Positions 1 to 64,000 of a stretch of DNA of 64,000 bases are shown here, piece by piece (within the stretch, counting starts at the first letter, position 1; every line of letters begins with the position of its first letter). Under the pieces are notes generated by a model. That model had not been told where the DNA came from. It did no database searches and saw nothing but the letters and a program-made list of their open reading frames with translations. The stretch spans positions 124,001 through 188,000 of IMG/VR virus record IMGVR_UViG_3300002835_000007; one strand, given 5' to 3'. The translations under genes were made by a program, and so were the position numbers.

Positions 1-207
1 CAGTTGTAAATGACGTAGTTATGCCTTCGTTAAGTAAGGTTGAATTTGAAGATGCTGGAATGTTCATAACTGGTAACTACGTGGTAATCACCACGAAAGA
101 ATATAATGAAGAGATTAAAGAAGTTATCCAAACATCAAAAATATTTCATTTAAATGAGATAAATTCTTATAGAACACATAATAAAAAATAAATAAAAATA
201 AAAAAGT

Positions 208-675
208 ATGATTTTAAAAAGAAAAGAAAAAGACGGAATCGTAAAAGCAATTTATTCGTCATCAAACATTTGTGCATCGGTTTACAACACTGTTACAAAT
301 GAATTAACAATTATTTTCAGTAATGGAGGCCAATACAAATACGTTGATGTTGCAGCAACTGATTACATGCGTTTTGAAACAGCAGATAGTCAAGGTTCAG
401 TGTTAAACACAAACATCAAAAAATACACTAGCAGCAAATTGGATAATGTTGACACAACTGAAATATTAAAAGAAGTAGAACAAATTAAAGATTTAGAAGT
501 ATCACAGATTACACCAGATGCTGCTGTAAAAGAAATGTTACAAAACATGAGTGATATTATCAGCAACTATTTGAAAAATGGTAATGTAACAACAGCTTCA
601 TTAACTGGATTAAAAGATAAAATTTCAACTTTTGAAAAAGTTAAAAATTTAAAACCAGAAATTGTCCATGAATAA
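208..675 (+). CDS. KTSC domain protein
   Basis: N-half SSNICASVYNTVTNELTIIFSNGGQYKYVDV...F..ADSQGS..N..IK matches the KTSC pattern. Confidence 0.8.
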   Translation: MILKRKEKDGIVKAIYSSSNICASVYNTVTNELTIIFSNGGQYKYVDVAATDYMRFETADSQGSVLNTNIKKYTSSKLDNVDTTEILKEVEQIKDLEVSQITPDAAVKEMLQNMSDIISNYLKNGNVTTASLTGLKDKISTFEKVKNLKPEIVHE

Positions 676-1939
676 TCTAGATAAAACTTATACAGATTTA
701 TTAAAAGACATTTTAGAAAATGGTACTCAGAAAGGTGATAGAACTGGAACGGGTACCATTTCTGTCTTTGGGAGACAAATTCGTCACAAAATGAGTGATG
801 GTTTTCCACTTCTTACAACAAAGAAGATGTATATGAAAGGTATTATAACTGAACTTATATGGTTCTTACGTGGTGATACCAACATCAAATACCTTTTGGA
901 TAATGATTGTCATATTTGGAATGGTGATGCTTATAAGAACTATTGGAATAGTATAGAAACCTCAGAATATGATGGATTTGGGCCTACATCAATTAAGTTA
1001 CCAACATTAACACAAGAAGAATTCATCAACAAAATCAAAACAGATGATAAGTTTGCTAATAAGTGGGGTGATTTAGGTCCAGTATATGGTAAGCAATGGA
1101 GAAGTTGGGGTGGTATAGATACAGACTCATTTTTAAATACAGATAATATTGAAGACCCATTATTAGGTGGTAGAGGTTTATTTTTTAAAGAATATGAGAT
1201 AGACCAAATCGCAAACCTAATCAATGACCTTAAAAACAATCCAGATTCAAGACGTTTGATGGTAAACGCTTGGAATGTTGGAGAATTAGATTCAATGGTA
1301 CTTCCACCTTGTCATTATGGATTTCAAGTTTATACAAGAGAATTGAGTTTGGAAGAAAGAAAAGTTATTGCTAAAAAAGTATTACCAATATTAAATACAT
1401 TTTTAGGAAACCAAAGTGAAGAAGGTTGGATAGAACAATGTGAAAAATTAAATATCCCAACCAGAGCAATTTCATTAATGTGGAATCAACGTTCAGTGGA
1501 TACATTCTTAGGTTTACCATTCAACATTGCTTCTTATGGATTGTTATTGGAAATCATTGCAAAAGAAGTTAATATGGTTCCAGATGAATTAATAGGGAAC
1601 TTGGGTGATGTTCACTTGTATTCAAATCATGTTGAACAAGCCATGGAACAGATTGGTAGATACTTGAGAGTTGATGAAAGAGTTTGTATGTGTTATGAGA
1701 ATCCTAAATTGGATTTAAGTAGATTACAAGAAGGAATGAGTGATGAAAAATTCACAAAAGTGTGTGATGAGTTTGAAATACCCAAAAGAACTAGAGAACC
1801 ATATCCATTACCTACACTAAATATTAAACTTCATTTTAATAATGAACCATCATTTGTTCCAGAACAATGGTTGATTGATGATTTTGAAATAATAGGTTAT
1901 AAAGCCCACCCAACTATAAAAGCACCATTATCAAATTAA
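662..1939 (+). CDS. thyA: Thymidylate synthase with several insertions
   Basis: DRTGTGT, FPLLTTKK, ELIWFLRGDTN, LGPVYGKQWR, catalytic LPPCH, QRSVD.FLGLPFNIASY, GDVHLYSNH. Confidence 0.97.
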   Translation: MSMNNLDKTYTDLLKDILENGTQKGDRTGTGTISVFGRQIRHKMSDGFPLLTTKKMYMKGIITELIWFLRGDTNIKYLLDNDCHIWNGDAYKNYWNSIETSEYDGFGPTSIKLPTLTQEEFINKIKTDDKFANKWGDLGPVYGKQWRSWGGIDTDSFLNTDNIEDPLLGGRGLFFKEYEIDQIANLINDLKNNPDSRRLMVNAWNVGELDSMVLPPCHYGFQVYTRELSLEERKVIAKKVLPILNTFLGNQSEEGWIEQCEKLNIPTRAISLMWNQRSVDTFLGLPFNIASYGLLLEIIAKEVNMVPDELIGNLGDVHLYSNHVEQAMEQIGRYLRVDERVCMCYENPKLDLSRLQEGMSDEKFTKVCDEFEIPKRTREPYPLPTLNIKLHFNNEPSFVPEQWLIDDFEIIGYKAHPTIKAPLSN

Positions 1940-1952
1940 AAATTAAAAATAT

Positions 1953-2153
1953 ATGCCAGAAAGAAGCGACAATTATAGTGACTTAATTCCTCACCATAGA
2001 AGGAAAACAAAAGTTAAGGTTAGATTTCCAAATGAATCTTATTTTGAAGAAATGGAAATTAATATTAGTGAATTTAAACCATCAACTGAATTTGACGATG
2101 AAGTATTCGGTTGGTATGGTGATATATACATATCAATAAAGAAAGACAAATAA
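1953..2153 (+). CDS. Small hypothetical protein
   Basis: 66 aa ORF with A-rich leader, followed by a terminator. Confidence 0.6.
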   Translation: MPERSDNYSDLIPHHRRKTKVKVRFPNESYFEEMEINISEFKPSTEFDDEVFGWYGDIYISIKKDK

Positions 2154-2178
2154 AAAGCACCCAAAAGGTGCTTTTTTT
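2153..2178 (+). terminator. Intrinsic terminator
   Basis: AAAAAGCACC CAAAA GGTGCTTTTTTT hairpin plus U tract. Confidence 0.85.
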
Positions 2179-2213
2179 ATTTTTTTACAATATTTATAAT
2201 TAAATATAATAAA

Positions 2214-2459
2214 ATGGCAAAAATAAATGAAGTACATAGTGTAATAGTTCCAGCTAATGCTGCCAATTTAACAGCACATACTTATTCTGAATTGTATGGT
2301 GGCCCTTCTGGTTGTTCTATTGTTTTGAATGGATTAACTATGAATATGGGTGGTGCATCAAGTATTTATATAAACATAAATTCTGTAAGTGGCGGTACTG
2401 GATGTTACTTACTAGGTGTTAATAAAGATGTTATATTAGGTAGTACATCTTTTAAATAA
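2214..2459 (+). CDS. Hypothetical protein, possibly virion-associated
   Basis: 81 aa ORF preceded by TATTTATA at 2191. Confidence 0.65.
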   Translation: MAKINEVHSVIVPANAANLTAHTYSELYGGPSGCSIVLNGLTMNMGGASSIYININSVSGGTGCYLLGVNKDVILGSTSFK

Positions 2460-2475
2460 AAAACAAATTAAACAT

Positions 2476-3570
2476 ATGAAAAATAAAAATTTAATCAATC
2501 CAATTGGTCTTAAAGGTAACGAAATTCATGAGCGTCAATTAGCACTTATGGGTATTAAACCTTTGAATGAAAATGAAAATAAATCTAACCATGCTGTTGA
2601 ATTAACTAAAGTTGGTCCAGATGGTAATGCTTATGCTATCGTTAGAGAAAACCATGAATATTACATCAAAAAAACTGACAAAACAACTGGTTTAGTTTTA
2701 GAAGATTTCAAATATATTGGTGGTCTACAAAACAAAAAATCTGAAGCTTATCCTTCATATGCTAAAGCAATCAAACAATTAAATTTAAAATTCAAATCAT
2801 TATCTGAATCTTATAACAGAGGTGGTGATATTAACGTATTTGAAGATGATAATTTATTAGAACACCACACTGGTATGAAAGATAACGCTTCATTAAGTGC
2901 TACTAAAGGTGTTGGTGACAATACAGAATATATTGTTGATAAAGCTGGTACTCCGTTATCCAACAAAGCTAAAGAAGGTAAAGAAGAAGGTCAATTCGGT
3001 GACAATGTTGCTGATAAAGATGCTGCTGATGAATTTGAAAAAGTAAACGTTAGCGAAGCATTTGGTATGGGCTTTACTGGTGAAGGTAATTTACATGGGA
3101 ATAAAGCATACATGGGTGATGACATGGAAATGACTGAAGAAGAGATGGCTATTCAAGAAATAATAGATAGAATGGCAGAAGAAGAAAAAGAATACTCTGA
3201 TAAACAAAAAGATTTAGCTGCTTTAGGTGGTGACCCAACAAAAATTGATGGTGAAGATTTCGCTAAATTAAGAGGTGGGGTTGAGTTGGAAGAAATTACA
3301 GTGTCTTCAAGTCAAGTTCATGACTCAATGAGTGTAAATGCATTAGAAAAAGTATTAGATTATTATAGAGATTTATACCGTAATTCTAACGGTAATGAAA
3401 ACATTAAAAATTTAATGGATGACACAGAAGGTAAGTTAAGAGTTTTAAAAACACCAACTACGTCTTCAGTTAAAACAGATGTTGGTCCTTATGGTCATAG
3501 TTTAGAAGAATCTATCAATAGATTAGATACACTTTTAGATGGTGAATTAAAAAAAAAAGCACTAAAGTAA
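2476..3570 (+). CDS. Acidic hypothetical protein; N-terminal part of a putative frameshift fusion
   Basis: 364 aa ORF ending ELKKKALK* across an A10 run. Confidence 0.75.
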   Translation: MKNKNLINPIGLKGNEIHERQLALMGIKPLNENENKSNHAVELTKVGPDGNAYAIVRENHEYYIKKTDKTTGLVLEDFKYIGGLQNKKSEAYPSYAKAIKQLNLKFKSLSESYNRGGDINVFEDDNLLEHHTGMKDNASLSATKGVGDNTEYIVDKAGTPLSNKAKEGKEEGQFGDNVADKDAADEFEKVNVSEAFGMGFTGEGNLHGNKAYMGDDMEMTEEEMAIQEIIDRMAEEEKEYSDKQKDLAALGGDPTKIDGEDFAKLRGGVELEEITVSSSQVHDSMSVNALEKVLDYYRDLYRNSNGNENIKNLMDDTEGKLRVLKTPTTSSVKTDVGPYGHSLEESINRLDTLLDGELKKKALK

Positions 3571-5207
3571 ACGAAGATACAAAATACAAGCTGAAAGTTG
3601 ATGCTCCAGCAGCACCAGCTCCAGCTGAACCTATTTCCGAACCAGCTGATGAGGCTGGTTTTGGTGATTTTGGTAGTGAGGAAGAACCAGTAAAAGACGA
3701 TAAGCCATTTGATGATGAGCCTTTTGACGCTGGTGTTGAAGCTGACGAAGATACCGACCCAAAAAAATTCATTCAACAACTTTCTGGAAAATTAGGTGAA
3801 GCACTTAGAGGTTATACAAAAGAACAAGGTAAACCAGATTTTGAGTTAGAAAAGTTTGCAATTAATTCAGTTATTTCAGCAACAAACACTGCTGAAATGG
3901 ATGAAGAAGATAGAAAAGATATAATCAAAAAAATTAATACATCTGGTGATGATGGTGAAGATAATGAAGATATTAATGCTGATAATCAAGATGATTCCAG
4001 CGATGATTCTGGCGACTTTGGCGATTTCGGTGATGACACTGGTGGTGGCATGCCAGATGATACTGCTGATGATGAAGAAGGGTTACAAGAACTTTCAATC
4101 TATGAAAACTTATTCTTAGATGAACCAAAAAGAAATGAAATGTTTCAACCAAAATCTAATGATTACATGTTTGAAGATGGTGGTTGTTGGCATAATGCTG
4201 AAAGAGTACCTGGAACTAAAAAAGGTGCAAAAGGTTCTTGTAGATTAAAAAAGTTAGAAGAATCTGAAGGTTTATGGGCTAACATACACGCTAAACATGA
4301 TAGAGGTGAAGCACCAGCAAAACCAGGTGATAAAGGTTATCCAGACAAAAAAACATGGGATGAATTAACAGAAACACATGAAAATATGGAAGGTGAAGAA
4401 TCACCTACTAGATATATGTTTTTCAGTAATTTAGAGCAAATGAGAAGACAAGCTGGTTTGATGTTAGATTTAGATGAAGGTAAAATTGAGGCAATATTAA
4501 ATAGTGGTCATGATTGGGCTGCTGACCATATTGCTGAAGCAAAAAACAACATGGACCAAGTGTTTGATTTCTTAATGAATGAGACTAAAAGTGGTGATGC
4601 ATGGAAATCTGTTGATATGGAAGACCATGAAGATGCATTGGAATACGATGGTTCTACTGAAGGTGGTTACGAAGATGATTATGGTTCAGTTGAGAATATT
4701 AATTTGAATGAAGCCGAATATCAAGGTAGAAAAGTTAAATTAGGAAAACCAACCAAAGGTGATTCTAAAAAATTCAAAGTTTACGTTAAAAACAGTAAAG
4801 GTAATGTTGTTAAAGTTAATTTTGGTGACCCTAAAATGGAAATCAAAAGAGATAACCCAAAAAACAAAAAATCATTTAGAGCTAGACATAAATGTTCACA
4901 AGCTAAAGATAGAACAACACCTAAATATTGGTCTTGTAAAATGTGGTCATCAACTCCAGTTTCAAAAATTGTTGGTGAAGACTTGAAAGAATCGATAAAA
5001 AGTAGTATATTTGATAAAAAATATCTAACTATGAAAATTCAAGAAACTTTTAATCATGCAGAGCCAATGGTTGAACCACAAGTTAAACCACAAGTTAAAC
5101 CTAACCCAAGTGAAGTTAAACCTAATGATTTACCTAGCAGAAGAAACAAACCGTATACTATTGAACCTAATACGTTGCCAAAAACAGACCCAAAAGCAAG
5201 TAAATAA
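3546..5207 (+). CDS. -1 frame continuation (includes track ORF 3897-5207); acidic modular putative head protein
   Basis: Frame is open from TGA 3543-3545 to 5207; 3558-3896 reads STKVNEDTKYKLKVDAPAAPAPAEP...DPKKFIQQLSGKLGEALR...EKFAINSVISA with no ATG; C-part has basic Cys/Trp module KVNFGDPKMEIKRDNP..KSFRARHKC...YWSCKMW. Confidence 0.7.
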   Translation: MKKKSTKVNEDTKYKLKVDAPAAPAPAEPISEPADEAGFGDFGSEEEPVKDDKPFDDEPFDAGVEADEDTDPKKFIQQLSGKLGEALRGYTKEQGKPDFELEKFAINSVISATNTAEMDEEDRKDIIKKINTSGDDGEDNEDINADNQDDSSDDSGDFGDFGDDTGGGMPDDTADDEEGLQELSIYENLFLDEPKRNEMFQPKSNDYMFEDGGCWHNAERVPGTKKGAKGSCRLKKLEESEGLWANIHAKHDRGEAPAKPGDKGYPDKKTWDELTETHENMEGEESPTRYMFFSNLEQMRRQAGLMLDLDEGKIEAILNSGHDWAADHIAEAKNNMDQVFDFLMNETKSGDAWKSVDMEDHEDALEYDGSTEGGYEDDYGSVENINLNEAEYQGRKVKLGKPTKGDSKKFKVYVKNSKGNVVKVNFGDPKMEIKRDNPKNKKSFRARHKCSQAKDRTTPKYWSCKMWSSTPVSKIVGEDLKESIKSSIFDKKYLTMKIQETFNHAEPMVEPQVKPQVKPNPSEVKPNDLPSRRNKPYTIEPNTLPKTDPKASK

Positions 5208-5620
5208 TGAAAGATTTGTTTTTAATTTACATGAATAAAATAGGTAAGGACTACAAAGAAAACTACCTATACGAATTTATATTTTCAGACTCAATAGTTG
5301 ATATTGATGGAGATGACTGGGATACTTTTCCAGCCTCTGGAAGACCATCAGCACCACACGACCATTTTATTAAAAAGGTTGGTAGGTTAGAGTCTGAAAT
5401 TAAATTTGATGTAATACAAGATAGCGATACTTTTGCTGTTTGGGATGCCATAGATGGTGTTATAGCATTAGCATGGGAAAACATCAACGCATATGATTCT
5501 TACCCAGAAAAACGAATTTGCTTTAAATTTGGTGAACCAATAAGTGTAGTTGAAACTAAACTTTATGAAAAAGACCTAACATTACAATATAATAAAAATA
5601 ATCATGAAAAACAAAAATAA
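5207..5620 (+). CDS. Hypothetical protein
   Basis: 137 aa ORF overlapping the upstream stop (TAATG). Confidence 0.75.
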   Translation: MKDLFLIYMNKIGKDYKENYLYEFIFSDSIVDIDGDDWDTFPASGRPSAPHDHFIKKVGRLESEIKFDVIQDSDTFAVWDAIDGVIALAWENINAYDSYPEKRICFKFGEPISVVETKLYEKDLTLQYNKNNHEKQK

Positions 5621-6251
5621 ACTACAAGAAGCTTTAGGAGATGATGGTACTACTGTTTTTACACCGAAAAATGAATTAGCATCAACTGTTGACGCTTTAA
5701 AAGGTAAAAAAGTAGATATCCAAGTAACACCAGACTCATTATTCAATGAAGAAGAAGATATTGATGCTGTTATTGAACCACAAGACCAAGCAACAATAAA
5801 ATATTTATCAAATGTGGTTGATGACAAAACTGGTAAAATATCACAACCATTTGCTATTGGTGACAAAAATTACAGAATGGTTAGAGGGGTTAAACCTAAT
5901 AAAGAAGTTGTATTGTCAGTTATGTGTTTAGAGGACAGAAACATTTATGAAGTTGAGCATTTTGAAAAAGAAGTTGCATTACCAATGAAAGAAATGTTAG
6001 AGAAAGAAAACACACAACATGTTGCTAAAGATGATATTGATGAGATAAAAGAAATGGGTTTATCTGAATATAAACACTATGTTGTCAATGAAAAAAGTAA
6101 TAGTTTTAAAAAATTCAAAACAATCCAAGAATTAGTTAAGAACGGATTAAGTGAAGAAGAAAAATATATGAATCTAAGAGAATTTAAAAAATTCTATGAA
6201 GGTAAAGTGTTTGGTAAAAAACAAATAACTGATGAAGGTTCAGAACAATAA
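5604..6251 (+). CDS. Hypothetical protein
   Basis: 215 aa ORF in operon. Confidence 0.75.
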   Translation: MKNKNKLQEALGDDGTTVFTPKNELASTVDALKGKKVDIQVTPDSLFNEEEDIDAVIEPQDQATIKYLSNVVDDKTGKISQPFAIGDKNYRMVRGVKPNKEVVLSVMCLEDRNIYEVEHFEKEVALPMKEMLEKENTQHVAKDDIDEIKEMGLSEYKHYVVNEKSNSFKKFKTIQELVKNGLSEEEKYMNLREFKKFYEGKVFGKKQITDEGSEQ

Positions 6252-6273
6252 TAAAGTTATAATAAATAAGTAA

Positions 6274-7578
6274 ATGAGTAATTATAAAAAAATAGCAGAA
6301 GAAGCACTTAAAAAGTCATTATTAGGTAAGCAATTGAAAGGTGAAAAAAGATTGAATGAATCTGTTGTTTATCCAGAAAATATTTCTGAAAGAATGAATT
6401 CTAAATTAGAAGAAGATTTAATCAAAAGAAACCATTCTTTAGGTAATAATGCTGCGTTGCCAGAAGGTGATGATTCATCATTTGAAGAAAAAGTAATGGG
6501 TGAAAGATTTTCTGAAGTAGTTAAAAGATATAAAAGAGTATTTGAGTGTGACTATGTTAACGAAACAGATGTAATGAGAAATTCATTACCTTTAGTTAAA
6601 GAAACTATTGAGTTAGAGAAAAAACACAAAAAGAAGTTAGAAGAACTGGCAGTTAAAATGATTAGAGAAGAATTTGACATGTCAGAAGATATTGTTGAAA
6701 TAAACGCTGAGTTAACAACTGAAATCAATATTGAGGGGACTAAGAAAAACCCTAGACCTATTATTTCCGAAGTTGAGTTTGAGAATCATGATGAATTAAC
6801 TAATGCTAACAAAGAAGTTTATAAACGTAGATTTCTTAACGCTATGATACAAGGTTCAGCTAAAAAATGTAATCACATGTATCACATGGTTGATGATGAG
6901 TTATCTGATTTGGACCCTAAATTACCTAACAAATATTCAAAACTAATGGCTAACGCTGATTACATGTATTACATAATACCAAATATGGAAAACGGTGTTA
7001 GTGGTGGTGTAGTTAGAGTTGATTTCCCTACAAGTGAAAACCCTAAATGTGTTATAACAGCACAAGCTATGGTTTTCCCAGTGCTTATCCATGAATTAGT
7101 TAAAGGTGTTATGGAAATACTTTCAGCACATGGTTTACCAAAAGATAAAAAAATTGGTAAGTTTGTTGTTGATAAAGCAGATTTCTTAGCAGCTGAACCA
7201 TGGGATATGCGTTTAGGTCCAGCACTTTGGTCTCGTTTTACAAATTTATTTGAAGCTGACGATTTCTCTTTAAAACACCATGTGTTTAGTGAATTATCAG
7301 CGTTGCCAGTAGATGAGTTTAACATGAAAATGAAAGAAGTAATGGCTAATACAAAACAAGGTAAAAAAATTATAACTGATATTGTAAATGAAGTTAAACA
7401 TGGTTTACAAGAAGAAGAGGCAATGAACGAACTTAATAGTTACAACGAAGCAAATTCCGATGGTTATTCCGATGATGAAGGGTTTGATATTGAAGACCTT
7501 ATGAATGATACTAACAATGATGATTCCGATGGTGATGGTTTTACTGATGAAGGGTTTGATATTGGTGAATTATTTTAA
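6274..7578 (+). CDS. Hypothetical protein with acidic tail
   Basis: 434 aa ORF; D/E-rich C-terminus with repeated DEGFDI. Confidence 0.8.
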   Translation: MSNYKKIAEEALKKSLLGKQLKGEKRLNESVVYPENISERMNSKLEEDLIKRNHSLGNNAALPEGDDSSFEEKVMGERFSEVVKRYKRVFECDYVNETDVMRNSLPLVKETIELEKKHKKKLEELAVKMIREEFDMSEDIVEINAELTTEINIEGTKKNPRPIISEVEFENHDELTNANKEVYKRRFLNAMIQGSAKKCNHMYHMVDDELSDLDPKLPNKYSKLMANADYMYYIIPNMENGVSGGVVRVDFPTSENPKCVITAQAMVFPVLIHELVKGVMEILSAHGLPKDKKIGKFVVDKADFLAAEPWDMRLGPALWSRFTNLFEADDFSLKHHVFSELSALPVDEFNMKMKEVMANTKQGKKIITDIVNEVKHGLQEEEAMNELNSYNEANSDGYSDDEGFDIEDLMNDTNNDDSDGDGFTDEGFDIGELF

Positions 7579-7601
7579 ATTAAACTAACATAAAATAATA
7601 G

Positions 7602-7626
7602 TAAGGGCCCTTAGTTAGGGCCCTTA
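7602..7626 (+). terminator. Hairpin / double palindrome, likely terminator
   Basis: TAAGGGCCC TTAGTTA GGGCCCTTA followed by TTTATTT. Confidence 0.7.
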
Positions 7627-7689
7627 TTTATTTATAATAAACGATTTTGTTTAGTTTGAACATATTTATTAATAAATTGAATTAATTTT

Positions 7690-9456
7690 ATGTTAACTAG
7701 ACAAGAAATATTTAAGGAATATGCTAGGTGTTTAACTAACCCAATTTATGCTATTGAAACATATTTGGAGACGTTTGATAAAACGCAAGAAGGTTTCGTA
7801 CCTTTCAGATTATTTCCTAGACAAAAAGAAATTATATCCGCATACGAAAAGAATAGATTTAACATCGTAACTAAACCTAGGCAAGCTGGTGTATCAACAA
7901 CAACAGCTGCTTATATGTCAATAAAAGTTGGTTTTGCTGACGCAGATAACCCAGAAGCGATTCTAATCATTGCCAATAAGCAAGAGTTAGCTTTCGAGTT
8001 CTTAGCTAAAATTAAAGACTTTTTAGGTCAATTACCTAGATGGGTTTGGGGTAATGAATATTACGGTAATGCTAAAAACGAAGGTAAATCTATATTCCTT
8101 ACGGATTCTAAAAAAGAAATCAAATTACCTAATGGTAGTCGTGTAAAAGCGGTAGCAACATCAAAGGATGCATTAAGGGGTTTTACACCTACATTCTTAA
8201 TCATGGACGAGGCTGCATATATTGATAATGGTGCCGAAGTATTTGGTGCTGCACTTACAGCATTAGGTACTGGGGGTAGAGCAACGCTTATTTCCACACC
8301 TAACGGTATGGATGCGTTGTATTACAAAACATACGACCAAGCTAGAAACAAAAAGAACAACTTCAACATCATTGAAATGAAATGGTATGAAGATTTACGT
8401 TACAATAAGGATTTAAGATGGTATAAGGGGGATGACACTGAAATAGAATATGAATTTACATTTGCATCTTATAACGCTCGTATAGCCGAAGGTTGGAAAC
8501 CTACATCTTCATGGTATGAAGAAATGTGTAGGGGTATGAATAATGACGCTAAAATGATTGCACAAGAGCTTGATGTATCATTTATCGGTTCTGGGGGTAA
8601 CGTAATCAATGAAGAGTATATTGAATTTCATGAGAAACACAATGTTATGATACCTAAATTCACTAGTGGTTTAGAACAAGAGATATGGGTGTGGGAAGAA
8701 CCTCAAGAAGACCATCAATATATTATGGGTGTGGACGTTTCTAGGGGTGATGGAGAGGATTCATCAACTATTGTTATCATAGATTTTACAACTATGGAAC
8801 AAGTAATGGAGTATCAAGGTAAAATACAACCAGATTTATTGGCTCAAATAGTTGAAGAATACGGTGAATTATACAAAGCATATACAGTTGTCGATGTTAC
8901 TGGTGGTATGGGTGTTTCTACGGTATTGAAACTATTGGAATTTGAATACAAAAGATTGCATTATGATGATTCTAGTGGTAAAATATTATCTGCTAGACAA
9001 AGAGAGTTGACATCATATAACAAACAAAACAAAATACCAGGTTTCCACGCAACAAACGTGCGTCTACCAATGATTTCAAATTTAGAGTATAAGATAAGAA
9101 CCAATGCTGTTAAGATACGTTCTAGTCGAATTATTTCTGAAATGAAAACATTTATTTATAAAAATGGTAGACCAGACCACATGGAAGGTTATCATGATGA
9201 TTTACTTATGTCATTGGGAATGGCTTTGTGGGTTATGGAACATTCATTTAAGAATTTAGAAAGATTAGAAAAACAGACAAAGGCAATTTTGTCTAGTTGG
9301 GTAACTTCTAGTAATGTTCAATCATCCCCAACAAGAACAACAATAAACCCAGAAACAAAGAAACCAGAAACTAAAATAAACCCTAATCACGCAGCATATA
9401 AAAATGTTCAAGACCCTAAAGGTGAATATGCATGGTTATTCGGTAAAATGAAATAA
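7690..9456 (+). CDS. terL: Terminase large subunit (T4 gp17-like)
   Basis: FRLFPRQ Q-motif, KPRQAGVSTT, LIMDEAA Walker B, ISTPNG, nuclease GVDVSRGDGEDSS and HDDLLMS. Confidence 0.93.
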   Translation: MLTRQEIFKEYARCLTNPIYAIETYLETFDKTQEGFVPFRLFPRQKEIISAYEKNRFNIVTKPRQAGVSTTTAAYMSIKVGFADADNPEAILIIANKQELAFEFLAKIKDFLGQLPRWVWGNEYYGNAKNEGKSIFLTDSKKEIKLPNGSRVKAVATSKDALRGFTPTFLIMDEAAYIDNGAEVFGAALTALGTGGRATLISTPNGMDALYYKTYDQARNKKNNFNIIEMKWYEDLRYNKDLRWYKGDDTEIEYEFTFASYNARIAEGWKPTSSWYEEMCRGMNNDAKMIAQELDVSFIGSGGNVINEEYIEFHEKHNVMIPKFTSGLEQEIWVWEEPQEDHQYIMGVDVSRGDGEDSSTIVIIDFTTMEQVMEYQGKIQPDLLAQIVEEYGELYKAYTVVDVTGGMGVSTVLKLLEFEYKRLHYDDSSGKILSARQRELTSYNKQNKIPGFHATNVRLPMISNLEYKIRTNAVKIRSSRIISEMKTFIYKNGRPDHMEGYHDDLLMSLGMALWVMEHSFKNLERLEKQTKAILSSWVTSSNVQSSPTRTTINPETKKPETKINPNHAAYKNVQDPKGEYAWLFGKMK

Positions 9457-9467
9457 AAATTATAACA

Positions 9468-9707
9468 ATGGCAGCAAGATTTATTAGAAAGAATTTATCA
9501 AATTATATTTACAGTTGGTCACCACTACCTAACGATTTTGGTTCTGGTAAAAATAACCGAGATAACGATAATGCAAATAAAAATTATTGTACCGCAATCC
9601 CTTTTTCTAATGGTGAAGATTGGATTACAACTTATGCTTATTTAGATGTATATGTTGGTTCGACAATAAAACGTGAAGCTTATGTAGCTTGCGATTATGT
9701 GGAATAA
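9468..9707 (+). CDS. Small hypothetical protein
   Basis: 79 aa ORF between terminase and portal. Confidence 0.55.
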   Translation: MAARFIRKNLSNYIYSWSPLPNDFGSGKNNRDNDNANKNYCTAIPFSNGEDWITTYAYLDVYVGSTIKREAYVACDYVE

Positions 9708-9754
9708 CTATTTAATTTATTAAAGATTTAAGTATATTTAAAGAAAAAGAAAAG

Positions 9755-11785
9755 ATGGCAAATAAAAATTTAACAATATTTCAAAAACTAAACCAAGTTA
9801 TTAGTCCAGATGGTGTAAAGTTGCAACCAAAAGACTCAACTAAAAGATATAACATTGGTTCTAGTGAGTTATTAAAAACAACTAGTCGTGAGGAATTTGA
9901 AACAACAAAATTACAAGCTCAACAAAATAAATATTTAGGACAAGTTTGGAAAAAAGTTGAGAATGGAATGTTTCAACAATCTATAAACTATGAAACAACT
10001 CGTATTGGTTCGTACTCTGATTTTGAATCAATGGAGTTTTATCCAGCTATTGCGGCAGCGTTAGATGTGATGATGGAAGAATCAACTACTGTAAACAGAG
10101 TTGGTAAAATGTTGAATGTTTATTCTGATAGTAAACGAATTAAAGGTATATTAGAAGATTTATTTTATAATCGATTAGACATACATACATCATTACCTAT
10201 GTGGACTAGAAACACATGTAAGTATGGTGATAACTTTGTATTTTTAAATATAAATGATAGAGATGGTATTATTGCTGCAAAACAAATGCCTAACTATGAA
10301 ATGGAAAGACGTGAAGGTAGTTTGTTTGACCTAATCACTGGTAGAGAAAAAAATAAACCAGAAGATGAAGCTTCAGACAAAGTTAAATTTTATTGGAGAG
10401 GTCGTGATGTTGAATTTAATTCATGGCAAATGGCACATTTTAGATTACTAGGTGATGATAGACGTTTACCTTATGGTACATCTGTATTAGAGAAGGCTAG
10501 ACGTGTATGGAAACAGTTATTGTTATCTGAGGATTCAATGCTTGTATATCGTGTGACTAGAGCTCCAGAAAGACGTGTTTACAAAATATATGTTGGTAAC
10601 ATTGATGATGCTGATGTTGAACAATATGTAAATGCAATTGCTGATAGGTTTAAACGTATGCCAATCATTGACCCACAAACTGGTCAAATTGATTTACGTT
10701 ACAATCAGTTATCTAATGACCAAGATTTCTTTATTCCAGTTAGGGATGAGTCTGCACCAAACCCAATTGATACGTTGCCAGGTGCATCTAACTTGGACCA
10801 AATTGCGGATATTGAATATTTAAGAGGTAATTTATTTACAGCATTACGTGTACCTAAACCATTCTTAGGTTTTGATGAAACATCTGGTGAAGGTAAGAAC
10901 TTAGCTTTACAAGATATTCGTTTCTCTAGAACTATTAATCGCATTCAACAATCAATGATTCAAGAATTAAATAAGATTGCAATTATTCACTTATACATAT
11001 TAGGTTTTGAAGATGAATTGGATAATTTTTCATTAACACTTAATAACCCATCAACTCAAGCAGAGATGCTTAACGTTGAACATTTACAACTTAAAATTAC
11101 AGCTCTTAAAGATGCTGTGTCTGATATTGGTAACGGATTTGGTGCTATGTCATGGACACGTGCTCATAGAGAAATTTTAGGATGGTCTGATGATGAAATC
11201 AAACAAGACTTACTTGAACAACGTATGGAGAAAGCAGCAGCTGCTGAATTGGCTAATACTGCTAATGTTATTAAACATACTAGAATGTTTGACGAAGTTG
11301 ATAATATTTTTGGTGACATTGAAGCTGCTAAAGCTGGCGGTGGCGGTGCACCAGAAGAAGGTGGTGATGCTGCTGGAGGCGGAGGCGGAGGCGGAAGCTT
11401 CGGTGGTGGTTTCGGAGGTGGAACAACTGGTGGTGAAGATTTAGATTTTGGTGATGAAACACCAGCAGAAGGTGAAGCACCAGCAGAAGGTGAAGCACCA
11501 GCAGAAGAGGGTGCTGCTCCAGAGGAACCAGCTCCAACTCCAACTATAACTGAATCATTGAATAGGTTGAATAATTTATTAACAGAAAGAAAAACTACCT
11601 TATCAAAAACTTTAGATAACCGTAAAAGAAAATATAAAAACAGACATTTAGATGTTCTTGTTGAAAGTATTAATTCTGATAACGAAGTTAAATCTGAAAA
11701 AGTTAAAATATACGATAAGAATTTAAAAATAAATTCTGAATTAGATAATATTATAGATGACATCGATAAAATGTTAGAAGAGTAA
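9755..11785 (+). CDS. Portal protein (T4 gp20-like) with Gly/Glu/Pro-rich C-terminal extension
   Basis: YGTSVLEKARRVWKQL.L.EDSMLVYR.TRAPERRVY.I.VGN, DFFIPVR, IDTLPGASNL, DIEYL...L..AL.VPK..L. Confidence 0.93.
   Translation: MANKNLTIFQKLNQVISPDGVKLQPKDSTKRYNIGSSELLKTTSREEFETTKLQAQQNKYLGQVWKKVENGMFQQSINYETTRIGSYSDFESMEFYPAIAAALDVMMEESTTVNRVGKMLNVYSDSKRIKGILEDLFYNRLDIHTSLPMWTRNTCKYGDNFVFLNINDRDGIIAAKQMPNYEMERREGSLFDLITGREKNKPEDEASDKVKFYWRGRDVEFNSWQMAHFRLLGDDRRLPYGTSVLEKARRVWKQLLLSEDSMLVYRVTRAPERRVYKIYVGNIDDADVEQYVNAIADRFKRMPIIDPQTGQIDLRYNQLSNDQDFFIPVRDESAPNPIDTLPGASNLDQIADIEYLRGNLFTALRVPKPFLGFDETSGEGKNLALQDIRFSRTINRIQQSMIQELNKIAIIHLYILGFEDELDNFSLTLNNPSTQAEMLNVEHLQLKITALKDAVSDIGNGFGAMSWTRAHREILGWSDDEIKQDLLEQRMEKAAAAELANTANVIKHTRMFDEVDNIFGDIEAAKAGGGGAPEEGGDAAGGGGGGGSFGGGFGGGTTGGEDLDFGDETPAEGEAPAEGEAPAEEGAAPEEPAPTPTITESLNRLNNLLTERKTTLSKTLDNRKRKYKNRHLDVLVESINSDNEVKSEKVKIYDKNLKINSELDNIIDDIDKMLEE
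11461..11506 (+). repeat. 18-bp tandem repeat (EGEAPA) in portal tail
   Basis: accagcagaaggtgaagc repeated about 2.5 times. Confidence 0.85.
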
Positions 11786-11826
11786 TATTTATGATTATAA
11801 CAGCATATTTATAATAAAACATTAAA

Positions 11827-12624
11827 ATGGGTAAAATAGACATTACAAAAACAGTTCAGAATTTTGGTAAACTTAAAAACGTATATAATGATATATTAGT
11901 TGAAAGCGTAGTTACAAAGGATAAAGATAAAAAAACTTTATTTAAAGATTACGTTAGAACCATCAAAGAAAACGTCATATTAAAGAATCAATTTTTAATA
12001 TATAATCTTATTGAAAATAAAGTTGAGAGTAATGAATTAAAAGCTAAAGTATTTTTAGATGAGTGTTTAGATATTATGTCTAAATTCAAAAAGAAAGATA
12101 TTATGGAAGCTAACAGTGCGTTATTAACAAATATTTTATTTGAAAATGATAATGATTATGATAAAAAAGAATTACATGAAAATTTATCATTTTTAATTTT
12201 CACAGATAAAACACCAAAGAACATTAATAAGATTATTGATTCAAAAGATTTTATCGTAAATTATATTTTAAATAATAAAGAAAAAGAAATTAAAGAATCT
12301 TTTAATTTACCAAATAGTTTATTAACTAACTTAATGGTTGAAAAATATAATGAAAGATATTCTGAACTTGAGGAATCTGATAAAAAAATTATTAAAGCTT
12401 TAATTGGTTCAGATGACGAAGAAAAGAAAACAGTTTATACAGAAACACTTAGAGAATGTATAACAATGATTGATGAAAAATTAACTGAATCTGATTTGGA
12501 CACTAAAGATAAATTGTTAAAAGTTAAAGATAAATTATTAAGAGATAAAATTGAAATTAATGAAGATTATGTTAAAAACATAAGCAAATTAGTTGATTTA
12601 AAGAATAGTTTAAAGACAAGGTAG
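11827..12624 (+). CDS. Hypothetical helical protein in head module
   Basis: 265 aa ORF after TATTTATA at 11806. Confidence 0.8.
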   Translation: MGKIDITKTVQNFGKLKNVYNDILVESVVTKDKDKKTLFKDYVRTIKENVILKNQFLIYNLIENKVESNELKAKVFLDECLDIMSKFKKKDIMEANSALLTNILFENDNDYDKKELHENLSFLIFTDKTPKNINKIIDSKDFIVNYILNNKEKEIKESFNLPNSLLTNLMVEKYNERYSELEESDKKIIKALIGSDDEEKKTVYTETLRECITMIDEKLTESDLDTKDKLLKVKDKLLRDKIEINEDYVKNISKLVDLKNSLKTR

Positions 12625-12653
12625 TTGACTTATTCCAGGATTTTTCATATAAT
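12625..12653 (+). promoter_or_regulatory. sigma70-type promoter
   Basis: TTGACT-17 nt-TATAAT, 14 nt before ATG 12668. Confidence 0.75.
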
Positions 12654-12667
12654 TAAATAAAAAATAT

Positions 12668-13105
12668 ATGAAGACTGGAAAAGAAATTAAAAACAACAAT
12701 TTTAAAAATTACAATATCACATATGGTACTGTAAACAATAAGAACCCAAAATCAATCTACTTAAATATTTCATCGTGGCTCGAACCGATAAAAGATGAAA
12801 CGAACAATTATAGTTTTGATATTAGGTCTTTAAATAAAAAAATAAAACAAACGTTATTTAACTATTTAGATGCTAATAAAACAATCTTTAACAAAGATAG
12901 AACAATTGTTGATTTAGATATAAGGGAATCTGGTATAAAGTTAGGTAAAAGAAGTTTTATGAATTGCGAAGTAACCTTTTTTATGAAAGAAGCTTTATCC
13001 ATCAATTCAATTGAAATTACAAACACCGTTGATGAACTGACCGATTTAATGTTCGCAACATTTGAAACAAACAAATCATTTAAATTTAATAAGAAAAAAA
13101 ATTAA
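12668..13105 (+). CDS. Hypothetical protein
   Basis: 145 aa ORF with its own promoter and terminator. Confidence 0.75.
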   Translation: MKTGKEIKNNNFKNYNITYGTVNNKNPKSIYLNISSWLEPIKDETNNYSFDIRSLNKKIKQTLFNYLDANKTIFNKDRTIVDLDIRESGIKLGKRSFMNCEVTFFMKEALSINSIEITNTVDELTDLMFATFETNKSFKFNKKKN

Positions 13106-13107
13106 AT

Positions 13108-13131
13108 AAAGCCCCGTTTGGGGCTTTTTTT
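13108..13131 (+). terminator. Intrinsic terminator
   Basis: AAAGCCCC GTTT GGGGCTTTTTTT. Confidence 0.85.
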
Positions 13132-13169
13132 ATTAATAGAATATATTTATATCTATAAGCAACTAAATT

Positions 13170-13892
13170 ATGGATATAAATTATAAAGACTTTAAAATAT
13201 TAAAACGTGGTGAAAGCGGTTGGGGTGGACTAATTGAACACGATGCTGGATACATTAGTCCAGATGAACCTAGAAACCATCCTTTCATTAACGAAATCAA
13301 AAAATTAGAATCTGGCAAAGTTGTTATTGCAGAGCCTCTTATCGTTTATGTCGTATTACAAAAATTCGGTGTCTTAAATAGAAATGGTAGAGTTTATCCA
13401 GAAGTAGTTCTAAAAAGTCAAGACAAACTTTATCAAGAAGCAATTCGTGAACGCAGAGCTGTAGGTGAATTAGACCACCCAGAAAGTTCTATTATTGCTG
13501 GTGATAGAATTTCACACAATATTATTGAAACATGGTGGGAAGGTCATACTCTTATGGGTAAGATGGAAATCATAATGAGCCCAGGTTTTATTAACTATGG
13601 AATTATATCATGTAAAGGTGATGATGTTGCCAACATGTTAAGAAATAGAATTAAAATCGGTGTTTCTTCTCGTGGCGTTGGTTCACTTAAAGAAGGTAAA
13701 AATGGTGAGCAAATAGTTCAAGACGATTTTGAAATAATTTGTTGGGACGTTGTAACAGCACCTAGTACACCAGGTTCATGGATGGGAACGTCAATAGAAG
13801 AATTAAAACCTTACGTTGAGAACGAAGTAAAAACCAAGCCTTTGTTAAAAGAAAACTTAATAGATGATTTAGATAAATTTTTATCTGAATAA
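13170..13892 (+). CDS. Prohead core protease (T4 gp21-like)
   Basis: NRNGRVYP, GELDHP, SHNI, GVSSRGVGS, DF.I..WD.V..PS.PG. Confidence 0.93.
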   Translation: MDINYKDFKILKRGESGWGGLIEHDAGYISPDEPRNHPFINEIKKLESGKVVIAEPLIVYVVLQKFGVLNRNGRVYPEVVLKSQDKLYQEAIRERRAVGELDHPESSIIAGDRISHNIIETWWEGHTLMGKMEIIMSPGFINYGIISCKGDDVANMLRNRIKIGVSSRGVGSLKEGKNGEQIVQDDFEIICWDVVTAPSTPGSWMGTSIEELKPYVENEVKTKPLLKENLIDDLDKFLSE

Positions 13893-13901
13893 TTTTTTTT
13901 T

Positions 13902-13924
13902 TGCGAAAAAAAGGTTTTTTCGCA
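13902..13924 (+). terminator. Hairpin between protease and scaffold genes
   Basis: TGCGAAAAAA AGG TTTTTTCGCA inverted repeat. Confidence 0.45.
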
Positions 13925-13999
13925 CTAACACACATATTTATAAACAAATGAGGTAAAATCTTATTACTAAATTAATTTTTAAAATTAAAAATATTAAAA

Positions 14000-15271
14000 A
14001 TGGCAGAAAAAAAATCAATACTAGAAGAAGCATTATTAGATATTAAAAATATCGAAAACGCTCTTAATGCTAACACAAAAGAAATACTTCGTTCTGTAGC
14101 GAAAGAAGAAATTGATAGTGTTGTGAAAGAATCTTTAGATGAAGAGATTTATGAAGAAGAAACTTTAGAAGAAGCATCTCACGCTGAGCATGAAAAATCT
14201 GAATCGAAAGAAAAAGAAAAAGCTGAGCATGAAAAAGGTGAAGAAGCTAAAGAGAAAAAAGAAGTTACTGAAGCCTATGAAGAAGAAGGTCTAGACATGA
14301 ATATGGAAGACGAAGTAGAAATGGGTGTTGAGGCACCAGAGGTAACCAATATGGTTGGAAGTAGCGATGAAGAAATTTTTGACATGTACAAGAAAATAAC
14401 ATCTCAAGATGGTTTTGAAATTGTTGGTGATGAAGTTCACATTAACATTACTGAACCAGGTGAGTATATCATTAAGTTAGATTCTTTAAAAGATGTTGAA
14501 AATGACGAAGAAGATTTTGGTTCTGATGAATTTGCTAGTGATGATTCTGATGAAGAAGATTTAACAGTTATTGGTGGTGATGATTCTGAAGAAGAAGAAG
14601 ACACTGAATATAACATTGAGTTAGACGATGAAGATTCTGAAGAAGAAGAAGAAGATGAAGAAGGTGGTGAAGAAGATGAGGAAGAAACAAACCTTATTGC
14701 TGCTAATGATGATTCTGAAGAAGAAGATGAATTAGATGAAAGTCAAGCTCTTGCTCATGCTCATGGTAAAAAATACAGCGGTGGCCGTACTTTAGCACCA
14801 GAATCTGAAAAGGAATCTTTACAAGAAGTTCAAAAAGCTAGACAAATCGTTTCTGAAACAGCAAAAAAATATAACAGCTTATTAACTGAGGCTAAAAAAT
14901 TAAAAACTGAGAATCAAGAATTCAGAACAGCTCTTAAAGAATTTAGAACAAAGTTAGTTGAGACTGTAGTGTTCAATTCAAACTTGACTTATATTACAAG
15001 ATTGTTTACTGAGCATTCAACAACTAAAGCTGAAAAACAAAGTATTTTAAAAAGATTTGACCAAGCAAGTAACTTAGTAGAATCTAAAAAATTATACAAA
15101 GTGATTTCTAATGAATTGGAAACAAGAAAACCAATCACTGAATCGCTAGAAAACAAATTAATAAAGGAATCAACTACAAGTACTTCAAAACAATTAAATG
15201 AAAGTACTGCTTATGTTGACCCTTCAACTCAAAGGATTAAAGATTTAATCAACAGAGTTGAAAAAAGATAA
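14000..15271 (+). CDS. Prohead scaffold/core-like protein
   Basis: Very acidic, coiled-coil C-terminus, lies between protease and MCP (position of T4 gp22). Confidence 0.7.
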   Translation: MAEKKSILEEALLDIKNIENALNANTKEILRSVAKEEIDSVVKESLDEEIYEEETLEEASHAEHEKSESKEKEKAEHEKGEEAKEKKEVTEAYEEEGLDMNMEDEVEMGVEAPEVTNMVGSSDEEIFDMYKKITSQDGFEIVGDEVHINITEPGEYIIKLDSLKDVENDEEDFGSDEFASDDSDEEDLTVIGGDDSEEEEDTEYNIELDDEDSEEEEEDEEGGEEDEEETNLIAANDDSEEEDELDESQALAHAHGKKYSGGRTLAPESEKESLQEVQKARQIVSETAKKYNSLLTEAKKLKTENQEFRTALKEFRTKLVETVVFNSNLTYITRLFTEHSTTKAEKQSILKRFDQASNLVESKKLYKVISNELETRKPITESLENKLIKESTTSTSKQLNESTAYVDPSTQRIKDLINRVEKR

Positions 15272-15303
15272 TAACATTAAATAACAATAAATAAAAAACA
15301 ATT

Positions 15304-17130
15304 ATGTCACATTTATTAACATCTGGACAAGTAGGTAACATCGGATTAAACCACATGAAAGCTATCCGTTTGGAAACTCAAAACAAATGGGAATCATTAG
15401 GATTCTTAGAGGGTCTTAGAGGCCACGTAAAAGAAAACATCGCTCAGTTATATGAAAACCAAGCGTCTTCATTATTAACTGAAACTACGACAGCAACAAA
15501 CTCTGGTTCTTTCGAAACTGTAGTTTTCCCTATCGTAAGAAGAGTTTTCTCTAAATTATTAGCTAACGATATCGTATCTGTACAAGCTATGAACATGCCA
15601 ATTGGTAAATTGTTCTTCTTTGTTCCACAAACATCTTCAAGAGTTGATTCTGCTGGTAATAAAGGTTCTGCTTATGATACTGATACTTACACTAACTCTC
15701 AGTACTCTGCTCACACTTCATTTGCAAACACTGGTATGCCATCATGTGTATTACCAGCTGCTGGAACATGTGTTGCTACAGTAATGGAAGCTAAAAACTT
15801 ATATGATATTTTCTATAACGATGGTTTATTTGACAACTCTAAAGGTACTTTAACTATTAGAACTCATACTAACGTTAGTAAATTATCTTTAGGTGCTAAT
15901 GGTGAATTCTCTGGATTAGCTGCTGCTGGTACTTTAGCTACTGCTACTGATGGTTCAGTTAGAGAAATTATCGTTGGTGTTTCTGGTTTCTCACCAAACA
16001 ACACTAACAAAGCGGTTATGACTGGTGCTGACGGTAACGATATGGATACTGAGTCTTTCTTAGCTTCATTAAACGTTGTTACTACAGCTAACATCTACGA
16101 TAAAGATGGTAACGTTGTTGTTTCAACTAACAAATCTGTACCATTCAGATTAGTAACTCAAAAATATGGTAAAGGAATTGTAGATTATACATCAATTACA
16201 GATGCTACTGGTACTGTATACTTAGCTTTAGATTTAAGCCACCCAGTTGGAACAACTGCTGCTGGTTCTGCTGCTGCTGGTACAGCTACTTATGATGGTT
16301 ATGTTGGTGCTTCTGCAACTACTGTATCTGCATTCACATTCAACGCTGCTTGGGCTGAGTATGCAACATTAGAACTTGAAACTGAAATGGGAGAAGTATC
16401 TTTCAAATTAGATGAAGTTGTTGTATCTGTTGAAGAAAGAAAATTAAGAGCTACTTGGTCTCCAGAGTTAGCACAAGACGTTAGTGCATTCCACAACATC
16501 GATGCTGAAGCTGAGTTAACTGCAATGTTATCTGAACAAGTTGCTGCTGAGATTGACCGTGAAATCTTGAGAGATATCCGTAAAGCTGCTGCATGGCAAT
16601 TAAGATGGGATTACAACGGATGGAGAAAAGCTTCTTCTGCTGCATCACCATATACTCAAAAAGAGTGGAACCAAACTTTAATTACTAAATTAAACCAAAT
16701 CTCTGCTCAAATCCACAAATCTACGTTAAGAGGTGGTGCTAACTTCATCGTGGTATCTTCTGAGATATCTGCAATCTTTGATGATTTAGAATACTTCCAC
16801 GTATCTGATGCTAACCCAGAGCAAGACCAATACAACATGGGTATTGAAAGAATCGGTTCTTTAAGCGGACGTTACCAAGTGTACCGTGACCCTTATGCAC
16901 CAGCTTACTCTATCATCATTGGTCACAAAGGAAAATCATTGTTAGACACTGGTTATATCTACGCACCATACGTGCCGTTACAATTAACTCCAACAATGTA
17001 CAACCCTTTCAACTTTGCTCCAGTGAAAGGTATCATGACACGTTACGCTAAGAAAGTAGTAAACAATCGTTTCTACGGACACTTGAGAGTTGACGGTGTA
17101 ATGACATTCAACCCTAACGAATTAAGATAG
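15304..17130 (+). CDS. Major capsid protein (T4 gp23-like)
   Basis: VRRVF..LLA.DIVSVQAM..P.G..F, RKLRATWSPELAQD..AFH.IDAEAEL, EIDREI, G..YAPYVPL, GIMTRY. Confidence 0.96.
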   Translation: MSHLLTSGQVGNIGLNHMKAIRLETQNKWESLGFLEGLRGHVKENIAQLYENQASSLLTETTTATNSGSFETVVFPIVRRVFSKLLANDIVSVQAMNMPIGKLFFFVPQTSSRVDSAGNKGSAYDTDTYTNSQYSAHTSFANTGMPSCVLPAAGTCVATVMEAKNLYDIFYNDGLFDNSKGTLTIRTHTNVSKLSLGANGEFSGLAAAGTLATATDGSVREIIVGVSGFSPNNTNKAVMTGADGNDMDTESFLASLNVVTTANIYDKDGNVVVSTNKSVPFRLVTQKYGKGIVDYTSITDATGTVYLALDLSHPVGTTAAGSAAAGTATYDGYVGASATTVSAFTFNAAWAEYATLELETEMGEVSFKLDEVVVSVEERKLRATWSPELAQDVSAFHNIDAEAELTAMLSEQVAAEIDREILRDIRKAAAWQLRWDYNGWRKASSAASPYTQKEWNQTLITKLNQISAQIHKSTLRGGANFIVVSSEISAIFDDLEYFHVSDANPEQDQYNMGIERIGSLSGRYQVYRDPYAPAYSIIIGHKGKSLLDTGYIYAPYVPLQLTPTMYNPFNFAPVKGIMTRYAKKVVNNRFYGHLRVDGVMTFNPNELR

Positions 17131-17151
17131 TCTTAATTTAACATAAAACTT

Positions 17152-17181
17152 AAAAGCTCTACAGAAATGTGGAGCTTTTTT
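17152..17181 (+). terminator. Intrinsic terminator after MCP
   Basis: AAAAGCTCTACA GAAA TGTGGAGCTTTTT. Confidence 0.9.
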
Positions 17182-17215
17182 GTTTTATAGGAATATTTAT
17201 TAATAAAAATAACAT

Positions 17216-17914
17216 ATGAGAAGATTTGATAAAGACAAAAATATTCAAAAAGCTAATCTATTAGCTGAGCAAAGATATCTAGTATCTAAGGGTTTGATTG
17301 TTGAGATTACTAGTAGTGATGAAGAAACAATAGATGTTTTAAAAAAGTTAATTGCTAATATTAAAAATAAAAGTGAATTATCTATTTACGATAAAGCCTC
17401 ATTAGACGCATGGGAAACCACATTAAGACGAGTAATTTCAAGTAAGGAAGAAGCTGAATTTCATGCACGAAGTTCTAATAGTAATTCTAATAAAAATATT
17501 GAAACTAAACCTTTAGAACGCACAGATTTAATTAACTTATTTACAACAGCATTAGAAGGTGGTTCTAATTATTGGTATTATATTAAACATCTACCTAAAG
17601 ATGTTAAGTATGATATTCAACATATGGGTGTACATGGTAGTAAAGCAATTAGTAAATTTTTATTAGGTGGAGGTAAAATGTATTTCTATGATAAAGATGA
17701 GAATATTGGTGATGATTCTGATGATGGATATGAATATATGAATGAAAAGGGTTATTTGGGTTATGTTGATATTGATAAAATATTAGATGCTATTAATTTA
17801 TTAAAAAATGAATATAGTGAAATACATTATAGAATTTTAAATGGCCAGTTTGATGCAGATGACGCAGACGTATTTTTACAATTATGTGTAATGGGAAAAG
17901 TTAAATACGGTTAA
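17216..17914 (+). CDS. Hypothetical protein
   Basis: 232 aa ORF after TATTTAT at 17194; C-terminal LEGGSNYW...DADDADVFLQLCVMGKVKYG. Confidence 0.75.
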   Translation: MRRFDKDKNIQKANLLAEQRYLVSKGLIVEITSSDEETIDVLKKLIANIKNKSELSIYDKASLDAWETTLRRVISSKEEAEFHARSSNSNSNKNIETKPLERTDLINLFTTALEGGSNYWYYIKHLPKDVKYDIQHMGVHGSKAISKFLLGGGKMYFYDKDENIGDDSDDGYEYMNEKGYLGYVDIDKILDAINLLKNEYSEIHYRILNGQFDADDADVFLQLCVMGKVKYG

Positions 17915-17943
17915 TTTTATTAATATAAAACTAAGTGAAATAA

Positions 17944-18099
17944 TTATTGTTTATCTATTTCTTCTTTAAATTCTTTAACCACTTCTGGTAAATTAAGGAA
18001 GTAACTTCTAACACGTTTACCTAAATCCATATCATTTGGATTTTCTTTAACTAAATTTTTAATGTCAGTTAACGCTGCTTCTACTAATTCTAATTTCAT
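17944..18099 (-). CDS. Small hypothetical protein (51 aa, not in ORF track)
   Basis: MKLELVEAALTDIKNLVKENPNDMDLGKRVRSYFLNLPEVVKEFKEEIDKQ*, A-rich leader. Confidence 0.65.
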   Translation of the reverse strand: MKLELVEAALTDIKNLVKENPNDMDLGKRVRSYFLNLPEVVKEFKEEIDKQ

Positions 18100-18138
18100 A
18101 TTTTTCATAACAATATTTTTTAACTAATGTACAATAAA

Positions 18139-18166
18139 AAAACCGAAGATGCAAATCCTCGGTTTT
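18139..18166 (-). terminator. Intrinsic terminator
   Basis: AAAACCGA(AGAT GCAA ATCC)TCGGTTTT; T tract on the - strand downstream of the 18195 stop. Confidence 0.7.
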
Positions 18167-18194
18167 AATTTATGTGTTAACTCGTTAATTTATT

Positions 18195-19064
18195 TTATGC
18201 TTTTGTGCCGCATTGACCACAAAACTTGTGTCCTTTTCCTAATTTAGCACCACAGTTTGTGCAGTATACTTTTACATTGATATCTTCAACTGTGTTTATT
18301 TTTTGTGACACTGGTAACATTTTACATTCAATAGTGTGAAAAGCCCAGTATTCAAACTTTTTATCCACTGTAACAACCTTTTGGTCAGAAACTGAACCTT
18401 GCTCTACTCTACCAGTTTCTATGCTCTTAGAACGACTCTTTAGCGTTCTAGTTGGATTAGCTTCTTTTGGTGCGTCCATTGATAACATATCATTCATTGA
18501 ATCAAGTGTTGGTACACTATTACTAACTGAAGAAGTATATAACGCAGTAGACCCAATATGACCAGATGTGTTTGTAATATTAACGCTACCGTTAGGTATA
18601 GATGAAGCATACCCACCAATTGTTGTATTGTTTATAGTTCCACCAAAACCTCTAGCAGTATTACTATTTATTGCTAGTGTGTTTAAGTAATTAGGAACTC
18701 TTTCTCTGTAGAATTCTACTTTGAAATCACCATTCTTTTCGATTGCTTTTTTAACTTCTTCAGTATTTGAAACTTCATAAGTATCAAATAAGAATTTTTT
18801 AGCAACATCTAAGTATCTGTCTAAGAATACTCTTTGGCCAGGGTTCAATACCAAACCACCTTGTGAAATAGGATTACCATTAAGTATGATTTTAGCCAGA
18901 ATAACATCCGTTGTTGGATTAAATAATTCGATTTGGAACTCTTGTCCCTTTTGTAGATAATACGTTGGCATATCGCCCGTATTGTTGTAGACTTTAAGTC
19001 TTGATTTGTTCACAGCAATATTAGCTGTAGGCACAGATTGTGCCGCAGAATAATTTAAATACAT
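18195..19064 (-). CDS. Hypothetical protein with C-terminal zinc ribbon
   Basis: Ends YCTNCGAKLGKGHKFCGQCGTKA (two CxxC); beta-rich N-domain and low-complexity linker. Confidence 0.8.
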   Translation of the reverse strand: MYLNYSAAQSVPTANIAVNKSRLKVYNNTGDMPTYYLQKGQEFQIELFNPTTDVILAKIILNGNPISQGGLVLNPGQRVFLDRYLDVAKKFLFDTYEVSNTEEVKKAIEKNGDFKVEFYRERVPNYLNTLAINSNTARGFGGTINNTTIGGYASSIPNGSVNITNTSGHIGSTALYTSSVSNSVPTLDSMNDMLSMDAPKEANPTRTLKSRSKSIETGRVEQGSVSDQKVVTVDKKFEYWAFHTIECKMLPVSQKINTVEDINVKVYCTNCGAKLGKGHKFCGQCGTKA

Positions 19065-19090
19065 TTTAATTAACTTTTAATTTTTGTTAT

Positions 19091-19151
19091 TATTGTACCG
19101 ATACCTTTGCTGCCTTGACAGCTCTAAACCATTTCTGGTCGGGACCAATAC
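19091..19151 (-). ncRNA. Candidate structured 5' leader RNA
   Basis: GC-rich island in an AT-rich intergenic region with three predicted stems. Confidence 0.4.
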
Positions 19152-19190
19152 GTGAGTTAACACATTTATAAATATAGTGAAAAAATGTTT

Positions 19191-19517
19191 TTAGTAAATA
19201 CCTTTACAAAATATATTTTGTATTTGGTGCCAATATGTGTCAGCTTCATCTGGAATTGAATCACCAGACATACCTTTTTCTTTAACTTCATTAGCTATTA
19301 AATCTTGCTCATGTTTTAAATTATGTAAAGGTGTATAAATTTTTCGCATAATCTTATACCTAGTTATTCTATCAACGTTTTTTAAGGCTTCTTCAACATT
19401 ATTAAAGGCTTCTTCAAAAGAATTAATAGTCATTTTTTTACAAACATTAGAATAATTTAAATTTTTTTCATCTAAACTAATTTGTTCTCTAATTCTTTTT
19501 TTTATAAAACTTTTCAT
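19191..19517 (-). CDS. Hypothetical protein
   Basis: 108 aa ORF; N-term MKSFIKKRIRE. Confidence 0.65.
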   Translation of the reverse strand: MKSFIKKRIREQISLDEKNLNYSNVCKKMTINSFEEAFNNVEEALKNVDRITRYKIMRKIYTPLHNLKHEQDLIANEVKEKGMSGDSIPDEADTYWHQIQNIFCKGIY

Positions 19518-19518
19518 A

Positions 19519-20922
19519 TTATTGTCCTTTTCTTAAATCTGATTGATTAACTACGTCAAATTGAATTGCATTTTTAATAGTTGTAGTTTCTAGATTAGAT
19601 GTAACTAACACGTCTAAGTAATAAGTATTTGGAATTAAACTAGCAGTATCTAATAAGAAATAGTAATGATTATTTGTTTTTTCTATTGGTTGGAAATCAA
19701 TAACGGTTAATTCAGCAGCACCTTCAGAAACAAATATTCTATATTTAATATCGTCTATTTTTTGTGATTGTTCAACTGTATAAGGTATTCTAGCTGATAC
19801 TATAACCTTTCTAATGTCACCACGTTTGATTCTTTCTTTGTTTTGAATACCACTAACAGTAATAGCTGTCTTTTTAGGTAAAAAACTATTGTCGCCAATG
19901 TTATAATAATCCATTGAATCTTTTAATACAAAATCTAAAGAAATATTAGGTCTAGTAACGCCATTAATTGTTATACCAGTCCAAACATCATTAAACATAA
20001 CACAATCACCATAACTTGATGGTACAATTATATCAATTGAATAAACACCTTTGGTTACATGTTTAACTTTGTTTGATGTGTAAGCTGAAAATAATATATC
20101 ATTATCATTATAAACATTAACACTAGGTTTTGAATCTAAGTTAGTTGGGTTACCATTTACATTAACATATAAATATAATTTATTTGGTTTGTCAGTATAA
20201 AAATCTGTTCTATCATCATTTATATAATTAGTATAAACGGTTTCAATAAATGGTTCATAGAATGTTTGTGTGTTGTTTGTGAAAAAACCAACATATTGGT
20301 ATTGGCTAGTATTTAATAATTCAAATGGGTATGCAAATGCTATACCTAAACCATAGTTTGTGTTACCAGTTAAAACACCATTAACATAATCAGTAACATC
20401 CATTTCAATGTTTTCATTACCTTTATCAAAATGTTGGTAAGTGACAGTAATAGCACTTGGTGAACCAGAATAAACACCAGCACCACCAACCCAATCGTAA
20501 CCTATTTTTGGTCTTATCCAATTAGATGGATTTGTACTGTAACCGTAATCACCAGTAAGTAATATAGGTATTTCATAATCATAACCAACACCATTATCCC
20601 AATCTTGGTTGATTTTAAAAAGAATTAAATCAAAAGATGTAGTCCTATCTTTTGAGCCCATACCAGTATTTAATAAATCTTTATCAAACGAACCAGTATT
20701 GGTCATTCTTAATGTGTGTTTTAGATTTGATAATTCAGTAAAAGTACCACCAGTATAAAAATTTTTTAACCTTGCTTCATCAAAGTGAAATAAGAATCTA
20801 GTGTATTTTTGTTGAGTTAATGCCCCACCATAAAATAATTCAGTTACTGGGTTCAAACCAGTATTAACATTAGAGTTACTAATTATAGTATTGCTTTTGT
20901 CAAAATATGTGCGTATTACCAT
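19519..20922 (-). CDS. Putative virion structural protein (beta-rich)
   Basis: 467 aa, T/N/Y/G-rich, TATTTAT motif 20 nt upstream. Confidence 0.6.
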   Translation of the reverse strand: MVIRTYFDKSNTIISNSNVNTGLNPVTELFYGGALTQQKYTRFLFHFDEARLKNFYTGGTFTELSNLKHTLRMTNTGSFDKDLLNTGMGSKDRTTSFDLILFKINQDWDNGVGYDYEIPILLTGDYGYSTNPSNWIRPKIGYDWVGGAGVYSGSPSAITVTYQHFDKGNENIEMDVTDYVNGVLTGNTNYGLGIAFAYPFELLNTSQYQYVGFFTNNTQTFYEPFIETVYTNYINDDRTDFYTDKPNKLYLYVNVNGNPTNLDSKPSVNVYNDNDILFSAYTSNKVKHVTKGVYSIDIIVPSSYGDCVMFNDVWTGITINGVTRPNISLDFVLKDSMDYYNIGDNSFLPKKTAITVSGIQNKERIKRGDIRKVIVSARIPYTVEQSQKIDDIKYRIFVSEGAAELTVIDFQPIEKTNNHYYFLLDTASLIPNTYYLDVLVTSNLETTTIKNAIQFDVVNQSDLRKGQ

Positions 20923-20952
20923 TTGTTTTTTATTAATAAATATCTTAAAATA

Positions 20953-21969
20953 TTAATTAATACGAATGTTTTTAGATAACAATATTTTTTCTAGTTTACC
21001 AAATTCTTGTTCAAATGTTTCCATAACACCTACTTGGTTACCTTCCGCTTGTATGTCTTCGGCTTTTTTACCATGAGTACTGTGTACGTGTGAAACAATA
21101 CCGCTTTTTAACAGTTTTAACATGTCTAATAAAATATCACCAAATGGTATTGGGTGTGCAGCTATATTACGGTCATCACTCATTAAATTATTTATTTGGT
21201 CTTTAGACAATAAATCATCTTGATTTAAAATGACATTTGGGCTGCCACCGTATGTTAATAAATTTATTTTATTTGACACAATATTAGTGACTGTACCTAA
21301 CGTGGTCATTTTTTTATCTTTTGAAAAATTAAAATTATTTTTTATTTGTATGAACCCTTGTGTTGCCAAATTAAATTTAAAATCATAAGGATTATTGTTT
21401 TCACCTTTTTTTGAACTCACAAATTTACCAGCTCTTATTAATATTTCGTTTTCTTTTTGTATGATATCTGTGTTGTATCTACCTTGAATAGTGACATCTT
21501 CTGGGTCAGCAAAAACACCTTTTAAACTTGGTATAATGTTATTGTTTGTTTTTATACTAGTAACTGGTGGGTCTATCTTACCCGTCCCATATGAAAACAT
21601 TCGTCTAGCAGATATGGACCCTTCATCTTTTCTTAATTTATCTAATGATGAAATTATTGGTCCTATATAATAAACATCTTGGGTCATTGCACCTTCAAAT
21701 GTGAAAACAAGCACTGCTTCATCTACTTTAGGAATAACTGATAAATGTTTTGGTAATAATGGAATAGCTGTTGTCCATATTCTGTTACCTTTAGCGTCTA
21801 GTTTAACTCCAGTACCACCAACAGATGGTGTTGCTGGTATATCTACTTGTATTCTCCCAAAACCATATTCATCATAAATTCCTTTAACGATAGCAATTTG
21901 AGCTATCTTAAAAATATTCTTTTGAAATATGTTTTTATCTGTGACATTAAATTTACCTATAAAATACAT
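20953..21969 (-). CDS. Baseplate hub/spike protein (gp5/gpV-like OB fold)
   Basis: V.GIYDE.G.GRIQV.I...IPLLPK.LSV.PKV.EAVLV; C-terminal SHVHST. Confidence 0.55.
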   Translation of the reverse strand: MYFIGKFNVTDKNIFQKNIFKIAQIAIVKGIYDEYGFGRIQVDIPATPSVGGTGVKLDAKGNRIWTTAIPLLPKHLSVIPKVDEAVLVFTFEGAMTQDVYYIGPIISSLDKLRKDEGSISARRMFSYGTGKIDPPVTSIKTNNNIIPSLKGVFADPEDVTIQGRYNTDIIQKENEILIRAGKFVSSKKGENNNPYDFKFNLATQGFIQIKNNFNFSKDKKMTTLGTVTNIVSNKINLLTYGGSPNVILNQDDLLSKDQINNLMSDDRNIAAHPIPFGDILLDMLKLLKSGIVSHVHSTHGKKAEDIQAEGNQVGVMETFEQEFGKLEKILLSKNIRIN

Positions 21970-21970
21970 T

Positions 21971-22165
21971 CTAATCTTTTTTTAATCTTTTTAATAATAA
22001 AACATTTGCATAATTAAAACGATTTTCAATCTCAACTAATTCATCAAAATCTTTTAACATCTTTAATTTCAAAGACTCGTAATCAGCTTCCATTTGTTTA
22101 ACTTCAAACAAAATTTCATTGTTTGTTTTATCATCTAAATCTTTATTTTTATTTTCTTCACTCAT
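21971..22165 (-). CDS. Small coiled-coil protein
   Basis: 64 aa ORF in operon. Confidence 0.6.
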   Translation of the reverse strand: MSEENKNKDLDDKTNNEILFEVKQMEADYESLKLKMLKDFDELVEIENRFNYANVLLLKRLKKD

Positions 22166-22177
22166 ATTAAAACTTTT

Positions 22178-22636
22178 TTAAGTCATTATACCATTACCCA
22201 TGGCCATACCAGTAGTAGCACCTTGTCCAACAGTTGGAATACCTAGGTTACCAATAGCAACAGTAGTTACTGGAATACCAGGCGGCAAAGCAACTTGAAC
22301 TACAGCTTCTGTTTGTAAGGCGTTTACCATTTCTTCTGCTCTTATTAATTCCATTATTTCTTCAGTGTTTGGACTGTTACTAAAAACATCACCAGTTACT
22401 CTACCAGCTTCTGATTGTCTTGCTATAATTCTAGAAGCAATTGATTTTGCTGACAAACCTGGTCGTAATGAAGCACCTAACATTATCAATGGTGGTGGTA
22501 ATGGTATTGCTGGTTTTTCTGGTATTTTAAAAACACTTAGAAGAAGATTTATAATCCCACTTAAATTTCGTAATGAAAAATTAGTACTTGCGTTAGGGGC
22601 ATTTGGTGTATTTGGTTTACAAGATGTTTTTGCCAT
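22178..22636 (-). CDS. Hypothetical protein, possibly baseplate-associated
   Basis: 152 aa, Pro/Gly-rich. Confidence 0.65.
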   Translation of the reverse strand: MAKTSCKPNTPNAPNASTNFSLRNLSGIINLLLSVFKIPEKPAIPLPPPLIMLGASLRPGLSAKSIASRIIARQSEAGRVTGDVFSNSPNTEEIMELIRAEEMVNALQTEAVVQVALPPGIPVTTVAIGNLGIPTVGQGATTGMAMGNGIMT

Positions 22637-24057
22637 TATGATAATCCTTTAATAATTCTGATAGCGTCTTGTGGAACTCCAGTTAAGCTCAACAACTGTG
22701 CTAACTTATTTTTACTTTTTTCAACAGCTTTTTTAGCAACAACACTATTTGCTAATTTTGTCATTTCTTTCATCCCTATTGCTAATAATTTTTCTACCAC
22801 AATATCTGAAACTGTTTTAATCATTTCTTTAATTAACCTTTTATTCTTTTTAATAAATTCAACTGGGTCTTTGTATTCACCACTTAAAGTATAAATTATT
22901 TTAAAGTTAATAAGAAATATCATTAGTATTTTAGGTGATAATATAACACTAACAATTGCTTTTGTCAAGCTACTAATTAATTTTTGTATGAAATCTAATT
23001 TAACAGAAATTTTATCACTTTGATTTGGTACGTTTTTAGCACTTTCATCACTCATTTTATCTATGTTAGCTGTTAATGTTTGTTTTTTATCAACAAACGA
23101 TGCAGCGTTGTTCATTTCCTCATTAAAAGTGATTAACGTATCTGAACCAACAGTGGAAATTGATTCTGTTGATGTTTTTACTTTAATCATACCACTTTGT
23201 CTTCTTGCTGAATCTCTTTCTATTGTCGCTATTTGTTGATTATCAAAAGTGAAATAACTATCATCTATTTCATCATCACAACCATCATCATTTATTAGTT
23301 TATCAACAATATTATTTATTTTACCTTCTTGGTCTAATTGTTTTTTTGTTTTTGAAATGGTTACAGATATTGAACCGAAAATAACATCCATAATGTTATT
23401 AACTACTTTTTGTGCATTGAATAATGTGAGTGAATCAATAAAATCATTATTTAAATCAGTTAATGTTTTATTGTCATAACTTTGGTTAACTCTAATAGTA
23501 AATGTATTATTTGGTCTATTAACGTTACCTAAAGAATTAAAAGTAATATCTAATATACCTTTCCATGATTGTGTTATACCATCATTTTGAGTAACACCAT
23601 ATAAAAAAGTGTTAAAATCTGAAGAATTTGTTAATGGTGATGTGATATCATCATATAATAAGATACCAACTTTTGAATTAGCATCTACTTTAAACATATC
23701 TAAGAAATCTGCTTTTTTAACTTCAATGTTAATACCAGCACCAGTTGATTTTAAAAAACTTGGAATGCTTGGATTAACACCACAACTAACTAGTGTTATT
23801 AATTCTCTTTTTAAAGCTGTTTTAACTTTAAGTTCTATCTCATCGAATGAGTAAGTTAGGATATCAACAACAGAGTCTCTTAACGCTTCGTAACCAATTA
23901 ATGATTTTATTAAATCGGTTAAAAAGACAATAGGGTCTTTACCATTGTTTAATGATGGTAAAGAGTTTATTAATTTCATAATTGGCATTTGCTCTGTTAA
24001 AACCCTAGCTGATGCAATATATCCGAAAACTTTCTTTTTTTGGTCAAGTAATGCCAT
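22636..24057 (-). CDS. Hypothetical protein
   Basis: 473 aa ORF, coupled to neighbours. Confidence 0.75.
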   Translation of the reverse strand: MALLDQKKKVFGYIASARVLTEQMPIMKLINSLPSLNNGKDPIVFLTDLIKSLIGYEALRDSVVDILTYSFDEIELKVKTALKRELITLVSCGVNPSIPSFLKSTGAGINIEVKKADFLDMFKVDANSKVGILLYDDITSPLTNSSDFNTFLYGVTQNDGITQSWKGILDITFNSLGNVNRPNNTFTIRVNQSYDNKTLTDLNNDFIDSLTLFNAQKVVNNIMDVIFGSISVTISKTKKQLDQEGKINNIVDKLINDDGCDDEIDDSYFTFDNQQIATIERDSARRQSGMIKVKTSTESISTVGSDTLITFNEEMNNAASFVDKKQTLTANIDKMSDESAKNVPNQSDKISVKLDFIQKLISSLTKAIVSVILSPKILMIFLINFKIIYTLSGEYKDPVEFIKKNKRLIKEMIKTVSDIVVEKLLAIGMKEMTKLANSVVAKKAVEKSKNKLAQLLSLTGVPQDAIRIIKGLS

Positions 24058-24060
24058 ACA

Positions 24061-24453
24061 TTAAAATAATTCATTGTCGTTATTTTCGTTCAACCCACCA
24101 TTTTTAATCATTTCTCTAATTGATTTATAATCATTTAATGATGCACTGCCTTGGCTTCGTTCATTAATAGTTGATTCAACGTCACCACGATTTTTAATTA
24201 TATCACTTTGTAATTTAGCGATTTCTAATTTAATTCTGATTGCTGAGTCTTTTACTTTTAGTAAACTACCTTTTTCTTTTGCTATTTTAGTTAAATCATC
24301 AACGTCTACTGGAGAAGCACTAGCTGCTAATTCATTGATAGTTTTTTGAGCGTCATTTATTTGTAAACATGCGTCATTATAAGTTTCTTGCATTAAACCT
24401 TCTAATGATTCTGTATCGTTAACTTTTACGTCTTGTTTCTTTTTTCTAGGCAT
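24061..24453 (-). CDS. Hypothetical coiled-coil protein
   Basis: 130 aa ORF; TATTTATA about 43 nt upstream. Confidence 0.7.
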   Translation of the reverse strand: MPRKKKQDVKVNDTESLEGLMQETYNDACLQINDAQKTINELAASASPVDVDDLTKIAKEKGSLLKVKDSAIRIKLEIAKLQSDIIKNRGDVESTINERSQGSASLNDYKSIREMIKNGGLNENNDNELF

Positions 24454-24527
24454 TTTATTTTAGTTTTAAAATGTTTGTTATCTATATATATAAATACCTA
24501 ATATATTAAAAAAAATAATGTAAACAT

Positions 24528-25253
24528 CTATAAACCATAGTTTTTTAAAACTTCATAAAGTAGTTTATAACGTTTCATTCCAATCCTAATATCTTTAGTT
24601 GATAAATTGGTGTAATTCCTCATAGTTTCTAAGAAAGAATTCTTATTATATTTAGACCCTCCTTCCATTGAAGAGAAGACTAATTCCCAATTTTCTAAAA
24701 TATCTATTAACGCATAACCAATTTTAATTTCATTTTCATTTAATTTTTTCTTATGGTTATTTTCGCTTTCTAATTCTGTTTTAATTTCACCGACTAATTT
24801 TTTAATGAAGTCACCCATTTCAACACTATCTCTATCGATAACGTATGTCAAATCTTCCCTTTCTTCGATGCTATCGTTTAATTCTTCGTAAGATGTTGTT
24901 TGTCTAATATATTTTTCATCTTTGATTAGTAACCCTAAAATATAGTGTTTACTAATTGTTCCAAAATATGAATAAGCTTTTTTGCCTCTACCACTTTCAA
25001 ATTTGTGTACTTTTGTCATTAGGAAAGATAAAGTGTCGCTATGCAACTCTTCAAATGTCTCACCCTTTCTATACAACTTGTACTTTCTAATTATCGACTC
25101 TATCATTTTATCGAGTGGCCCTTTAAGCCACTCGTTAAAAATTAGATTCCTTTCTGTTTCGTCTGTTGATTCTAAAAATTTGATTACTGCTTCTTCTTCT
25201 TCTGGACCAAAGTACATTTCGTTTGTTCTTTTTCGTCCTCGTTTTGTAACCAT
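24528..25253 (-). CDS. Putative RNA polymerase sigma factor (gp55/sigma70 region 2-like)
   Basis: EELHSDTLSFLMTKVHKFESGRGKKAYSYFGTISKHY resembles sigma region 2. Confidence 0.55.
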   Translation of the reverse strand: MVTKRGRKRTNEMYFGPEEEEAVIKFLESTDETERNLIFNEWLKGPLDKMIESIIRKYKLYRKGETFEELHSDTLSFLMTKVHKFESGRGKKAYSYFGTISKHYILGLLIKDEKYIRQTTSYEELNDSIEEREDLTYVIDRDSVEMGDFIKKLVGEIKTELESENNHKKKLNENEIKIGYALIDILENWELVFSSMEGGSKYNKNSFLETMRNYTNLSTKDIRIGMKRYKLLYEVLKNYGL

Positions 25254-25256
25254 TTT

Positions 25257-26051
25257 TTAATTTTGTGAATCATACGTTATATTTCTATCTTTAGCGAAAT
25301 AATATTCTTTTTTAGCAGTTGCTAACCACCATCTTGCCTCAACTGGGTCAATAGTTTCTCTGTAAGATGCAAATAATGAGTCTTTTCTTTGGTTAATATG
25401 TTTGTATCCAAATCTAGGGATAACCATAACTCTAGCGTCTTTAAATGTCATTCTTAATAAGAATTCAGTAATGAAGGTTAATTTAATACTTGGTTTAAAT
25501 CCTCCGAACTCATCATACATTGATTTTTTCATTACAAACCCATCAACATTAAAGTTTTGGTAAGCTAATAGAGCATTGTTATCTAGGATTCCTAATTCAT
25601 CAGAAAAACTTTGAGCCCATACTGCTTCGTTTGTAAAACCAATAAACTCATTATTTTCATTAACGTCAATAACGATAGGCATAAAGATATCTACGTTAGT
25701 ATGTGCTTTTTGATATTCAACAACATTTTTAAACCAAATATTAGAATATTCATCATCAAGTTCTAAGATTGAGAACCATTCTGTTTTACATACTGACACA
25801 CCATAATTTATTTGAGATGCGAAATCAGTTTGTCCATCATTTTCAGCAATAACAACAGAATTGCTATAATCACCAAAATCTAGAGTTTTAATATGTTTTA
25901 CTACATCACTATTTTTAGGTGCTACAATTATTAAAGTTTCTGGTCTAACATTTTGAGTTAAGACACTTTTAATTGCGTTATCTAATAAAGGTTTAGTCAC
26001 TTCATTTAAAGCGTGCACTGGTAAAATTACACTTATATTATTTTTTTCCAT
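25257..26051 (-). CDS. Glycosyltransferase family 2
   Basis: ISVILPVH, AIKSVLTQ, NYGVS..KTEWFSILELDD. Confidence 0.85.
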   Translation of the reverse strand: MEKNNISVILPVHALNEVTKPLLDNAIKSVLTQNVRPETLIIVAPKNSDVVKHIKTLDFGDYSNSVVIAENDGQTDFASQINYGVSVCKTEWFSILELDDEYSNIWFKNVVEYQKAHTNVDIFMPIVIDVNENNEFIGFTNEAVWAQSFSDELGILDNNALLAYQNFNVDGFVMKKSMYDEFGGFKPSIKLTFITEFLLRMTFKDARVMVIPRFGYKHINQRKDSLFASYRETIDPVEARWWLATAKKEYYFAKDRNITYDSQN

Positions 26052-26072
26052 ATTTTTTAATTTAATATTTTA

Positions 26073-27224
26073 TTATGCGTTAGTTGGTTCAACCTCGCTT
26101 AAAGATTCAGTTAATTTTTCTAAAACAATACCTAATTCTGCTTTTCTACTTTCAAAAAGTTTAGTATAAACTTCAGATGCAGCAGCGATTTGTTTTTCAC
26201 TAGTGTATTGACCTTTAGATTCAGCCATACCATTTAATAATTCTTGTGGTAATGAATCTTCAAACCAAACTTTTAAATAGTTAGCGATTAGTTCTGGAAT
26301 GTTTAAAGTTGTGTTAGTCCAAACACCATTATTTTTAATTACTTTAACACCACTCTCATTTGTTGTTTCCATCCATTCTGGAACCATGTTAGGTATTTTA
26401 CCAATTACTGGTGTGTTTGACTCAATTGCTTCCAATGGGAAAGTACCAAATCCAGATTGGTCATCAATCCAAACAGCTAAACAAGATTTAGATAATTCAG
26501 CAGCAAATTGTTTTTTAGGTAACCCTCTTAATTCTTTAAATGTAATCCATTTGTAAAGTGGGTATTGTAAGTAGAATGATTTAGCTATTTTAGCAGCTTC
26601 ACCATGGTTTCTAGTTAAAATAGAAACAACTGGGATTTTAGGTTTATCACTATCTGTAAAATAATCAGAAATAGATACTGGTACAACATGTGTTTGAATT
26701 GAAGGGAATAATGATTTAACATAATCCGCTTGTTTTTCAGATGTAGTAATTACATCGTTAAATCCGTAATCAACGTTCCATCTTTTACCAATTTGTAACA
26801 ATTCTAATAAATAATCATAACTTTGTGATATAACTATTTTTTTACATGGAAACCCTTTAAGTTGGTCCATAATGTTAGAAAAAATTTCTGGTATAACCAC
26901 AAAATCAGAAGGTGATATGTTTAACTCTTGCCCTTCAATTGAAGCGTGAGGTAAAGCAGCATATTCTTCACCTAACCAATCAGCGACACCATTACCTTCT
27001 TGGTCACCTCTTAATTTATAATCATTTTTTTCATGTAACACACATGCACTGTATCCTAAATCATTTAAAATTTTAACGTGTTCGTAAATGTTAGCGATAC
27101 CAGCGGTTGGGTTACCTTTTGTGTCTAGCACAAAGAAATAAACTCTAAAGTTTTTAGTTTCAAAGTTATTTAAAGCCAAAGCTATTTGGCTTATTTGTTC
27201 TTCAATTTGTTTTTTTTGTTCCAT
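26073..27224 (-). CDS. GT-B (GT4-like) glycosyltransferase
   Basis: GIANIYEH, SGFGTFPLEAIESNTPVI. Confidence 0.75.
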   Translation of the reverse strand: MEQKKQIEEQISQIALALNNFETKNFRVYFFVLDTKGNPTAGIANIYEHVKILNDLGYSACVLHEKNDYKLRGDQEGNGVADWLGEEYAALPHASIEGQELNISPSDFVVIPEIFSNIMDQLKGFPCKKIVISQSYDYLLELLQIGKRWNVDYGFNDVITTSEKQADYVKSLFPSIQTHVVPVSISDYFTDSDKPKIPVVSILTRNHGEAAKIAKSFYLQYPLYKWITFKELRGLPKKQFAAELSKSCLAVWIDDQSGFGTFPLEAIESNTPVIGKIPNMVPEWMETTNESGVKVIKNNGVWTNTTLNIPELIANYLKVWFEDSLPQELLNGMAESKGQYTSEKQIAAASEVYTKLFESRKAELGIVLEKLTESLSEVEPTNA

Positions 27225-27245
27225 ATTTTTAGTGTTATTATTTGG

Positions 27246-27614
27246 TTATTCTTTTTCTTTTAAAATACCGTAATTATATAATGTATTAAAAGCTATTTTA
27301 TATCCTAATGAAGTTTTATCTAGAGCTCTTTCAGCACCTAATGAATCATCGTCAGTATCTTCGGTTGCGTCCATTAATATTTCAATCATAACTCTTAAAA
27401 TATCGTATTTAGTTGCGTCAATTTCTCTTGGTCTTTCTCTTTCAACTTCTGTTATTTCAGAACTTAAAACTTTACCATTTTCATCAAGATAAGTTTTAGT
27501 TTCTTTTTCAATAATTTTTTTACCAGATTTAGTTCCGATAGATTTAATTGTGCTTTCTAAAGCATCAACATCGATGTAGTATATGTTACCGCCAAATTCA
27601 ATCATGTTAATCAA
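27246..27614 (-). CDS. Hypothetical protein
   Basis: 122 aa ORF. Confidence 0.7.
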   Translation of the reverse strand: MINMIEFGGNIYYIDVDALESTIKSIGTKSGKKIIEKETKTYLDENGKVLSSEITEVERERPREIDATKYDILRVMIEILMDATEDTDDDSLGAERALDKTSLGYKIAFNTLYNYGILKEKE

Positions 27615-28212
27615 TTTCTTCGTAATTTGTTATTTTAGTATTTAAGATTCTATTTCTTAATTCTTCATTATTAATAAAGTCCAATATTGAATCAATCTCA
27701 TAATCAGACACAACGTCTTTGTTATAAGAAGATTTAACTTTGATACTTATTTTACCGCTTGGTTTTAATTCTAATGTTTTAGGATTAGCTGTGATTAAAA
27801 CATCTACATCGTCCCATTTTTCATCGTAGTTTAGAACAAATTTTATGTTTTTAATTCGGCAGCCAGTTTTTGATAAAAAGAAGAAAGTTGAAGGAATGCT
27901 TTTTTCCACTTCTCTGCTTATTAAGATAATTTCATGTTCTCCTTCATCTTCAATATCTGTTAAGAAATTATTGAAATGATTCATTAAACCATCTGACATC
28001 TGGTCAGCATGACCAAAAATTTCTAGAGGTGCTTCTAAATATAGAAACCTATTAAGTTTATTGATGTCATCAAACTTAAAATGTTCAATTAAATTGAAAC
28101 TGGTAACATCATCATTTGTGATGTCAATTTCTTCAATATACTTATTATATGTATAAGCAAATTGACCGATAAAATCTCGCAATACCTCGTTTATAGTAAT
28201 ACCTATCTTCAT
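27607..28212 (-). CDS. 5'(3')-deoxyribonucleotidase-like HAD protein, degenerate DxD
   Basis: KIGITINEVLRDF, IILISRE, DVLITANP. Confidence 0.55.
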   Translation of the reverse strand: MKIGITINEVLRDFIGQFAYTYNKYIEEIDITNDDVTSFNLIEHFKFDDINKLNRFLYLEAPLEIFGHADQMSDGLMNHFNNFLTDIEDEGEHEIILISREVEKSIPSTFFFLSKTGCRIKNIKFVLNYDEKWDDVDVLITANPKTLELKPSGKISIKVKSSYNKDVVSDYEIDSILDFINNEELRNRILNTKITNYEEID

Positions 28213-28256
28213 GCTACCAATTTAATTGATAGGTGGTGATAAGTAAAGTTAAAAAT

Positions 28257-29150
28257 TTATTTTTTTGTAAAAAATGATAAAACTTTACCAAAAATACTTT
28301 TTTCTTTAATAATCTGAGATTTTGGTGACTCTGGTTTTACTATTTGTGTTTGTCTGGATTTTTCATCTAACAGTCTTTTTTTTCTATTGTCATATAACTT
28401 GATGAAATAAGAAGTCAACCTATGTCTAACAACTTCATCAGCATTAAATTCAACGACACCAACACCTTCTTCTGGATTGTTTTTAACGTCTTCAATTAAC
28501 GCTTCTAACGCACTATCGCTTTCATCTTTTAAATCTATTTGTCCAGTATCACCCAAAGCAACTACTTTAGTATTTTCAGAAAAACGTGTTAAGAATGTTT
28601 TAGAGTTTTTATGTCTAACGTTTTGGTATTCATCAATGATAATAATACAGTTAGAAAAAGACCTACCACGAATAGAACCAAACACTTCCATTTTGATGTA
28701 CCCAGCTTCCATTAATTTGTTAGTAAGTTCTTCACCAATCAATTTATAAAAAGCATCAAAGTAAGACATCATAATGAATTTAAGTTTGTCTTTTTCATCA
28801 CCAGGCAGCGTACCCAAATCTTCACCTTTTAATTGTTCAACAGACTTAACTAATTTAATTTCACGATAAATTTCTGGATTGTTTTTAAGTAACAATAATG
28901 CTTCGGCAACACTTAAAAGTGTTTTACCAGTGCCAGCTGGACCAGTACAAAAAGTCACGTCATTGGTCTTAATTGAATTGGTTAACTTCTTTTGCGTCTC
29001 ATTTTTGTGTTTTATATCAATTTTAATTTGAGATAATAAAACCGTTGGTCCTTTGGTAAAACTTTCGTCTTCTGTTGTAATTTTTTTAGCTCTAGTGCTA
29101 GTAGTTCTAGTAGTTCTAGTAGTTTTTGTTGCAATAGGTTTTTTGTTCAT
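28257..29150 (-). CDS. phoH: PhoH-like ATPase
   Basis: GPAGTGKT, LGTLPGD..DK, IRGRSF....IIIDEYQN, LTRF.EN.K.V.LGD..QID. Confidence 0.92.
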   Translation of the reverse strand: MNKKPIATKTTRTTRTTSTRAKKITTEDESFTKGPTVLLSQIKIDIKHKNETQKKLTNSIKTNDVTFCTGPAGTGKTLLSVAEALLLLKNNPEIYREIKLVKSVEQLKGEDLGTLPGDEKDKLKFIMMSYFDAFYKLIGEELTNKLMEAGYIKMEVFGSIRGRSFSNCIIIIDEYQNVRHKNSKTFLTRFSENTKVVALGDTGQIDLKDESDSALEALIEDVKNNPEEGVGVVEFNADEVVRHRLTSYFIKLYDNRKKRLLDEKSRQTQIVKPESPKSQIIKEKSIFGKVLSFFTKK

Positions 29151-29182
29151 ATATAACTTTATTATAAATATCTTCTAATTTA

Positions 29183-29211
29183 ATATTAGTTAAAAATTTT
29201 AACTTTGTCAA
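29183..29211 (-). promoter_or_regulatory. sigma70-type promoter upstream of phoH
   Basis: TTGACA-17 nt-TAATAT on the - strand; TATTTATA also at 29170-29163. Confidence 0.65.
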
Positions 29212-29213
29212 TC

Positions 29214-29657
29214 TTATTTATAATTTTCAACAACATCACTACAAACACCAATAGCTGAAGAAACATCTTCATTATGTAGCTCTGGCATAACAGCAATGCT
29301 ATTTCTTATTGGTTGTTTATTTGGAAAAGCCCATATGTAATTAAGGCTTGTTAATGTAACGGTATCATTTTCATGCCAAAAATAATTAAAAGGAAAGAAT
29401 TCAAAATTAGCATTGAAATAGGTCATCGCTTCTATGTTTTTACAGTGAATCCATAATTTTGAAATCCTATCTCGAAACCATCTAAAATCAACACCATATT
29501 GTGGTTCATCATGACCTAACCAGAAAATATTGTCTTTGTACCAAACATCAACTTCAACATCATAACCTTTGGATATTGCTAAGTCAATGTAAGTTGGTTC
29601 GTTCTCCCAACTCTCCATTTTTCCATTTATGTTACCTCTATGTGATATTAACTTCAT
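29214..29657 (-). CDS. GDPD/PLC-like phosphodiesterase fold protein
   Basis: MKLISHRGN, GYDVEVDVW, LGHD, WIHCKN; start at 29657 (ATGA overlap) rather than 29735. Confidence 0.7.
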   Translation of the reverse strand: MKLISHRGNINGKMESWENEPTYIDLAISKGYDVEVDVWYKDNIFWLGHDEPQYGVDFRWFRDRISKLWIHCKNIEAMTYFNANFEFFPFNYFWHENDTVTLTSLNYIWAFPNKQPIRNSIAVMPELHNEDVSSAIGVCSDVVENYK

Positions 29658-30298
29658 ATTAAATTCTTTTCTGAAAATGATTCTAAAATAAGCGGCATTG
29701 ATGTTTGGCTCAAATGCATATGTGAACCTTCCCAATTATCCAAATATTCTGGTTTAGTTATTTTATTTTCACCTATCATTTTATAAAATATTGTTACAAA
29801 TTCAATACCATTTTGGTTACACAATTCTTCTAAGTATCTGTTAAATTCTTCAGTAACTAAGTTTCTTTCTAAACAAGTACCAAATGAAGGTCCGCCAGTA
29901 TATTGTTTTGACTCATGCCATGACGCAATTGGACCCCATGCGATAACTTTAAGACCAGCTTCTTTATATCTTAATAAAACACTAAAATATCTATCAACGC
30001 ATTCTTTAACTATTTCATTAACAGTTTTAGTTTGCGATTCCATTTGTTTAATTAAATGAGCTCTAATATCAACTTCACCAAAACAAAATAAAACATAATC
30101 ATTATCAATATTAACATTATAATTAATTATTTCATCAATTACTGGCATTTTATTTTCAAGTTGGTAAGCGGTTGCTGGCCCAATTCTGTAACTTTTAAAA
30201 AATGGAGTTATGTCATCAGACCTTTGTGGCCATATTGGTTGCATTTCTTCTTTACCACTGAAAACAGCAGAGTGACTATCACCTATACAATGTATCAT
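29654..30298 (-). CDS. SGNH/GDSL hydrolase-like protein
   Basis: CIGDSHS, FGEVDIRAH, DNWEGSHMH. Confidence 0.7.
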   Translation of the reverse strand: MIHCIGDSHSAVFSGKEEMQPIWPQRSDDITPFFKSYRIGPATAYQLENKMPVIDEIINYNVNIDNDYVLFCFGEVDIRAHLIKQMESQTKTVNEIVKECVDRYFSVLLRYKEAGLKVIAWGPIASWHESKQYTGGPSFGTCLERNLVTEEFNRYLEELCNQNGIEFVTIFYKMIGENKITKPEYLDNWEGSHMHLSQTSMPLILESFSEKNLI

Positions 30299-31262
30299 AA
30301 TTCATAATGTTTTTACTTAAATTGTTATAAAAATTAATTTCATCTTGTTCACCATTTTCACCACCAATAGCCCATGGGTTTTGATTAGCATAAACAGTAT
30401 TAAACATAGGGTGAATACCAAATCCATTTTTAACAAATAAAAACTTTTTATTGTTATCCCTTTTGTATTTATTTAACGCTATTTCATCGTATGCGTCCAC
30501 TGTTGGTTGTGATAATATATTAACCCATTCAGATGTTTTTATAAAAAACATACTATTAGTGAAATATGGTGAATGGATTTCAAATAATTCATAATTATTA
30601 TCGGAAGTGAATTTATCAATATTTTTTAAAATATAGTTATTAATTTCCATCTGAGCTTCATATGAAATCCTAAGTGGGTGAATACCTTTTGTAATAGTGT
30701 TTAATGAATTTAAACCTTCGTAAAACTTATTATAATCCCATTCAGTAGCGTTTATTGTAAACTGATTCAAAGGTGTGTAGTCTACATTCCATAAACCATT
30801 TGGCATTGGTCTGTTTAAAAAATGTTTATAAACAATATCTCTAACTGATAAATCATCAATAAAATCATTAATAAAAAAATCACATGATGGAATATTATTA
30901 GACATAGTTGGTGATAAAGTTAATACTTCATCATTGTTTAACATATCAACATTTTCAATTAGGTAATCCCAAACATAATTGTTAATAAAACAATCTTCAT
31001 CTAATTTAACTGAATATTCAGTATCAGTTGAAATAGCAATTCTTATTTTATTTAAGTAATTATGATGTCCGTTAATTACATGTATTGTATATTCAATACC
31101 TAAACTATCACATTTATTAACCCAATCATTGTCATGGGTTGCTAAAACATTTAATTTTAATTTTAGTTTATTTTCTGGTTTTATTTTAGATAAAAAATAG
31201 AACATTAAATTTGAGTAATCTAATCTATTGTGTGATAAATAATTTATAGTTATTGTTTTCAT
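30279..31262 (-). CDS. GT-A-like glycosyltransferase
   Basis: YSVKLDEDCFI DxD motif. Confidence 0.55.
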   Translation of the reverse strand: MKTITINYLSHNRLDYSNLMFYFLSKIKPENKLKLKLNVLATHDNDWVNKCDSLGIEYTIHVINGHHNYLNKIRIAISTDTEYSVKLDEDCFINNYVWDYLIENVDMLNNDEVLTLSPTMSNNIPSCDFFINDFIDDLSVRDIVYKHFLNRPMPNGLWNVDYTPLNQFTINATEWDYNKFYEGLNSLNTITKGIHPLRISYEAQMEINNYILKNIDKFTSDNNYELFEIHSPYFTNSMFFIKTSEWVNILSQPTVDAYDEIALNKYKRDNNKKFLFVKNGFGIHPMFNTVYANQNPWAIGGENGEQDEINFYNNLSKNIMNYDTLYR

Positions 31263-32050
31263 TTCATATAATTTTGTCTAATGAATTGTTTTAATTCACA
31301 ATTTTTATGGTAATTAACTCTTTTAACAGAGAAATAACCTTGATTGAATTTTTCAACAATTTGATTTATTGTAATTACCCAATTATAATTAGGTTTATTT
31401 GATGGGTCGTAAGTACCAAAGTAAGGTGGAAACTCCCATTGTTGTCCGCTAAGTAAAATCATATAAGGTAGAAAAATATTTATCATATCATCATTAGGGT
31501 AATATTCTAAACATTTGTCTAAATGCTGCTTAGCCAATAACATAACTTCTTTTGTTACTGTCATACATTCCCAATTAGCACTCATAGGTAATTCTATATT
31601 ATATTCAAGATATAAATTTTTAGGGTCCCAACGACCATATGGTTGCTGTAATGGAAACCCTACAATAGTTTTGTCTGAGTCTTTTCCGTTATATGATGAA
31701 ACCCAATCTTCAGTATTTAAAAATTGTGCATAATTAACACCTTTTTCAAAGTTAATTCCATTTATAAAGTATTGGTTAGCTGAAACTAAACAGAAGTGTT
31801 CAAAACTATTTATTTCATCTTCACTTATATTTCTAATTAAATCAATCAACGCACCAAAAATAAAGTTAGAATGATTTAAAGGACCAAGCATATGACGCAT
31901 TCTAATTTTAGGGTGGTCTAATGTTGGGTGATTAATCATGAAATCACAATTATCATGGAAATAAGATATGTTATCTATCATATCATCAACATCTTCAATC
32001 GTGTGTGTTGTTGAGTGAGCAAATATTATAAACGCTGTTTTAGATTTCAT
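31259..32050 (-). CDS. Hypothetical protein, possibly glycan-related
   Basis: 263 aa, coupled within the GT cluster. Confidence 0.6.
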   Translation of the reverse strand: MKSKTAFIIFAHSTTHTIEDVDDMIDNISYFHDNCDFMINHPTLDHPKIRMRHMLGPLNHSNFIFGALIDLIRNISEDEINSFEHFCLVSANQYFINGINFEKGVNYAQFLNTEDWVSSYNGKDSDKTIVGFPLQQPYGRWDPKNLYLEYNIELPMSANWECMTVTKEVMLLAKQHLDKCLEYYPNDDMINIFLPYMILLSGQQWEFPPYFGTYDPSNKPNYNWVITINQIVEKFNQGYFSVKRVNYHKNCELKQFIRQNYMK

Positions 32051-33038
32051 TTATAGTTTTAATTAATTCATCAATTCTGTTGTATATTGCTTGTTGCACT
32101 TCAGAATCTAAATTGTTATAATTCAATTTATTTTTAAGTTCAATAAATCTAGGTTCAGAGAAAACATAATGACCACTTATGTTTATGATTTCTTCTTTGT
32201 TATCTTCTGGTATAAAATCAGAGTCAACCCATTTTACCCATCTTTTTGATTCATAACAAATCTCATAAAATTCATCTAGTAATTCTATATGATTAGTTTT
32301 AATTATGTTTAAAATAATTTTTGTTTCTATTTGTCCAAATTCTGGGGCAATATTGATACAGTTTAACCCATTATTAAATTTCGATTTAACTAATTCATTT
32401 GTTAGGTAATCACCATTATGTTCTTTTGAAATCATGCCATGATTTTTGGCAACTTTAACCATTTCAATTAATCTATCTTGATTGAAACTACCAATATTTG
32501 TGTTACCTTTTAATGCTGTTCCAGATTGGATTACAGCGTATTTAATTTGACCATATATGTCTAATGGTAGTAATTCTTTTAAGTCTTCTAAAAGATTGTT
32601 TAATTCTACTTCATTTGTTGGTCTGATTGCTTCTTCAGTTCCAACCTCAAATAACATGTTTGGATTTAATCTATAACCTTTTAAAATAAATTCAACTGTG
32701 GCTAATAACCCATCACGGTATTCTTTATGTTTTTTCCAAACATCAACATGTATAATGTCGAAATATTTGCAATCTTCAATAAAAGAATCCATACCGTCAT
32801 CTTCACTATATCCTTGTGATGGACCAGAATGGTCTCTTACTAATAAGATTTTATTAGATTTGCTTCTTACGTATTCGCAGAAGTCTTTAGTTGTCCAATT
32901 GTTAACATAACCACCATTAAACTCTACTTGTCTTCTAGATGGTATTAATCCAATTTCAACGTTATTTTCATTTGAGTAATTAATAATTGCGTCAACAATA
33001 TTTTTACTCATCGGTCCTATAAATATTTTTGGTTTCAT
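32040..33038 (-). CDS. GatZ/KbaZ-like (tagatose-6-phosphate epimerase/aldolase-like) TIM barrel
   Basis: SRRQV...GGY..W, RDHSGP.QG, IHVD, FEVGTEE, VIQSGT, KEHNGDY. Confidence 0.7.
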   Translation of the reverse strand: MKPKIFIGPMSKNIVDAIINYSNENNVEIGLIPSRRQVEFNGGYVNNWTTKDFCEYVRSKSNKILLVRDHSGPSQGYSEDDGMDSFIEDCKYFDIIHVDVWKKHKEYRDGLLATVEFILKGYRLNPNMLFEVGTEEAIRPTNEVELNNLLEDLKELLPLDIYGQIKYAVIQSGTALKGNTNIGSFNQDRLIEMVKVAKNHGMISKEHNGDYLTNELVKSKFNNGLNCINIAPEFGQIETKIILNIIKTNHIELLDEFYEICYESKRWVKWVDSDFIPEDNKEEIINISGHYVFSEPRFIELKNKLNYNNLDSEVQQAIYNRIDELIKTINEI

Positions 33039-33050
33039 ACACCAAATATA

Positions 33051-34601
33051 TTATTTATAAAACACTTTGTAAAGATTAAAGCGACCAAAATAATATAAAA
33101 ACTCACCCATCTTGTAATCATGTAATGGCGACATGTTTAACCATATGATTGCTGTCAGTGTTTGAACCTTTTTTAAATCTAACCCATTGTCAAAAATCCA
33201 CTTATGTAACTTTTCTCTACAATTAGTTAAAATATCACTTCTTAAAATATCGCATTTAATACCGTTTGATGATTTTTTAACTGAGAATAATTCTTGATGG
33301 ACAATATCGTGATTGAATAATAAATTGTGATTTAATTTAGCTAAATCATAATAGATGTCACCATTTTTTAAATCACCTCCAAAGTCTTGTCTCCAATCTA
33401 ATAACACAAATTCACGATTACCTTTATAAATAATATTATCTAAAATGTAATCACCATGAAATTGATAATAAGTGTCTGAACATAACCAGTTTTCATTTAT
33501 TTCTTTTATCATATCAATAACTGGTGGTACTACCATACCATTGATGGTAATCTCTTCATCACTTATTTTATTATCATTAAATAATTTTTGTAATCGTTCA
33601 TAAGTTTTATCAAAATAAAACTTTTTAGTTATTTCTTTAAAGTCTTCAGACTGACCATGTTTAACCCATAGGTTGTTTTTACTCCAATCTAAAAAATCTT
33701 CAAAAATAATTTCATTTACTGACGTTGCTAATAAATCACCAGCAGCATATTCGTATTTGTAAAAATTATCTTTACTGTCAATCAATTTAGGTGTTAACCC
33801 AGATAGTTGTTTACATCGTTCAACTCTGTTAGCACAAACTGTTTTATTATAGAAAAATTTAATAACGAAATCATTAAATAAAAAGATTGATTCATCTACT
33901 TTATCTAACAATTCAAATTTGTCGTATATAACTTCTCTAGCGTGTTTTAATTCAAATACATTACCTATGTCTAACCAATTGAAATATTCTTTTGTTTCCC
34001 ATTTAATATTCATTCGATTGATTGCGTGACAATCGCTTAATGTTGTATCGCTAGTATCTGCTTCATATTCCTCTTGTAATGAATCCCAAAACAATTTATA
34101 ATCTTTTATACCAGCAAGTCCAATATAAGCAAATTTAGAGGTTAAATCTCCTTTGTCATTTATCATTCTATTAGGAATAAAAGATAAAGTTCTATATTGT
34201 GAATTGTTTTCTTTGAATTGACAAGCCAACCAGTTTTCTGTTGGTTCTTTAATTTCTTCAGTTATTATAGTATCTGCTGCATGAAATATAAATGGACATT
34301 GTAATTCATTTTTAGCTTTTAACATTGAGTAACCAAGAGATGAACCTTCACCTTCATATTTATCAACTTCGATAAATGTAATTTTTCTTTCTGGATAAGC
34401 TAGTGTTAAAAAATCTTTAACTTGTTCTCCAAAATAACCAACAGTTACAACTAATTCAACTTCTTTAGGGTATGCTTCTACGATATATGATATCGCTGGT
34501 TTTTTACCAACTCTAACTAAACATTTATTAGTGTATTTAGTTAAATCACCTAATCTAGAACCAACACCACTAGTGGTTATTAAAACTTTATACTCGACCA
34601 T
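33051..34601 (-). CDS. Nucleotidyltransferase fused to choline/aminoglycoside-kinase-like domain
   Basis: N: LITTSGVGSRLG..TK..NKCLV; C: FHGDYILDNI, LLDWRQDF, YYDLAKL. Confidence 0.8.
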   Translation of the reverse strand: MVEYKVLITTSGVGSRLGDLTKYTNKCLVRVGKKPAISYIVEAYPKEVELVVTVGYFGEQVKDFLTLAYPERKITFIEVDKYEGEGSSLGYSMLKAKNELQCPFIFHAADTIITEEIKEPTENWLACQFKENNSQYRTLSFIPNRMINDKGDLTSKFAYIGLAGIKDYKLFWDSLQEEYEADTSDTTLSDCHAINRMNIKWETKEYFNWLDIGNVFELKHAREVIYDKFELLDKVDESIFLFNDFVIKFFYNKTVCANRVERCKQLSGLTPKLIDSKDNFYKYEYAAGDLLATSVNEIIFEDFLDWSKNNLWVKHGQSEDFKEITKKFYFDKTYERLQKLFNDNKISDEEITINGMVVPPVIDMIKEINENWLCSDTYYQFHGDYILDNIIYKGNREFVLLDWRQDFGGDLKNGDIYYDLAKLNHNLLFNHDIVHQELFSVKKSSNGIKCDILRSDILTNCREKLHKWIFDNGLDLKKVQTLTAIIWLNMSPLHDYKMGEFLYYFGRFNLYKVFYK

Positions 34602-34941
34602 ATTTATCTTCTATTCTAATAACGTCATCTAGAAAATTTGTAGAACTTTCTAAATACAAACTGTCAACGATTGCCGACATTCTATGAACTACAAATGGTT
34701 CAATTGTGTAATACTCACCTTCATTTAAAATCATTTCAGTTAAGGTGTCTTTGTCTGGGCCAATTTCAAATTTAATTTGACCTTTTAAAACATAAAAAGA
34801 TTCATGTTTTTTTTCATGGTACTGTAAGCTGCAACTATTTCCAGCTGTCATGAATAATTCTTTAACTACGTAATTTTCATTAACTTCAATCCATTTTTCC
34901 CATCCCCATGGTTTATCAACTTTTGTAACTTCTTTTTTCAT
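34588..34941 (-). CDS. Cupin (mannose-6-phosphate isomerase type II C-domain-like)
   Basis: KPWGWE, SLQYHEKKHESFYVL.G, VVHRM. Confidence 0.8.
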   Translation of the reverse strand: MKKEVTKVDKPWGWEKWIEVNENYVVKELFMTAGNSCSLQYHEKKHESFYVLKGQIKFEIGPDKDTLTEMILNEGEYYTIEPFVVHRMSAIVDSLYLESSTNFLDDVIRIEDKYGRV

Positions 34942-34942
34942 A

Positions 34943-35302
34943 TTATAAATCTTTTATTGAATTAATACCTTCATTTCTTTTAAGGTTTATGGCTATTGCT
35001 GTGTCATATTCTTTGTCTTTTTTTCTATCATTGACAACGACTCTAATTCCACCTCCTAGACCCATTATCAATTGGTCATAAAAGATACCTAACTCAGCTA
35101 ATTGTTTAACGGTTATATCTCTAACACCTTCACGTCTTCCAGTTGTTAAAATAATGTTATAACCTTTTCTATCCCATTCGGATAACTTTTCTAAAGTACC
35201 ATCTAAAAGTCTAGGTGTTTTAGTAAATTGCTCTGCAATGTTTTCGGAATGCTCAATGAGTGTTCCGTCAATGTCTAAAAAAATTGTTTTTGGTCTATTC
35301 AT
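34943..35302 (-). CDS. HAD-family phosphatase
   Basis: FLDIDGTL, ILTTGR, YDQLIMG, VVNDRK. Confidence 0.8.
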   Translation of the reverse strand: MNRPKTIFLDIDGTLIEHSENIAEQFTKTPRLLDGTLEKLSEWDRKGYNIILTTGRREGVRDITVKQLAELGIFYDQLIMGLGGGIRVVVNDRKKDKEYDTAIAINLKRNEGINSIKDL

Positions 35303-35318
35303 AATTTTATTTTTTTAA

Positions 35319-36011
35319 TTATAATCTGTTTTTGTCAACATGTGAAGCATAAAATTTTTCTACTGGAAATTGCCAATCTGTTTTGTGTGGTGGTAACCCA
35401 GATTTTCCACTAGGGCTTTCGTTAAAAAGTACATCACCAAATAAAGAGCATTGTGTTAAATCATAGCCTTGTTCTTCAAAAAAGAAACCATAACAACCTT
35501 CACAATAACCAGTTTCTGCTTTATTATTTGGTAAAAATTTATTAGCCCCCATTTCTAGCATTCTTTTCATTACTTTATTTTTACAGAAAAAAATAGGACC
35601 ATAACAACCGCTACCTTCATTAAGATAATTATACTCAGATTCTAATGTTATTCTTTCACCCCATGTATTAAAATTACCTAACACTCTGTCAAAATTCATT
35701 AAAGTTACTAAATCACGTTCTTTAAGATAATCTAAATTAGCTTTAACTCTCATTGAATCATGCAAGAAGAAATAAAATTCTTCATTAGGGTATTTGTTGT
35801 AAGCATGCCAATAAGCACCTACCATCCAATTATTATTATTTACGTCTTCAATTATAACATCATATTCTTTTAATATTTCAAAATATGATTTATCGTTTGA
35901 ATCACTATCAACAACAACTATCTTTTCAGTTGGATGATAGGTTCTAATATCTTTAACTAATTGAATAATAAAAGGAAAATTTGGATTATATTTGCATGGT
36001 ATAACAAACAT
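35319..36011 (-). CDS. Putative glycosyltransferase
   Basis: IVVVDSDS, FFLHDS. Confidence 0.55.
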   Translation of the reverse strand: MFVIPCKYNPNFPFIIQLVKDIRTYHPTEKIVVVDSDSNDKSYFEILKEYDVIIEDVNNNNWMVGAYWHAYNKYPNEEFYFFLHDSMRVKANLDYLKERDLVTLMNFDRVLGNFNTWGERITLESEYNYLNEGSGCYGPIFFCKNKVMKRMLEMGANKFLPNNKAETGYCEGCYGFFFEEQGYDLTQCSLFGDVLFNESPSGKSGLPPHKTDWQFPVEKFYASHVDKNRL

Positions 36012-36724
36012 TATAAATAATTTTTTTCTTCATATCTATGTAAATGTCTTTCATAGACGTTTATGTTTGAGTTGTGTGCTGATTTGTTCTCACCGTCAAC
36101 CATCATTAACCAAAATTCAGCATTATGTCTAATTGTTAAAATTGCTTTAGCATCTGCTTTTGAAATTTCATCAATTAATGGTAGTTTTTTAATATGGTTT
36201 GAGTTAGCCCACCAGAAATTACCAGAATAATGTTTTGTTGGTTCTGTAACTAAATCAACACCATATGTGTCATAATTTTCTAATTCTTTTACCGCTTGTT
36301 CATGCTGCTCAACATTAAAGTATAACATGTACTTACGCCAATCAATTATACATTCATTATTAGGCCATGTAACACCTTTTGTATGAACATATAAAATTTT
36401 ATCATTAGTTATTGTGTTTTTACAATGTGTTTCTATTTGTTTCAACGTATAGAACTCACCAATATTAATATCCGATATTTGGTTAATTTTTAGATTCCAA
36501 TTTGTTGGGATGTTTAATTCACCATTACCTACAACACATACATTTATAGAATCTGCTGTGTTAATTAAATTTGTTTTTGTTAATGACTCAAATATTTCAT
36601 TGACAACTTCTTGGTAGTTACCAATAGTTGCAACATGAACAAATACTATTATCTTATCCTTTAACATAACGATATACAGAAATTCCTTTTTTATAAATTG
36701 TTTCGCTAATAAAGTCTTTTTCAT
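36011..36724 (-). CDS. Putative glycosyltransferase-like protein
   Basis: ILYVHTKGVT, HYSGNFWWANS..I..LP, RHNAEFW; start may be 36667. Confidence 0.6.
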   Translation of the reverse strand: MKKTLLAKQFIKKEFLYIVMLKDKIIVFVHVATIGNYQEVVNEIFESLTKTNLINTADSINVCVVGNGELNIPTNWNLKINQISDINIGEFYTLKQIETHCKNTITNDKILYVHTKGVTWPNNECIIDWRKYMLYFNVEQHEQAVKELENYDTYGVDLVTEPTKHYSGNFWWANSNHIKKLPLIDEISKADAKAILTIRHNAEFWLMMVDGENKSAHNSNINVYERHLHRYEEKNYL

Positions 36725-37298
36725 GTTTTAATTCAGTAATTAACCCATTTTTTAATTTTCTATCAAATTCATCTGAACCAACATTAACAACTGTGTCATG
36801 GTAAATTACATAAGCGTTATCATCTAAAAAAGGTAATACTAATTCAGTATCTAATTTAATCCCATGTTCTGTATGGTCACCATCAATAAAAACCATTTGG
36901 AATTTAATATTTAAGCTTTCTAACCACTTTCTTGCTTCTTCTGAATGACTATCACCAAAAAAACTTTTTAATTCACCAGAGTTCTTTAAATGATTAAAAT
37001 TATTATCTCTAGCGTTAGGGTTGCCATCATAACTAATCGATGGATGTACATTTAAATCCATTACATAAACATCTTTAATTTTTAAAAAGTCAGTAAAGAT
37101 TCTAGTGTTCCCACCAGCAGCAACACCTATTTCTAGGAAATTATTAATTTCAGAGTTTTGATAAGTGTTTAAAAACTCTGTTATTTCTTCTGGACATTGT
37201 TGTAATTCATAACCTCCTTTGAAGTTCCCTCCAAATACTTCTACGCTGTCTGAACCAGCGTTTAATACGAAATCTAATATTTCTTCTTTTGTTCTCAT
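36654..37298 (-). CDS. Class I SAM methyltransferase (Methyltransf_24-like)
   Basis: FLEIGVAAGG, GDSHS, VFIDGDHT..G...D, YHD. Confidence 0.85.
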   Translation of the reverse strand: MRTKEEILDFVLNAGSDSVEVFGGNFKGGYELQQCPEEITEFLNTYQNSEINNFLEIGVAAGGNTRIFTDFLKIKDVYVMDLNVHPSISYDGNPNARDNNFNHLKNSGELKSFFGDSHSEEARKWLESLNIKFQMVFIDGDHTEHGIKLDTELVLPFLDDNAYVIYHDTVVNVGSDEFDRKLKNGLITELKHEKDFISETIYKKGISVYRYVKG

Positions 37299-37301
37299 AT
37301 T

Positions 37302-37622
37302 TTAATTTATATATTTATCATTATTTGCTGATGGAGTTTTAACAACAACTGTAACAACATCAGTTATACATTTGAAATCGGTGGATTCATTTGGTTGAAT
37401 GGTTATAATATCATCTTTTACATATTTTACTCCATTCATTTCAACTTCACCTTCAACAATTACAGTGATTTCAGTTGCTATTTTATGGTGGTGTTTTTCT
37501 TCATAATCACCAGTTTTGTATCTTTTAACAGCAACTTCAAAATCTTCAGTTGTGTTTAATGTTGGTTCAAAATTACCAACAAACCAACCTTTAAAAAATT
37601 CGTTTAAATTTGTTATTGTCAT
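37302..37622 (-). CDS. Cupin domain protein
   Basis: KGWFVGNFEP, HHHKIATEITVIVEG. Confidence 0.8.
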   Translation of the reverse strand: MTITNLNEFFKGWFVGNFEPTLNTTEDFEVAVKRYKTGDYEEKHHHKIATEITVIVEGEVEMNGVKYVKDDIITIQPNESTDFKCITDVVTVVVKTPSANNDKYIN

Positions 37623-37623
37623 T

Positions 37624-38373
37624 TTAATAAGTTAATAAAACACCAGTATCTTGAACCATGGTTCTGTTAGCATCGTTCCATTCTTCAAAATCCCATTTGT
37701 TTGTTGTCATATCATCATAAAAACGTCTAACTTCTTTTAATCTAATATCCCAAATATTATCAATAACAATTAACGTTTCTTTATGTGAAAACTTTAATGC
37801 ATGTTCCCAGTCTTTTTTAGCACCTTCATATGAATGGTCGCCATCAATAAAGATTAAATCGTAACCACCTTCTGGTGCTATACTTTCTAAGATATTATGG
37901 TTCATTTCAAACAATTCTTCGTTGGTGTGGTTTAAAAAATCTTTAAAAACAATACCTTCATCTGTCAATTTCCATTCGTCATAATCAGTCTTATATGGAT
38001 ACCAGTACATTGGTTTGATTCGGCTAGGTAAATGTGTAGTTACACCCATACCATCATATCCACCTTTTTTGATATCAAAAGTATGTATTATACCTTCATT
38101 TGGGGTTAAATACGTATCCATACCGTTAGACATCGATATAGTACTATCGTAATGGTATGAACCAATTTCTAATATGCTATTAGGTTTTACCATTCTTACT
38201 AATGTGTTTAAACATGCTCTACAATGTGTTGCACATCCAGCATATTTTGTACCTTGAAGGATACCATTTTCTGGTCCTTTATCAATGTAGTAATCTTTAA
38301 AATTTTCTTTAATAAATTCTATTTTATTCATGTTTTTATTTTTATTTAGTCCCAATGAAATGTACCGATACAA
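37624..38373 (-). CDS. Class I SAM methyltransferase (Methyltransf_24-like)
   Basis: ILEIGSY, YDLIFIDGDHSYEGAKKD, IVIDN; start likely 38331. Confidence 0.85.
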   Translation of the reverse strand: MYRYISLGLNKNKNMNKIEFIKENFKDYYIDKGPENGILQGTKYAGCATHCRACLNTLVRMVKPNSILEIGSYHYDSTISMSNGMDTYLTPNEGIIHTFDIKKGGYDGMGVTTHLPSRIKPMYWYPYKTDYDEWKLTDEGIVFKDFLNHTNEELFEMNHNILESIAPEGGYDLIFIDGDHSYEGAKKDWEHALKFSHKETLIVIDNIWDIRLKEVRRFYDDMTTNKWDFEEWNDANRTMVQDTGVLLTY

Positions 38374-39233
38374 ACATTTGAGTTAGTTATTATATTATTT
38401 TTAATTTCTTCACTTGTCCAATGTAATCTAATTATTTTTTCATTTAATTCATGTAAAATATTAATATAGTTTAAAACATTGTCAGAATTTATGGTTGTTA
38501 TTATGTATTCATAATTGTGGTTTTCTTTATCAAGTAACTCGCTAAATTTAATTTCTTTATCAATCAAAGTATCAATATTTACAAATTCTTTTAAATTATT
38601 AATTAACAAAAAAGTACAATATAATTGATACTCAAAAAATATTTTATTATTTAGAAATAATGTTATATTTTTTGAATACTTTTGTTTTAAAAAAGTTATT
38701 AAACTTTCAACATGATTACGTTCAAAAAACCAATAACTTTTTAAAAAGAACCATTTATTGTTTTCAGTTAAATCAAAAATATCGTTGCATGTTGATGTAA
38801 CATTTCGTTGTAAATCATAATGTATTTTATCAGAATATATTATTGGTTTATTTTTTAAATCATTAAAAATGTCTTCAAAATAAAATTCTTTTAAACATAA
38901 GTTTTCGCTATCAAACACTATATAGTCAGTGTCAACACATGTGTATGCAAATAATTTTTTAATTGACTGTAATGGGTATTTTGTATTGAAGAAACTTTGG
39001 TCGTCATTGTAGTACTCACCATCAACATTAAACATTAATTCTTTTAGAGTTACTATTCTAACATTTAAATGTCTGTATTGATTAACCAACCCACTAAATA
39101 AATCTAGTTCATTAGAAGCAACAATAAAATTAATGGTAACTTTATTTTTATCTAAACAAAATTCATTAAACGAATTTAAAAAATTAACATTGTAATTATA
39201 ATGTTTATTATATGTTGGAATTACTATATTCAT
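38346..39233 (-). CDS. Putative nucleotide-diphospho-sugar transferase
   Basis: IVIPTY, QSIKKL, YIVFDSE. Confidence 0.55.
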   Translation of the reverse strand: MNIVIPTYNKHYNYNVNFLNSFNEFCLDKNKVTINFIVASNELDLFSGLVNQYRHLNVRIVTLKELMFNVDGEYYNDDQSFFNTKYPLQSIKKLFAYTCVDTDYIVFDSENLCLKEFYFEDIFNDLKNKPIIYSDKIHYDLQRNVTSTCNDIFDLTENNKWFFLKSYWFFERNHVESLITFLKQKYSKNITLFLNNKIFFEYQLYCTFLLINNLKEFVNIDTLIDKEIKFSELLDKENHNYEYIITTINSDNVLNYINILHELNEKIIRLHWTSEEIKNNIITNSNVCIGTFHWD

Positions 39234-39234
39234 G

Positions 39235-40608
39235 TTAAGATGTAAAGTTTTCTAAATAAGTTTTTAAATCTTCTGGAGTTCCTAAACCCCACATTTTATT
39301 AATATTATATGGTTTAAATTTAAACCCATCTAAAATTGCTTCATTGTAAACTGGTGCAACATAAAATTCATTATTAACTCTAACATTTTTTTCAATCATT
39401 TGTTCAGCGTATTTAACATAATCTGAACCTTTATTCCAATAATAAATCCCAACCGTTGCAATGTCGCTTATAGGTTTCTTTTCGGCAATCTCAGTGATGA
39501 AACCATTTTCATCTAATTTAGCAAAAGACCATTTAGGGTGTGTCGCTTTAAACGTTAACATACCACCATCTAAGTTGTCATTTGTCATTGAATAATAAAA
39601 GCTATTGCTATCCCATTCAACAAATTGGTCAGAATTAGCGATTAATAAATGTTTATCGTTATTAATAAATTCTTTAGCTAATAACGTTGTGCATGCAGCA
39701 CCTTCAGTTACACCATCAACTTGTACTATTTCACAATTAGGTGTAATCAAATTTAACAAATATTTTAAGTTGTATTTTTCGTAATGTTCTTTTTGAACAA
39801 TATAAATAAAATTAGCTTTAATATTAAGGTTTTCCACAACTACTTGAATCATTGGTTTGTGGTCAACTTCAATCAATGGTTTAGGGAATGTATAACCAGC
39901 AGAACTAAATCTAGAACCAGCACCAGCCATAGGTATTAAGATGTTGAAATCATCAGACTCCCATTTATTATTGATTTTAGAGACTTCTGTAACGTTTTTA
40001 ACCAAATTTGATATCTTACTATATGTGACATCATTTGGTGTTTCTACAGCACATAAAAAGGCCCCAGAATCAATTGCTGCTTGTCTTCCATGGAAACTAT
40101 CTTCAACAACTATTGTTTCATTTGGTTTAACACCAGCGTGAACCATAGCTTTTAAATAAATCTCTGGGTGTGGTTTTGAAGTTTTAACATCTTCATTACC
40201 AAAATAATGGTCTACATATTCAATAAGACCAGTTTTATATAACATCAATTTAATTGATTCTCGTATTGAATTTGAAGCAACGTATACTTTGTACCCATCT
40301 GTTTTAAGTTTTCTTAAAACATTTTTTAATTCCATTGATTCAGTCAACGTTTCTTTAATCACGTCAGATGTCATTTTTTGTTTCATTTCCCAAACATACT
40401 TATGTTGAGATTCTGGTAGACCTTTTTCCTTTGTTAATAAATCTAACTTAACGTTAGTTGGTAGTCCATCGTATTTATTCAAATGTTCATCTCTAGTGAT
40501 GATAAATTTTTTGTCAACTAATTCAATAGCTTTATTTAAAGATTCATAGTGTATTTCTTTTGCGTCAACTAAAACACCATCTAAATCAAATATAATTAAT
40601 TTAACCAT
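39235..40608 (-). CDS. HAD phosphatase fused to sugar nucleotidyltransferase
   Basis: FDLDGVL, KPHPEIY, VVEDS; then LIPMAGAGSRF...PKPLI, IANSDQ, EKKPIS..ATVGIY. Confidence 0.88.
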   Translation of the reverse strand: MVKLIIFDLDGVLVDAKEIHYESLNKAIELVDKKFIITRDEHLNKYDGLPTNVKLDLLTKEKGLPESQHKYVWEMKQKMTSDVIKETLTESMELKNVLRKLKTDGYKVYVASNSIRESIKLMLYKTGLIEYVDHYFGNEDVKTSKPHPEIYLKAMVHAGVKPNETIVVEDSFHGRQAAIDSGAFLCAVETPNDVTYSKISNLVKNVTEVSKINNKWESDDFNILIPMAGAGSRFSSAGYTFPKPLIEVDHKPMIQVVVENLNIKANFIYIVQKEHYEKYNLKYLLNLITPNCEIVQVDGVTEGAACTTLLAKEFINNDKHLLIANSDQFVEWDSNSFYYSMTNDNLDGGMLTFKATHPKWSFAKLDENGFITEIAEKKPISDIATVGIYYWNKGSDYVKYAEQMIEKNVRVNNEFYVAPVYNEAILDGFKFKPYNINKMWGLGTPEDLKTYLENFTS

Positions 40609-41291
40609 AATTTTTTATCATTTAATATTTCTATTTTATCATTGCTAGTTTCGTCAAAAACTTTGTCCTTGCTTGGTTTGATTATTTGAACGCTAGAATT
40701 TGGATTCATGTTAAAGTCATATTTAAGTCTTACTTGTTTTGACCATAAAACATCTTCACCTTGTCCCCATATTAAATTTTCATCTAATGGGTATTCTAAC
40801 ATAACTTCTTTTTTAGCAATCCAATAAGCACCAGAAATATACATATATTTTGATAAATGTGTAATATCATAAGGTATTAAACATTCTCGTTGAATAAAAT
40901 TATCCATTTTATTATCATTATGTGGCCAAATACACCAATCTCTGAACCTTTCACCATTTAAGTTAATGATTCTATCCATTCTAATTTTGAAGTCATTGCC
41001 AGCGATTAATTGACCTTCATACCAACCTTCATTTAATCTAATGTAATCGTGAAAATATACAACATTTTCATATTTAGCCTCACGTGTGATTAGATTTTTT
41101 TTTGCTGTTATCCACATTGGTTTTATGTTTTCATTAAAAACAATAACCCTTGTATTTTTTCTATTGATTGTTGAGTGACCTATGATGATTATTTCATAGT
41201 TAGGTATGTTTTCTTTTTCTATTGAATTGATAATGTCATTTAACATACCATCATTATCTCCGCCAGTTACTATACCAAAAGTAAAATCCAT
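40596..41291 (-). CDS. GT2-like glycosyltransferase
   Basis: YEIIIIG, KKNLI...AKYENVVYFHDY, GEDV.WS. Confidence 0.65.
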   Translation of the reverse strand: MDFTFGIVTGGDNDGMLNDIINSIEKENIPNYEIIIIGHSTINRKNTRVIVFNENIKPMWITAKKNLITREAKYENVVYFHDYIRLNEGWYEGQLIAGNDFKIRMDRIINLNGERFRDWCIWPHNDNKMDNFIQRECLIPYDITHLSKYMYISGAYWIAKKEVMLEYPLDENLIWGQGEDVLWSKQVRLKYDFNMNPNSSVQIIKPSKDKVFDETSNDKIEILNDKKLWLN

Positions 41292-42142
41292 TATTTAAAA
41301 ATTTTAGTGTTCTTATATATCCAATCTTCTGCAATTAAAAATTCTTTTGCTTTTTCAAAGTTTTCTGTAATTGCTGGAAGCATATTGTTGTATTGTTCTA
41401 AAGATAATAAATTTAATTTTGAAAGTAAATCTTCTACATCATTAAAAATAATCATCCCATCTAAATTAAAAAAATCACCTATAGATGGACAACCCCAATA
41501 AATTGGGACGGTGCCAGTAACAAAACTATCCATTAATTTTTCGGTAAAATAGTAATCTGAACGACTATTTTCAATTATCAAAGAAAACGCATAATCTTTT
41601 AATGATTCTAACTTATAATCAATTGGGTTATAACCTCTACCATACGCATCTAATCCAATATTATTTGCTCTTAAAACATCTATCGATGCATGTCTTAATC
41701 TATGACCTTCAGTTTGTCGTTTGTCTGATGCAATTATTGATAGTAATTTTGTTTTATCATAAATGCTTTGGTCTTCTTCTTTTATCCAGCAGCCACAATG
41801 TGGGTAAAACAATGCGTTTGAACAGCTATCTAATAAGTTTTTGTCATAGGTCAACACATTTTTAAAGTGACCATGATTAGAACTAACCCATTCATAAATC
41901 GCTGGGTTTATCGCTCTAGGTTCCATTAACATACCTATTTTGTTATTGTTAACTATATTGACACTATTGTTTAAAGAGTTATCTGTAATAAACAAAATTT
42001 CTTCTTGACTGATGTTTCTACTTCTATCCCAATTAATAAATTTAGAAATTTGATAATCGGTTGTGTATTTTGCGTGTGCAAAATTTATATCTATTATTTT
42101 TACGTTATTTAAACACATATTTAAGTTCTTTATGTGGGCCAT
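41291..42142 (-). CDS. GT10 (alpha-1,3-fucosyltransferase-like) glycosyltransferase
   Basis: Y.FSLIIENS...YYFTEKL.DSF..GTVPIYWG. Confidence 0.85.
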   Translation of the reverse strand: MAHIKNLNMCLNNVKIIDINFAHAKYTTDYQISKFINWDRSRNISQEEILFITDNSLNNSVNIVNNNKIGMLMEPRAINPAIYEWVSSNHGHFKNVLTYDKNLLDSCSNALFYPHCGCWIKEEDQSIYDKTKLLSIIASDKRQTEGHRLRHASIDVLRANNIGLDAYGRGYNPIDYKLESLKDYAFSLIIENSRSDYYFTEKLMDSFVTGTVPIYWGCPSIGDFFNLDGMIIFNDVEDLLSKLNLLSLEQYNNMLPAITENFEKAKEFLIAEDWIYKNTKIFK

Positions 42143-42926
42143 TTATATCTGAAAACTCCATAGATATTAAATCAATTTCATCACCAGATAAAAATTTATC
42201 GTTTAATTCTTTTTCGCTTATACCAAATTGCAACCCGTGTCTATTATTGAATGTATCATTAACTAGATTAGCTGGTATACTAACTAACTTAGATTCAGTA
42301 AATGATTTAACAGTTTTTGGGATGGAATCAGTCACAACAAATCTTTGTAAAAAAGCTTCTAATGTGTTTGGGTTTCTAAAATCAATCTCAATCAACAAAT
42401 CTTTTATAAAAGTTGTGTTAAAAATATGACCATCTGTTGATAATGGATATTTAAAATCACCATTTTGCTGCTTAGTGTAATCAAATGTCATGTATTCACC
42501 ATCAACTTCGTGTTCACCTAATTCATAATGCAAATCAGCTGGGTGTGAATAATTACAATTTTTACCTAATCGTAATGAAAAAATAACAAAATCTTCAACA
42601 ACTGGTTTTATTATATCTATTTTTCTAGCTAAAATTTGGTTATAAACAACTGCGTCATCAACCATGAAAGTTGTTGCTTCGATTTCATCATCAATAAGTT
42701 TAAATAAATCTTTTCTAAAATTATTTTCATTAAAGAAATATATACTAGGATATTTTTCAAATAATTTTTGATACCCATATAAGTAATCTTCATTATCTGT
42801 TTTATACAAAACACTAATTTTGTCAAATAAAAGTGGAGCATTTGTTTTTAATGAATCTAACAAAAGATTCAATTGACATGCTCTATTTTTAGAAAAAATT
42901 ATTAATTGATTTTTATAGTTTTTCAT
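42105..42926 (-). CDS. Putative glycosyltransferase
   Basis: IIFSKNRACQL.LLLDS, FMVDDAV. Confidence 0.6.
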   Translation of the reverse strand: MKNYKNQLIIFSKNRACQLNLLLDSLKTNAPLLFDKISVLYKTDNEDYLYGYQKLFEKYPSIYFFNENNFRKDLFKLIDDEIEATTFMVDDAVVYNQILARKIDIIKPVVEDFVIFSLRLGKNCNYSHPADLHYELGEHEVDGEYMTFDYTKQQNGDFKYPLSTDGHIFNTTFIKDLLIEIDFRNPNTLEAFLQRFVVTDSIPKTVKSFTESKLVSIPANLVNDTFNNRHGLQFGISEKELNDKFLSGDEIDLISMEFSDINGPHKELKYVFK

Positions 42927-43546
42927 TCGTTAAAAAAATTTGAATAATCTACGTTACGATTTTGTATATCACTAAACCCAGCTGTTTGTTTAGCCATGTT
43001 AGGATAAAAACCGTATGCGTTAAATCTGTTATGTAATTCAGCATAATATGCGTCAACTTGTTTTTTTCTTTTAGTTAACACAGACTCTATAATTTCAAAC
43101 ATGCTGCTGTTAATTGCAACACATTGTAATGCAACAGTAAAGTTTAACTTGATAACTTTATCATTAATTAGATGTGGTGGTTGGCCATAGACATGGTTGC
43201 CTCCAAAATAAATGAAATCCCAATCAGATGGCACATTATTAATATATTCATCTAATTTTAAAATTTCATCCGTAAAATAAACATCATCTTCTAAAATAAG
43301 CACATTTTTAACGTTCTCTTCTTTACATTTTTTTATTATCTGAAGATGTGATTCTAATACACCTAATTCACCAGCTAATAAAGGTATTTCATTAGACATG
43401 ATAGTTGTTCCATCAATAGCTGAAAAGCGTTCAACCTCTTCAATACCATATTTTTCTAATTCTTTTTTAAAAGAATCAAATCTATCTGGTCTTCTATCTA
43501 AATTAATCACATATACCTTATCAAAATATTTCTTAAAATCTATCAT
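42923..43546 (-). CDS. GT25 glycosyltransferase
   Basis: VYVINLDRRPDR, RFSAIDG, G...SHL, LILEDD. Confidence 0.88.
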   Translation of the reverse strand: MIDFKKYFDKVYVINLDRRPDRFDSFKKELEKYGIEEVERFSAIDGTTIMSNEIPLLAGELGVLESHLQIIKKCKEENVKNVLILEDDVYFTDEILKLDEYINNVPSDWDFIYFGGNHVYGQPPHLINDKVIKLNFTVALQCVAINSSMFEIIESVLTKRKKQVDAYYAELHNRFNAYGFYPNMAKQTAGFSDIQNRNVDYSNFFNE

Positions 43547-44499
43547 TTTTTGGCTTTTTGTTCATATTTTTTATCAAGTTCTTTTACTCTATATGCGTCA
43601 AGAATATCGTTACCGTCTGTTTTAATTTTAGCGTTGAACTTGATTACGTAATAACCATTGTATTCAACTATTTTGTCATAAGAAATATTGTCATATTCAT
43701 ATTCTAAATAATCATCTGTACCTAATGTTTTATATGTGATAAAATTAATTTCATTAAAGTCTAACATTGTTGAATTGATGCCATCATTCATGATTTTTTT
43801 AACTTCACTAATAAACAAACGACTAGTTCTATTGTATTCATCTGGATATTTACTTACATAAAATTCTAATAATTTATTAGTTTTATCTATTGTTCTAACA
43901 TTCATTTTTAACGTAAAGTTTTCTAAATAAAAGTTAGGTAAATTTTCTCTGATGATTATTATAGGACGTTCAGATTTATTTGTAGCAAAATAATTAATAG
44001 ACTCAATAATACCATGTGTTGCAACTAAGTCACCATTTTCATTTGTTGATTGAATAACTTCATCGAATAAAGATATATTATCGTTATTCATTGCTTGGTT
44101 ACTACCTATTACAATTTCTGAGTTATCAACAACCATTTCTAATTTATAATCATCAGATGGGTCTAATTTAACTTTTTTAAGTCCTAGTTTTTTATTAACT
44201 TTTTTAGTTTTAACAATAGGCATCCCATCTTCGTCATACCCTACAATTTCAGCAGTAACACCTTCACTTTCTTTTAGTATTTTATATGTTCTCCATCTAA
44301 GGTTCATAACTTCTTGAGTTATCTCACCTTGTTTTAATGAGTCAGCCAATTGACCTTGGGTATTTCGTTGGGTTTGATTTACATCTGAACCCAACGTTTC
44401 GCCTTGCTGCCCTAAAGCATTTTTTTCAACATTACTCATAGCTAATGTTAACATAGCCATTCGTCTGTTAAACCATTGTTTTAATTTATTAAAAACCAT
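43543..44499 (-). CDS. Hypothetical protein
   Basis: 318 aa ORF. Confidence 0.75.
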   Translation of the reverse strand: MVFNKLKQWFNRRMAMLTLAMSNVEKNALGQQGETLGSDVNQTQRNTQGQLADSLKQGEITQEVMNLRWRTYKILKESEGVTAEIVGYDEDGMPIVKTKKVNKKLGLKKVKLDPSDDYKLEMVVDNSEIVIGSNQAMNNDNISLFDEVIQSTNENGDLVATHGIIESINYFATNKSERPIIIIRENLPNFYLENFTLKMNVRTIDKTNKLLEFYVSKYPDEYNRTSRLFISEVKKIMNDGINSTMLDFNEINFITYKTLGTDDYLEYEYDNISYDKIVEYNGYYVIKFNAKIKTDGNDILDAYRVKELDKKYEQKAKK

Positions 44500-44500
44500 A

Positions 44501-46150
44501 TTAATCTAAAATTAATTCGTATTGTTGTTTAATTTCTTTAACAACATTATCACTTTTAAATTTATCGATATCTTCTGGAATGTCATGTAAATTTTTACTT
44601 AAAATATTACCAGATGAATCAACATCATATATCCAACCTTTTTTACCACACATCCATCCTTCGATAGTTGTTCTACCTAATAAGATACCAGCTGTTTCAT
44701 CACATTTATGAATATATTGCTCAACATTTGATGTTGGACCATGATATTTAACATGTGGTTCGTTTTCAATCATACTAGGTAAGTAATTATCGTTTTCTTT
44801 ACCAACAAGCCATAATTCTTGATTGTTTTCTTTGGTAGTGTTAATAAGGTCTTGAATAGTTTGTTTTCTAAGATAATCAATAGTACCAACAAATAAAATT
44901 CTTTTCTTATCTCTCTTTTCAGTTGATTTAATTGGTTTAAACTTTTCTTCGTTTATAGGATTATAAATAACTTCAACTTTATCAGTTTCGATATTAAAAT
45001 TCTTAACAATATGTTCTTTAATTTCTGGTCTTATCGCAATGTATTTTTTAATTTGTGGAGATAACACTGGTTCCTCTAAATTAATCACTTCAGAGTGAAT
45101 AGAACAAATAACTGGAGTCTCTGGATATAATCTAAGTAAATGCTCAGTAACTGGTTTATGGTTTAAATGGATTACATCAAATTCAATATTTGAAACTTTA
45201 TACAAAGTATTTGGTTGAGAGGTAACATCACCTTCTGGAGTTTTTAATAGCCATTTACCATCACCTAATTTAAAACCTGGCGGTTCTTGTAATGAATATA
45301 ATTTGATACCTAATTGTTTTGCTGCTTTAGCCAAAGGTTCGCCAATACTTGAACACACACTTACGTTACAACCATCTTTAACCAACTTTTTAGCCAATTC
45401 AAAAACATATAATTCAGAACCAGTATAATTAGCAAAACTTAAACATCCAATAAGAACATCTAATTTCTCATTTTTTCTTAATTGTTTTTTAATATTAACT
45501 GGTAGTTTATCTTTAAATGCTTCAGCGAATTGTTGTCTATTAGACTCCCATTGTTCGTTTGTCATACCTATAGACAAGTGATTAACTCTAATAGATGTAA
45601 TTACACCTACCTTAACACCTTTTAGATGATTCTCAAAACAAAATGTTACATCATAAAAGTGGAAACCTTCTACTGATTCATTAAACTTAATTTTCATTTT
45701 AGTTTTATCAACAGCAAAAAACAAACCGTCAACAATAACAACTTCTTCAACTGATTGACCTAAATCTTCAGAGTAAGAAGATAACCATGATTTACCTTCA
45801 TGTGTATGCTGTACTCTACCATACATTTTTTTAGATTTAACCCACCATTGGCCAGTCTCTGACATGTATTTAGTTCCAGCAACACCAATGATACCATATT
45901 CTGGATTCTTTTCAAACGTTTTTAATAATTTGTTACCCCATTGTTTAGTTTCAATAGTTAAATCATCATGACAAAAAACAACAATATCGTTTGTAGCCAT
46001 TTTTAAGCCACGATTGTAAGCTTTTGTTAACGATTCACCATTATTGATTATTTCTATCACCTCAATGTGTTTATGAAGCCCAGATGACTTTATAAGATGT
46101 TCTTTATGTTCTGGATTTGATTGTCTGGTACAATATACTACTGTAATCAT
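44501..46150 (-). CDS. Bifunctional GT2-like + GT4-like glycosyltransferase
   Basis: N: AYNRGL..ATNDIVVFCHDDL, FHFYD; C: TGSELYV.ELAK.L, ILFVGTI, GRT.IEG. Confidence 0.8.
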   Translation of the reverse strand: MITVVYCTRQSNPEHKEHLIKSSGLHKHIEVIEIINNGESLTKAYNRGLKMATNDIVVFCHDDLTIETKQWGNKLLKTFEKNPEYGIIGVAGTKYMSETGQWWVKSKKMYGRVQHTHEGKSWLSSYSEDLGQSVEEVVIVDGLFFAVDKTKMKIKFNESVEGFHFYDVTFCFENHLKGVKVGVITSIRVNHLSIGMTNEQWESNRQQFAEAFKDKLPVNIKKQLRKNEKLDVLIGCLSFANYTGSELYVFELAKKLVKDGCNVSVCSSIGEPLAKAAKQLGIKLYSLQEPPGFKLGDGKWLLKTPEGDVTSQPNTLYKVSNIEFDVIHLNHKPVTEHLLRLYPETPVICSIHSEVINLEEPVLSPQIKKYIAIRPEIKEHIVKNFNIETDKVEVIYNPINEEKFKPIKSTEKRDKKRILFVGTIDYLRKQTIQDLINTTKENNQELWLVGKENDNYLPSMIENEPHVKYHGPTSNVEQYIHKCDETAGILLGRTTIEGWMCGKKGWIYDVDSSGNILSKNLHDIPEDIDKFKSDNVVKEIKQQYELILD

Positions 46151-46407
46151 TTTCTAGTTAAATTATATTTTGTTATGAAATCTTCATAACTTATTTTTTC
46201 GATAGTATTATCACTAAACCCTACGTTTGGTGAAAATAGAACAAAACCCTCAGTAGATAAATCTATTGAAGGTTCTAATGCGTCTACTGCTGGTCTTTCA
46301 TATTTCCAATGATTTTCATCATCAGAAATATTTATAAATCTTCCATTGAAGATACCAGCTGTTTTAGCATGTTCTTTTAATGTTTCTATAAATTCTGCTC
46401 TAATCAT
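46147..46407 (-). CDS. Hypothetical protein
   Basis: 86 aa ORF with overlapping start/stop. Confidence 0.6.
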   Translation of the reverse strand: MIRAEFIETLKEHAKTAGIFNGRFINISDDENHWKYERPAVDALEPSIDLSTEGFVLFSPNVGFSDNTIEKISYEDFITKYNLTRK

Positions 46408-47027
46408 TTTACACCAGTTGAACCGAAACCACCAGAACCACGTTCTGTGTTTTCGTCTATGTTATCTACTTTATTTAAATTAATAAAGTTTTTGCCGATT
46501 ACAGAAGCAATAACTGCTTGTGCAATTCTATCACCATGACTAATAGTAAAAGCTTCATCGCCATGGTTGATTAAAATAACTTTAACTTCGCCACGATAGT
46601 CAGCATCCACAGTTCCAGGTGAGTTCAAAACAGTTACACCATTTTTAGCAGCCAAACCACTTCTAGGTCTAACTTGAATTTCAAAATTCTCTGGAATTTC
46701 AAAATATAAACCAGTAGGGATAATTCTAACACCATGTGAAGGTATAGTAATCGGTGAATCTAAATTAGCTCTTAAATCAAAACCAGATGAACCAGAAGTT
46801 GCATATTCTGGGTCTTGGTTATTTGATTCGTTTTTAAAATTAAATTTAATTTTATGAGCATCATAATTAATACTAAATTTATCAGCGTTAAATTCGTTAT
46901 CAAAATCTTCTTGCGTGTAACCACTATCTGGGTCAGCAATTAACAAGATTTTGTTTCTCATGTCTGCTATTAAGTCTTCGTTATCTAAACTCATATTACT
47001 TTTTAGTTTTTTCATTTTTAACAGCAA
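46404..47027 (-). CDS. dut: dUTPase (trimeric)
   Basis: GSSGFDLRA, QVRPRSGLA, GTVDADYRGE, RIAQ, RGSGGFGSTG. Confidence 0.95.
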   Translation of the reverse strand: MLLKMKKLKSNMSLDNEDLIADMRNKILLIADPDSGYTQEDFDNEFNADKFSINYDAHKIKFNFKNESNNQDPEYATSGSSGFDLRANLDSPITIPSHGVRIIPTGLYFEIPENFEIQVRPRSGLAAKNGVTVLNSPGTVDADYRGEVKVILINHGDEAFTISHGDRIAQAVIASVIGKNFINLNKVDNIDENTERGSGGFGSTGVK

Positions 47028-47559
47028 ACAATACAGCTGTTTTTAATAAATCACCTAACATTGAGTTATGATACTCAACCATTTTATCATCACTTTTATC
47101 TAAATTAATGATTGCGGTGTATTCTTGTTCAGTTAACTGGATACCGTGTGACATAGTATAATAAACACTTCTTTCACCCACTCTCATAGATGTTAAGTCT
47201 TCATTAAATTCGTACATTTTTCCTTGGTTTTTTCTGTGCCATTCTGAATCACATGGCTTGTAAAGATTTGCTTTACCAATTTGGTGAAGAAGACAAACTT
47301 TCAATAATGAGTTTTGGTCAACTTTTTCTTCTTCTGGTAATGCGTTATTGAATTTTACAGCGTAAGACCCTACTCTAAGAAGGTGGTCGATTAAACCACC
47401 TTCAAAAGCATTGTGTAGGTCTGCCATTGTTGACGCTGGAGCTTTAATAAAAGACTCCCCTAAGAATTTCATGAATTCATCATTCATGAAACCTAATTTT
47501 GTTGCAGTGTCAAAATATTTTTTTGTGTTAGCAACAATTTTTTCTTGTGTTAATGACAT
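46996..47559 (-). CDS. HD-domain-like phosphohydrolase
   Basis: APAS....HNAFEGGLIDH.L.V, CLLHQIGK (HD changed to HQ). Confidence 0.65.
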   Translation of the reverse strand: MSLTQEKIVANTKKYFDTATKLGFMNDEFMKFLGESFIKAPASTMADLHNAFEGGLIDHLLRVGSYAVKFNNALPEEEKVDQNSLLKVCLLHQIGKANLYKPCDSEWHRKNQGKMYEFNEDLTSMRVGERSVYYTMSHGIQLTEQEYTAIINLDKSDDKMVEYHNSMLGDLLKTAVLFAVKNEKTKK

Positions 47560-47590
47560 ATTATTTTATTTTATTAGTTTTATATTTACT

Positions 47591-47619
47591 AATATACTAA
47601 CAAAATACGAATAAATCAA
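47591..47619 (-). promoter_or_regulatory. sigma70-type promoter
   Basis: TTGATT-17 nt-TATATT on the - strand upstream of 47559. Confidence 0.5.
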
Positions 47620-47622
47620 TAT

Positions 47623-48081
47623 TTATTTTTGAAGTTTTTCAAAAACTTCAGATTTATTTATAGGTGCATATAAATGGTTTTCTTGTTCATTTAAAACACT
47701 TGGTGGTACACTAGGTGTTATTGGTTTTTTAGTTTCCAAATCATCCATAAAATCTTTAGCGTTACTTAAAATTTCTTTAATGTTTTTAGTTCCTTTTTCT
47801 TTTTTATGCGTTTCTATTCTTTCATTATCAACAATAGCTATTTCATCTTCATCTCTTTCACCATGCGGAACCAAAGTAGGTCTACCCATTGTTGTTCGTC
47901 TCATTCTGTCCATAAGTTCAGTACGTTTCATAACGTCCAAGATATGTTTAGCTGATTCATCTTCTTTAGGTGTTTCAGTTAATACTTGTTTAGATTCAAC
48001 TTTAAGTTCTTCTTTTTCATCTTCTCTTAATAACTCAATCATAAAGTTAAATAAAAGTTTAATATCGTCTTTTCTACTCAT
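47623..48081 (-). CDS. Hypothetical protein
   Basis: 152 aa charged ORF. Confidence 0.65.
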   Translation of the reverse strand: MSRKDDIKLLFNFMIELLREDEKEELKVESKQVLTETPKEDESAKHILDVMKRTELMDRMRRTTMGRPTLVPHGERDEDEIAIVDNERIETHKKEKGTKNIKEILSNAKDFMDDLETKKPITPSVPPSVLNEQENHLYAPINKSEVFEKLQK

Positions 48082-49352
48082 TATGCTATTTCTTTTTCTT
48101 CTTTTGTTATTGTTTTTTGTTTAGCAGCAATAAGGTTTAAATACAATTCACGTCTTTGTTCGGTTACTTTATTCAATGAATAAGTATCTTTAACTGTGTT
48201 GTGTAAATTATCTTGTAATTGTTTAACAATATCTTGATTTTGAATTAATTTTTTAATTGACGCATACCAATCTTTATGGTTTTTAACTTCATCAATCAAG
48301 ATGCCATTACCATCTTCTTCAAACCCACCACCAAATTTAACAGCGTTTTTAATATCTATTGTATAAGGTCCAAAATTTTGAGCGATAATTGCTTTATGGT
48401 GGAAACCAGCTTCAATTACTTTTAATTGACTTTTAACCTTATTAAAGATATTTTCTTCTAGCGGTGCTAACGATACGTCAAATAAATTATAGTTAGTAGC
48501 GTAAGTAGAAATAGGTTTAGTCCAAACACGTCTATACGCTTCGTTATTAATCCCTTCAAATTCAGAATTAGGTATAAATTTCATTAAGAAATCTTTATAT
48601 TCTGGACTAACTGATTTATAGTCATCAGTAAAGATTCTTTCATATGAATACCAAACACTTTCCATTGGGCTAATGTTTCTAGTTCTTTGTTCACCAGTTG
48701 TTGGGTCAATTTCAGTGTGGGTTCCTCTAATATCAAATCCACATAACACAAATTGAACTTTATCAATTAATTTATCTGTTGTAAGTTTAGCGACAATACC
48801 TTTTAAAATTTCTAAATCTTTTAAATGCGATGAACCACCTAACCACCCAATTCTAAGTCTTCCATTTGATGGTTCTAAGTTAGGGGTGAATTGTTTTTCT
48901 GTTGGTTCGATTGCGTTAGCTAAAACGTGAACATTTTTATTAAATTTAGCAATTTCATTAGCGAATAAAGTTGTTGTAGTTGTTACATTTTCAGCTAATT
49001 TAATGTTATTTAAAATCATCTCATCGATTTTATGTGCTTTGATTAAATGATACGCTGGGTGATGTTCACCTGGAGACCAATAATCATCTAAATCCATAAT
49101 GGTAACAATACCTAAAGATTTTAATTTTTCTAATAACGGACCCATTTGTTCATAATTACCTAATGTTCTATGGTAATGGATAATATCATATTGTTTTAAC
49201 CATTCGTCATTGTTTAATTGTGGCTCATAATCAACGTCAACGTGAAATTCAGTTGGGTAGTTATTTTCTAATGCGATATGAGGGTTTGTGCTTCTGTAAT
49301 ATGAAACACCAGTTCTGTCACTTGGTACTACTAGTACTTTTAATTTTTTCAT
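48081..49352 (-). CDS. GT-B (GT4-like) glycosyltransferase
   Basis: DRTGVSYYR, MDLDDYW, RIGWLGGSSH..DL, APL....FN..KSQLK.IEAG. Confidence 0.85.
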   Translation of the reverse strand: MKKLKVLVVPSDRTGVSYYRSTNPHIALENNYPTEFHVDVDYEPQLNNDEWLKQYDIIHYHRTLGNYEQMGPLLEKLKSLGIVTIMDLDDYWSPGEHHPAYHLIKAHKIDEMILNNIKLAENVTTTTTLFANEIAKFNKNVHVLANAIEPTEKQFTPNLEPSNGRLRIGWLGGSSHLKDLEILKGIVAKLTTDKLIDKVQFVLCGFDIRGTHTEIDPTTGEQRTRNISPMESVWYSYERIFTDDYKSVSPEYKDFLMKFIPNSEFEGINNEAYRRVWTKPISTYATNYNLFDVSLAPLEENIFNKVKSQLKVIEAGFHHKAIIAQNFGPYTIDIKNAVKFGGGFEEDGNGILIDEVKNHKDWYASIKKLIQNQDIVKQLQDNLHNTVKDTYSLNKVTEQRRELYLNLIAAKQKTITKEEKEIA

Positions 49353-49414
49353 AAAATTTATTTAAAAACTTTTTATTAATATTTTAATTATAAGAATAAA
49401 ATTTTATATGTAAA

Positions 49415-49443
49415 TAAAAAAGGGGTCTTTAAACCCCTTTTTT
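49415..49443 (-). terminator. Intrinsic terminator, potentially bidirectional
   Basis: AAAAAAGGGG TCTTTAAA CCCCTTTTTT. Confidence 0.8.
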
Positions 49444-50033
49444 TATATTTTTTTCTTTGTTTGTAATTTACCTTCTTTTATCAGTAAATTTATTGTCTTT
49501 GCAATTGTGGTTTCTGTTATTCTTTTTTCGTAAGATTCTTTAAAGTATTCAGCAACCGCTTCCTTAACCATAGACTTTAACATGTTAGGGTCTATAGTCA
49601 TTTGTTGTTGGTAACTACCAGAAGATTCACGTAATGGAACACTTGGTGATTTAAATTTAGATTGTGGTTTTTCAACCAATTCACCTAAGTCTTCCAATGA
49701 AAAACTAGATGGTGGTCCTTGTAATTGTGGTATTGGATTTTTAATCATAGCCTCTTTTATCGCTTGAGGCAAATTTGAAGCCATTACTTGTTCAGCTGTA
49801 TACATTTGTGGTTGCATACTAGATGATGATTGTGGAGAAAATTGTTCATAAATTGGTTCTCTTTCATCTCTTTCATCATAAGCTGGTTGTTGATAACTAT
49901 CGTAGTCTTCTCTAACAGATTTATTACTAGATTTTATTGGAGTAGTGTTTTCTTCTACTTTGTTCATAACAGTTTTAGCCTTTGCTAAAATACTTTTAAG
50001 TGCTGCTAAATTAACTGGTGCTGGTGTATCCAT
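49443..50033 (-). CDS. Hypothetical protein
   Basis: 196 aa, Q/S/P-rich middle. Confidence 0.7.
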   Translation of the reverse strand: MDTPAPVNLAALKSILAKAKTVMNKVEENTTPIKSSNKSVREDYDSYQQPAYDERDEREPIYEQFSPQSSSSMQPQMYTAEQVMASNLPQAIKEAMIKNPIPQLQGPPSSFSLEDLGELVEKPQSKFKSPSVPLRESSGSYQQQMTIDPNMLKSMVKEAVAEYFKESYEKRITETTIAKTINLLIKEGKLQTKKKI

Positions 50034-50034
50034 A

Positions 50035-50826
50035 TTATACGTTATTTAGTTCATCTTTATTTTCTATATCATTATTTTCTATCTCACCATCTTGTGGTTC
50101 TTGAGTTTGTTTTTGTTGCAACTGTTTTTGTTGCAACTGTTTTTGTTGTTGTCTTTCTTTAAATTTATCAAACTCTACTTTTTGTAATTCTTTTTTCTCT
50201 ACGTCTTGTTGTTGTTGTGCTGCTTGTTGTCTATTACCAAAGTTTTGTTTTTGTTGTTGTAATCTTGCTTGTGTATCTTTTTCGGCTTTTTGTTTTTGTT
50301 TTTCTTTATTAGCTACAGTACTATCAGCGTATTGATATGAACCAAGAGCAGCAATTTTTTCTGTACTTTTCACAGATGGTGAATTATTACCAGTCTTATT
50401 AAATCTTGCAATTATCGGTGTACCATCTGCTCTATAACCAGAAGTATAAGGTTTTGGTTCTTGATAAAAAGGCACTTTTGAAACTTTAATATCACTCATT
50501 CTGTTCAAATCAAATTTTTTCCAACCAGTAGCACTACGTGCTTCATTTGATGGACTTGAAGATTTACCGTTTTTAGAAACTTGGTACGCATCAATTAATC
50601 CGTTATCAGCTGTTGAGACATTTCTTTGAGTTACTTGAACCCATCTATTAGAAACTTCACCATCTTTTCCTTGATAATTAAACGACACGTAATAAAATTT
50701 ACCTTGTTTGTTTGGGTCACCATTCAAAATATTATCAACATCACTAGTTGACACCGCTTCGTTTAGTTGTGTCAACCTAATGATTTCTTCTAATATAACT
50801 GATTGATATAGATTGTAAAGTTTCAT
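50035..50826 (-). CDS. WYL-like domain protein with Gln/Lys-rich tail
   Basis: VSFNYQGKDG..SNRWV, IDAYQ, GWKKFDLNRMSDI. Confidence 0.55.
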   Translation of the reverse strand: MKLYNLYQSVILEEIIRLTQLNEAVSTSDVDNILNGDPNKQGKFYYVSFNYQGKDGEVSNRWVQVTQRNVSTADNGLIDAYQVSKNGKSSSPSNEARSATGWKKFDLNRMSDIKVSKVPFYQEPKPYTSGYRADGTPIIARFNKTGNNSPSVKSTEKIAALGSYQYADSTVANKEKQKQKAEKDTQARLQQQKQNFGNRQQAAQQQQDVEKKELQKVEFDKFKERQQQKQLQQKQLQQKQTQEPQDGEIENNDIENKDELNNV

Positions 50827-50838
50827 TAATTATTTTTT

Positions 50839-51297
50839 TTAAAATATAATTTTTCCAGTGTTAAACGCTGTTAAGGAAGGTTTAGCATATTGAAAACCAA
50901 TACTAGGACCTGGAGTTGGACCAGGACCATAACCAAATGTGGTACTATTAAGTTGTAATTGTGCGTTACGTCCAGAATCCGTAATTCCTAAAACACCGTC
51001 TCTATCTTCTTTACTACCACCATCATAATTTAATCTAGCAACAACACCTTTATATGTGTTTGTAACGTCTATTTGTTGATTTGTACCTTTACCGTAACTA
51101 GGTGTTATTGTATCAGCTTTAGCGTTTGTATGTGTTAGACTATATATACCACCAAACATACCAGTAATGGCTGGATTTTTGTAAGGGCCAACATATACTT
51201 TACCAGTACCAACTTTAGATTGTTGAATTAACCATAAACGTTGAGCTATTGCTGCTTTTTCTAACGGAGTTTGACCGTAAATATAAGGAGTTGGCAT
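50839..51297 (-). CDS. Hypothetical protein, paralog A
   Basis: MPTPYIYGQTPLEK...RLWLIQQSKVGTGK. Confidence 0.75.
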   Translation of the reverse strand: MPTPYIYGQTPLEKAAIAQRLWLIQQSKVGTGKVYVGPYKNPAITGMFGGIYSLTHTNAKADTITPSYGKGTNQQIDVTNTYKGVVARLNYDGGSKEDRDGVLGITDSGRNAQLQLNSTTFGYGPGPTPGPSIGFQYAKPSLTAFNTGKIIF

Positions 51298-51303
51298 ATA
51301 TTA

Positions 51304-51780
51304 TTAAATAATATTTACTTGTCCTTTATTAGCTGTCATATCTGGTTGTTTATCGTACTCTTTGTAATTTAATACTTTAGTACCATATCCCCATGTAGTA
51401 GAGTTTAAAAGTTGTTGTTTTTCTCTACCAAGTCCACCATTAGTTACATTTCCTTTTATATCTTCTAAACTACCACCAGCATAATTAATTCTAGCAGTAA
51501 CACCTTTATATGTGTCTACAACATCAATTTGGTTACCAGTACCTTTACCTAAATAAGGTGATACTGTGTCAGCTTTAGCGTTTGTATGTGTTACACTATA
51601 TTTATCACCTTGATTACCAGTAATATCTGGGTTTTTATATGGTCCAGCATATGGGTATTTACCAGTACCAACTTTAGATTGTTGAATTAACCAAAGTCTA
51701 CCAGAGTTACCATATGATGGATTACCATTTATTGCGAATTTTTCTAACGGAGTTTGACCGTAAATGTAAGGAGTTGGCAT
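51304..51780 (-). CDS. Hypothetical protein, paralog B
   Basis: MPTPYIYGQTPLEK...RLWLIQQSKVGTGK. Confidence 0.75.
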   Translation of the reverse strand: MPTPYIYGQTPLEKFAINGNPSYGNSGRLWLIQQSKVGTGKYPYAGPYKNPDITGNQGDKYSVTHTNAKADTVSPYLGKGTGNQIDVVDTYKGVTARINYAGGSLEDIKGNVTNGGLGREKQQLLNSTTWGYGTKVLNYKEYDKQPDMTANKGQVNII

Positions 51781-51784
51781 AATT

Positions 51785-52207
51785 TTATAAATTTATTTTT
51801 TTGTTATTGTTATTCATGTACTCTATTAAATATTTCATTGTTGAAATTTCTTCCTTTAAAGCGTCAGAAATAGATAAAATAGTACCGTTTTTATCATGAC
51901 TTTTTTTAGCAACATTAGGTGTTGGTACTTCTGTAGGGTTTTTTTCCTTTTGATGAACGTTTTTTGGACTAGTAACGTCTTGAACATTTCTTTTTAATTC
52001 GTCTTTTTTTTGTTCTTGGTGAACTAAGTTTTCGACTTCTCTTAATCTATTTTCACCACCTAATCTATTATATTCAGAACAATTTTTCTGTACTTCACAT
52101 AACTCTTTAGCTTGTTTTAAACGTGTTTCTTCAGTAGCATAAGCTTTATACTTCTTTGTTTCGTTGTCTATAGTTAAATTATTATCTTTTATTGCTCTGT
52201 TAGCCAT
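51785..52207 (-). CDS. Hypothetical protein
   Basis: 140 aa ORF. Confidence 0.7.
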   Translation of the reverse strand: MANRAIKDNNLTIDNETKKYKAYATEETRLKQAKELCEVQKNCSEYNRLGGENRLREVENLVHQEQKKDELKRNVQDVTSPKNVHQKEKNPTEVPTPNVAKKSHDKNGTILSISDALKEEISTMKYLIEYMNNNNKKINL

Positions 52208-52208
52208 G

Positions 52209-52700
52209 TTAAATGTTTTTTGTTTTTGAAGGGTTATTCTTTTTGTCTTCTAAAGCTTTTAACAATTGTTCTATTTGTTCTTCAGATAATTCTAAATCAG
52301 AAATTTTATCCATAACTTTTTCAACATCTGGGTTATAGTTTTTAGGTTTTACATCTGAATCTTTACCTTTTTTTACTAAGTCTTCAATTAATTCTTCAAT
52401 ATTTTCTTTTGTTAAAATGTTTTTTTTATTTTCAGATAAACCATAATTAAGTGTAATACCACCAGTTCTAATACCACCAAAGCTGTAAACAGCAAACCAT
52501 GGAATATTTTGTCTATATCTACCAAAAACTACATCAGTAAATGTTGAAATACCCTTTTCGTAAGTAGAATCGTCATTATAAGGTTTTTCAATAGGTCCAG
52601 TTTGTATTTCTCTATTGCCTATGATGTTTATATCACTTCCGCTGCTAGTGAAATCACCACCTACTAATTCATCTAATTGTTTTTTAGTTATTCTTTTCAT
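52209..52700 (-). CDS. Hypothetical protein
   Basis: 163 aa ORF; TATTTATA 22 nt upstream. Confidence 0.7.
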   Translation of the reverse strand: MKRITKKQLDELVGGDFTSSGSDINIIGNREIQTGPIEKPYNDDSTYEKGISTFTDVVFGRYRQNIPWFAVYSFGGIRTGGITLNYGLSENKKNILTKENIEELIEDLVKKGKDSDVKPKNYNPDVEKVMDKISDLELSEEQIEQLLKALEDKKNNPSKTKNI

Positions 52701-52710
52701 AAAAAATCTT

Positions 52711-52746
52711 TATTTATAAATATATTCATTTCTTTTAATATTTATA
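52711..52746. promoter_or_regulatory. Divergent promoter region
   Basis: Palindromic TATTTATAAATA at 52711-52722 plus TATTTATA at 52739. Confidence 0.55.
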
Positions 52747-52760
52747 ATAAAAAGAATAAA

Positions 52761-55700
52761 ATGAGTGGATTTAGAACAAAATTAGATTTTTCAGACAATA
52801 GACAAGCAAAACAAAGACCTATAACTAGAACAGTTTTATCTGGTGGTACGTCATTTGGTTTACCTTTTAATTTGTTACCTAGTGGACCAAATTTAACAAC
52901 TAGTGCTATTACTGGAAATTATACTTATATAGCAAGTACGTTTTCTGGTAATAATACAACAACAGTTTATAATTGGTCAGACCCAAGAATGCAATTAGGT
53001 GTTTCAGCTTTATCTGCGTTAACTTCATCAACATCTGGTTTAACACAAAATACTGGTGCTGTTTGGACACCTAATACAACAACAGTAATCGATGGGAACA
53101 CAGTTGCTTTGACTTATTCTGGTGTTAATTTTGACATTTCAGTAGTAACAATAGCACAATTAACTCCATCAACATATAGTGGTACTATAACAACAAATAA
53201 CTTTGATGTTTATACTGCTTCAACGTTAGATTATACTGGTAGAACAATATGGGTTGATGTTTCTGGTATAACTAGAACTGAAAAATTAATAATTTCAGAT
53301 AATCCACAAGTTGGATATGTTTGGACTTGTTTGGATTCAGAAGGTATGGGTGGTTGGGTTTTTAATTCAAGTGCCACAACAGCAACAATATGGACTGCTG
53401 GTACTGGTGCTAATTCAGCTGTATTAGGTGGTTCTAATGGTATTGCCAGTGGTTCTACTTCTGTATCTGAAGGTGTTAATACAAGAGCTGGTGGTATAGC
53501 TTCACACGCTGAAGGTGGTGGTACACAAGCGTTAGGTGATTTGTCTCATGCTGAAGGTGAAGATACAATAGCTAGTAATACAGCAGCACATGCTGAAGGT
53601 GTTAATACAATTGCAAGTGGTGTTTATTCACATGCTGAAGGTAGTAATACAATAGCTAGTAATGCTAGAAGTCATGCTGAAGGTTATTTATCAATAGCAA
53701 GTGGTGTTGTTTCTCACGCTGAAGGTGAGAGTACAACCGCAAGTGGTGGTAATTCGCATGCTGAAGGTCATAGTACAATAGCGAGTGGAAATACATCACA
53801 TGCTGAAGGTGGTAATACGGTAGCTGGTGGTGGTTATTCACATGCTGAAGGAAAAGATACAATAGCTAGTGGTTATAGAAGTCATGCTGAAGGTAATATT
53901 ACTATTGCAAGTGGTGATACATCACATGCTGAGGGTTCTGGTTCGATAGCTGGTGGTGATAGTTCGCATGCCGAAGGTTCTAATACAATAGCTTCTGCGT
54001 CTCAATCACATGCTGAAGGTTCTAGTACAATCGCAAGTGGTTCTACATCACACGCTGAGGGTCAAAATACAATAGCTGGTGGTAGTGTATCTCACGCTGA
54101 AGGTAGTGGTACAATAGCTAGTGGGTTTGCATCCCATGCTGAGGGTAGTGACACAATAGCGTATGGTACAAATTCACACGCTGGTGGTTATAGTTCACGT
54201 ACTGACAGTAATTATAGTTTTATTCATTCGAATCAATCAGTTATATCTAGTGGGGGTGAAAACAGTTATATTTTAGGTGGTAAAGAGAATTATATAGAAT
54301 TATCCGATTATTCTGGTATTTTAGGTGGTAGATATAATATTTTAGGTATAGCTCAACCAGGTTTTAACGCAAATGCTGAAAATTCTTTTATTGGTGGTGG
54401 TTATTCCAATATTATTTATGAGGCAACAAATAACTCAACAATATTGGGTGGTAGAGAGAATGAAATACATAAATATAGTAATGACTCAGCTATAGTTGGT
54501 GGTCGTAATAATGAGATATCTGGTGGTTCGATTAGTTCTGGTATTTTTGTTGGTACTGGTAATACAATATCTAATATTTCTAAATACGCTGCAATCATTG
54601 CTGGTCGAAACAATACAATTTCTGGTCACTCAAATTCAGTAATAGTTGGAGGTTTTAATAACTTTATTGATTTCTGTTTAAATAACTATGGTGATTCATC
54701 TAATGAATCTATAATTGGTGGTGCTAATAATTCAATTTATGTTGCTGATAATTCATTTATTGCTGGTGGTAATAATAACTTAATTGATGGTAGAACAGCT
54801 GGTATAGGTAGTGTTAGTAGTTTTATACTAGGTGGTGTGAATTGTTCTGCTTTTACTAGTGTTCGTTCTGGTATAATTGGTGGTCTTAATAATAGTATAA
54901 AACCTTCTTATTGTAGTTATGTTTCAAGTTCAATTATTATTGGTGGTGAGGAAAATGAATATAATCCTAGTACCAGTCTTATTAGTGGTAGTGGTGCTAG
55001 AGTTACAATTATTGGTGGGTATCAAAATAAAGTAACTGGTGAAGGTGTTTCTGATGTTTCAATATTTGGTGGATATAAGAATCTTTATACTAGTCATGTT
55101 GGTAATGGTGGCAATGCTAATACTATTGTAGGTGGGTCTGGGAATACTATGAATAGTAGGTCCACTTATTTTGGTCAAGACATATCTTATGCTAGTATTT
55201 TAGGTGGTGCTGGAAATAATATATCTTCTGATGTTAGTGTTGCTTCAGTATTACAATTATCTAGTTATTCTAATATAACTGGTGGTTTTGAAAACACTAT
55301 AACTGGTAGTTCTAATTCGTTTATTGGTGGTGGTACTGGAAATGTTATTAAAGACGCTGCAAATGATTCAGTAATATTAGGTGGTAAACTAAACAGTATC
55401 GAAAGAGGATTTGCTAATTATGCTACTACTATTAGTTCAGCAATAATTGCTGGGTCTGGTAATACAATTAATGGTCATTTTTATTCAGCTATATTGGCTG
55501 GTATGGGTAATACTATACATTTTGATTTAGCTGGAACTGAAGGAAAGAGTAATGAAACTATTTTAGGTGGTGCTTTTAATACTATATCTGCATCAACATC
55601 TTCTAGTATCGTTGGAGGGACATATAATGAAATACAAAATTACACTTCGTCAATTATTTTAGGTGGATTACGTAATAGATTGCTTGATTTTAGTACTGAC

Positions 55701-57596
55701 ACCATTTATAATTCTGGTACTGGTGGTGACAATGTTGATGGTAATGATGTGACAAACTTTAGCACAATAATTGGTGGTGTTGATAACACAATTACTGGTA
55801 AAACTGCTCATTGTACAATTTTAGGAGGGTCTGGTAATACAATAAATGGTCATGCTACTTCTAATACAAATTATAATTCAGCTATAATTGGTGGTAGAAG
55901 AAATGTTATTAACCAATATGTTAGTAGAAGCGTTATTTTAGGTGGTAGTGATATTACAGCGACAACAAGTGATTATGTTTATGTACCTAATTTAATTGTT
56001 AATAGTGGCGGTACAGCATCTAAATTAGGTATAAATACAAAAACACCAGAATATGTTATTGATGCTAGAGCTAATAATGCTAGACTTGTTTTGGCTGATA
56101 TTTACACTGGTGATGATTTACCTTTTAAGAGTTTTGTTTTTTCAGCTAATAGTACCAACGTACCACAAATAGCGGCTGCTACTAATAGTTATTTAGGTGG
56201 TTTTGGGTTATCTTTACAAATGGGTGTTTTGGGTGATGATTCAATATCAACAGCCACTTCAGAATTGGTTGGACTTTCTGGTGATACATATTTAAGTTCA
56301 TCACAAAAAACAAACAACTTAAACATCATTAATAGAAGTGGTGGTAGTGGTACTAACAATATAAGAATGTATGCTGGTATAAATAGTGTTAGTGCAGCAG
56401 CAGTACCAGATTTTCAGATTCAAGGTGATGGTACAAATAGAGGTTATATTGGTATTCAAACTGGTAATCCACAATATTTGATTGATGCTAGAGGAACTGG
56501 AAATAGATTATTTTATAGTAGTACTGGTGTAGGTAATATAACTCTTTCAGCAACAACTGGTCTACCAAGTGTTGGAGTGGTTGCTGGTACAGCTAATACC
56601 GCAAATAAATTAGCTTCGATAAGTATGGGTGCTAGAGCTTGGGATGATGCTATATATACAGTATATGGTTATCAAGGTGATGCATTCATATATGCTGGTA
56701 TTTTTACAAATGGGTTAAATATTATTTCAAATGATGGTTCAACATCTGGTACTGGTGCTGATTATATTAGATTCTATGCTGGTCAAACTTCTGGTGCTGG
56801 TGCTTCTAATAACCCAGATTTACATATACAAGGTTCTGGTTCATCTAGAGGTTATGTTGCTATTAATGTACCTCACAATCAAGACCCTACACAAAGATTA
56901 GATGTTAATGGTAACGCTAGATTTAGAGGTGTTGGTTCGTCAGCTTCAGCTGGTGCATTACATTATACTTCTGATGGTACATTAACTACAAATACATCAG
57001 ACGAAAGATTAAAAACAAACATTGAAACACTTACTAATGCGTTGGATAAAGTAAATCAATTAAGAGGTGTAAAATATAATTGGACTGAAGAACCGAATGG
57101 TGATGTTAGGATAGGTTTAATAGCACAAGAAGTTAATAGTATAGTTCCAGAGTTAACTTTTGTGAATAAAAACACAGAAGAAGAATATATGGGTGTGCAT
57201 TATGATAATGTAGTTGCTTTATTAATCGAGGCAGTAAAAGAATTATCGTCTGGTGTTACAACATCAAATAATACTCATTTAGAAACACAAACAATATTAG
57301 CTGAAGATAATAACATTGAATTAAATTTCAATGGAACGCAAGAAACATCATTAGGTGGTGGTTTAAGTGTATTACATGCAAAAGGTCAAGACCAATCAGC
57401 TGATTTGATAACTGATGCTAACGGTAATTTCATCACAAACAACGATTTTAAACCTAATGCATTAACAATACCTTTATACACACCAACATCATCTAACGAT
57501 ACTGCTGGTAGTGAAGGTAACATAACGAGAGATGATAACTATATGTACGTTAAAACTAGTACTGGTTGGAAAAGAACTAATTTAGAAAACTTCTAA
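52761..57596 (+). CDS. Tail fibre/adhesin with SHAEG (YadA/Hep_Hag-like) repeats, GG.N.I repeats and peptidase S74 chaperone
   Basis: About 17 14-aa SHAEGxxTIASG repeats; TSDERLKTNI..L.NALDKV.QLRGV.Y.W, GLIAQEV; start probably 52761, not 52677. Confidence 0.85.
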   Translation: MSGFRTKLDFSDNRQAKQRPITRTVLSGGTSFGLPFNLLPSGPNLTTSAITGNYTYIASTFSGNNTTTVYNWSDPRMQLGVSALSALTSSTSGLTQNTGAVWTPNTTTVIDGNTVALTYSGVNFDISVVTIAQLTPSTYSGTITTNNFDVYTASTLDYTGRTIWVDVSGITRTEKLIISDNPQVGYVWTCLDSEGMGGWVFNSSATTATIWTAGTGANSAVLGGSNGIASGSTSVSEGVNTRAGGIASHAEGGGTQALGDLSHAEGEDTIASNTAAHAEGVNTIASGVYSHAEGSNTIASNARSHAEGYLSIASGVVSHAEGESTTASGGNSHAEGHSTIASGNTSHAEGGNTVAGGGYSHAEGKDTIASGYRSHAEGNITIASGDTSHAEGSGSIAGGDSSHAEGSNTIASASQSHAEGSSTIASGSTSHAEGQNTIAGGSVSHAEGSGTIASGFASHAEGSDTIAYGTNSHAGGYSSRTDSNYSFIHSNQSVISSGGENSYILGGKENYIELSDYSGILGGRYNILGIAQPGFNANAENSFIGGGYSNIIYEATNNSTILGGRENEIHKYSNDSAIVGGRNNEISGGSISSGIFVGTGNTISNISKYAAIIAGRNNTISGHSNSVIVGGFNNFIDFCLNNYGDSSNESIIGGANNSIYVADNSFIAGGNNNLIDGRTAGIGSVSSFILGGVNCSAFTSVRSGIIGGLNNSIKPSYCSYVSSSIIIGGEENEYNPSTSLISGSGARVTIIGGYQNKVTGEGVSDVSIFGGYKNLYTSHVGNGGNANTIVGGSGNTMNSRSTYFGQDISYASILGGAGNNISSDVSVASVLQLSSYSNITGGFENTITGSSNSFIGGGTGNVIKDAANDSVILGGKLNSIERGFANYATTISSAIIAGSGNTINGHFYSAILAGMGNTIHFDLAGTEGKSNETILGGAFNTISASTSSSIVGGTYNEIQNYTSSIILGGLRNRLLDFSTDTIYNSGTGGDNVDGNDVTNFSTIIGGVDNTITGKTAHCTILGGSGNTINGHATSNTNYNSAIIGGRRNVINQYVSRSVILGGSDITATTSDYVYVPNLIVNSGGTASKLGINTKTPEYVIDARANNARLVLADIYTGDDLPFKSFVFSANSTNVPQIAAATNSYLGGFGLSLQMGVLGDDSISTATSELVGLSGDTYLSSSQKTNNLNIINRSGGSGTNNIRMYAGINSVSAAAVPDFQIQGDGTNRGYIGIQTGNPQYLIDARGTGNRLFYSSTGVGNITLSATTGLPSVGVVAGTANTANKLASISMGARAWDDAIYTVYGYQGDAFIYAGIFTNGLNIISNDGSTSGTGADYIRFYAGQTSGAGASNNPDLHIQGSGSSRGYVAINVPHNQDPTQRLDVNGNARFRGVGSSASAGALHYTSDGTLTTNTSDERLKTNIETLTNALDKVNQLRGVKYNWTEEPNGDVRIGLIAQEVNSIVPELTFVNKNTEEEYMGVHYDNVVALLIEAVKELSSGVTTSNNTHLETQTILAEDNNIELNFNGTQETSLGGGLSVLHAKGQDQSADLITDANGNFITNNDFKPNALTIPLYTPTSSNDTAGSEGNITRDDNYMYVKTSTGWKRTNLENF

Positions 57597-59491
57597 TGGG
57601 AAATATTAAAAACTTCAATTTTAACAAATTAGATTTAAAATTATCAAATTCTGATTACTGGGATTTTATAATAACATCTGATGATTATAACGCTTGTGGT
57701 GCTGGTGGTGGAGGTGGTGCTGGTTGTGGAGCAGCAGTTAACTTTAATTTTGGTAAAATAGAAACATTTAAAAATAGTGCACATACTTCAACAACAATAA
57801 TTAGTTTATCTACTTGGTCTGGTGCTATAAATACTGGTTATACATTTGATACTTTTGGTTTAACTGGTATTGATAATGGGTATGTGACTTTTGAAAGGAA
57901 CACTGGTGATACTACAAATCAAACACTAGTTGAAGCTTTGACTGGAAGTACTTTAATTTTGGAAAAAGACAACAAAAAAATGTTTATGAATAAAGTTACT
58001 GGTACTACTGAAGAATACGATTATACAACATATGCTGTTACTGGTGTTACTAACCCTTTTGTTCAATTTTGTGGTGGGTTTTATCAAGGTTTTTATAAAA
58101 TAGATGGATATGATTACGAAGTTTTACCAGTAAGAATGAATATAGGATGGTCATCTGAATTCGTATTGAATCCAAATTTTCAAGAATATCCAGGTGAGTG
58201 TCATAATTCTAATTCCAAAATATTAAATCAAGATTTCCCAAATAATAAAGGATTTTTCTTCTATATGGGTACTAGAGCTGAAAATAAATTTTGGAATGTA
58301 TGGGAAGGTGCTGATACTGGATGTACTAGCACATGTGTAGTACCTACTGGTTGTACTGATACATTAAGTCCATGGTGTACACCTATAAAAGAAACTGATG
58401 TTAGAATTATAGGAGATTACGGTATTGCAATACCATTGTCGCCACCGCCAGTACAGATAGATTTAATCACAAATCAATTTTTAATTTATGGTAGGTCAAC
58501 GTGTAAACCACATGAAAGATTATCTGGTGATTCAGCATCTTTTTTAATTGATGAGTTTGGAGAATATATTGTTACTGAAAAAGATGAAAAAATTATTGTT
58601 TCGGAATCAACTAGATTTTTAATATTAAATAATGATTCAACTGAAATAAGTTCGTCTTGTGGTAGATGTGGTTGTAACCCATGTTCTAGTGGTTGCGATG
58701 GGTTAGGAACTCAAACCGCATGTTCGTATGACGGAAAAGGTATTGTTGTTGTTAAAAACACAAAAAGAGTAACCAATACTCAAAACCCATTTTTAATTTA
58801 TGGTAGAGCTGCTAGTAATAAATGTAATTGTTATTCGTGCAGCGGTGAAAGTGATGGGTTAGGAAGAGACACTGTTTGTACTTTTAGCGGTTTTACATCT
58901 GATATTACGGAATTAAATAATCAAATAGACGTTATTGATAATGCTATAGGTTTTAGAGTAAAAGATGATGGTAGTATTGGTTATAGATTATTAACTTATA
59001 CTGGTCAATGTGTTACCGCTAGTACTGGTGTCGTATCTTATGTTACTGGTGCCACAATTGAAGAGGGTTATTCAGCACCAAATACTGTCCCAGAAGACAT
59101 GTGGACACATGTGGTAATTAAATATGAATCACAAGATTATTTAGATGATTGTGACTTAAAAATAGCAAAACCAAGAAAGGGTAGATTATCTTTTTATATT
59201 AACAGTAAATTAATTTATTGGGTAGATGAATTTGATGAATTTATCGCTAAAAGACTAAACGAATATAAAGATAAACAAGTAGGTGTTCCGTTTAATTTTA
59301 GTTTAGGTGGTGGGTCTCAAGGGTTATTAGAGAGTCAAACTTTTGATGGGTTAGATTTTAACGATAGAGGGTTATTAATTGAAGAAAATTTTGCTGGAAC
59401 ATTCATTGGTAAAATATCTAAATTTAAATTCTATGTTTGTCCATTAAGCTATGAAGGTATAGTTGAAAAATATGGTGACATGTGGAATTAA
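57596..59491 (+). CDS. Putative virion protein, Cys-rich, possible LamG/ConA-like C-terminus
   Basis: Cys clusters; WTHVVI, L.FYIN.KL, F.G.ISKFKFY. Confidence 0.6.
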   Translation: MGNIKNFNFNKLDLKLSNSDYWDFIITSDDYNACGAGGGGGAGCGAAVNFNFGKIETFKNSAHTSTTIISLSTWSGAINTGYTFDTFGLTGIDNGYVTFERNTGDTTNQTLVEALTGSTLILEKDNKKMFMNKVTGTTEEYDYTTYAVTGVTNPFVQFCGGFYQGFYKIDGYDYEVLPVRMNIGWSSEFVLNPNFQEYPGECHNSNSKILNQDFPNNKGFFFYMGTRAENKFWNVWEGADTGCTSTCVVPTGCTDTLSPWCTPIKETDVRIIGDYGIAIPLSPPPVQIDLITNQFLIYGRSTCKPHERLSGDSASFLIDEFGEYIVTEKDEKIIVSESTRFLILNNDSTEISSSCGRCGCNPCSSGCDGLGTQTACSYDGKGIVVVKNTKRVTNTQNPFLIYGRAASNKCNCYSCSGESDGLGRDTVCTFSGFTSDITELNNQIDVIDNAIGFRVKDDGSIGYRLLTYTGQCVTASTGVVSYVTGATIEEGYSAPNTVPEDMWTHVVIKYESQDYLDDCDLKIAKPRKGRLSFYINSKLIYWVDEFDEFIAKRLNEYKDKQVGVPFNFSLGGGSQGLLESQTFDGLDFNDRGLLIEENFAGTFIGKISKFKFYVCPLSYEGIVEKYGDMWN

Positions 59492-59555
59492 TTAATTAAT
59501 AATTGAATATGCTATACAAAGTAAAATTTTATCATATTTATTAAAAAACGTAAAA

Positions 59556-60872
59556 ATGTTAAATAAAAAAATAAATCAATTTTCTGCGGATACAGCTATT
59601 CAAGGTACTGAATTAATCCTAATAATGGATTCTGGGACAACCAAAAATATGGTTGTTGATGACTTAAAAGAGTATGTGTTAAGTGGTGCGACAGATGTGT
59701 TCGTAACTGGTGGTACTTATTCTAATAGTACCATTACATTTAGTAACAATACTGGTGGAACATTTAGTGTTTCTGGTATTAGCAGTAGTTCAAATATTTC
59801 TGATTCAATTTATACTGTTAATGATAATTTAAATGCCAATAATACAACAACCGCAACTACATCTGTTATGGTTTATGGTGTTAATGTGTTTACTGGTGTA
59901 ACATCAACTAATTATGCAACTAAATTGCCGCAACCAGTTACTGGAAAAAGTGTAAAAGTAATTAATAATGGTTCTACATTATTACATATATTTCCTTCTA
60001 ATATTGGTGGTCAAGTAAATAATTTACCAATAAACACACCAGCGGTTATACCACCAGATGGTAATTTATATGAATTCATTTGTATTAAGAATCCATTACC
60101 AGGTGCGTGGACGTTTTCAACACCAGCAACTGGTCAATATGATAGTGGTGAAATAACAATTTCAATTAGTGCATTAACTAAAAGTGGGTCCAATCCAGTG
60201 ATAACTGCATATAATTCTAATTATGTTGGGGCTGGTCCTAATTTTAATAGTACTAATTGGGGTTACGATGGTAAAAATAAATCAGCTATTTTAAGTAGTT
60301 ATTATAATGGTGATTATTATTTAGCATTCAGACCAGAAACACCATGGAAAGGTATTAGTAAGATTAAAATTTATACTAATTTAATTGATAGTAATAGAAC
60401 AAGAAGTACTTTAGCTAGGGTAGCGGCTGGTGGTGAATCTGATTATTATTCACCATATGATGGTTCTATATTAAATACTAGACTTGGTGCGGCTAATGGT
60501 GAATTACTTAGAGTGTATACGAATAAAGTTATATCTGGTGTTGCCGTATCTGCCAGTACAATATACACATCAGCAAATATCGGGGACGCTGGGACATTAT
60601 GGGGTGAAAAAGTAGCTAATACTGATTCATATTCAAATGTTAGTTTAGGTACTGAAGGTGGTACATTTATAGGGAATAAACCATTAAACTCTACAGCTTA
60701 TCCTTATTATCAAACTTGGGATATTTCTGATAATGAAATAAACACTGGTGATATTGTTGATGTATTTTATTCGTCTTATATTTCATTTCAAATACAACCA
60801 TTTGCTTACGACTTTAATTATGGTACAATACCAGATTTTAAATTCAGATTTATAATCGAATACTACCAATAA
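59556..60872 (+). CDS. Putative tail fibre-associated protein
   Basis: KKINQF...I.GTELILI.DSGTTK; DVFVTGGTY module. Confidence 0.6.
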   Translation: MLNKKINQFSADTAIQGTELILIMDSGTTKNMVVDDLKEYVLSGATDVFVTGGTYSNSTITFSNNTGGTFSVSGISSSSNISDSIYTVNDNLNANNTTTATTSVMVYGVNVFTGVTSTNYATKLPQPVTGKSVKVINNGSTLLHIFPSNIGGQVNNLPINTPAVIPPDGNLYEFICIKNPLPGAWTFSTPATGQYDSGEITISISALTKSGSNPVITAYNSNYVGAGPNFNSTNWGYDGKNKSAILSSYYNGDYYLAFRPETPWKGISKIKIYTNLIDSNRTRSTLARVAAGGESDYYSPYDGSILNTRLGAANGELLRVYTNKVISGVAVSASTIYTSANIGDAGTLWGEKVANTDSYSNVSLGTEGGTFIGNKPLNSTAYPYYQTWDISDNEINTGDIVDVFYSSYISFQIQPFAYDFNYGTIPDFKFRFIIEYYQ

Positions 60873-60908
60873 ACAATAAGTTTAAATATTTATATAAAAA
60901 CTAATAAA

Positions 60909-63900
60909 ATGATAATTCTAAGAATATTAAATAGCCCTTATGCTAACGATTTAACCAGAAATGCTACATTGTCACATCAAGATGTTGATAGTAACTTTAT
61001 ATACCTAAAAGGTCATATAATTTATGAAGCTGAAAATAGTGGAGGATTAGTTACATTAAAAAAATATAACGGAGAAACTATTACTTTTAGTGCTTCAACT
61101 GGTGGTTCTGGTGGCTCTGGTGGTTCTGATTCATATTGGACATCTGGTTCAACTGGTGTTGGTTCAATAAAAGCTATTAACACTACTGGGTTAGACGCAA
61201 CTGGAACTAATGCTGTAGCAATAAATCATGCAACATTGGCTAGTGGACAATTTTCTTTAGCTACTGGTGTTGACACTATTGCTAGTGGTGCCTCTTCTTC
61301 TACATTTGGTGTTGAGACTATTGCTGGAGGTGTTGCTTCACATGCAGAGGGTTTTCAAACAAGAGCATTTGGTTATGCGTCACATTCAGAAGGAAACGAT
61401 ACAATAGCAAGAGGTGATTATTCACATGCTGAAGGTTGGTCGTCTATGGCAACTGGTGCTACATCACATGCAGAAGGTGAATTAACTAAAGCATATGGTT
61501 CAGCGTCACATGCTGAAGGTGGTAGTACTATTGCGAGTGGTATCGCTTCACATGCTGAAGGTAACGGAACAATTGCAAGTGGTGATATGTCACATGCTGA
61601 AGGTACTGGTACATTAGCAAGTGGTGATAGTTCACATGCTGGTGGTGAAGGTGTGGGTTCTAATTATGTTGTAGCTGATGGTATTTCTTCATTCGCCCAT
61701 CAATTTGTAAGTGGTAATGGACAATTTGGAACTGGCAATTATGGTACATATGCTAATTATTCAGCTATTTTAGGTGGTAAAGACCATTATATGTATTCTG
61801 GTTCTACTAGTGGTGTTATAATGGGTGGTAATGGTCATATATTATTTGGTATAAGTATTAACTCTGGTATTTTTGGTGGTGATGCTAATTTATTGATTGA
61901 TACGTTTAACGGTGTTGCTTTGGGTGGTACTGAAAATGGTACAATACAAGCGGACAGTTCAGCTGTTATTGGTGGTTATAATAACCTTATCGATGCATTT
62001 GCATATTATGGTCCAGCATATGGATTTATTGCTGGTGGTTCAAATAACAAAATACAAACTGGTGGTGGTGTTTCTGATGAATCAAGTGCTATTATTGGAG
62101 GTAATGGAAACACTATCATAGGTGATAATCAATATAACGGTATATATAACTCTTTTGACTCTACACTTACAAATCAAGATACATCAACAATTATTGGTTC
62201 ATATGAATCTTATATAAATGATAATACTGGTGGTTTAGAATCAAATAACAATGCTATTATAAACGCTTCAAATTCATATATTAATGGTTATGGTATATCA
62301 CATGCAAACATTTTAGGTGGTGCAAATAATAGTATTTATCAAGCTGTTGATGGAGTAAATCAACCTAATTATACATCAATACTTAATGGTTACGGTAACC
62401 AAATTTTAGATAGTGATACAGCTGTTATTTTTAATGGATTTACAAACTCTATTAGTGGTAATAGTAAACAATCAACAATATTAAATGGACAATTTCACTC
62501 AATAACTTCATCTAAATTTGCAGCTATTATTGGTGGTAATTCAAACGAAATGGCTGATAGTGATGGTTCTGCTCTTATTGGTGGTTCTGATAACAGTATT
62601 TTATCTGATAGCAATCCAGCATTTACGAGATATTACAACGCTATTATTGGTGGTACTGGTAACACTATTAATAATTCTGAATTATCATTTATCTTAGGTG
62701 GTTATAAAAATGTTATCCCATACGGTAAAATAGGCGTTGTTATTTTAGGTGGTGAAAATATAACTGGTTCAACAAACAATACAGTTTATGTTCAAAGATT
62801 AAATATTAAAAATGCTGCTAATGACAATACTACAACTAGATTTTTAACATTAGATGCTAATAATAACATTGCTTATAGGAATTTAAGTAGTATTAGTGGT
62901 TCTAGTAGTGGTTCAACTGGTGGTGATACATTATGGGCTTCTGGTACGACTGGTATTGGTTCAATAAAGGCTATTAATAGTACTGGGTTAGATGCAAATG
63001 GTGATTATGCTGTTGCGATAAACAATTCAACAATGGCTGATGGTGATAATTCATTTGCTGCTGGTTATTCAACGTGGGCTAGAGGTATTTCTTCAATGTC
63101 GGTTGGACAAAATACTGAATCGTTTGGTGATTATTCATTTGCTGGTGGTCATAACACAATTGCTACTGGTAATTTATCTTTTATATGGTCTACAGAATCT
63201 ACCGTTACTGGTATTAGAAGTGCGGTTATTGGTGGTTCTTATATAAATGGGTTAAGTGCTGATACGGTTTATGTACCATATTTAAATGTCCAGTCTGCAA
63301 CAACTGATAATTCAATAACTACAATGTTAGTTAGAAATGGTGATGGTTTTGTTAGAACTAGACAGATACCTCTAGATGTTTTTGTGACTGGTGGTACTTA
63401 TAATGCTGGTGCAGCTACGTTTAGAAATAACACTGGTGGTACATTTAGTGTAACTGGTTTTAAAACAAGTGATACGTTTGTAACTGGAGGTACATATAGT
63501 AATTTTACTGGAACAGCTATATTTACTAATAATAGTGGTAGTACATTTAATGTAACTGGATTCAGTACTGGTTCAACATCTGTGACTGGGTTTACATATT
63601 TAAATAATAATTTAACTGTTAAACAATCTAGTGGTGATTTATCTGTTAATATCAATACAATGACTGGTTTAACAATAAATGGTAATTTAACTTATACTGG
63701 TCAAGCAAATAACCCAGTTTATACTGCTGGTACTGTAACTGCTACACATACACCAAACTGGAATAATAGCAACATACAACATGTTATATTATCAGCTGCA
63801 ACGACAACAATTGCAAATGGTACTAACGTTAAGAATGGTGCGGTTTATACTATGATTGTTAAACAAAATGCGACTGGTTCTAGAGTGGTAACTTGGGGTT

Positions 63901-64000
63901 CTCAGTACAAATGGCAATCTGGTATTGCACCAATATTAACATCAATATCAAATGCTGTTGATATATTTACATTTATAAGTGACGGTACAGACTTGTATGG
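60909..64000 (+). CDS. Second SHAEG-repeat tail fibre/adhesin, truncated by window end (not in ORF track)
   Basis: ATG 60909 MIILRILNSPY...LSHQDVDSNF; SHAEG and GG.N repeats; frame read by eye as open to 64000. Confidence 0.8.
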   Translation, partial: MIILRILNSPYANDLTRNATLSHQDVDSNFIYLKGHIIYEAENSGGLVTLKKYNGETITFSASTGGSGGSGGSDSYWTSGSTGVGSIKAINTTGLDATGTNAVAINHATLASGQFSLATGVDTIASGASSSTFGVETIAGGVASHAEGFQTRAFGYASHSEGNDTIARGDYSHAEGWSSMATGATSHAEGELTKAYGSASHAEGGSTIASGIASHAEGNGTIASGDMSHAEGTGTLASGDSSHAGGEGVGSNYVVADGISSFAHQFVSGNGQFGTGNYGTYANYSAILGGKDHYMYSGSTSGVIMGGNGHILFGISINSGIFGGDANLLIDTFNGVALGGTENGTIQADSSAVIGGYNNLIDAFAYYGPAYGFIAGGSNNKIQTGGGVSDESSAIIGGNGNTIIGDNQYNGIYNSFDSTLTNQDTSTIIGSYESYINDNTGGLESNNNAIINASNSYINGYGISHANILGGANNSIYQAVDGVNQPNYTSILNGYGNQILDSDTAVIFNGFTNSISGNSKQSTILNGQFHSITSSKFAAIIGGNSNEMADSDGSALIGGSDNSILSDSNPAFTRYYNAIIGGTGNTINNSELSFILGGYKNVIPYGKIGVVILGGENITGSTNNTVYVQRLNIKNAANDNTTTRFLTLDANNNIAYRNLSSISGSSSGSTGGDTLWASGTTGIGSIKAINSTGLDANGDYAVAINNSTMADGDNSFAAGYSTWARGISSMSVGQNTESFGDYSFAGGHNTIATGNLSFIWSTESTVTGIRSAVIGGSYINGLSADTVYVPYLNVQSATTDNSITTMLVRNGDGFVRTRQIPLDVFVTGGTYNAGAATFRNNTGGTFSVTGFKTSDTFVTGGTYSNFTGTAIFTNNSGSTFNVTGFSTGSTSVTGFTYLNNNLTVKQSSGDLSVNINTMTGLTINGNLTYTGQANNPVYTAGTVTATHTPNWNNSNIQHVILSAATTTIANGTNVKNGAVYTMIVKQNATGSRVVTWGSQYKWQSGIAPILTSISNAVDIFTFISDGTDLY

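What the first reader, a model, noticed from the sequence alone, without database searches (positions are those of the whole stretch)
2191..60894. TATTTAT(A) motif upstream of structural genes: the T4 late promoter read backwards
On the coding strand, TATTTAT(A/T) sits ~20-27 nt before the ATG of 2214 (2191), terL (7663), 11827 (11806), protease (13144), 17216 (17194), 52761 (52739), 59556 (59535) and 60909 (60887). The same holds for - strand genes 20922, 29150 and 52700. A TATTTA variant precedes the portal (9735) and a more distant copy precedes the scaffold (13935). The T4 gp55 late promoter is TATAAATA; TATTTATA is its exact reverse complement. No -35 element is evident. This suggests a late promoter class with distinct specificity, possibly read by the sigma-like protein 24528-25253.
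Basis: partly seen in the sequence, partly recalled or inferred. Interest (0 to 1): 0.7.

Follow-up and report, generated by a model that had tools for sequence, protein, structure and literature searches.

The report
Phage late-promoter box TATTTAT(A/T)
A short DNA box, TATTTAT(A/T), sits just upstream of the head, packaging and tail-fibre operons of this large freshwater phage and its many relatives. It is most likely the promoter for a phage-encoded sigma factor distantly related to T4 gp55, so it is a new variant of the T4 late-transcription system rather than a new kind of system.

Summary

- **Genome.** The window is part of a 206-kb T4-superfamily phage contig (GC 30%). Its other promoters are of the Bacteroidota type, which points to a Bacteroidota host.
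- **Placement.** TATTTATW is no commoner in the window than chance (44 found, 40 expected). A matrix trained only on distant relatives gives 12 hits at 14 bits or more. All 12 are intergenic and lie 20-65 nt upstream of a same-strand ATG. Several follow a terminator.
- **Conservation.** The box is the top strand-specific k-mer upstream of genes in 48 divergent relatives. It is also present in Flavobacterium phage immuto and Microcystis phage Mel-JY01.
- **Sigma-like gene.** These two complete genomes gave no match to the standard Pfam sigma region-2 model. Each has one homologue of ORF 24528-25253. That ORF has a sigma region-2 fold (VIA-align Z 10.9 to T4 gp55; hhalign 80% to the gp55 family). 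It is also predicted to bind the Flavobacterium beta' clamp helices.
- **"Read backwards".** This has no mechanistic meaning. In the same orientation the box differs from T4's TATAAATA only at positions 4-5.
- **Not shown.** No transcription start site was mapped. Late timing and the identity of the sigma factor are inferred.

Novelty: new variant of a known kind.

The parts
2191..2198 (+). TATTTATA box, 23 nt before the ATG at 2214. It follows the terminator hairpin at 2152-2176.
   Evidence: 14.4 bits
7663..7670 (+). TATTTATT box, 27 nt before the terL ATG at 7690. It follows the terminator at 7600-7628.
   Evidence: 15.7 bits
11806..11813 (+). TATTTATA box, 21 nt before the ATG at 11827. 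A weaker tandem copy, TATTTATG, sits at 11786.
   Evidence: 16.9 and 11.3 bits
13144..13151 (+). TATTTATA box, 26 nt before the prohead protease ATG at 13170. It follows the terminator at 13108-13127.
   Evidence: RNA contigs appear from 13186 and none lie over 12600-13136.
13935..13942 (+). TATTTATA box, 65 nt before the ATG at 14000. This is the likely promoter of the scaffold-MCP operon; MCP has no box of its own.
   Evidence: 14.9 bits. A metatranscriptome contig begins at 13960, and there is no RNA coverage over 13776-13959.
17194..17201 (+). TATTTATT box, 22 nt before the ATG at 17216. It follows the MCP terminator at 17152-17179.
   Evidence: 17.1 bits. The same terminator-box-ATG layout is found after MCP in 49 of 69 distinct relatives.
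20935..20942 (-). TATTTATT box, 20 nt before the ATG at 20922.
   Evidence: 18.5 bits
24489..24496 (-). TATTTATA box, 43 nt before the ATG at 24453, directly downstream of the sigma-like gene.
   Evidence: 14.2 bits
29163..29170 (-). TATTTATA box, 20 nt before the PhoH ATG at 29150. It heads the - strand run of genes that includes the sigma-like ORF.
   Evidence: 14.8 bits
52715..52722 (-). TATTTATA box, 22 nt before the ATG at 52700. It heads the block 52700-29214 and forms a back-to-back divergent pair with the box at 52739.
   Evidence: 17.4 bits
52739..52746 (+). TATTTATA box, 22 nt before the ATG at 52761 (1611-aa tail-fibre-like protein).
   Evidence: 17.2 bits
59535..59542 (+). TATTTATT box, 21 nt before the ATG at 59556.
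   Evidence: 15.5 bits
60887..60894 (+). TATTTATA box, 22 nt before the ATG at 60909 (ORF of more than 1030 aa, read here as fibre-like from its translation; no family search was run; it runs off the window).
   Evidence: 16.3 bits
9735..9741 (+). TATTTAA variant, 20 nt before the portal ATG at 9755. Doubtful: it is degenerate in close relatives, though a true TATTTAT occurs there in more distant ones.
24528..25253 (-). Sigma-like gene (241 aa). It has an N-terminal sigma region-2 domain (residues about 14-119) and a helical C-terminal half. It is the proposed reader of the box.

Best explanation
(A)TATTTAT(A/T) is the -10-like core of a phage-specific promoter class.

- **What it drives.** The packaging, head and tail-fibre operons, plus two long - strand gene blocks.
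- **Proposed mechanism.** Host RNA polymerase core carries the phage sigma-like protein encoded at 24528-25253. That protein's sigma-2 domain would dock on the beta' clamp helices and recognise the box on the non-template strand, with no -35 contact.
- **Predicted start site.** Transcription would start at an A about 5-6 nt after the last T of TATTTAT. That gives leaders of roughly 8-15 nt in this phage, and apparently leaderless mRNAs in many relatives.
- **Relation to T4.** The system is a diverged counterpart of T4 gp55 with TATAAATA. The two central bases of the box have changed (AA to TT). The protein has an extra C-terminal domain in place of gp55's sliding-clamp-binding tail.

Shown here: the placement, strand bias and conservation of the box; its co-occurrence with the sigma-like family; and the sigma fold.

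Inferred: that the box is a promoter, the start site, late timing, and which sigma reads it.
For: **1. Placement.**
- All 12 hits at 14 bits or more, from a matrix trained on relatives only, are intergenic and within 70 nt upstream of a same-strand ATG. Intergenic DNA is 3.5% of the window.
- 12 of 68 genes carry the box against 1.5 expected.
- Genome-wide, ATATTTAT occurs in 35 upstream regions on the sense strand, against 7.4 in shuffles and 11 antisense.

**2. Transcription-unit layout.**
- The boxes at 2191, 7663, 13144 and 17194 each follow a strong terminator hairpin.
- The box precedes first genes of runs, not every gene.

**3. It is not a host promoter.**
- Genome regions 3.7-104 kb use classic Bacteroidota TTTG-N19-21-TAnnTTTG promoters. 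The window has none in an upstream position.
- Sigma-70-type -35/-10 matches are at chance level (101 found, 100.8 expected).

**4. Conservation.**
- In 80 loci with 57-96% MCP identity, 276 of 823 upstream regions carry the exact 8-mer on the sense strand, against 37 antisense.
- It is the top de novo k-mer in the 48 most divergent loci (166 found, 14.4 expected).
- After MCP, the layout terminator, box, ATG persists even where the downstream gene differs.
- It is present in Flavobacterium phage immuto (16 of 58 genes) and Microcystis phage Mel-JY01 (10 of 36). In Mel-JY01 it lies 40-44 nt from the ATG with a GGAG between them, so it is not part of a translation signal.
- It is also present where the sigma homologue is only 32% identical.

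**5. The sigma-like protein.**
- Pfam Sigma70_r2 matches 23 of 64 family members.
- The family profile hits SigA region 2 in PDB (E 0.01) and gp55 (E 0.31).
- hhalign against a gp55 family profile gives 79.9% probability, E 1.4e-5, collinear over 139 columns.
- The AlphaFold model has pLDDT 90.8. Foldseek hits are almost all sigma factors. VIA-align gives Z 10.9 to gp55 chain 7d7c_F, with 118 of 137 residues aligned.
- In the predicted complex with F. johnsoniae beta' residues 1-420, ipSAE is 0.78 against a best control of 0.00. That mark was reached by 58 of 80 solved complexes and 2 of 110 mismatched pairs. The runs agree in at least 83% of contacts and partner pLDDT is at least 71. The interface lies on beta' 272-319, which I take to be the clamp helices.

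**6. Co-occurrence.** The complete immuto and Mel-JY01 genomes gave no match to Pfam Sigma70_r2 (PF04542) or to PF00562, the multisubunit RNA polymerase second-largest-subunit domain. Each has exactly one full-length member of this family.

**7. Geometry.**
- The distance from box to ATG is bimodal: 12-14 nt or 19 nt and more, with almost nothing at 15-18.
- Many unrelated genes in relatives read TATTTAT-N4/5-ATG. This fits a start site at the conserved A triplet 12-14 nt from the leading A.

**8. Pocket residues.** In the hhalign register, gp55 residues L54, R57, F86 and Y97 map to I54, K57, F85 and Y96. Residues H95 (contacts base -9) and T99 (contacts base -8) map to Y94 and G98. The box differs from T4's at -10 and -9. 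This is inference.

**9. RNA.** A lake metatranscriptome contig starts at 13960, 18 nt after the box at 13935-13942. No RNA coverage crosses the box.
Against: - No transcription start site or time course exists. The RNA evidence is a few short assembled contigs at 88-97% identity, and gaps in such data prove nothing.
- The sequence link to gp55 is weak with a single sequence (45%) and moderate with profiles (80%). Z values of 9-11 are within the range helical folds can reach by chance.
- The beta' complex score may only reflect likeness to solved sigma complexes, and the true host is unknown.
- This phage has two other, canonical sigma genes outside the window that could read the box here.
- The sigma-like gene itself sits behind a box-type promoter with no host-type promoter nearby. 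How the first sigma is made is therefore unexplained.
- The sigma-like protein lacks gp55's SLDFLY-type clamp-binding tail. No gp45-type clamp was found, although that search is insensitive.
- A T-tract 14-17 nt upstream of the box could be a second element or just the terminator tails of related sites.
Confidence: 0.6

Rival explanations
1. The box is a promoter, but a different sigma reads it. Candidates are one of the phage's two canonical sigma factors (286-aa group-1-like, genome 52858-53718; 180-aa ECF type, genome 34877-35419) or a host alternative sigma. ORF 24528-25253 would then have another role.
For: Both extra sigma genes pass Pfam thresholds with regions 2 and 4. The 241-aa protein falls below the Pfam cut-off on its own. 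Its gene lies behind a box-type promoter, which is awkward for the factor that must start the cascade.
Against: The complete immuto and Mel-JY01 genomes carry the box but have no match to Pfam Sigma70_r2 at all, only the 241-aa family homologue. The box is the same in phages of Bacteroidota and of a cyanobacterium, which argues against a host-specific sigma.
Confidence: 0.15
2. The box is the binding site of a phage transcription activator or repressor that overlaps a weak core promoter. It would be an operator, not the -10 element itself.
For: Its position near the start of transcription units fits either role. No direct protein-DNA data exist.
Against: No other conserved promoter element lies nearby. 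The box is asymmetric and strictly strand-specific. The recurrent TATTTAT-N4/5-ATG geometry matches -10-to-start spacing. It resembles the T4 -10-like box at 6 of 8 positions.
Confidence: 0.1
3. The box acts at the RNA level, as an endonuclease processing site or an A/U-rich translation enhancer for mRNAs that lack a Shine-Dalgarno sequence.
For: In this phage the box sits at a nearly fixed 20-27 nt from the ATG. The genes lack Shine-Dalgarno sequences, as is usual in Bacteroidota (PMC6847099).
Against: In Mel-JY01 the same box lies 40-44 nt upstream with a separate GGAG. It occurs at operon heads after terminators, not before every gene. In many relatives the ATG is only 4-5 nt after the box, leaving no room for a leader element. 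RNA coverage is absent across the box at 13935.
Confidence: 0.06
4. The pattern is a chance product of AT-rich intergenic DNA.
For: The total count in the window equals the shuffled expectation (44 against 40). Intergenic DNA is about 80% A+T.
Against: An AT-matched Markov background gives 1.5 genes against 12 observed. The box ranks top among same-composition 8-mers. Sense exceeds antisense by 276 to 37 in relatives. It is conserved at 37% MCP identity and across host phyla.
Confidence: 0.01

Closest known systems
Phage T4 late promoters (TATAAATA) read by gp55 with gp33 and the gp45 sliding clamp
   Same: - An 8-bp TATA-like box on the coding strand, about one helical turn before the start.
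- A/T-rich DNA just downstream and no -35 element (PMC2988020).
- Used for head, packaging and fibre genes of a phage with a gp23-type MCP.
- The A at box position 2 and the A at position 6 are kept. In T4 these are the -12 and -8 bases that gp55 inserts into deep pockets (PMC7892883).
   Different: - The consensus differs at positions 4-5 (TT instead of AA). Described T4-family variants (KVP40, 44RR, S-PM2, Aeh1) keep the AAATA core (PMC2988020).
- The protein is 241 aa with a structured C-terminal half and no SLDFLY-type clamp-binding tail.
- No gp45-type clamp or gp33 was detected, though the test is weak.
- The predicted start is 1-2 nt closer to the box.
Bacteroidota sigma-A promoters (-33 TTTG / -7 TAnnTTTG)
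   Same: Both kinds occur in this genome, at a similar short distance from SD-less start codons.
   Different: The box has no G at position 8 and no -33 TTTG at 19-21 nt. The two motif classes occupy different parts of the genome. The box also occurs in a cyanophage.
Phage-encoded sigma cascades such as Bacillus phage SPO1 gp28 and gp33/34
   Same: Phage sigma-family proteins redirect host core polymerase to phage-specific promoters in temporal classes. This genome carries three sigma-like genes.
   Different: SPO1 sigmas use bipartite -35/-10 promoters (general knowledge). Here only a single -10-like box is conserved.

Membership tests
T4-type late promoter | A single 8-bp TATA-like box at the -10 position, on the coding strand | tested here: inconclusive
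   The box and its strand are shown. Its position relative to the start site is only inferred, from the TATTTAT-N4/5-ATG geometry and the conserved A triplet. No start site was mapped.
T4-type late promoter | Consensus TATAAATA | tested here: not met
   The consensus is (A)TATTTAT(A/T), which matches at 6 of 8 positions in the same orientation. TATAAATA on the sense strand is much rarer upstream of genes (10 against 34 genome-wide).
T4-type late promoter | No conserved -35 element; A/T-rich segment downstream of the box | tested here: met
   No informative positions lie upstream except a T-tract that coincides with terminator tails. Positions +12..+14 are 67-83% A.
T4 gp55 family (late sigma) | Sigma region-2 homology domain related to gp55 | tested here: met
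   hhalign of the two family profiles gives 79.9%, E 1.4e-5 over 139 columns. VIA-align gives Z 10.9 to 7d7c_F. Pfam Sigma70_r2 matches 23 of 64 members.
T4 gp55 family (late sigma) | Hydrophobic C-terminal sliding-clamp-binding motif (SLDFLY in T4) | tested here: not met
   The C-terminus ends ...KNYGL inside a confidently predicted helix (219-240). The family consensus shows no such tail.
T4 late transcription system | gp45-type clamp and gp33 co-activator encoded by the phage | tested here: inconclusive
   PF02916 finds nothing in this contig (58% complete), in immuto or in Mel-JY01. No control genome known to carry the family was included, and gp33 was not searched.
Sigma-70 family | Binds the beta' clamp helices through region 2 | tested here: met
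   This is a prediction only. ipSAE is 0.78 against a best control of 0.00 (mark reached by 58 of 80 solved complexes and 2 of 110 mismatched pairs). The interface lies on beta' 272-319, which I take to be the clamp helices, and on sigma residues 32-44 and 63-83. The runs agree in at least 83% of contacts, and partner pLDDT is at least 71.
Sigma-70 family | Region 4 helix-turn-helix that reads a -35 element | tested here: inconclusive
   No Pfam region-4 hit in 64 members. Whole-chain structural alignments to ECF and group-3 sigmas cover residues 12-241, but at high rmsd. No -35 motif is found in the DNA.
Bacteroidota sigma-A promoter | -7 TAnnTTTG with -33 TTTG | tested here: not met
   The box does not fit the pattern. 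True examples are abundant elsewhere in the genome (72 upstream regions), but none is in an upstream position in the window.

The most novel reading that the evidence does not exclude
The 241-aa protein founds a separate, widespread family of two-domain late sigma factors: 1227 clusters at 50% identity, found on phage contigs of up to 362 kb.
- It would work without the T4 sliding-clamp coupling.
- It would carry its own promoter code, TATTTATW, unchanged across phages of different bacterial phyla (Bacteroidota and Cyanobacteria).
- It would often be paired with leaderless late mRNAs.

Together these would make late gene expression largely independent of host promoter and ribosome-binding rules.
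Probability: 0.3. Interest if true: 0.65.

Novelty: new variant of a known kind. Interest (0 to 1): 0.5.

Why it matters
- **Annotation.** The box gives a simple, testable promoter rule for a very abundant and almost unstudied clade of large freshwater and marine T4-superfamily phages: at least 597 IMG/VR contigs by MCP, and 7743 database proteins for the sigma. It allows operon and late-gene annotation from sequence alone.
- **Specificity.** It offers a natural specificity variant of the gp55 / -10 box interaction. The two central bases differ, and so do the two residues that, in the alignment register, contact that part of the box in T4.
- **Regulation.** It raises the question of whether late transcription here is uncoupled from the replication clamp.
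- **Testability.** Cultured systems exist for direct tests: Flavobacterium phage immuto and Microcystis phage Mel-JY01.

Tried and rejected
- **Whole-window count of TATTTATW:** not enriched. The raw-frequency argument was dropped in favour of position and strand tests.
- **crAss-like phage idea** (low GC, no Shine-Dalgarno sequences): rejected. The MCP is gp23-like and the nearest isolates are T4-superfamily phages.
Pfam PF00562 (second-largest-subunit domain of multisubunit RNA polymerases) finds nothing in this contig, immuto or Mel-JY01. PF00940 (T7-type) finds nothing in this contig, but that search rang in none of its control genomes, so it is uninformative.
- **Standard sigma-70 -35/-10 scan:** at chance level.
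- **Near-identical DNA in the phage collection:** none.
- **PHROGs for the sigma-like ORF:** no hit. Single-sequence PDB search: no useful hit.
- **Huge phage LR756508** (42% MCP identity, only a marginal sigma match): lacks the box. This marks the limit of the clade.
- **Metatranscriptome contigs:** they show the protease-scaffold-MCP region is transcribed in lakes and rivers, but they cannot resolve 5' ends.
- **Ma-LMM01 transcriptome paper:** a different phage with no related motif.
- **Literature searches for TATTTATA or TATTTAT as a phage promoter:** nothing relevant in the held library.
- **The 130-aa neighbour of the sigma gene as a gp33-like co-activator:** no support, only a weak lead to gp16-type small terminase.
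- **Rfam on the window:** no match.
Full report
**What the window is**

The 64-kb window is bases 124001-188000 of a single 205,931-bp virus contig with 30% GC. CheckV puts it at about 58% complete. It encodes a large terminase, portal, prohead protease and a gp23-type major capsid protein.

By MCP, the nearest cultured relatives are:
- Flavobacterium phage vB_FspM_immuto (37% identity);
- Microcystis phage Mel-JY01;
- Rhodothermus phage RM378;
- T4-like cyanophages.

No near-identical DNA is in the phage collection. DNA and RNA runs that hold the sequence come from lakes and rivers. Genes lack Shine-Dalgarno sequences.

Outside the window, 72 upstream regions carry TAnnTTTG, many with a TTTG 19-21 nt upstream, which is the Bacteroidota promoter type. 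They fall into two sub-classes: TACATTTGTA at 3.7-75 kb and TATCTTTGT at 78-104 kb. The host is therefore very probably a freshwater member of the Bacteroidota.

**Checking the observation**

The overall number of TATTTATW in the window is what shuffling predicts (44 against 40). The claim therefore rests on position and strand, and there it holds:
- Twelve of 68 genes carry the box between -45 and -5 on the sense strand. A Markov model of the same AT-rich upstream windows gives 1.5 +/- 1.2.
- ATATTTAT is the most frequent of the 56 eight-mers of the same composition.
- A 20-nt matrix built only from relatives with 68% MCP identity or less finds 12 sites at 14 bits or more on both strands. All 12 are intergenic and within 70 nt upstream of a same-strand ATG. 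Only 3.5% of the window is intergenic.

The motif is best written (A)TATTTAT(A/T), followed by an A-rich triplet 12-14 nt from the leading A. The copies at 2191, 7663, 13144 and 17194 each lie 10-35 nt after a strong terminator hairpin. The box precedes the first gene of a run, not every gene. The 'variant' before the portal is degenerate and is not conserved in close relatives.

**Conservation**

MCP relatives are very numerous: at least 597 IMG/VR contigs.
- In 80 fetched loci, the exact 8-mer lies within 45 nt upstream on the sense strand of 276 of 823 genes that have non-coding upstream DNA. Only 37 carry it antisense.
- In the 48 most divergent loci it is the top k-mer found de novo (166 against 14.4 expected).
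- Downstream of MCP, the layout of stop codon, terminator with a varying stem sequence, box, then ATG recurs in 49 of 69 distinct relatives. This holds even where the downstream gene is different.
- The box, often written (a/c)TATTTATAAATAAA, precedes terL, portal, phoH, the tail sheath and others in phage immuto: 16 of 58 genes, with 17 of 24 strand copies inside 8.3% of the DNA.
- It also precedes terL, portal, the tail tube and others in Microcystis phage Mel-JY01 (10 of 36 genes). There it lies 40-44 nt from the ATG with a GGAG between them.
- Contigs whose sigma homologue is only 32% identical still show it before terL and neighbouring genes.
- The huge phage LR756508 (42% MCP identity, only a marginal sigma match) lacks it.

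A signal that is identical in phages of two bacterial phyla, and independent of the local translation signals, is most simply specified by a phage factor.

**The candidate reader**

ORF 24528-25253 (241 aa) scores just below the Pfam threshold for sigma-70 region 2. The family as a whole is convincing:
- It has 7743 database homologues, many 76-80% identical, on contigs of up to 362 kb. At 50% identity it forms 1227 clusters.
- 23 of 64 diverse members hit Sigma70_r2.
- The family profile hits SigA region 2 and T4 gp55 in PDB.
- Comparison with a gp55 family profile gives 79.9% probability over 139 collinear columns.
- The AlphaFold model is confident (pLDDT 90.8). Foldseek returns almost only sigma factors.
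- VIA-align places gp55 from the T4 late open complex second, at Z 10.9 with 118 of 137 residues aligned. Isolated sigma-2 domains align at 2.6-2.9 A rmsd.
- A predicted complex with residues 1-420 of Flavobacterium johnsoniae beta' scores ipSAE 0.78 against a best control of 0.00. That mark was reached by 58 of 80 solved complexes and 2 of 110 mismatched pairs. The runs agree in at least 83% of contacts and partner pLDDT is at least 71. The interface lies on beta' 272-319, which I take to be the clamp helices, and on the helices equivalent to regions 2.1-2.2. This shows likeness to sigma, not binding.

The complete genomes of immuto and Mel-JY01 gave no match to Pfam Sigma70_r2 (PF04542) or to PF00562, the second-largest-subunit domain of multisubunit RNA polymerases. 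Each has one full-length member of this family. The gene keeps the same neighbours in distant relatives.

**How it probably works**

In T4, gp55 reads TATAAATA at -13 to -6 on the non-template strand. It inserts A-12 and A-8 into deep pockets (Y97, T99) and A-9 into a shallow one (N13, H95) (PMC7892883). The T4 box is followed by A/T-rich DNA and has no -35 partner (PMC2988020).

Aligned in the same orientation, the box here keeps T1, A2, T3, A6, T7 and A8, and changes only positions 4-5 from AA to TT. The fact that it equals the reverse complement follows from the palindromic TAT..ATA frame and carries no mechanistic meaning.

In the hhalign register, gp55 residues L54, R57, F86 and Y97 correspond to I54, K57, F85 and Y96, of which I54 and Y96 are nearly invariant in the family. 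H95 and T99 correspond to Y94 and G98. The changed residues are therefore the ones that in T4 touch the part of the box that has changed. This is an inference from an alignment of moderate confidence.

The start site is estimated from geometry:
- The distance from box to ATG is bimodal: 12-14 nt, or 19 nt and more.
- Many unrelated genes in relatives read TATTTAT, then 4-5 nt, then ATG. That leaves room only for a leaderless mRNA starting at the A of the ATG.
- In promoters with a leader, the same positions hold the conserved A triplet.

The one piece of RNA evidence agrees with this. A lake metatranscriptome contig for the scaffold gene begins at 13960, 18 nt after the box at 13935-13942, and nothing covers 13776-13959. 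The data are sparse assembled contigs, so this is weak support.

**What does not fit, or is open**

- The protein is not simply a gp55. It has a structured C-terminal half and lacks the clamp-binding tail. No gp45-type clamp was found, though that search is insensitive and the contig is incomplete. Coupling to replication may therefore be absent or differently built.
- This phage also has a 286-aa sigma with regions 1.2, 2 and 4 and a 180-aa ECF-type sigma. Their targets are unknown, and they remain possible readers in this genome.
- The sigma-like gene lies in a run of genes headed by a box-type promoter (29170), with no host-type promoter in an upstream position in the window. How expression is first triggered is unexplained.
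- 'Late' is inferred from the genes served: terL, protease, scaffold with MCP, and fibre-like proteins. The box also heads the PhoH-to-sigma run and a 23-kb block whose identified genes are mainly glycosyltransferases. A few copies lie in the host-type promoter region.
- A T-tract 14-17 nt upstream of the box may only be terminator tails shared by related sites.

**Verdict**

The best explanation is a T4-like late promoter class with an altered -10-like box, read by a diverged gp55-related sigma.

No description of this consensus was found in the searchable literature. Known T4-family variants keep the AAATA core. I rate it a new variant of a known kind, of moderate interest.

Noticed in passing
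G000 genome 3.7-104 kb (outside the window): Two sub-classes of Bacteroidota-type promoters in separate genome regions: TACATTTGTA at 3.7-75 kb and TATCTTTGT at 78-104 kb. The second class often has a -33 TTTGG or TTGCA embedded in small inverted repeats. They probably mark early and middle gene classes.
   Followed up: partly
G000 genome 52858-53718 and 34877-35419 (L001:1339-2199, L002:1441-1983): Two further phage sigma genes: a 286-aa protein with regions 1.2, 2 and 4, and a 180-aa ECF-type sigma. The phage therefore carries three sigma-like genes.
   Followed up: partly
window 3546-3570: A run of ten A (3547-3556) lies 12 nt upstream of the stop codon of ORF 2476-3570. The reading frame of ORF 3897-5207 is already open from 3546 in the -1 frame. 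This could be a programmed -1 frameshift or transcriptional slippage fusing the two ORFs, or a homopolymer assembly error.
   Followed up: partly
window 19065-19190, - strand: A 126-nt non-coding gap carries a box copy (19174-19167). It is followed by about 100 nt of relatively GC-rich sequence that folds into a stem structure (z -1.9, weak). A similar word, TGTGTTAACTC, recurs near 18170. This may be a small RNA. There is no tRNA or Rfam match.
   Followed up: partly
window 29214-52700, - strand: A 23-kb run of 34 ORFs behind the single strong box at 52722. Most of the sampled ORFs gave no family match. The identified ones are several glycosyltransferases (GT2, GT4, GT10-like), a HAD hydrolase fusion and a DUF6492 protein. 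This looks like a large glycan-synthesis block rather than classic structural genes.
   Followed up: partly
relatives L005, L007, L029, L043, L044, L047, L050-L057, L060, L061, L066, L072, L076, L080 (just after MCP): The recurrent arrangement TATTTAT, then 4-5 nt, then ATG in front of different genes suggests frequent leaderless late mRNAs in this clade.
   Followed up: partly
window 12600-17950: Lake and river metatranscriptomes contain contigs of the protease, scaffold and especially the MCP gene of this phage and close strains. None covers 12600-13136 or 17075-17950.
   Followed up: yes
window 662-1939: A thymidylate synthase gene (Pfam E 8.5e-92) with an insertion: the match falls in two stretches across 336 residues against a 266-position model.
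   Followed up: no
L091:10700-10745: In a distant relative, the gene just after the sigma homologue is preceded by the T4-type word TATAAATA, 21 nt before the ATG, instead of TATTTAT. This may be chance.
   Followed up: no
window 24061-24453, - strand: The conserved 130-aa helical neighbour of the sigma gene has only a weak feature-based lead to PF11053, a terminase DNA-packaging family (T4 gp16 small terminase, by my recollection; score 0.80). There is no evidence that it is a gp33-like co-activator.
   Followed up: partly

What the first reader, a model, noticed from the sequence alone, without database searches (positions are those of the whole stretch)
3541..3900. Putative -1 frameshift / transcriptional slippage at TTA AAA AAA AAA joining two head-region ORFs
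ORF 2476-3570 ends ...GAA TTA AAA AAA AAA GCA CTA AAG TAA over a run of 10 A (3549-3558). The -1 frame opens right after a TGA at 3543-3545 and stays open to 5207. Its first ~117 codons have no ATG but read as convincing protein (STKVNEDTKYKLKVDAPAAPAPAEP...DPKKFIQQLSGKLGEALRGY...EKFAINSVISAT) and run into the 3897 ORF. A -1 ribosomal shift (A AAA AAA slippery site) or one extra A from polymerase slippage would give a ~910 aa fusion alongside the 364 aa short form. Known phage programmed frameshifts are mostly in tail assembly chaperones or capsid genes; one in an acidic gene upstream of the terminase would be unusual.
Basis: partly seen in the sequence, partly recalled or inferred. Interest (0 to 1): 0.8.

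Follow-up and report, generated by a model that had tools for sequence, protein, structure and literature searches.

The report
Conserved poly-A frameshift site in phage
A run of ten A's at the end of a phage gene is a deeply conserved programmed slippage site: one stretch of DNA makes both a short 364-residue protein and a 910-residue fusion with the start-less gene behind it, a new and very widespread example of a known trick.

Summary

- **Anatomy.** ORF 2476-3570 ends in A10 (3549-3558) followed by TAA. The -1 frame runs from 3546 to 5207. It has no ATG, GTG or TTG before 3897.
- **Not an assembly error.** Nine independent assemblies of this phage or near relatives all read A10.
- **Conservation.** I found 57 distinct junction sequences in relatives down to about 40-50% protein identity. 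In all 57 the downstream protein lies in the -1 frame. The A-run is 10 long in 50, 9 in 4 and 11 in 3. The 0 and +1 frames both stop within 25 nt.
- **Spacer evidence.** The spacer behind the run has at least eight length classes, and all keep the frame.
- **Family.** Of the 150 best family representatives, 107 end in KKK plus nine or fewer residues. Some relatives are natural in-frame fusions, and three of those still carry A10.
- **Mechanism.** RNA polymerase slippage is the most likely cause, because the run is never shorter than 9 and is held at synonymous sites. Ribosomal -1 shifting is not excluded. No direct RNA or protein evidence could be obtained.
- **Extra feature.** A selected RNA hairpin (3589-3626) follows the site. 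Its role is unknown.
- **Function.** The function of both proteins is unknown.

The parts
2476..3570 (+). Gene for the short form (364 aa). It has a conserved N-terminal domain of about 130 aa, a variable middle and a helical C-terminal part ending in LKKK-ALK.
   Evidence: The family has 747 clusters at E<=1e-3. The N-domain alignment is A3. The AlphaFold2 model has a confident N-domain at residues 40-130.
3543..3545 (+). TGA that closes the -1 frame just before the run. It marks the 5' limit of the zone where the shift can occur.
   Evidence: In relatives the -1 frame opens between 36 nt before the run and 2 nt inside it.
3549..3558 (+). A10 slippage site (TT-A10-G). In the 0 frame it reads TTA AAA AAA AAA.
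   Evidence: The run is 10 long in 50 of 57 distinct junctions, 9 in 4 and 11 in 3. All three Lys codons are AAA in 57 of 57, although AAA is only 84% of Lys codons elsewhere. The preceding codon nearly always ends in A, whatever its amino acid.
3563..3565 (+). TAA in the +1 frame. Transcripts with one A fewer, or two more, would also give a short product.
   Evidence: The +1 frame stops within 25 nt of the run in 57 of 57 junctions.
3568..3570 (+). 0-frame stop TAA of the short form.
   Evidence: The 0-frame stop lies 1-24 nt after the run in 57 of 57 junctions, TAA in 54 and TAG in 3.
3558..5207 (+). Part of the -1 frame specific to the long form (549 codons plus stop). It holds the K-Y-K-L-K motif (3582-3596), a Pro/Ala linker, an acidic conserved domain (PFDDEPFDAG, DPKKFI and onward) and several small Cys-containing modules. 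Those modules also occur as stand-alone genes in marine phages.
3897..5207 (+). The 436-aa ORF that gene callers report from the first ATG. It is probably not a real start, because it cuts off 113 conserved residues.
   Evidence: P0001-P0004 were called this way in close relatives, while more distant homologs cover the whole region.
3589..3626 (+). G+C-rich RNA hairpin starting inside the KYKLK codons. It is present in nearly all lineages with different stem sequences. Its role is unknown.
   Evidence: -15.4 kcal/mol, z = -2.96; against synonymous recodings the mean z is -3.0 over 57 junctions, versus -0.04 to -0.66 in ten control windows. One synonymous compensatory pair is seen between L132 and L140.

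Best explanation
This is one gene that makes two products through a programmed slippage site.

The genome encodes the short form directly: 364 aa, stopping 9 nt after the run. The rest of the long form (549 codons) sits in the -1 frame and has no start codon of its own. In a fraction of expression events the reading frame moves by -1 within the A10 run, and a 910-aa fusion is made that continues ...LKKK-STKVNEDTKYKLK....

The most likely cause is RNA polymerase slipping on the A10:T10 hybrid. That yields some mRNAs with 11 A's (or 8), which ordinary translation reads into the long form. Transcripts with 9, 10 or 12 A's give short forms, because the 0 and +1 frames both stop at once. A contribution from ribosomes shifting -1 or sliding on A AAA AAA is possible.

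Shown: the anatomy, its conservation, the coding nature of the start-less region, and the existence of natural in-frame fusions.

Inferred: that slippage happens, at which level it happens, its efficiency, and what the two proteins do.

My split is about 0.9 that this is a programmed two-product recoding site. Given that, about 0.6 that it is mainly transcriptional and 0.3 that it is mainly ribosomal.
For: 1. **Frame relation.** In 57 of 57 distinct junctions from independent contigs the downstream protein is in the -1 frame. The run-to-KYxLK spacer takes lengths of 14, 17, 23, 26, 29, 35, 80 and 95 nt and always keeps the frame.
2. **No own start.** At least 13 junctions have no ATG, GTG or TTG between the run and the conserved domain, and others have one only 90-200 nt in. 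The TTG that gene callers use is simply a Leu codon; it varies as TTG 32, TTA 11, CTG 10, CTT 2, CTA 2.
3. **Protein-level selection.** Window positions 3558-3896 differ from relatives mostly at third codon positions of the -1 frame, for example 1/0/13 and 13-18/3-7/34-45.
4. **Nucleotide-level selection on the run.** All 171 Lys codons at the site are AAA, against 84% elsewhere. The codon before the run ends in A for Leu, Val, Gly, Pro, Ser and Ile alike.
5. **Family-wide ending.** 107 of 150 cluster representatives end in KKK plus nine or fewer residues.
6. **The long form is a real protein.** Ten representatives are in-frame fusions without any run, for example L173. Six are in-frame fusions with KKK.
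7. **Features favouring the polymerase.**
   - The run is never shorter than 9, although a heptamer would suffice for -1 ribosomal frameshifting.
   - A10 matches the 9-10 bp RNA-DNA hybrid (PMC5009743).
   - Bacterial RNA polymerase needs long A/T runs to slip (PMC6260861).
   - A10 is kept in L170, L171 and L172, where the long form is already in frame and slippage would give the short form. The same logic was shown experimentally for tssM1 and tssM3 (PMC4256274).
   - No stimulatory structure sits at the canonical 5-9 nt spacing.
8. **Not an assembly error.** A10 appears in nine independent assemblies of this lineage.
Against: - There is no direct evidence of slippage. Only assembled Logan contigs were available for the public runs. 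They simply end on either side of the run and carry no indel information.
- No protein data exist.
- The run also contains perfectly phased A AAA AAA heptamers, and consecutive AAA codons are known to make ribosomes slide (PMC4363877). A ribosomal mechanism therefore fits the same anatomy.
- A selected hairpin lies 24-36 nt or more downstream. It is weaker or absent in in-frame relatives, which hints at a translational or mRNA-level component that I cannot explain.
- In 32 of 57 lineages a TTG exists that could in principle allow some independent initiation.
- The host and its RNA polymerase are unknown.
Confidence: 0.8

Rival explanations
1. The shift is mainly ribosomal. Ribosomes translating the three AAA codons slip back one base (tRNA-Lys re-pairing on A AAA AAA) or slide on the poly-A tract, using a homogeneous A10 mRNA.
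For: - Correctly phased A AAA AAA heptamers are present in every junction.
- Ribosome sliding on iterated AAA codons is documented (PMC4363877).
- A selected downstream hairpin exists and is weaker or absent in in-frame relatives.
- An SD-like GAAGG/GGTGA lies 4-10 nt upstream in 32 of 57 junctions.
Against: - The hairpin starts 24-36 nt after the run, and more than 100 nt after it in two lineages. It keeps register with the KYKLK motif and the stop, not with the run. Canonical stimulators sit 5-9 nt away.
- The SD-like element is absent in 25 of 57 junctions.
- Nothing in a heptamer mechanism explains why the run is never shorter than 9, why the extra A's are held at synonymous sites, or why the efficient A AAA AAG form appears only once.
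Confidence: 0.3
2. These are two independent genes. The downstream protein starts at a non-canonical or nearby codon (CTG 3591, ATT 3546) or by termination-reinitiation, and the A-run merely encodes a conserved KKK tail.
For: - Many homologs were called as stand-alone genes of 480-690 aa starting at M/L-K-L.
- TTG occupies that position in 32 of 57 junctions.
Against: - The same codon is TTA, CTT or CTA in 15 junctions and CTG in 10.
- Protein conservation (S/T-L-x-E-x-T-K-Y-K) extends upstream of it right to the run.
- All spacer indels preserve the frame relative to the run, and the frame relation to the upstream gene is -1 in 57 of 57 junctions. Independent genes would not show that.
- A protein-level KKK does not need AAA in 171 of 171 codons, nor an A-ending preceding codon.
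- Natural in-frame fusions exist.
Confidence: 0.05
3. This is an artefact or decay. Either a homopolymer miscount in assembly means the true genome is A11 and in frame, or the gene is broken, or DNA-level phase variation is at work.
For: Homopolymers are error-prone. Logan contigs break at the run.
Against: - Nine independent assemblies from different samples and assemblers give A10.
- 57 divergent junctions would all have to be miscounted by exactly one base.
- A9 and A11 variants arise by edge substitutions and still need -1.
- In-frame relatives also have A10.
- The downstream frame is under purifying selection across the whole family.
Confidence: 0.03

Closest known systems
Citrobacter rodentium tssM1 and Yersinia pseudotuberculosis tssM3 (poly-A transcriptional frameshifting, PMC4256274)
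   Same: - A run of about 11 A's made of three AAA Lys codons, followed by a nearby stop.
- Short and long variants come from one gene.
- In one organism slippage makes the long form and in the other the short form. Here that is mirrored by the out-of-frame majority versus L170-L172.
- Reported efficiency is about 15-25%.
   Different: - tssM is a bacterial secretion-system gene, not a phage gene.
- Those authors found the tssM site in only two organisms. This one is conserved across hundreds of sequence clusters.
- Slippage is not demonstrated experimentally here.
Thermus thermophilus dnaX (A9 transcriptional slippage) and E. coli dnaX (A AAA AAG -1 ribosomal frameshift)
   Same: A Lys-codon A-run yields two products that share an N-terminus. 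The dnaX pair shows that either mechanism can serve the same purpose at a similar sequence. This rests on my own knowledge plus the review PMC5009743.
   Different: In dnaX the recoded product is the shorter one. E. coli dnaX has an upstream SD and a hairpin at close spacing, and neither is found at that spacing here.
Phage lambda G/GT and other tail-assembly-chaperone -1 frameshifts
   Same: A conserved programmed shift in a tailed-phage morphogenesis region that makes a fixed ratio of short form to C-terminally extended form.
   Different: - The slippery site is of a different type (G GGA AAG versus A10).
- The genomic position differs. This site is not between the tail tube and tape-measure genes. 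It lies between thymidylate synthase and the terminase/head block.
- The proteins are unrelated.
- The extension is far larger: 549 aa added to 361.
Retroviral Gag/Gag-Pol and T4 capsid-targeting propeptides (functional analogy only)
   Same: The idea is that a minority fusion of an assembly protein to a cargo lets the cargo be packaged in a set ratio. A T4-type prohead protease gene is present at 13170-13892, and a [LIV]-x-E motif precedes KYKLK in all 57 junctions. The T4 gp21 cleavage motif is L/I-x-E (PMC9026906).
   Different: This is purely speculative here. The [LIV] codon (xTA followed by A) overlaps the 0-frame TAA, so the stop may force it. There is no evidence that either form is in the virion.
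Paramyxovirus P/V editing, potyvirus P3N-PIPO and Shigella mxiE/spa13
   Same: Polymerase stuttering on a short homopolymer gives access to a start-less overlapping frame. In paramyxoviruses, which product is encoded unedited differs between lineages (PMC5009743).
   Different: Different polymerases (viral RdRp) or bacterial genes, and shorter runs.

Membership tests
Programmed transcriptional slippage site | Homopolymeric A or T run about as long as the RNA-DNA hybrid (8-9 or more) inside a coding region | tested here: met
   A10 at 3549-3558. The run is 9-11 long in all 57 junctions and never shorter.
Programmed transcriptional slippage site | Run conserved at the nucleotide level beyond what the protein requires | tested here: met
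   171 of 171 Lys codons at the site are AAA, against 84% background. The preceding codon ends in A across six different amino acids.
Programmed transcriptional slippage site | Conserved trans-frame ORF that codes for protein and cannot be reached otherwise | tested here: met
Programmed transcriptional slippage site | Length heterogeneity of the run in mRNA but not in DNA | tested here: inconclusive
   DNA assemblies all read A10. The RNA runs are held only as contigs, which end at 3546 and restart at 3565/3566.
Programmed transcriptional slippage site | Two protein products detected, and abolished by AAA-to-AAG substitution | not testable with these tools
   Needs expression experiments or proteomics.
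-1 programmed ribosomal frameshift | X XXY YYZ slippery heptamer in 0-frame phase | tested here: met
   A AAA AAA is present in phase in all junctions.
-1 programmed ribosomal frameshift | Stimulatory hairpin or pseudoknot 5-9 nt downstream | tested here: not met
   A selected hairpin exists, but it starts 24-36 nt after the run, or more than 100 nt in L157 and L169. It tracks the KYKLK motif rather than the run.
-1 programmed ribosomal frameshift | Upstream SD-like stimulator (dnaX type) | tested here: inconclusive
   An SD-like tetramer lies within 22 nt upstream in 32 of 57 junctions. It coincides with the codons of a conserved E-G.
Tail assembly chaperone (G/GT-type) frameshift | Gene pair located between the tail tube and tape-measure genes, with chaperone homology | tested here: not met
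   The neighbours are thymidylate synthase, TerL, portal, protease and MCP. Neither piece hits Pfam, and neither has a named PHROG family.
T4-type capsid-targeted, protease-processed head protein | L/I-x-E cleavage motif between the targeting part and the mature part | tested here: inconclusive
   [LIV]-x-E lies 0-3 residues before K[YF]xLK in 57 of 57 junctions. However, the [LIV] codon overlaps the 0-frame TAA, which could explain it.
T4-type capsid-targeted, protease-processed head protein | Presence in proheads or virions and cleavage by the prohead protease | not testable with these tools
   No cultured member. The upstream ORF has no tblastn hit in 50,697 phage records.

The most novel reading that the evidence does not exclude
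This would be the first deeply conserved, programmed transcriptional-slippage gene in tailed dsDNA phages. The A10 tract would set the ratio of an assembly or targeting protein to its fusion with a modular 549-aa cargo, for packaging into the head (a Gag/Gag-Pol-like logic). The distal hairpin, held in register with the 0-frame stop, would be a new kind of element that tunes that ratio.
Probability: 0.25. Interest if true: 0.75.

Novelty: new member of a known kind. Interest (0 to 1): 0.62.

Why it matters
**Annotation.** Gene callers currently handle this locus badly. They either truncate the second gene to the first ATG, as with the 436-aa ORF here, or invent a TTG start. Hundreds of database entries for a very common family of large aquatic phages are therefore mis-annotated. 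The real long product of 900-odd residues is missing from protein databases.

**Recoding biology.** Poly-A slippage that makes two length variants is proven in a few bacterial genes. This would be a phage example conserved over a large radiation. It comes with natural controls: lineages where the long form is in frame but the tract is kept, and lineages with a fused gene and no tract.

That makes it a good system for three questions:
- How is the short-to-long ratio set?
- Is the polymerase or the ribosome responsible?
- What does the conserved downstream hairpin do?

It also gives a handle on a pair of abundant phage proteins of unknown function that sit next to the head-assembly genes.

Tried and rejected
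- **Isolated phages.** Megablast of 2400-5300 and tblastn of the upstream ORF against 50,697 phage records found nothing. The downstream piece matched only through small modules shared with Pelagibacter, cyano-, Roseobacter and Flavobacterium phages. No isolated relative is available.
- **Protein families.** Pfam gave nothing for either piece. PHROGs gave nothing for the upstream ORF and only unnamed families for the downstream piece.
- **ESM Atlas.** It returned only unnamed viral clusters and DUFs.
- **Structure.** The AlphaFold2 model of the short form (pLDDT 68) had no Foldseek match in the PDB. In BFVD it matched only two uncharacterised phage proteins. Function remains unknown.
- **Reads.** All public runs holding the sequence are kept as contigs. 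Laying three RNA-library runs and one run of unknown type gave no indel information, and the contigs stop at the run.
- **Further assemblies.** A flank-anchored scan of JGI metagenomes for other run lengths found only A10.
- **Hairpin consensus.** RNAalifold on a MAFFT alignment of the hairpin region found no consensus structure because stem lengths vary. I relied instead on the synonymous-recoding test with control windows.
- **Rfam.** No match.
- **Ideas I rejected:**
  - A T4-late-promoter reading of the conserved AAATATAAG. The variation TAT/TAC/TTT is of the protein type.
  - A ribosome-collision model for the hairpin. The spacing differs between lineages.
  - Treating [LIV]-x-E as clear evidence of a protease site. 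It overlaps the 0-frame stop.
Full report
**1. Observation**

The sequence is as described.
- ORF 2476-3570 (364 aa) ends GAA TTA AAA AAA AAA GCA CTA AAG TAA.
- The run of ten A's is 3549-3558.
- The -1 frame is closed by TGA at 3543-3545 and then open to 5207.
- The ORF listing finds no ATG, GTG or TTG in that frame before ATG 3897.
- The +1 frame stops at TAA 3563-3565 and the 0 frame at TAA 3568-3570.

Any shift into the long frame must therefore happen inside a 22-nt zone that is almost entirely the A-run. A -1 shift, or one extra A, gives 361 + 549 = 910 residues.

The window is 30% G+C, so an A10 run is not improbable by itself (about 0.8 expected per strand). It is still the only A-run of 9 or more in 64 kb.

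**2. Not an assembly error**

- Five IMG/VR contigs from different samples are identical across the junction, including A10.
- Two ENA contigs at about 83% protein identity in the downstream gene have the same junction.
- A flank-anchored scan of JGI metagenomes that allowed 7-14 bases between the flanks found two more contigs, both A10.

**3. The start-less region is real coding sequence**

A search with the -1-frame piece (3561-5204) found thousands of relatives. Many proteins of 480-690 aa cover 95-98% of it, including the first 112 residues.

Window positions 3558-3896 differ from relatives mainly at third codon positions of the -1 frame. The counts by codon position are 1/0/13 for L006 and 13-18/3-7/34-45 for five others. 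The nearest relatives (P0001-P0004) were, like the window, called only from the internal ATG.

**4. The junction is conserved across a large radiation**

I fetched loci with the downstream protein and with the conserved N-terminal domain of the upstream protein. This gave 57 distinct junction sequences in which an upstream-family ORF is followed by the downstream-family domain.
- In all 57 the downstream frame is -1.
- The A-run is 10 in 50 junctions, 9 in 4 and 11 in 3.
- The 9- and 11-base runs differ by substitutions at the edge of the run and keep the same frame relation.
- The 0-frame stop lies 1-24 nt after the run, and the +1 frame also stops within 25 nt.
- The -1 frame opens no earlier than 36 nt before the run.

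Flanking sequences differ widely. Between the run and a conserved K-[YF]-x-L-K motif the spacer is 14, 17, 23, 26, 29, 35, 80 or 95 nt for A10 junctions. Repeated indels have therefore all preserved the frame from the run onward.

The TTG that gene callers use as a start is the Leu of KYKLK. It varies as TTG 32, TTA 11, CTG 10, CTT 2, CTA 2. At least 13 junctions have no canonical start between the run and the conserved acidic domain.

**5. Nucleotide-level constraint**

Elsewhere in these genes Lys is AAA in 84% and AAG in 16% of cases. At the site all 171 Lys codons are AAA. The codon before the run ends in A whether it encodes Leu, Val, Gly, Pro, Ser or Ile.

**6. Family-wide view**

A full phmmer search of the upstream ORF against 1.84 billion representatives gave 747 clusters at E<=1e-3. 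The best 150 break down as follows:

| Class | Count |
|---|---|
| End in KKK plus nine or fewer residues | 107 |
| In-frame fusions to the downstream protein that still contain KKK | 6 |
| In-frame fusions with no KKK | 10 |
| Truncated or divergent | 27 |

At the DNA level three of the KKK fusions (L170, L171, L172) still carry A10. There the phase, or a 1-nt difference after the run, puts the long form in frame, and gaining or losing one A leads to a stop within 1-6 codons. L173, a distant 402-aa fusion, has no run at all.

On a FastTree of the N-domain the run-less fusions fall mostly in one sister group. The KKK forms make a 111-row group with the KKK fusions nested inside at two or more places. 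The root is not established.

The long form is therefore a genuine protein, and the tract is kept whichever form is in frame.

**7. Mechanism**

The anatomy fits both polymerase slippage and ribosomal -1 shifting, and both give the same junction peptide. I favour the polymerase, at about 0.6 against 0.3, for these reasons:
- The run is never shorter than 9, although seven A's would do for a ribosomal shift.
- The efficient A AAA AAG form is seen only once.
- Ten matches the 9-10 bp RNA-DNA hybrid (PMC5009743).
- Bacterial RNA polymerase needs long runs to slip (PMC6260861).
- The tract persists in in-frame lineages. The same was shown experimentally for tssM1 and tssM3, where an A11 tract gives about 15-25% frameshifted product (PMC4256274).
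- No stimulatory structure sits at canonical spacing, and an SD-like element upstream is present in only 32 of 57 junctions.

Against this, iterated AAA codons do make ribosomes slide (PMC4363877), and there is an unexplained hairpin (section 8).

Direct evidence could not be obtained. All public runs holding the sequence are stored as contigs. Those contigs end at 3546 and restart at 3565/3566 without indel information.

**8. An additional element**

A G+C-rich hairpin begins inside the KYKLK codons. In the window it spans 3589-3626, with -15.4 kcal/mol and z = -2.96.

Across the 57 junctions the 57 nt at this position fold much better than synonymous recodings of the same peptide (mean z = -3.0, with 84% below -1.64). 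Ten control windows in the same genes give mean z between -0.04 and -0.66, including the adjacent Pro/Ala-rich window.

Stem sequences differ between lineages. At least one pair of close relatives shows a synonymous compensatory change: L132 has ...GATGCACCAGCATC... and L140 has ...GACGCACCAGCGTC..., and both encode DAPAS.

The hairpin keeps register with the KYKLK motif, and in many lineages with a 0-frame TAA about 18 nt upstream. It does not keep register with the run. It is weaker or absent in three of the four in-frame relatives examined. I cannot assign it a role. It might be a distal translational stimulator or a 3' stabiliser or attenuator for the short-form message, but neither is supported.

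**9. Context and function**

The window is a distant T4-like head module:

| Gene | Coordinates |
|---|---|
| Thymidylate synthase | 662-1939 |
| The gene pair | 2476-5207 |
| Three unknown ORFs | 5207-7578 |
| TerL, about 30% identical to Microcystis, Flavobacterium and cyanophage TerL | 7690-9456 |
| Portal | 9755-11785 |
| Prohead protease | 13170-13892 |
| Major capsid protein | 15304-17130 |

The order ClpB-like, KTSC, ThyA, pair, TerL is conserved in relatives. Related contigs reach 200-360 kb, and the samples are lakes and other waters.

Neither protein has a recognisable family or fold.

A [LIV]-x-E motif precedes KYKLK in every lineage. It resembles the T4 gp21 cleavage motif (PMC9026906). 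Giant phages use long N-terminal propeptides for capsid targeting (PMC5694885). A Gag/Gag-Pol-like cargo-loading role is therefore conceivable. However, the [LIV] codon overlaps the 0-frame TAA, so this is only a lead.

**10. Comparison and novelty**

The closest known case is poly-A transcriptional frameshifting in tssM. Thermus and E. coli dnaX, Shigella mxiE/spa13 and the phage tail-chaperone frameshifts are further relatives in kind.

This is not a tail-chaperone frameshift: the position and the proteins are both wrong. Four literature searches found no description of this family or site.

I rate it a new member of a known kind. It is unusually well conserved and widespread, lies in an uncultivated phage clade, and has immediate consequences for annotation.

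**Verdict**
- The level at which slippage occurs is unresolved.
- The function of the proteins is unknown.

Noticed in passing
window 3589-3626, and the equivalent position in L006-L169: A selected G+C-rich RNA hairpin lies right after the KYKLK codons. Its stems vary in sequence between lineages but stay paired. It keeps register with the motif and the 0-frame stop, not with the A-run, and it is weak or absent in in-frame relatives.
   Followed up: partly
window 3567-3575 (V-N-E) and the same place in 57 junctions: [LIV]-x-E immediately before K[YF]xLK resembles the T4 prohead protease cleavage motif. The [LIV] codon (xTA followed by A) overlaps a 0-frame TAA, sometimes a second one, which may be the real constraint.
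   Followed up: partly
window 4200-5000 (-1-frame protein residues about 230-470): The long form's C-terminal half is built of small modules, for example KKFKVYVKN...FRARHKC...YWSC. These occur as stand-alone small genes in Pelagibacter, cyano-, Roseobacter, Flavobacterium and Methylophilales phages, and even in Nitrosopumilaceae spindle-shaped viruses. Homologs gain and lose or duplicate these modules.
   Followed up: no
window 662-1939: The thymidylate synthase ORF is 425 aa, starts at TTG, and matches the Pfam model in two stretches. Relatives range from 329 to 455 aa, which suggests a variable insertion inside ThyA.
   Followed up: no
window 13893-13902: A T10 run lies directly after the stop of the prohead protease gene, in the gap before the next ORF. 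It is the only other homopolymer of 10 in the window.
   Followed up: no
window 15304-17130: The major capsid protein is 608 aa, but the PHROG major-head profile matches only residues 331-585. It therefore has an unusually long N-terminal part, which could be a propeptide or an extra domain.
   Followed up: no
L170 6802-7713: In this relative the terminase is called as two consecutive Terminase_6N genes (260 aa, then 581 aa running off the locus). TerL may be split or interrupted there.
   Followed up: no
window 3546 and 3565/3566 in runs X20 and X24: Logan contigs from independent runs end exactly on either side of the A-run. This could reflect branching from length heterogeneity, or simply the assembler's handling of low-complexity words. 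The data do not distinguish these.
   Followed up: no
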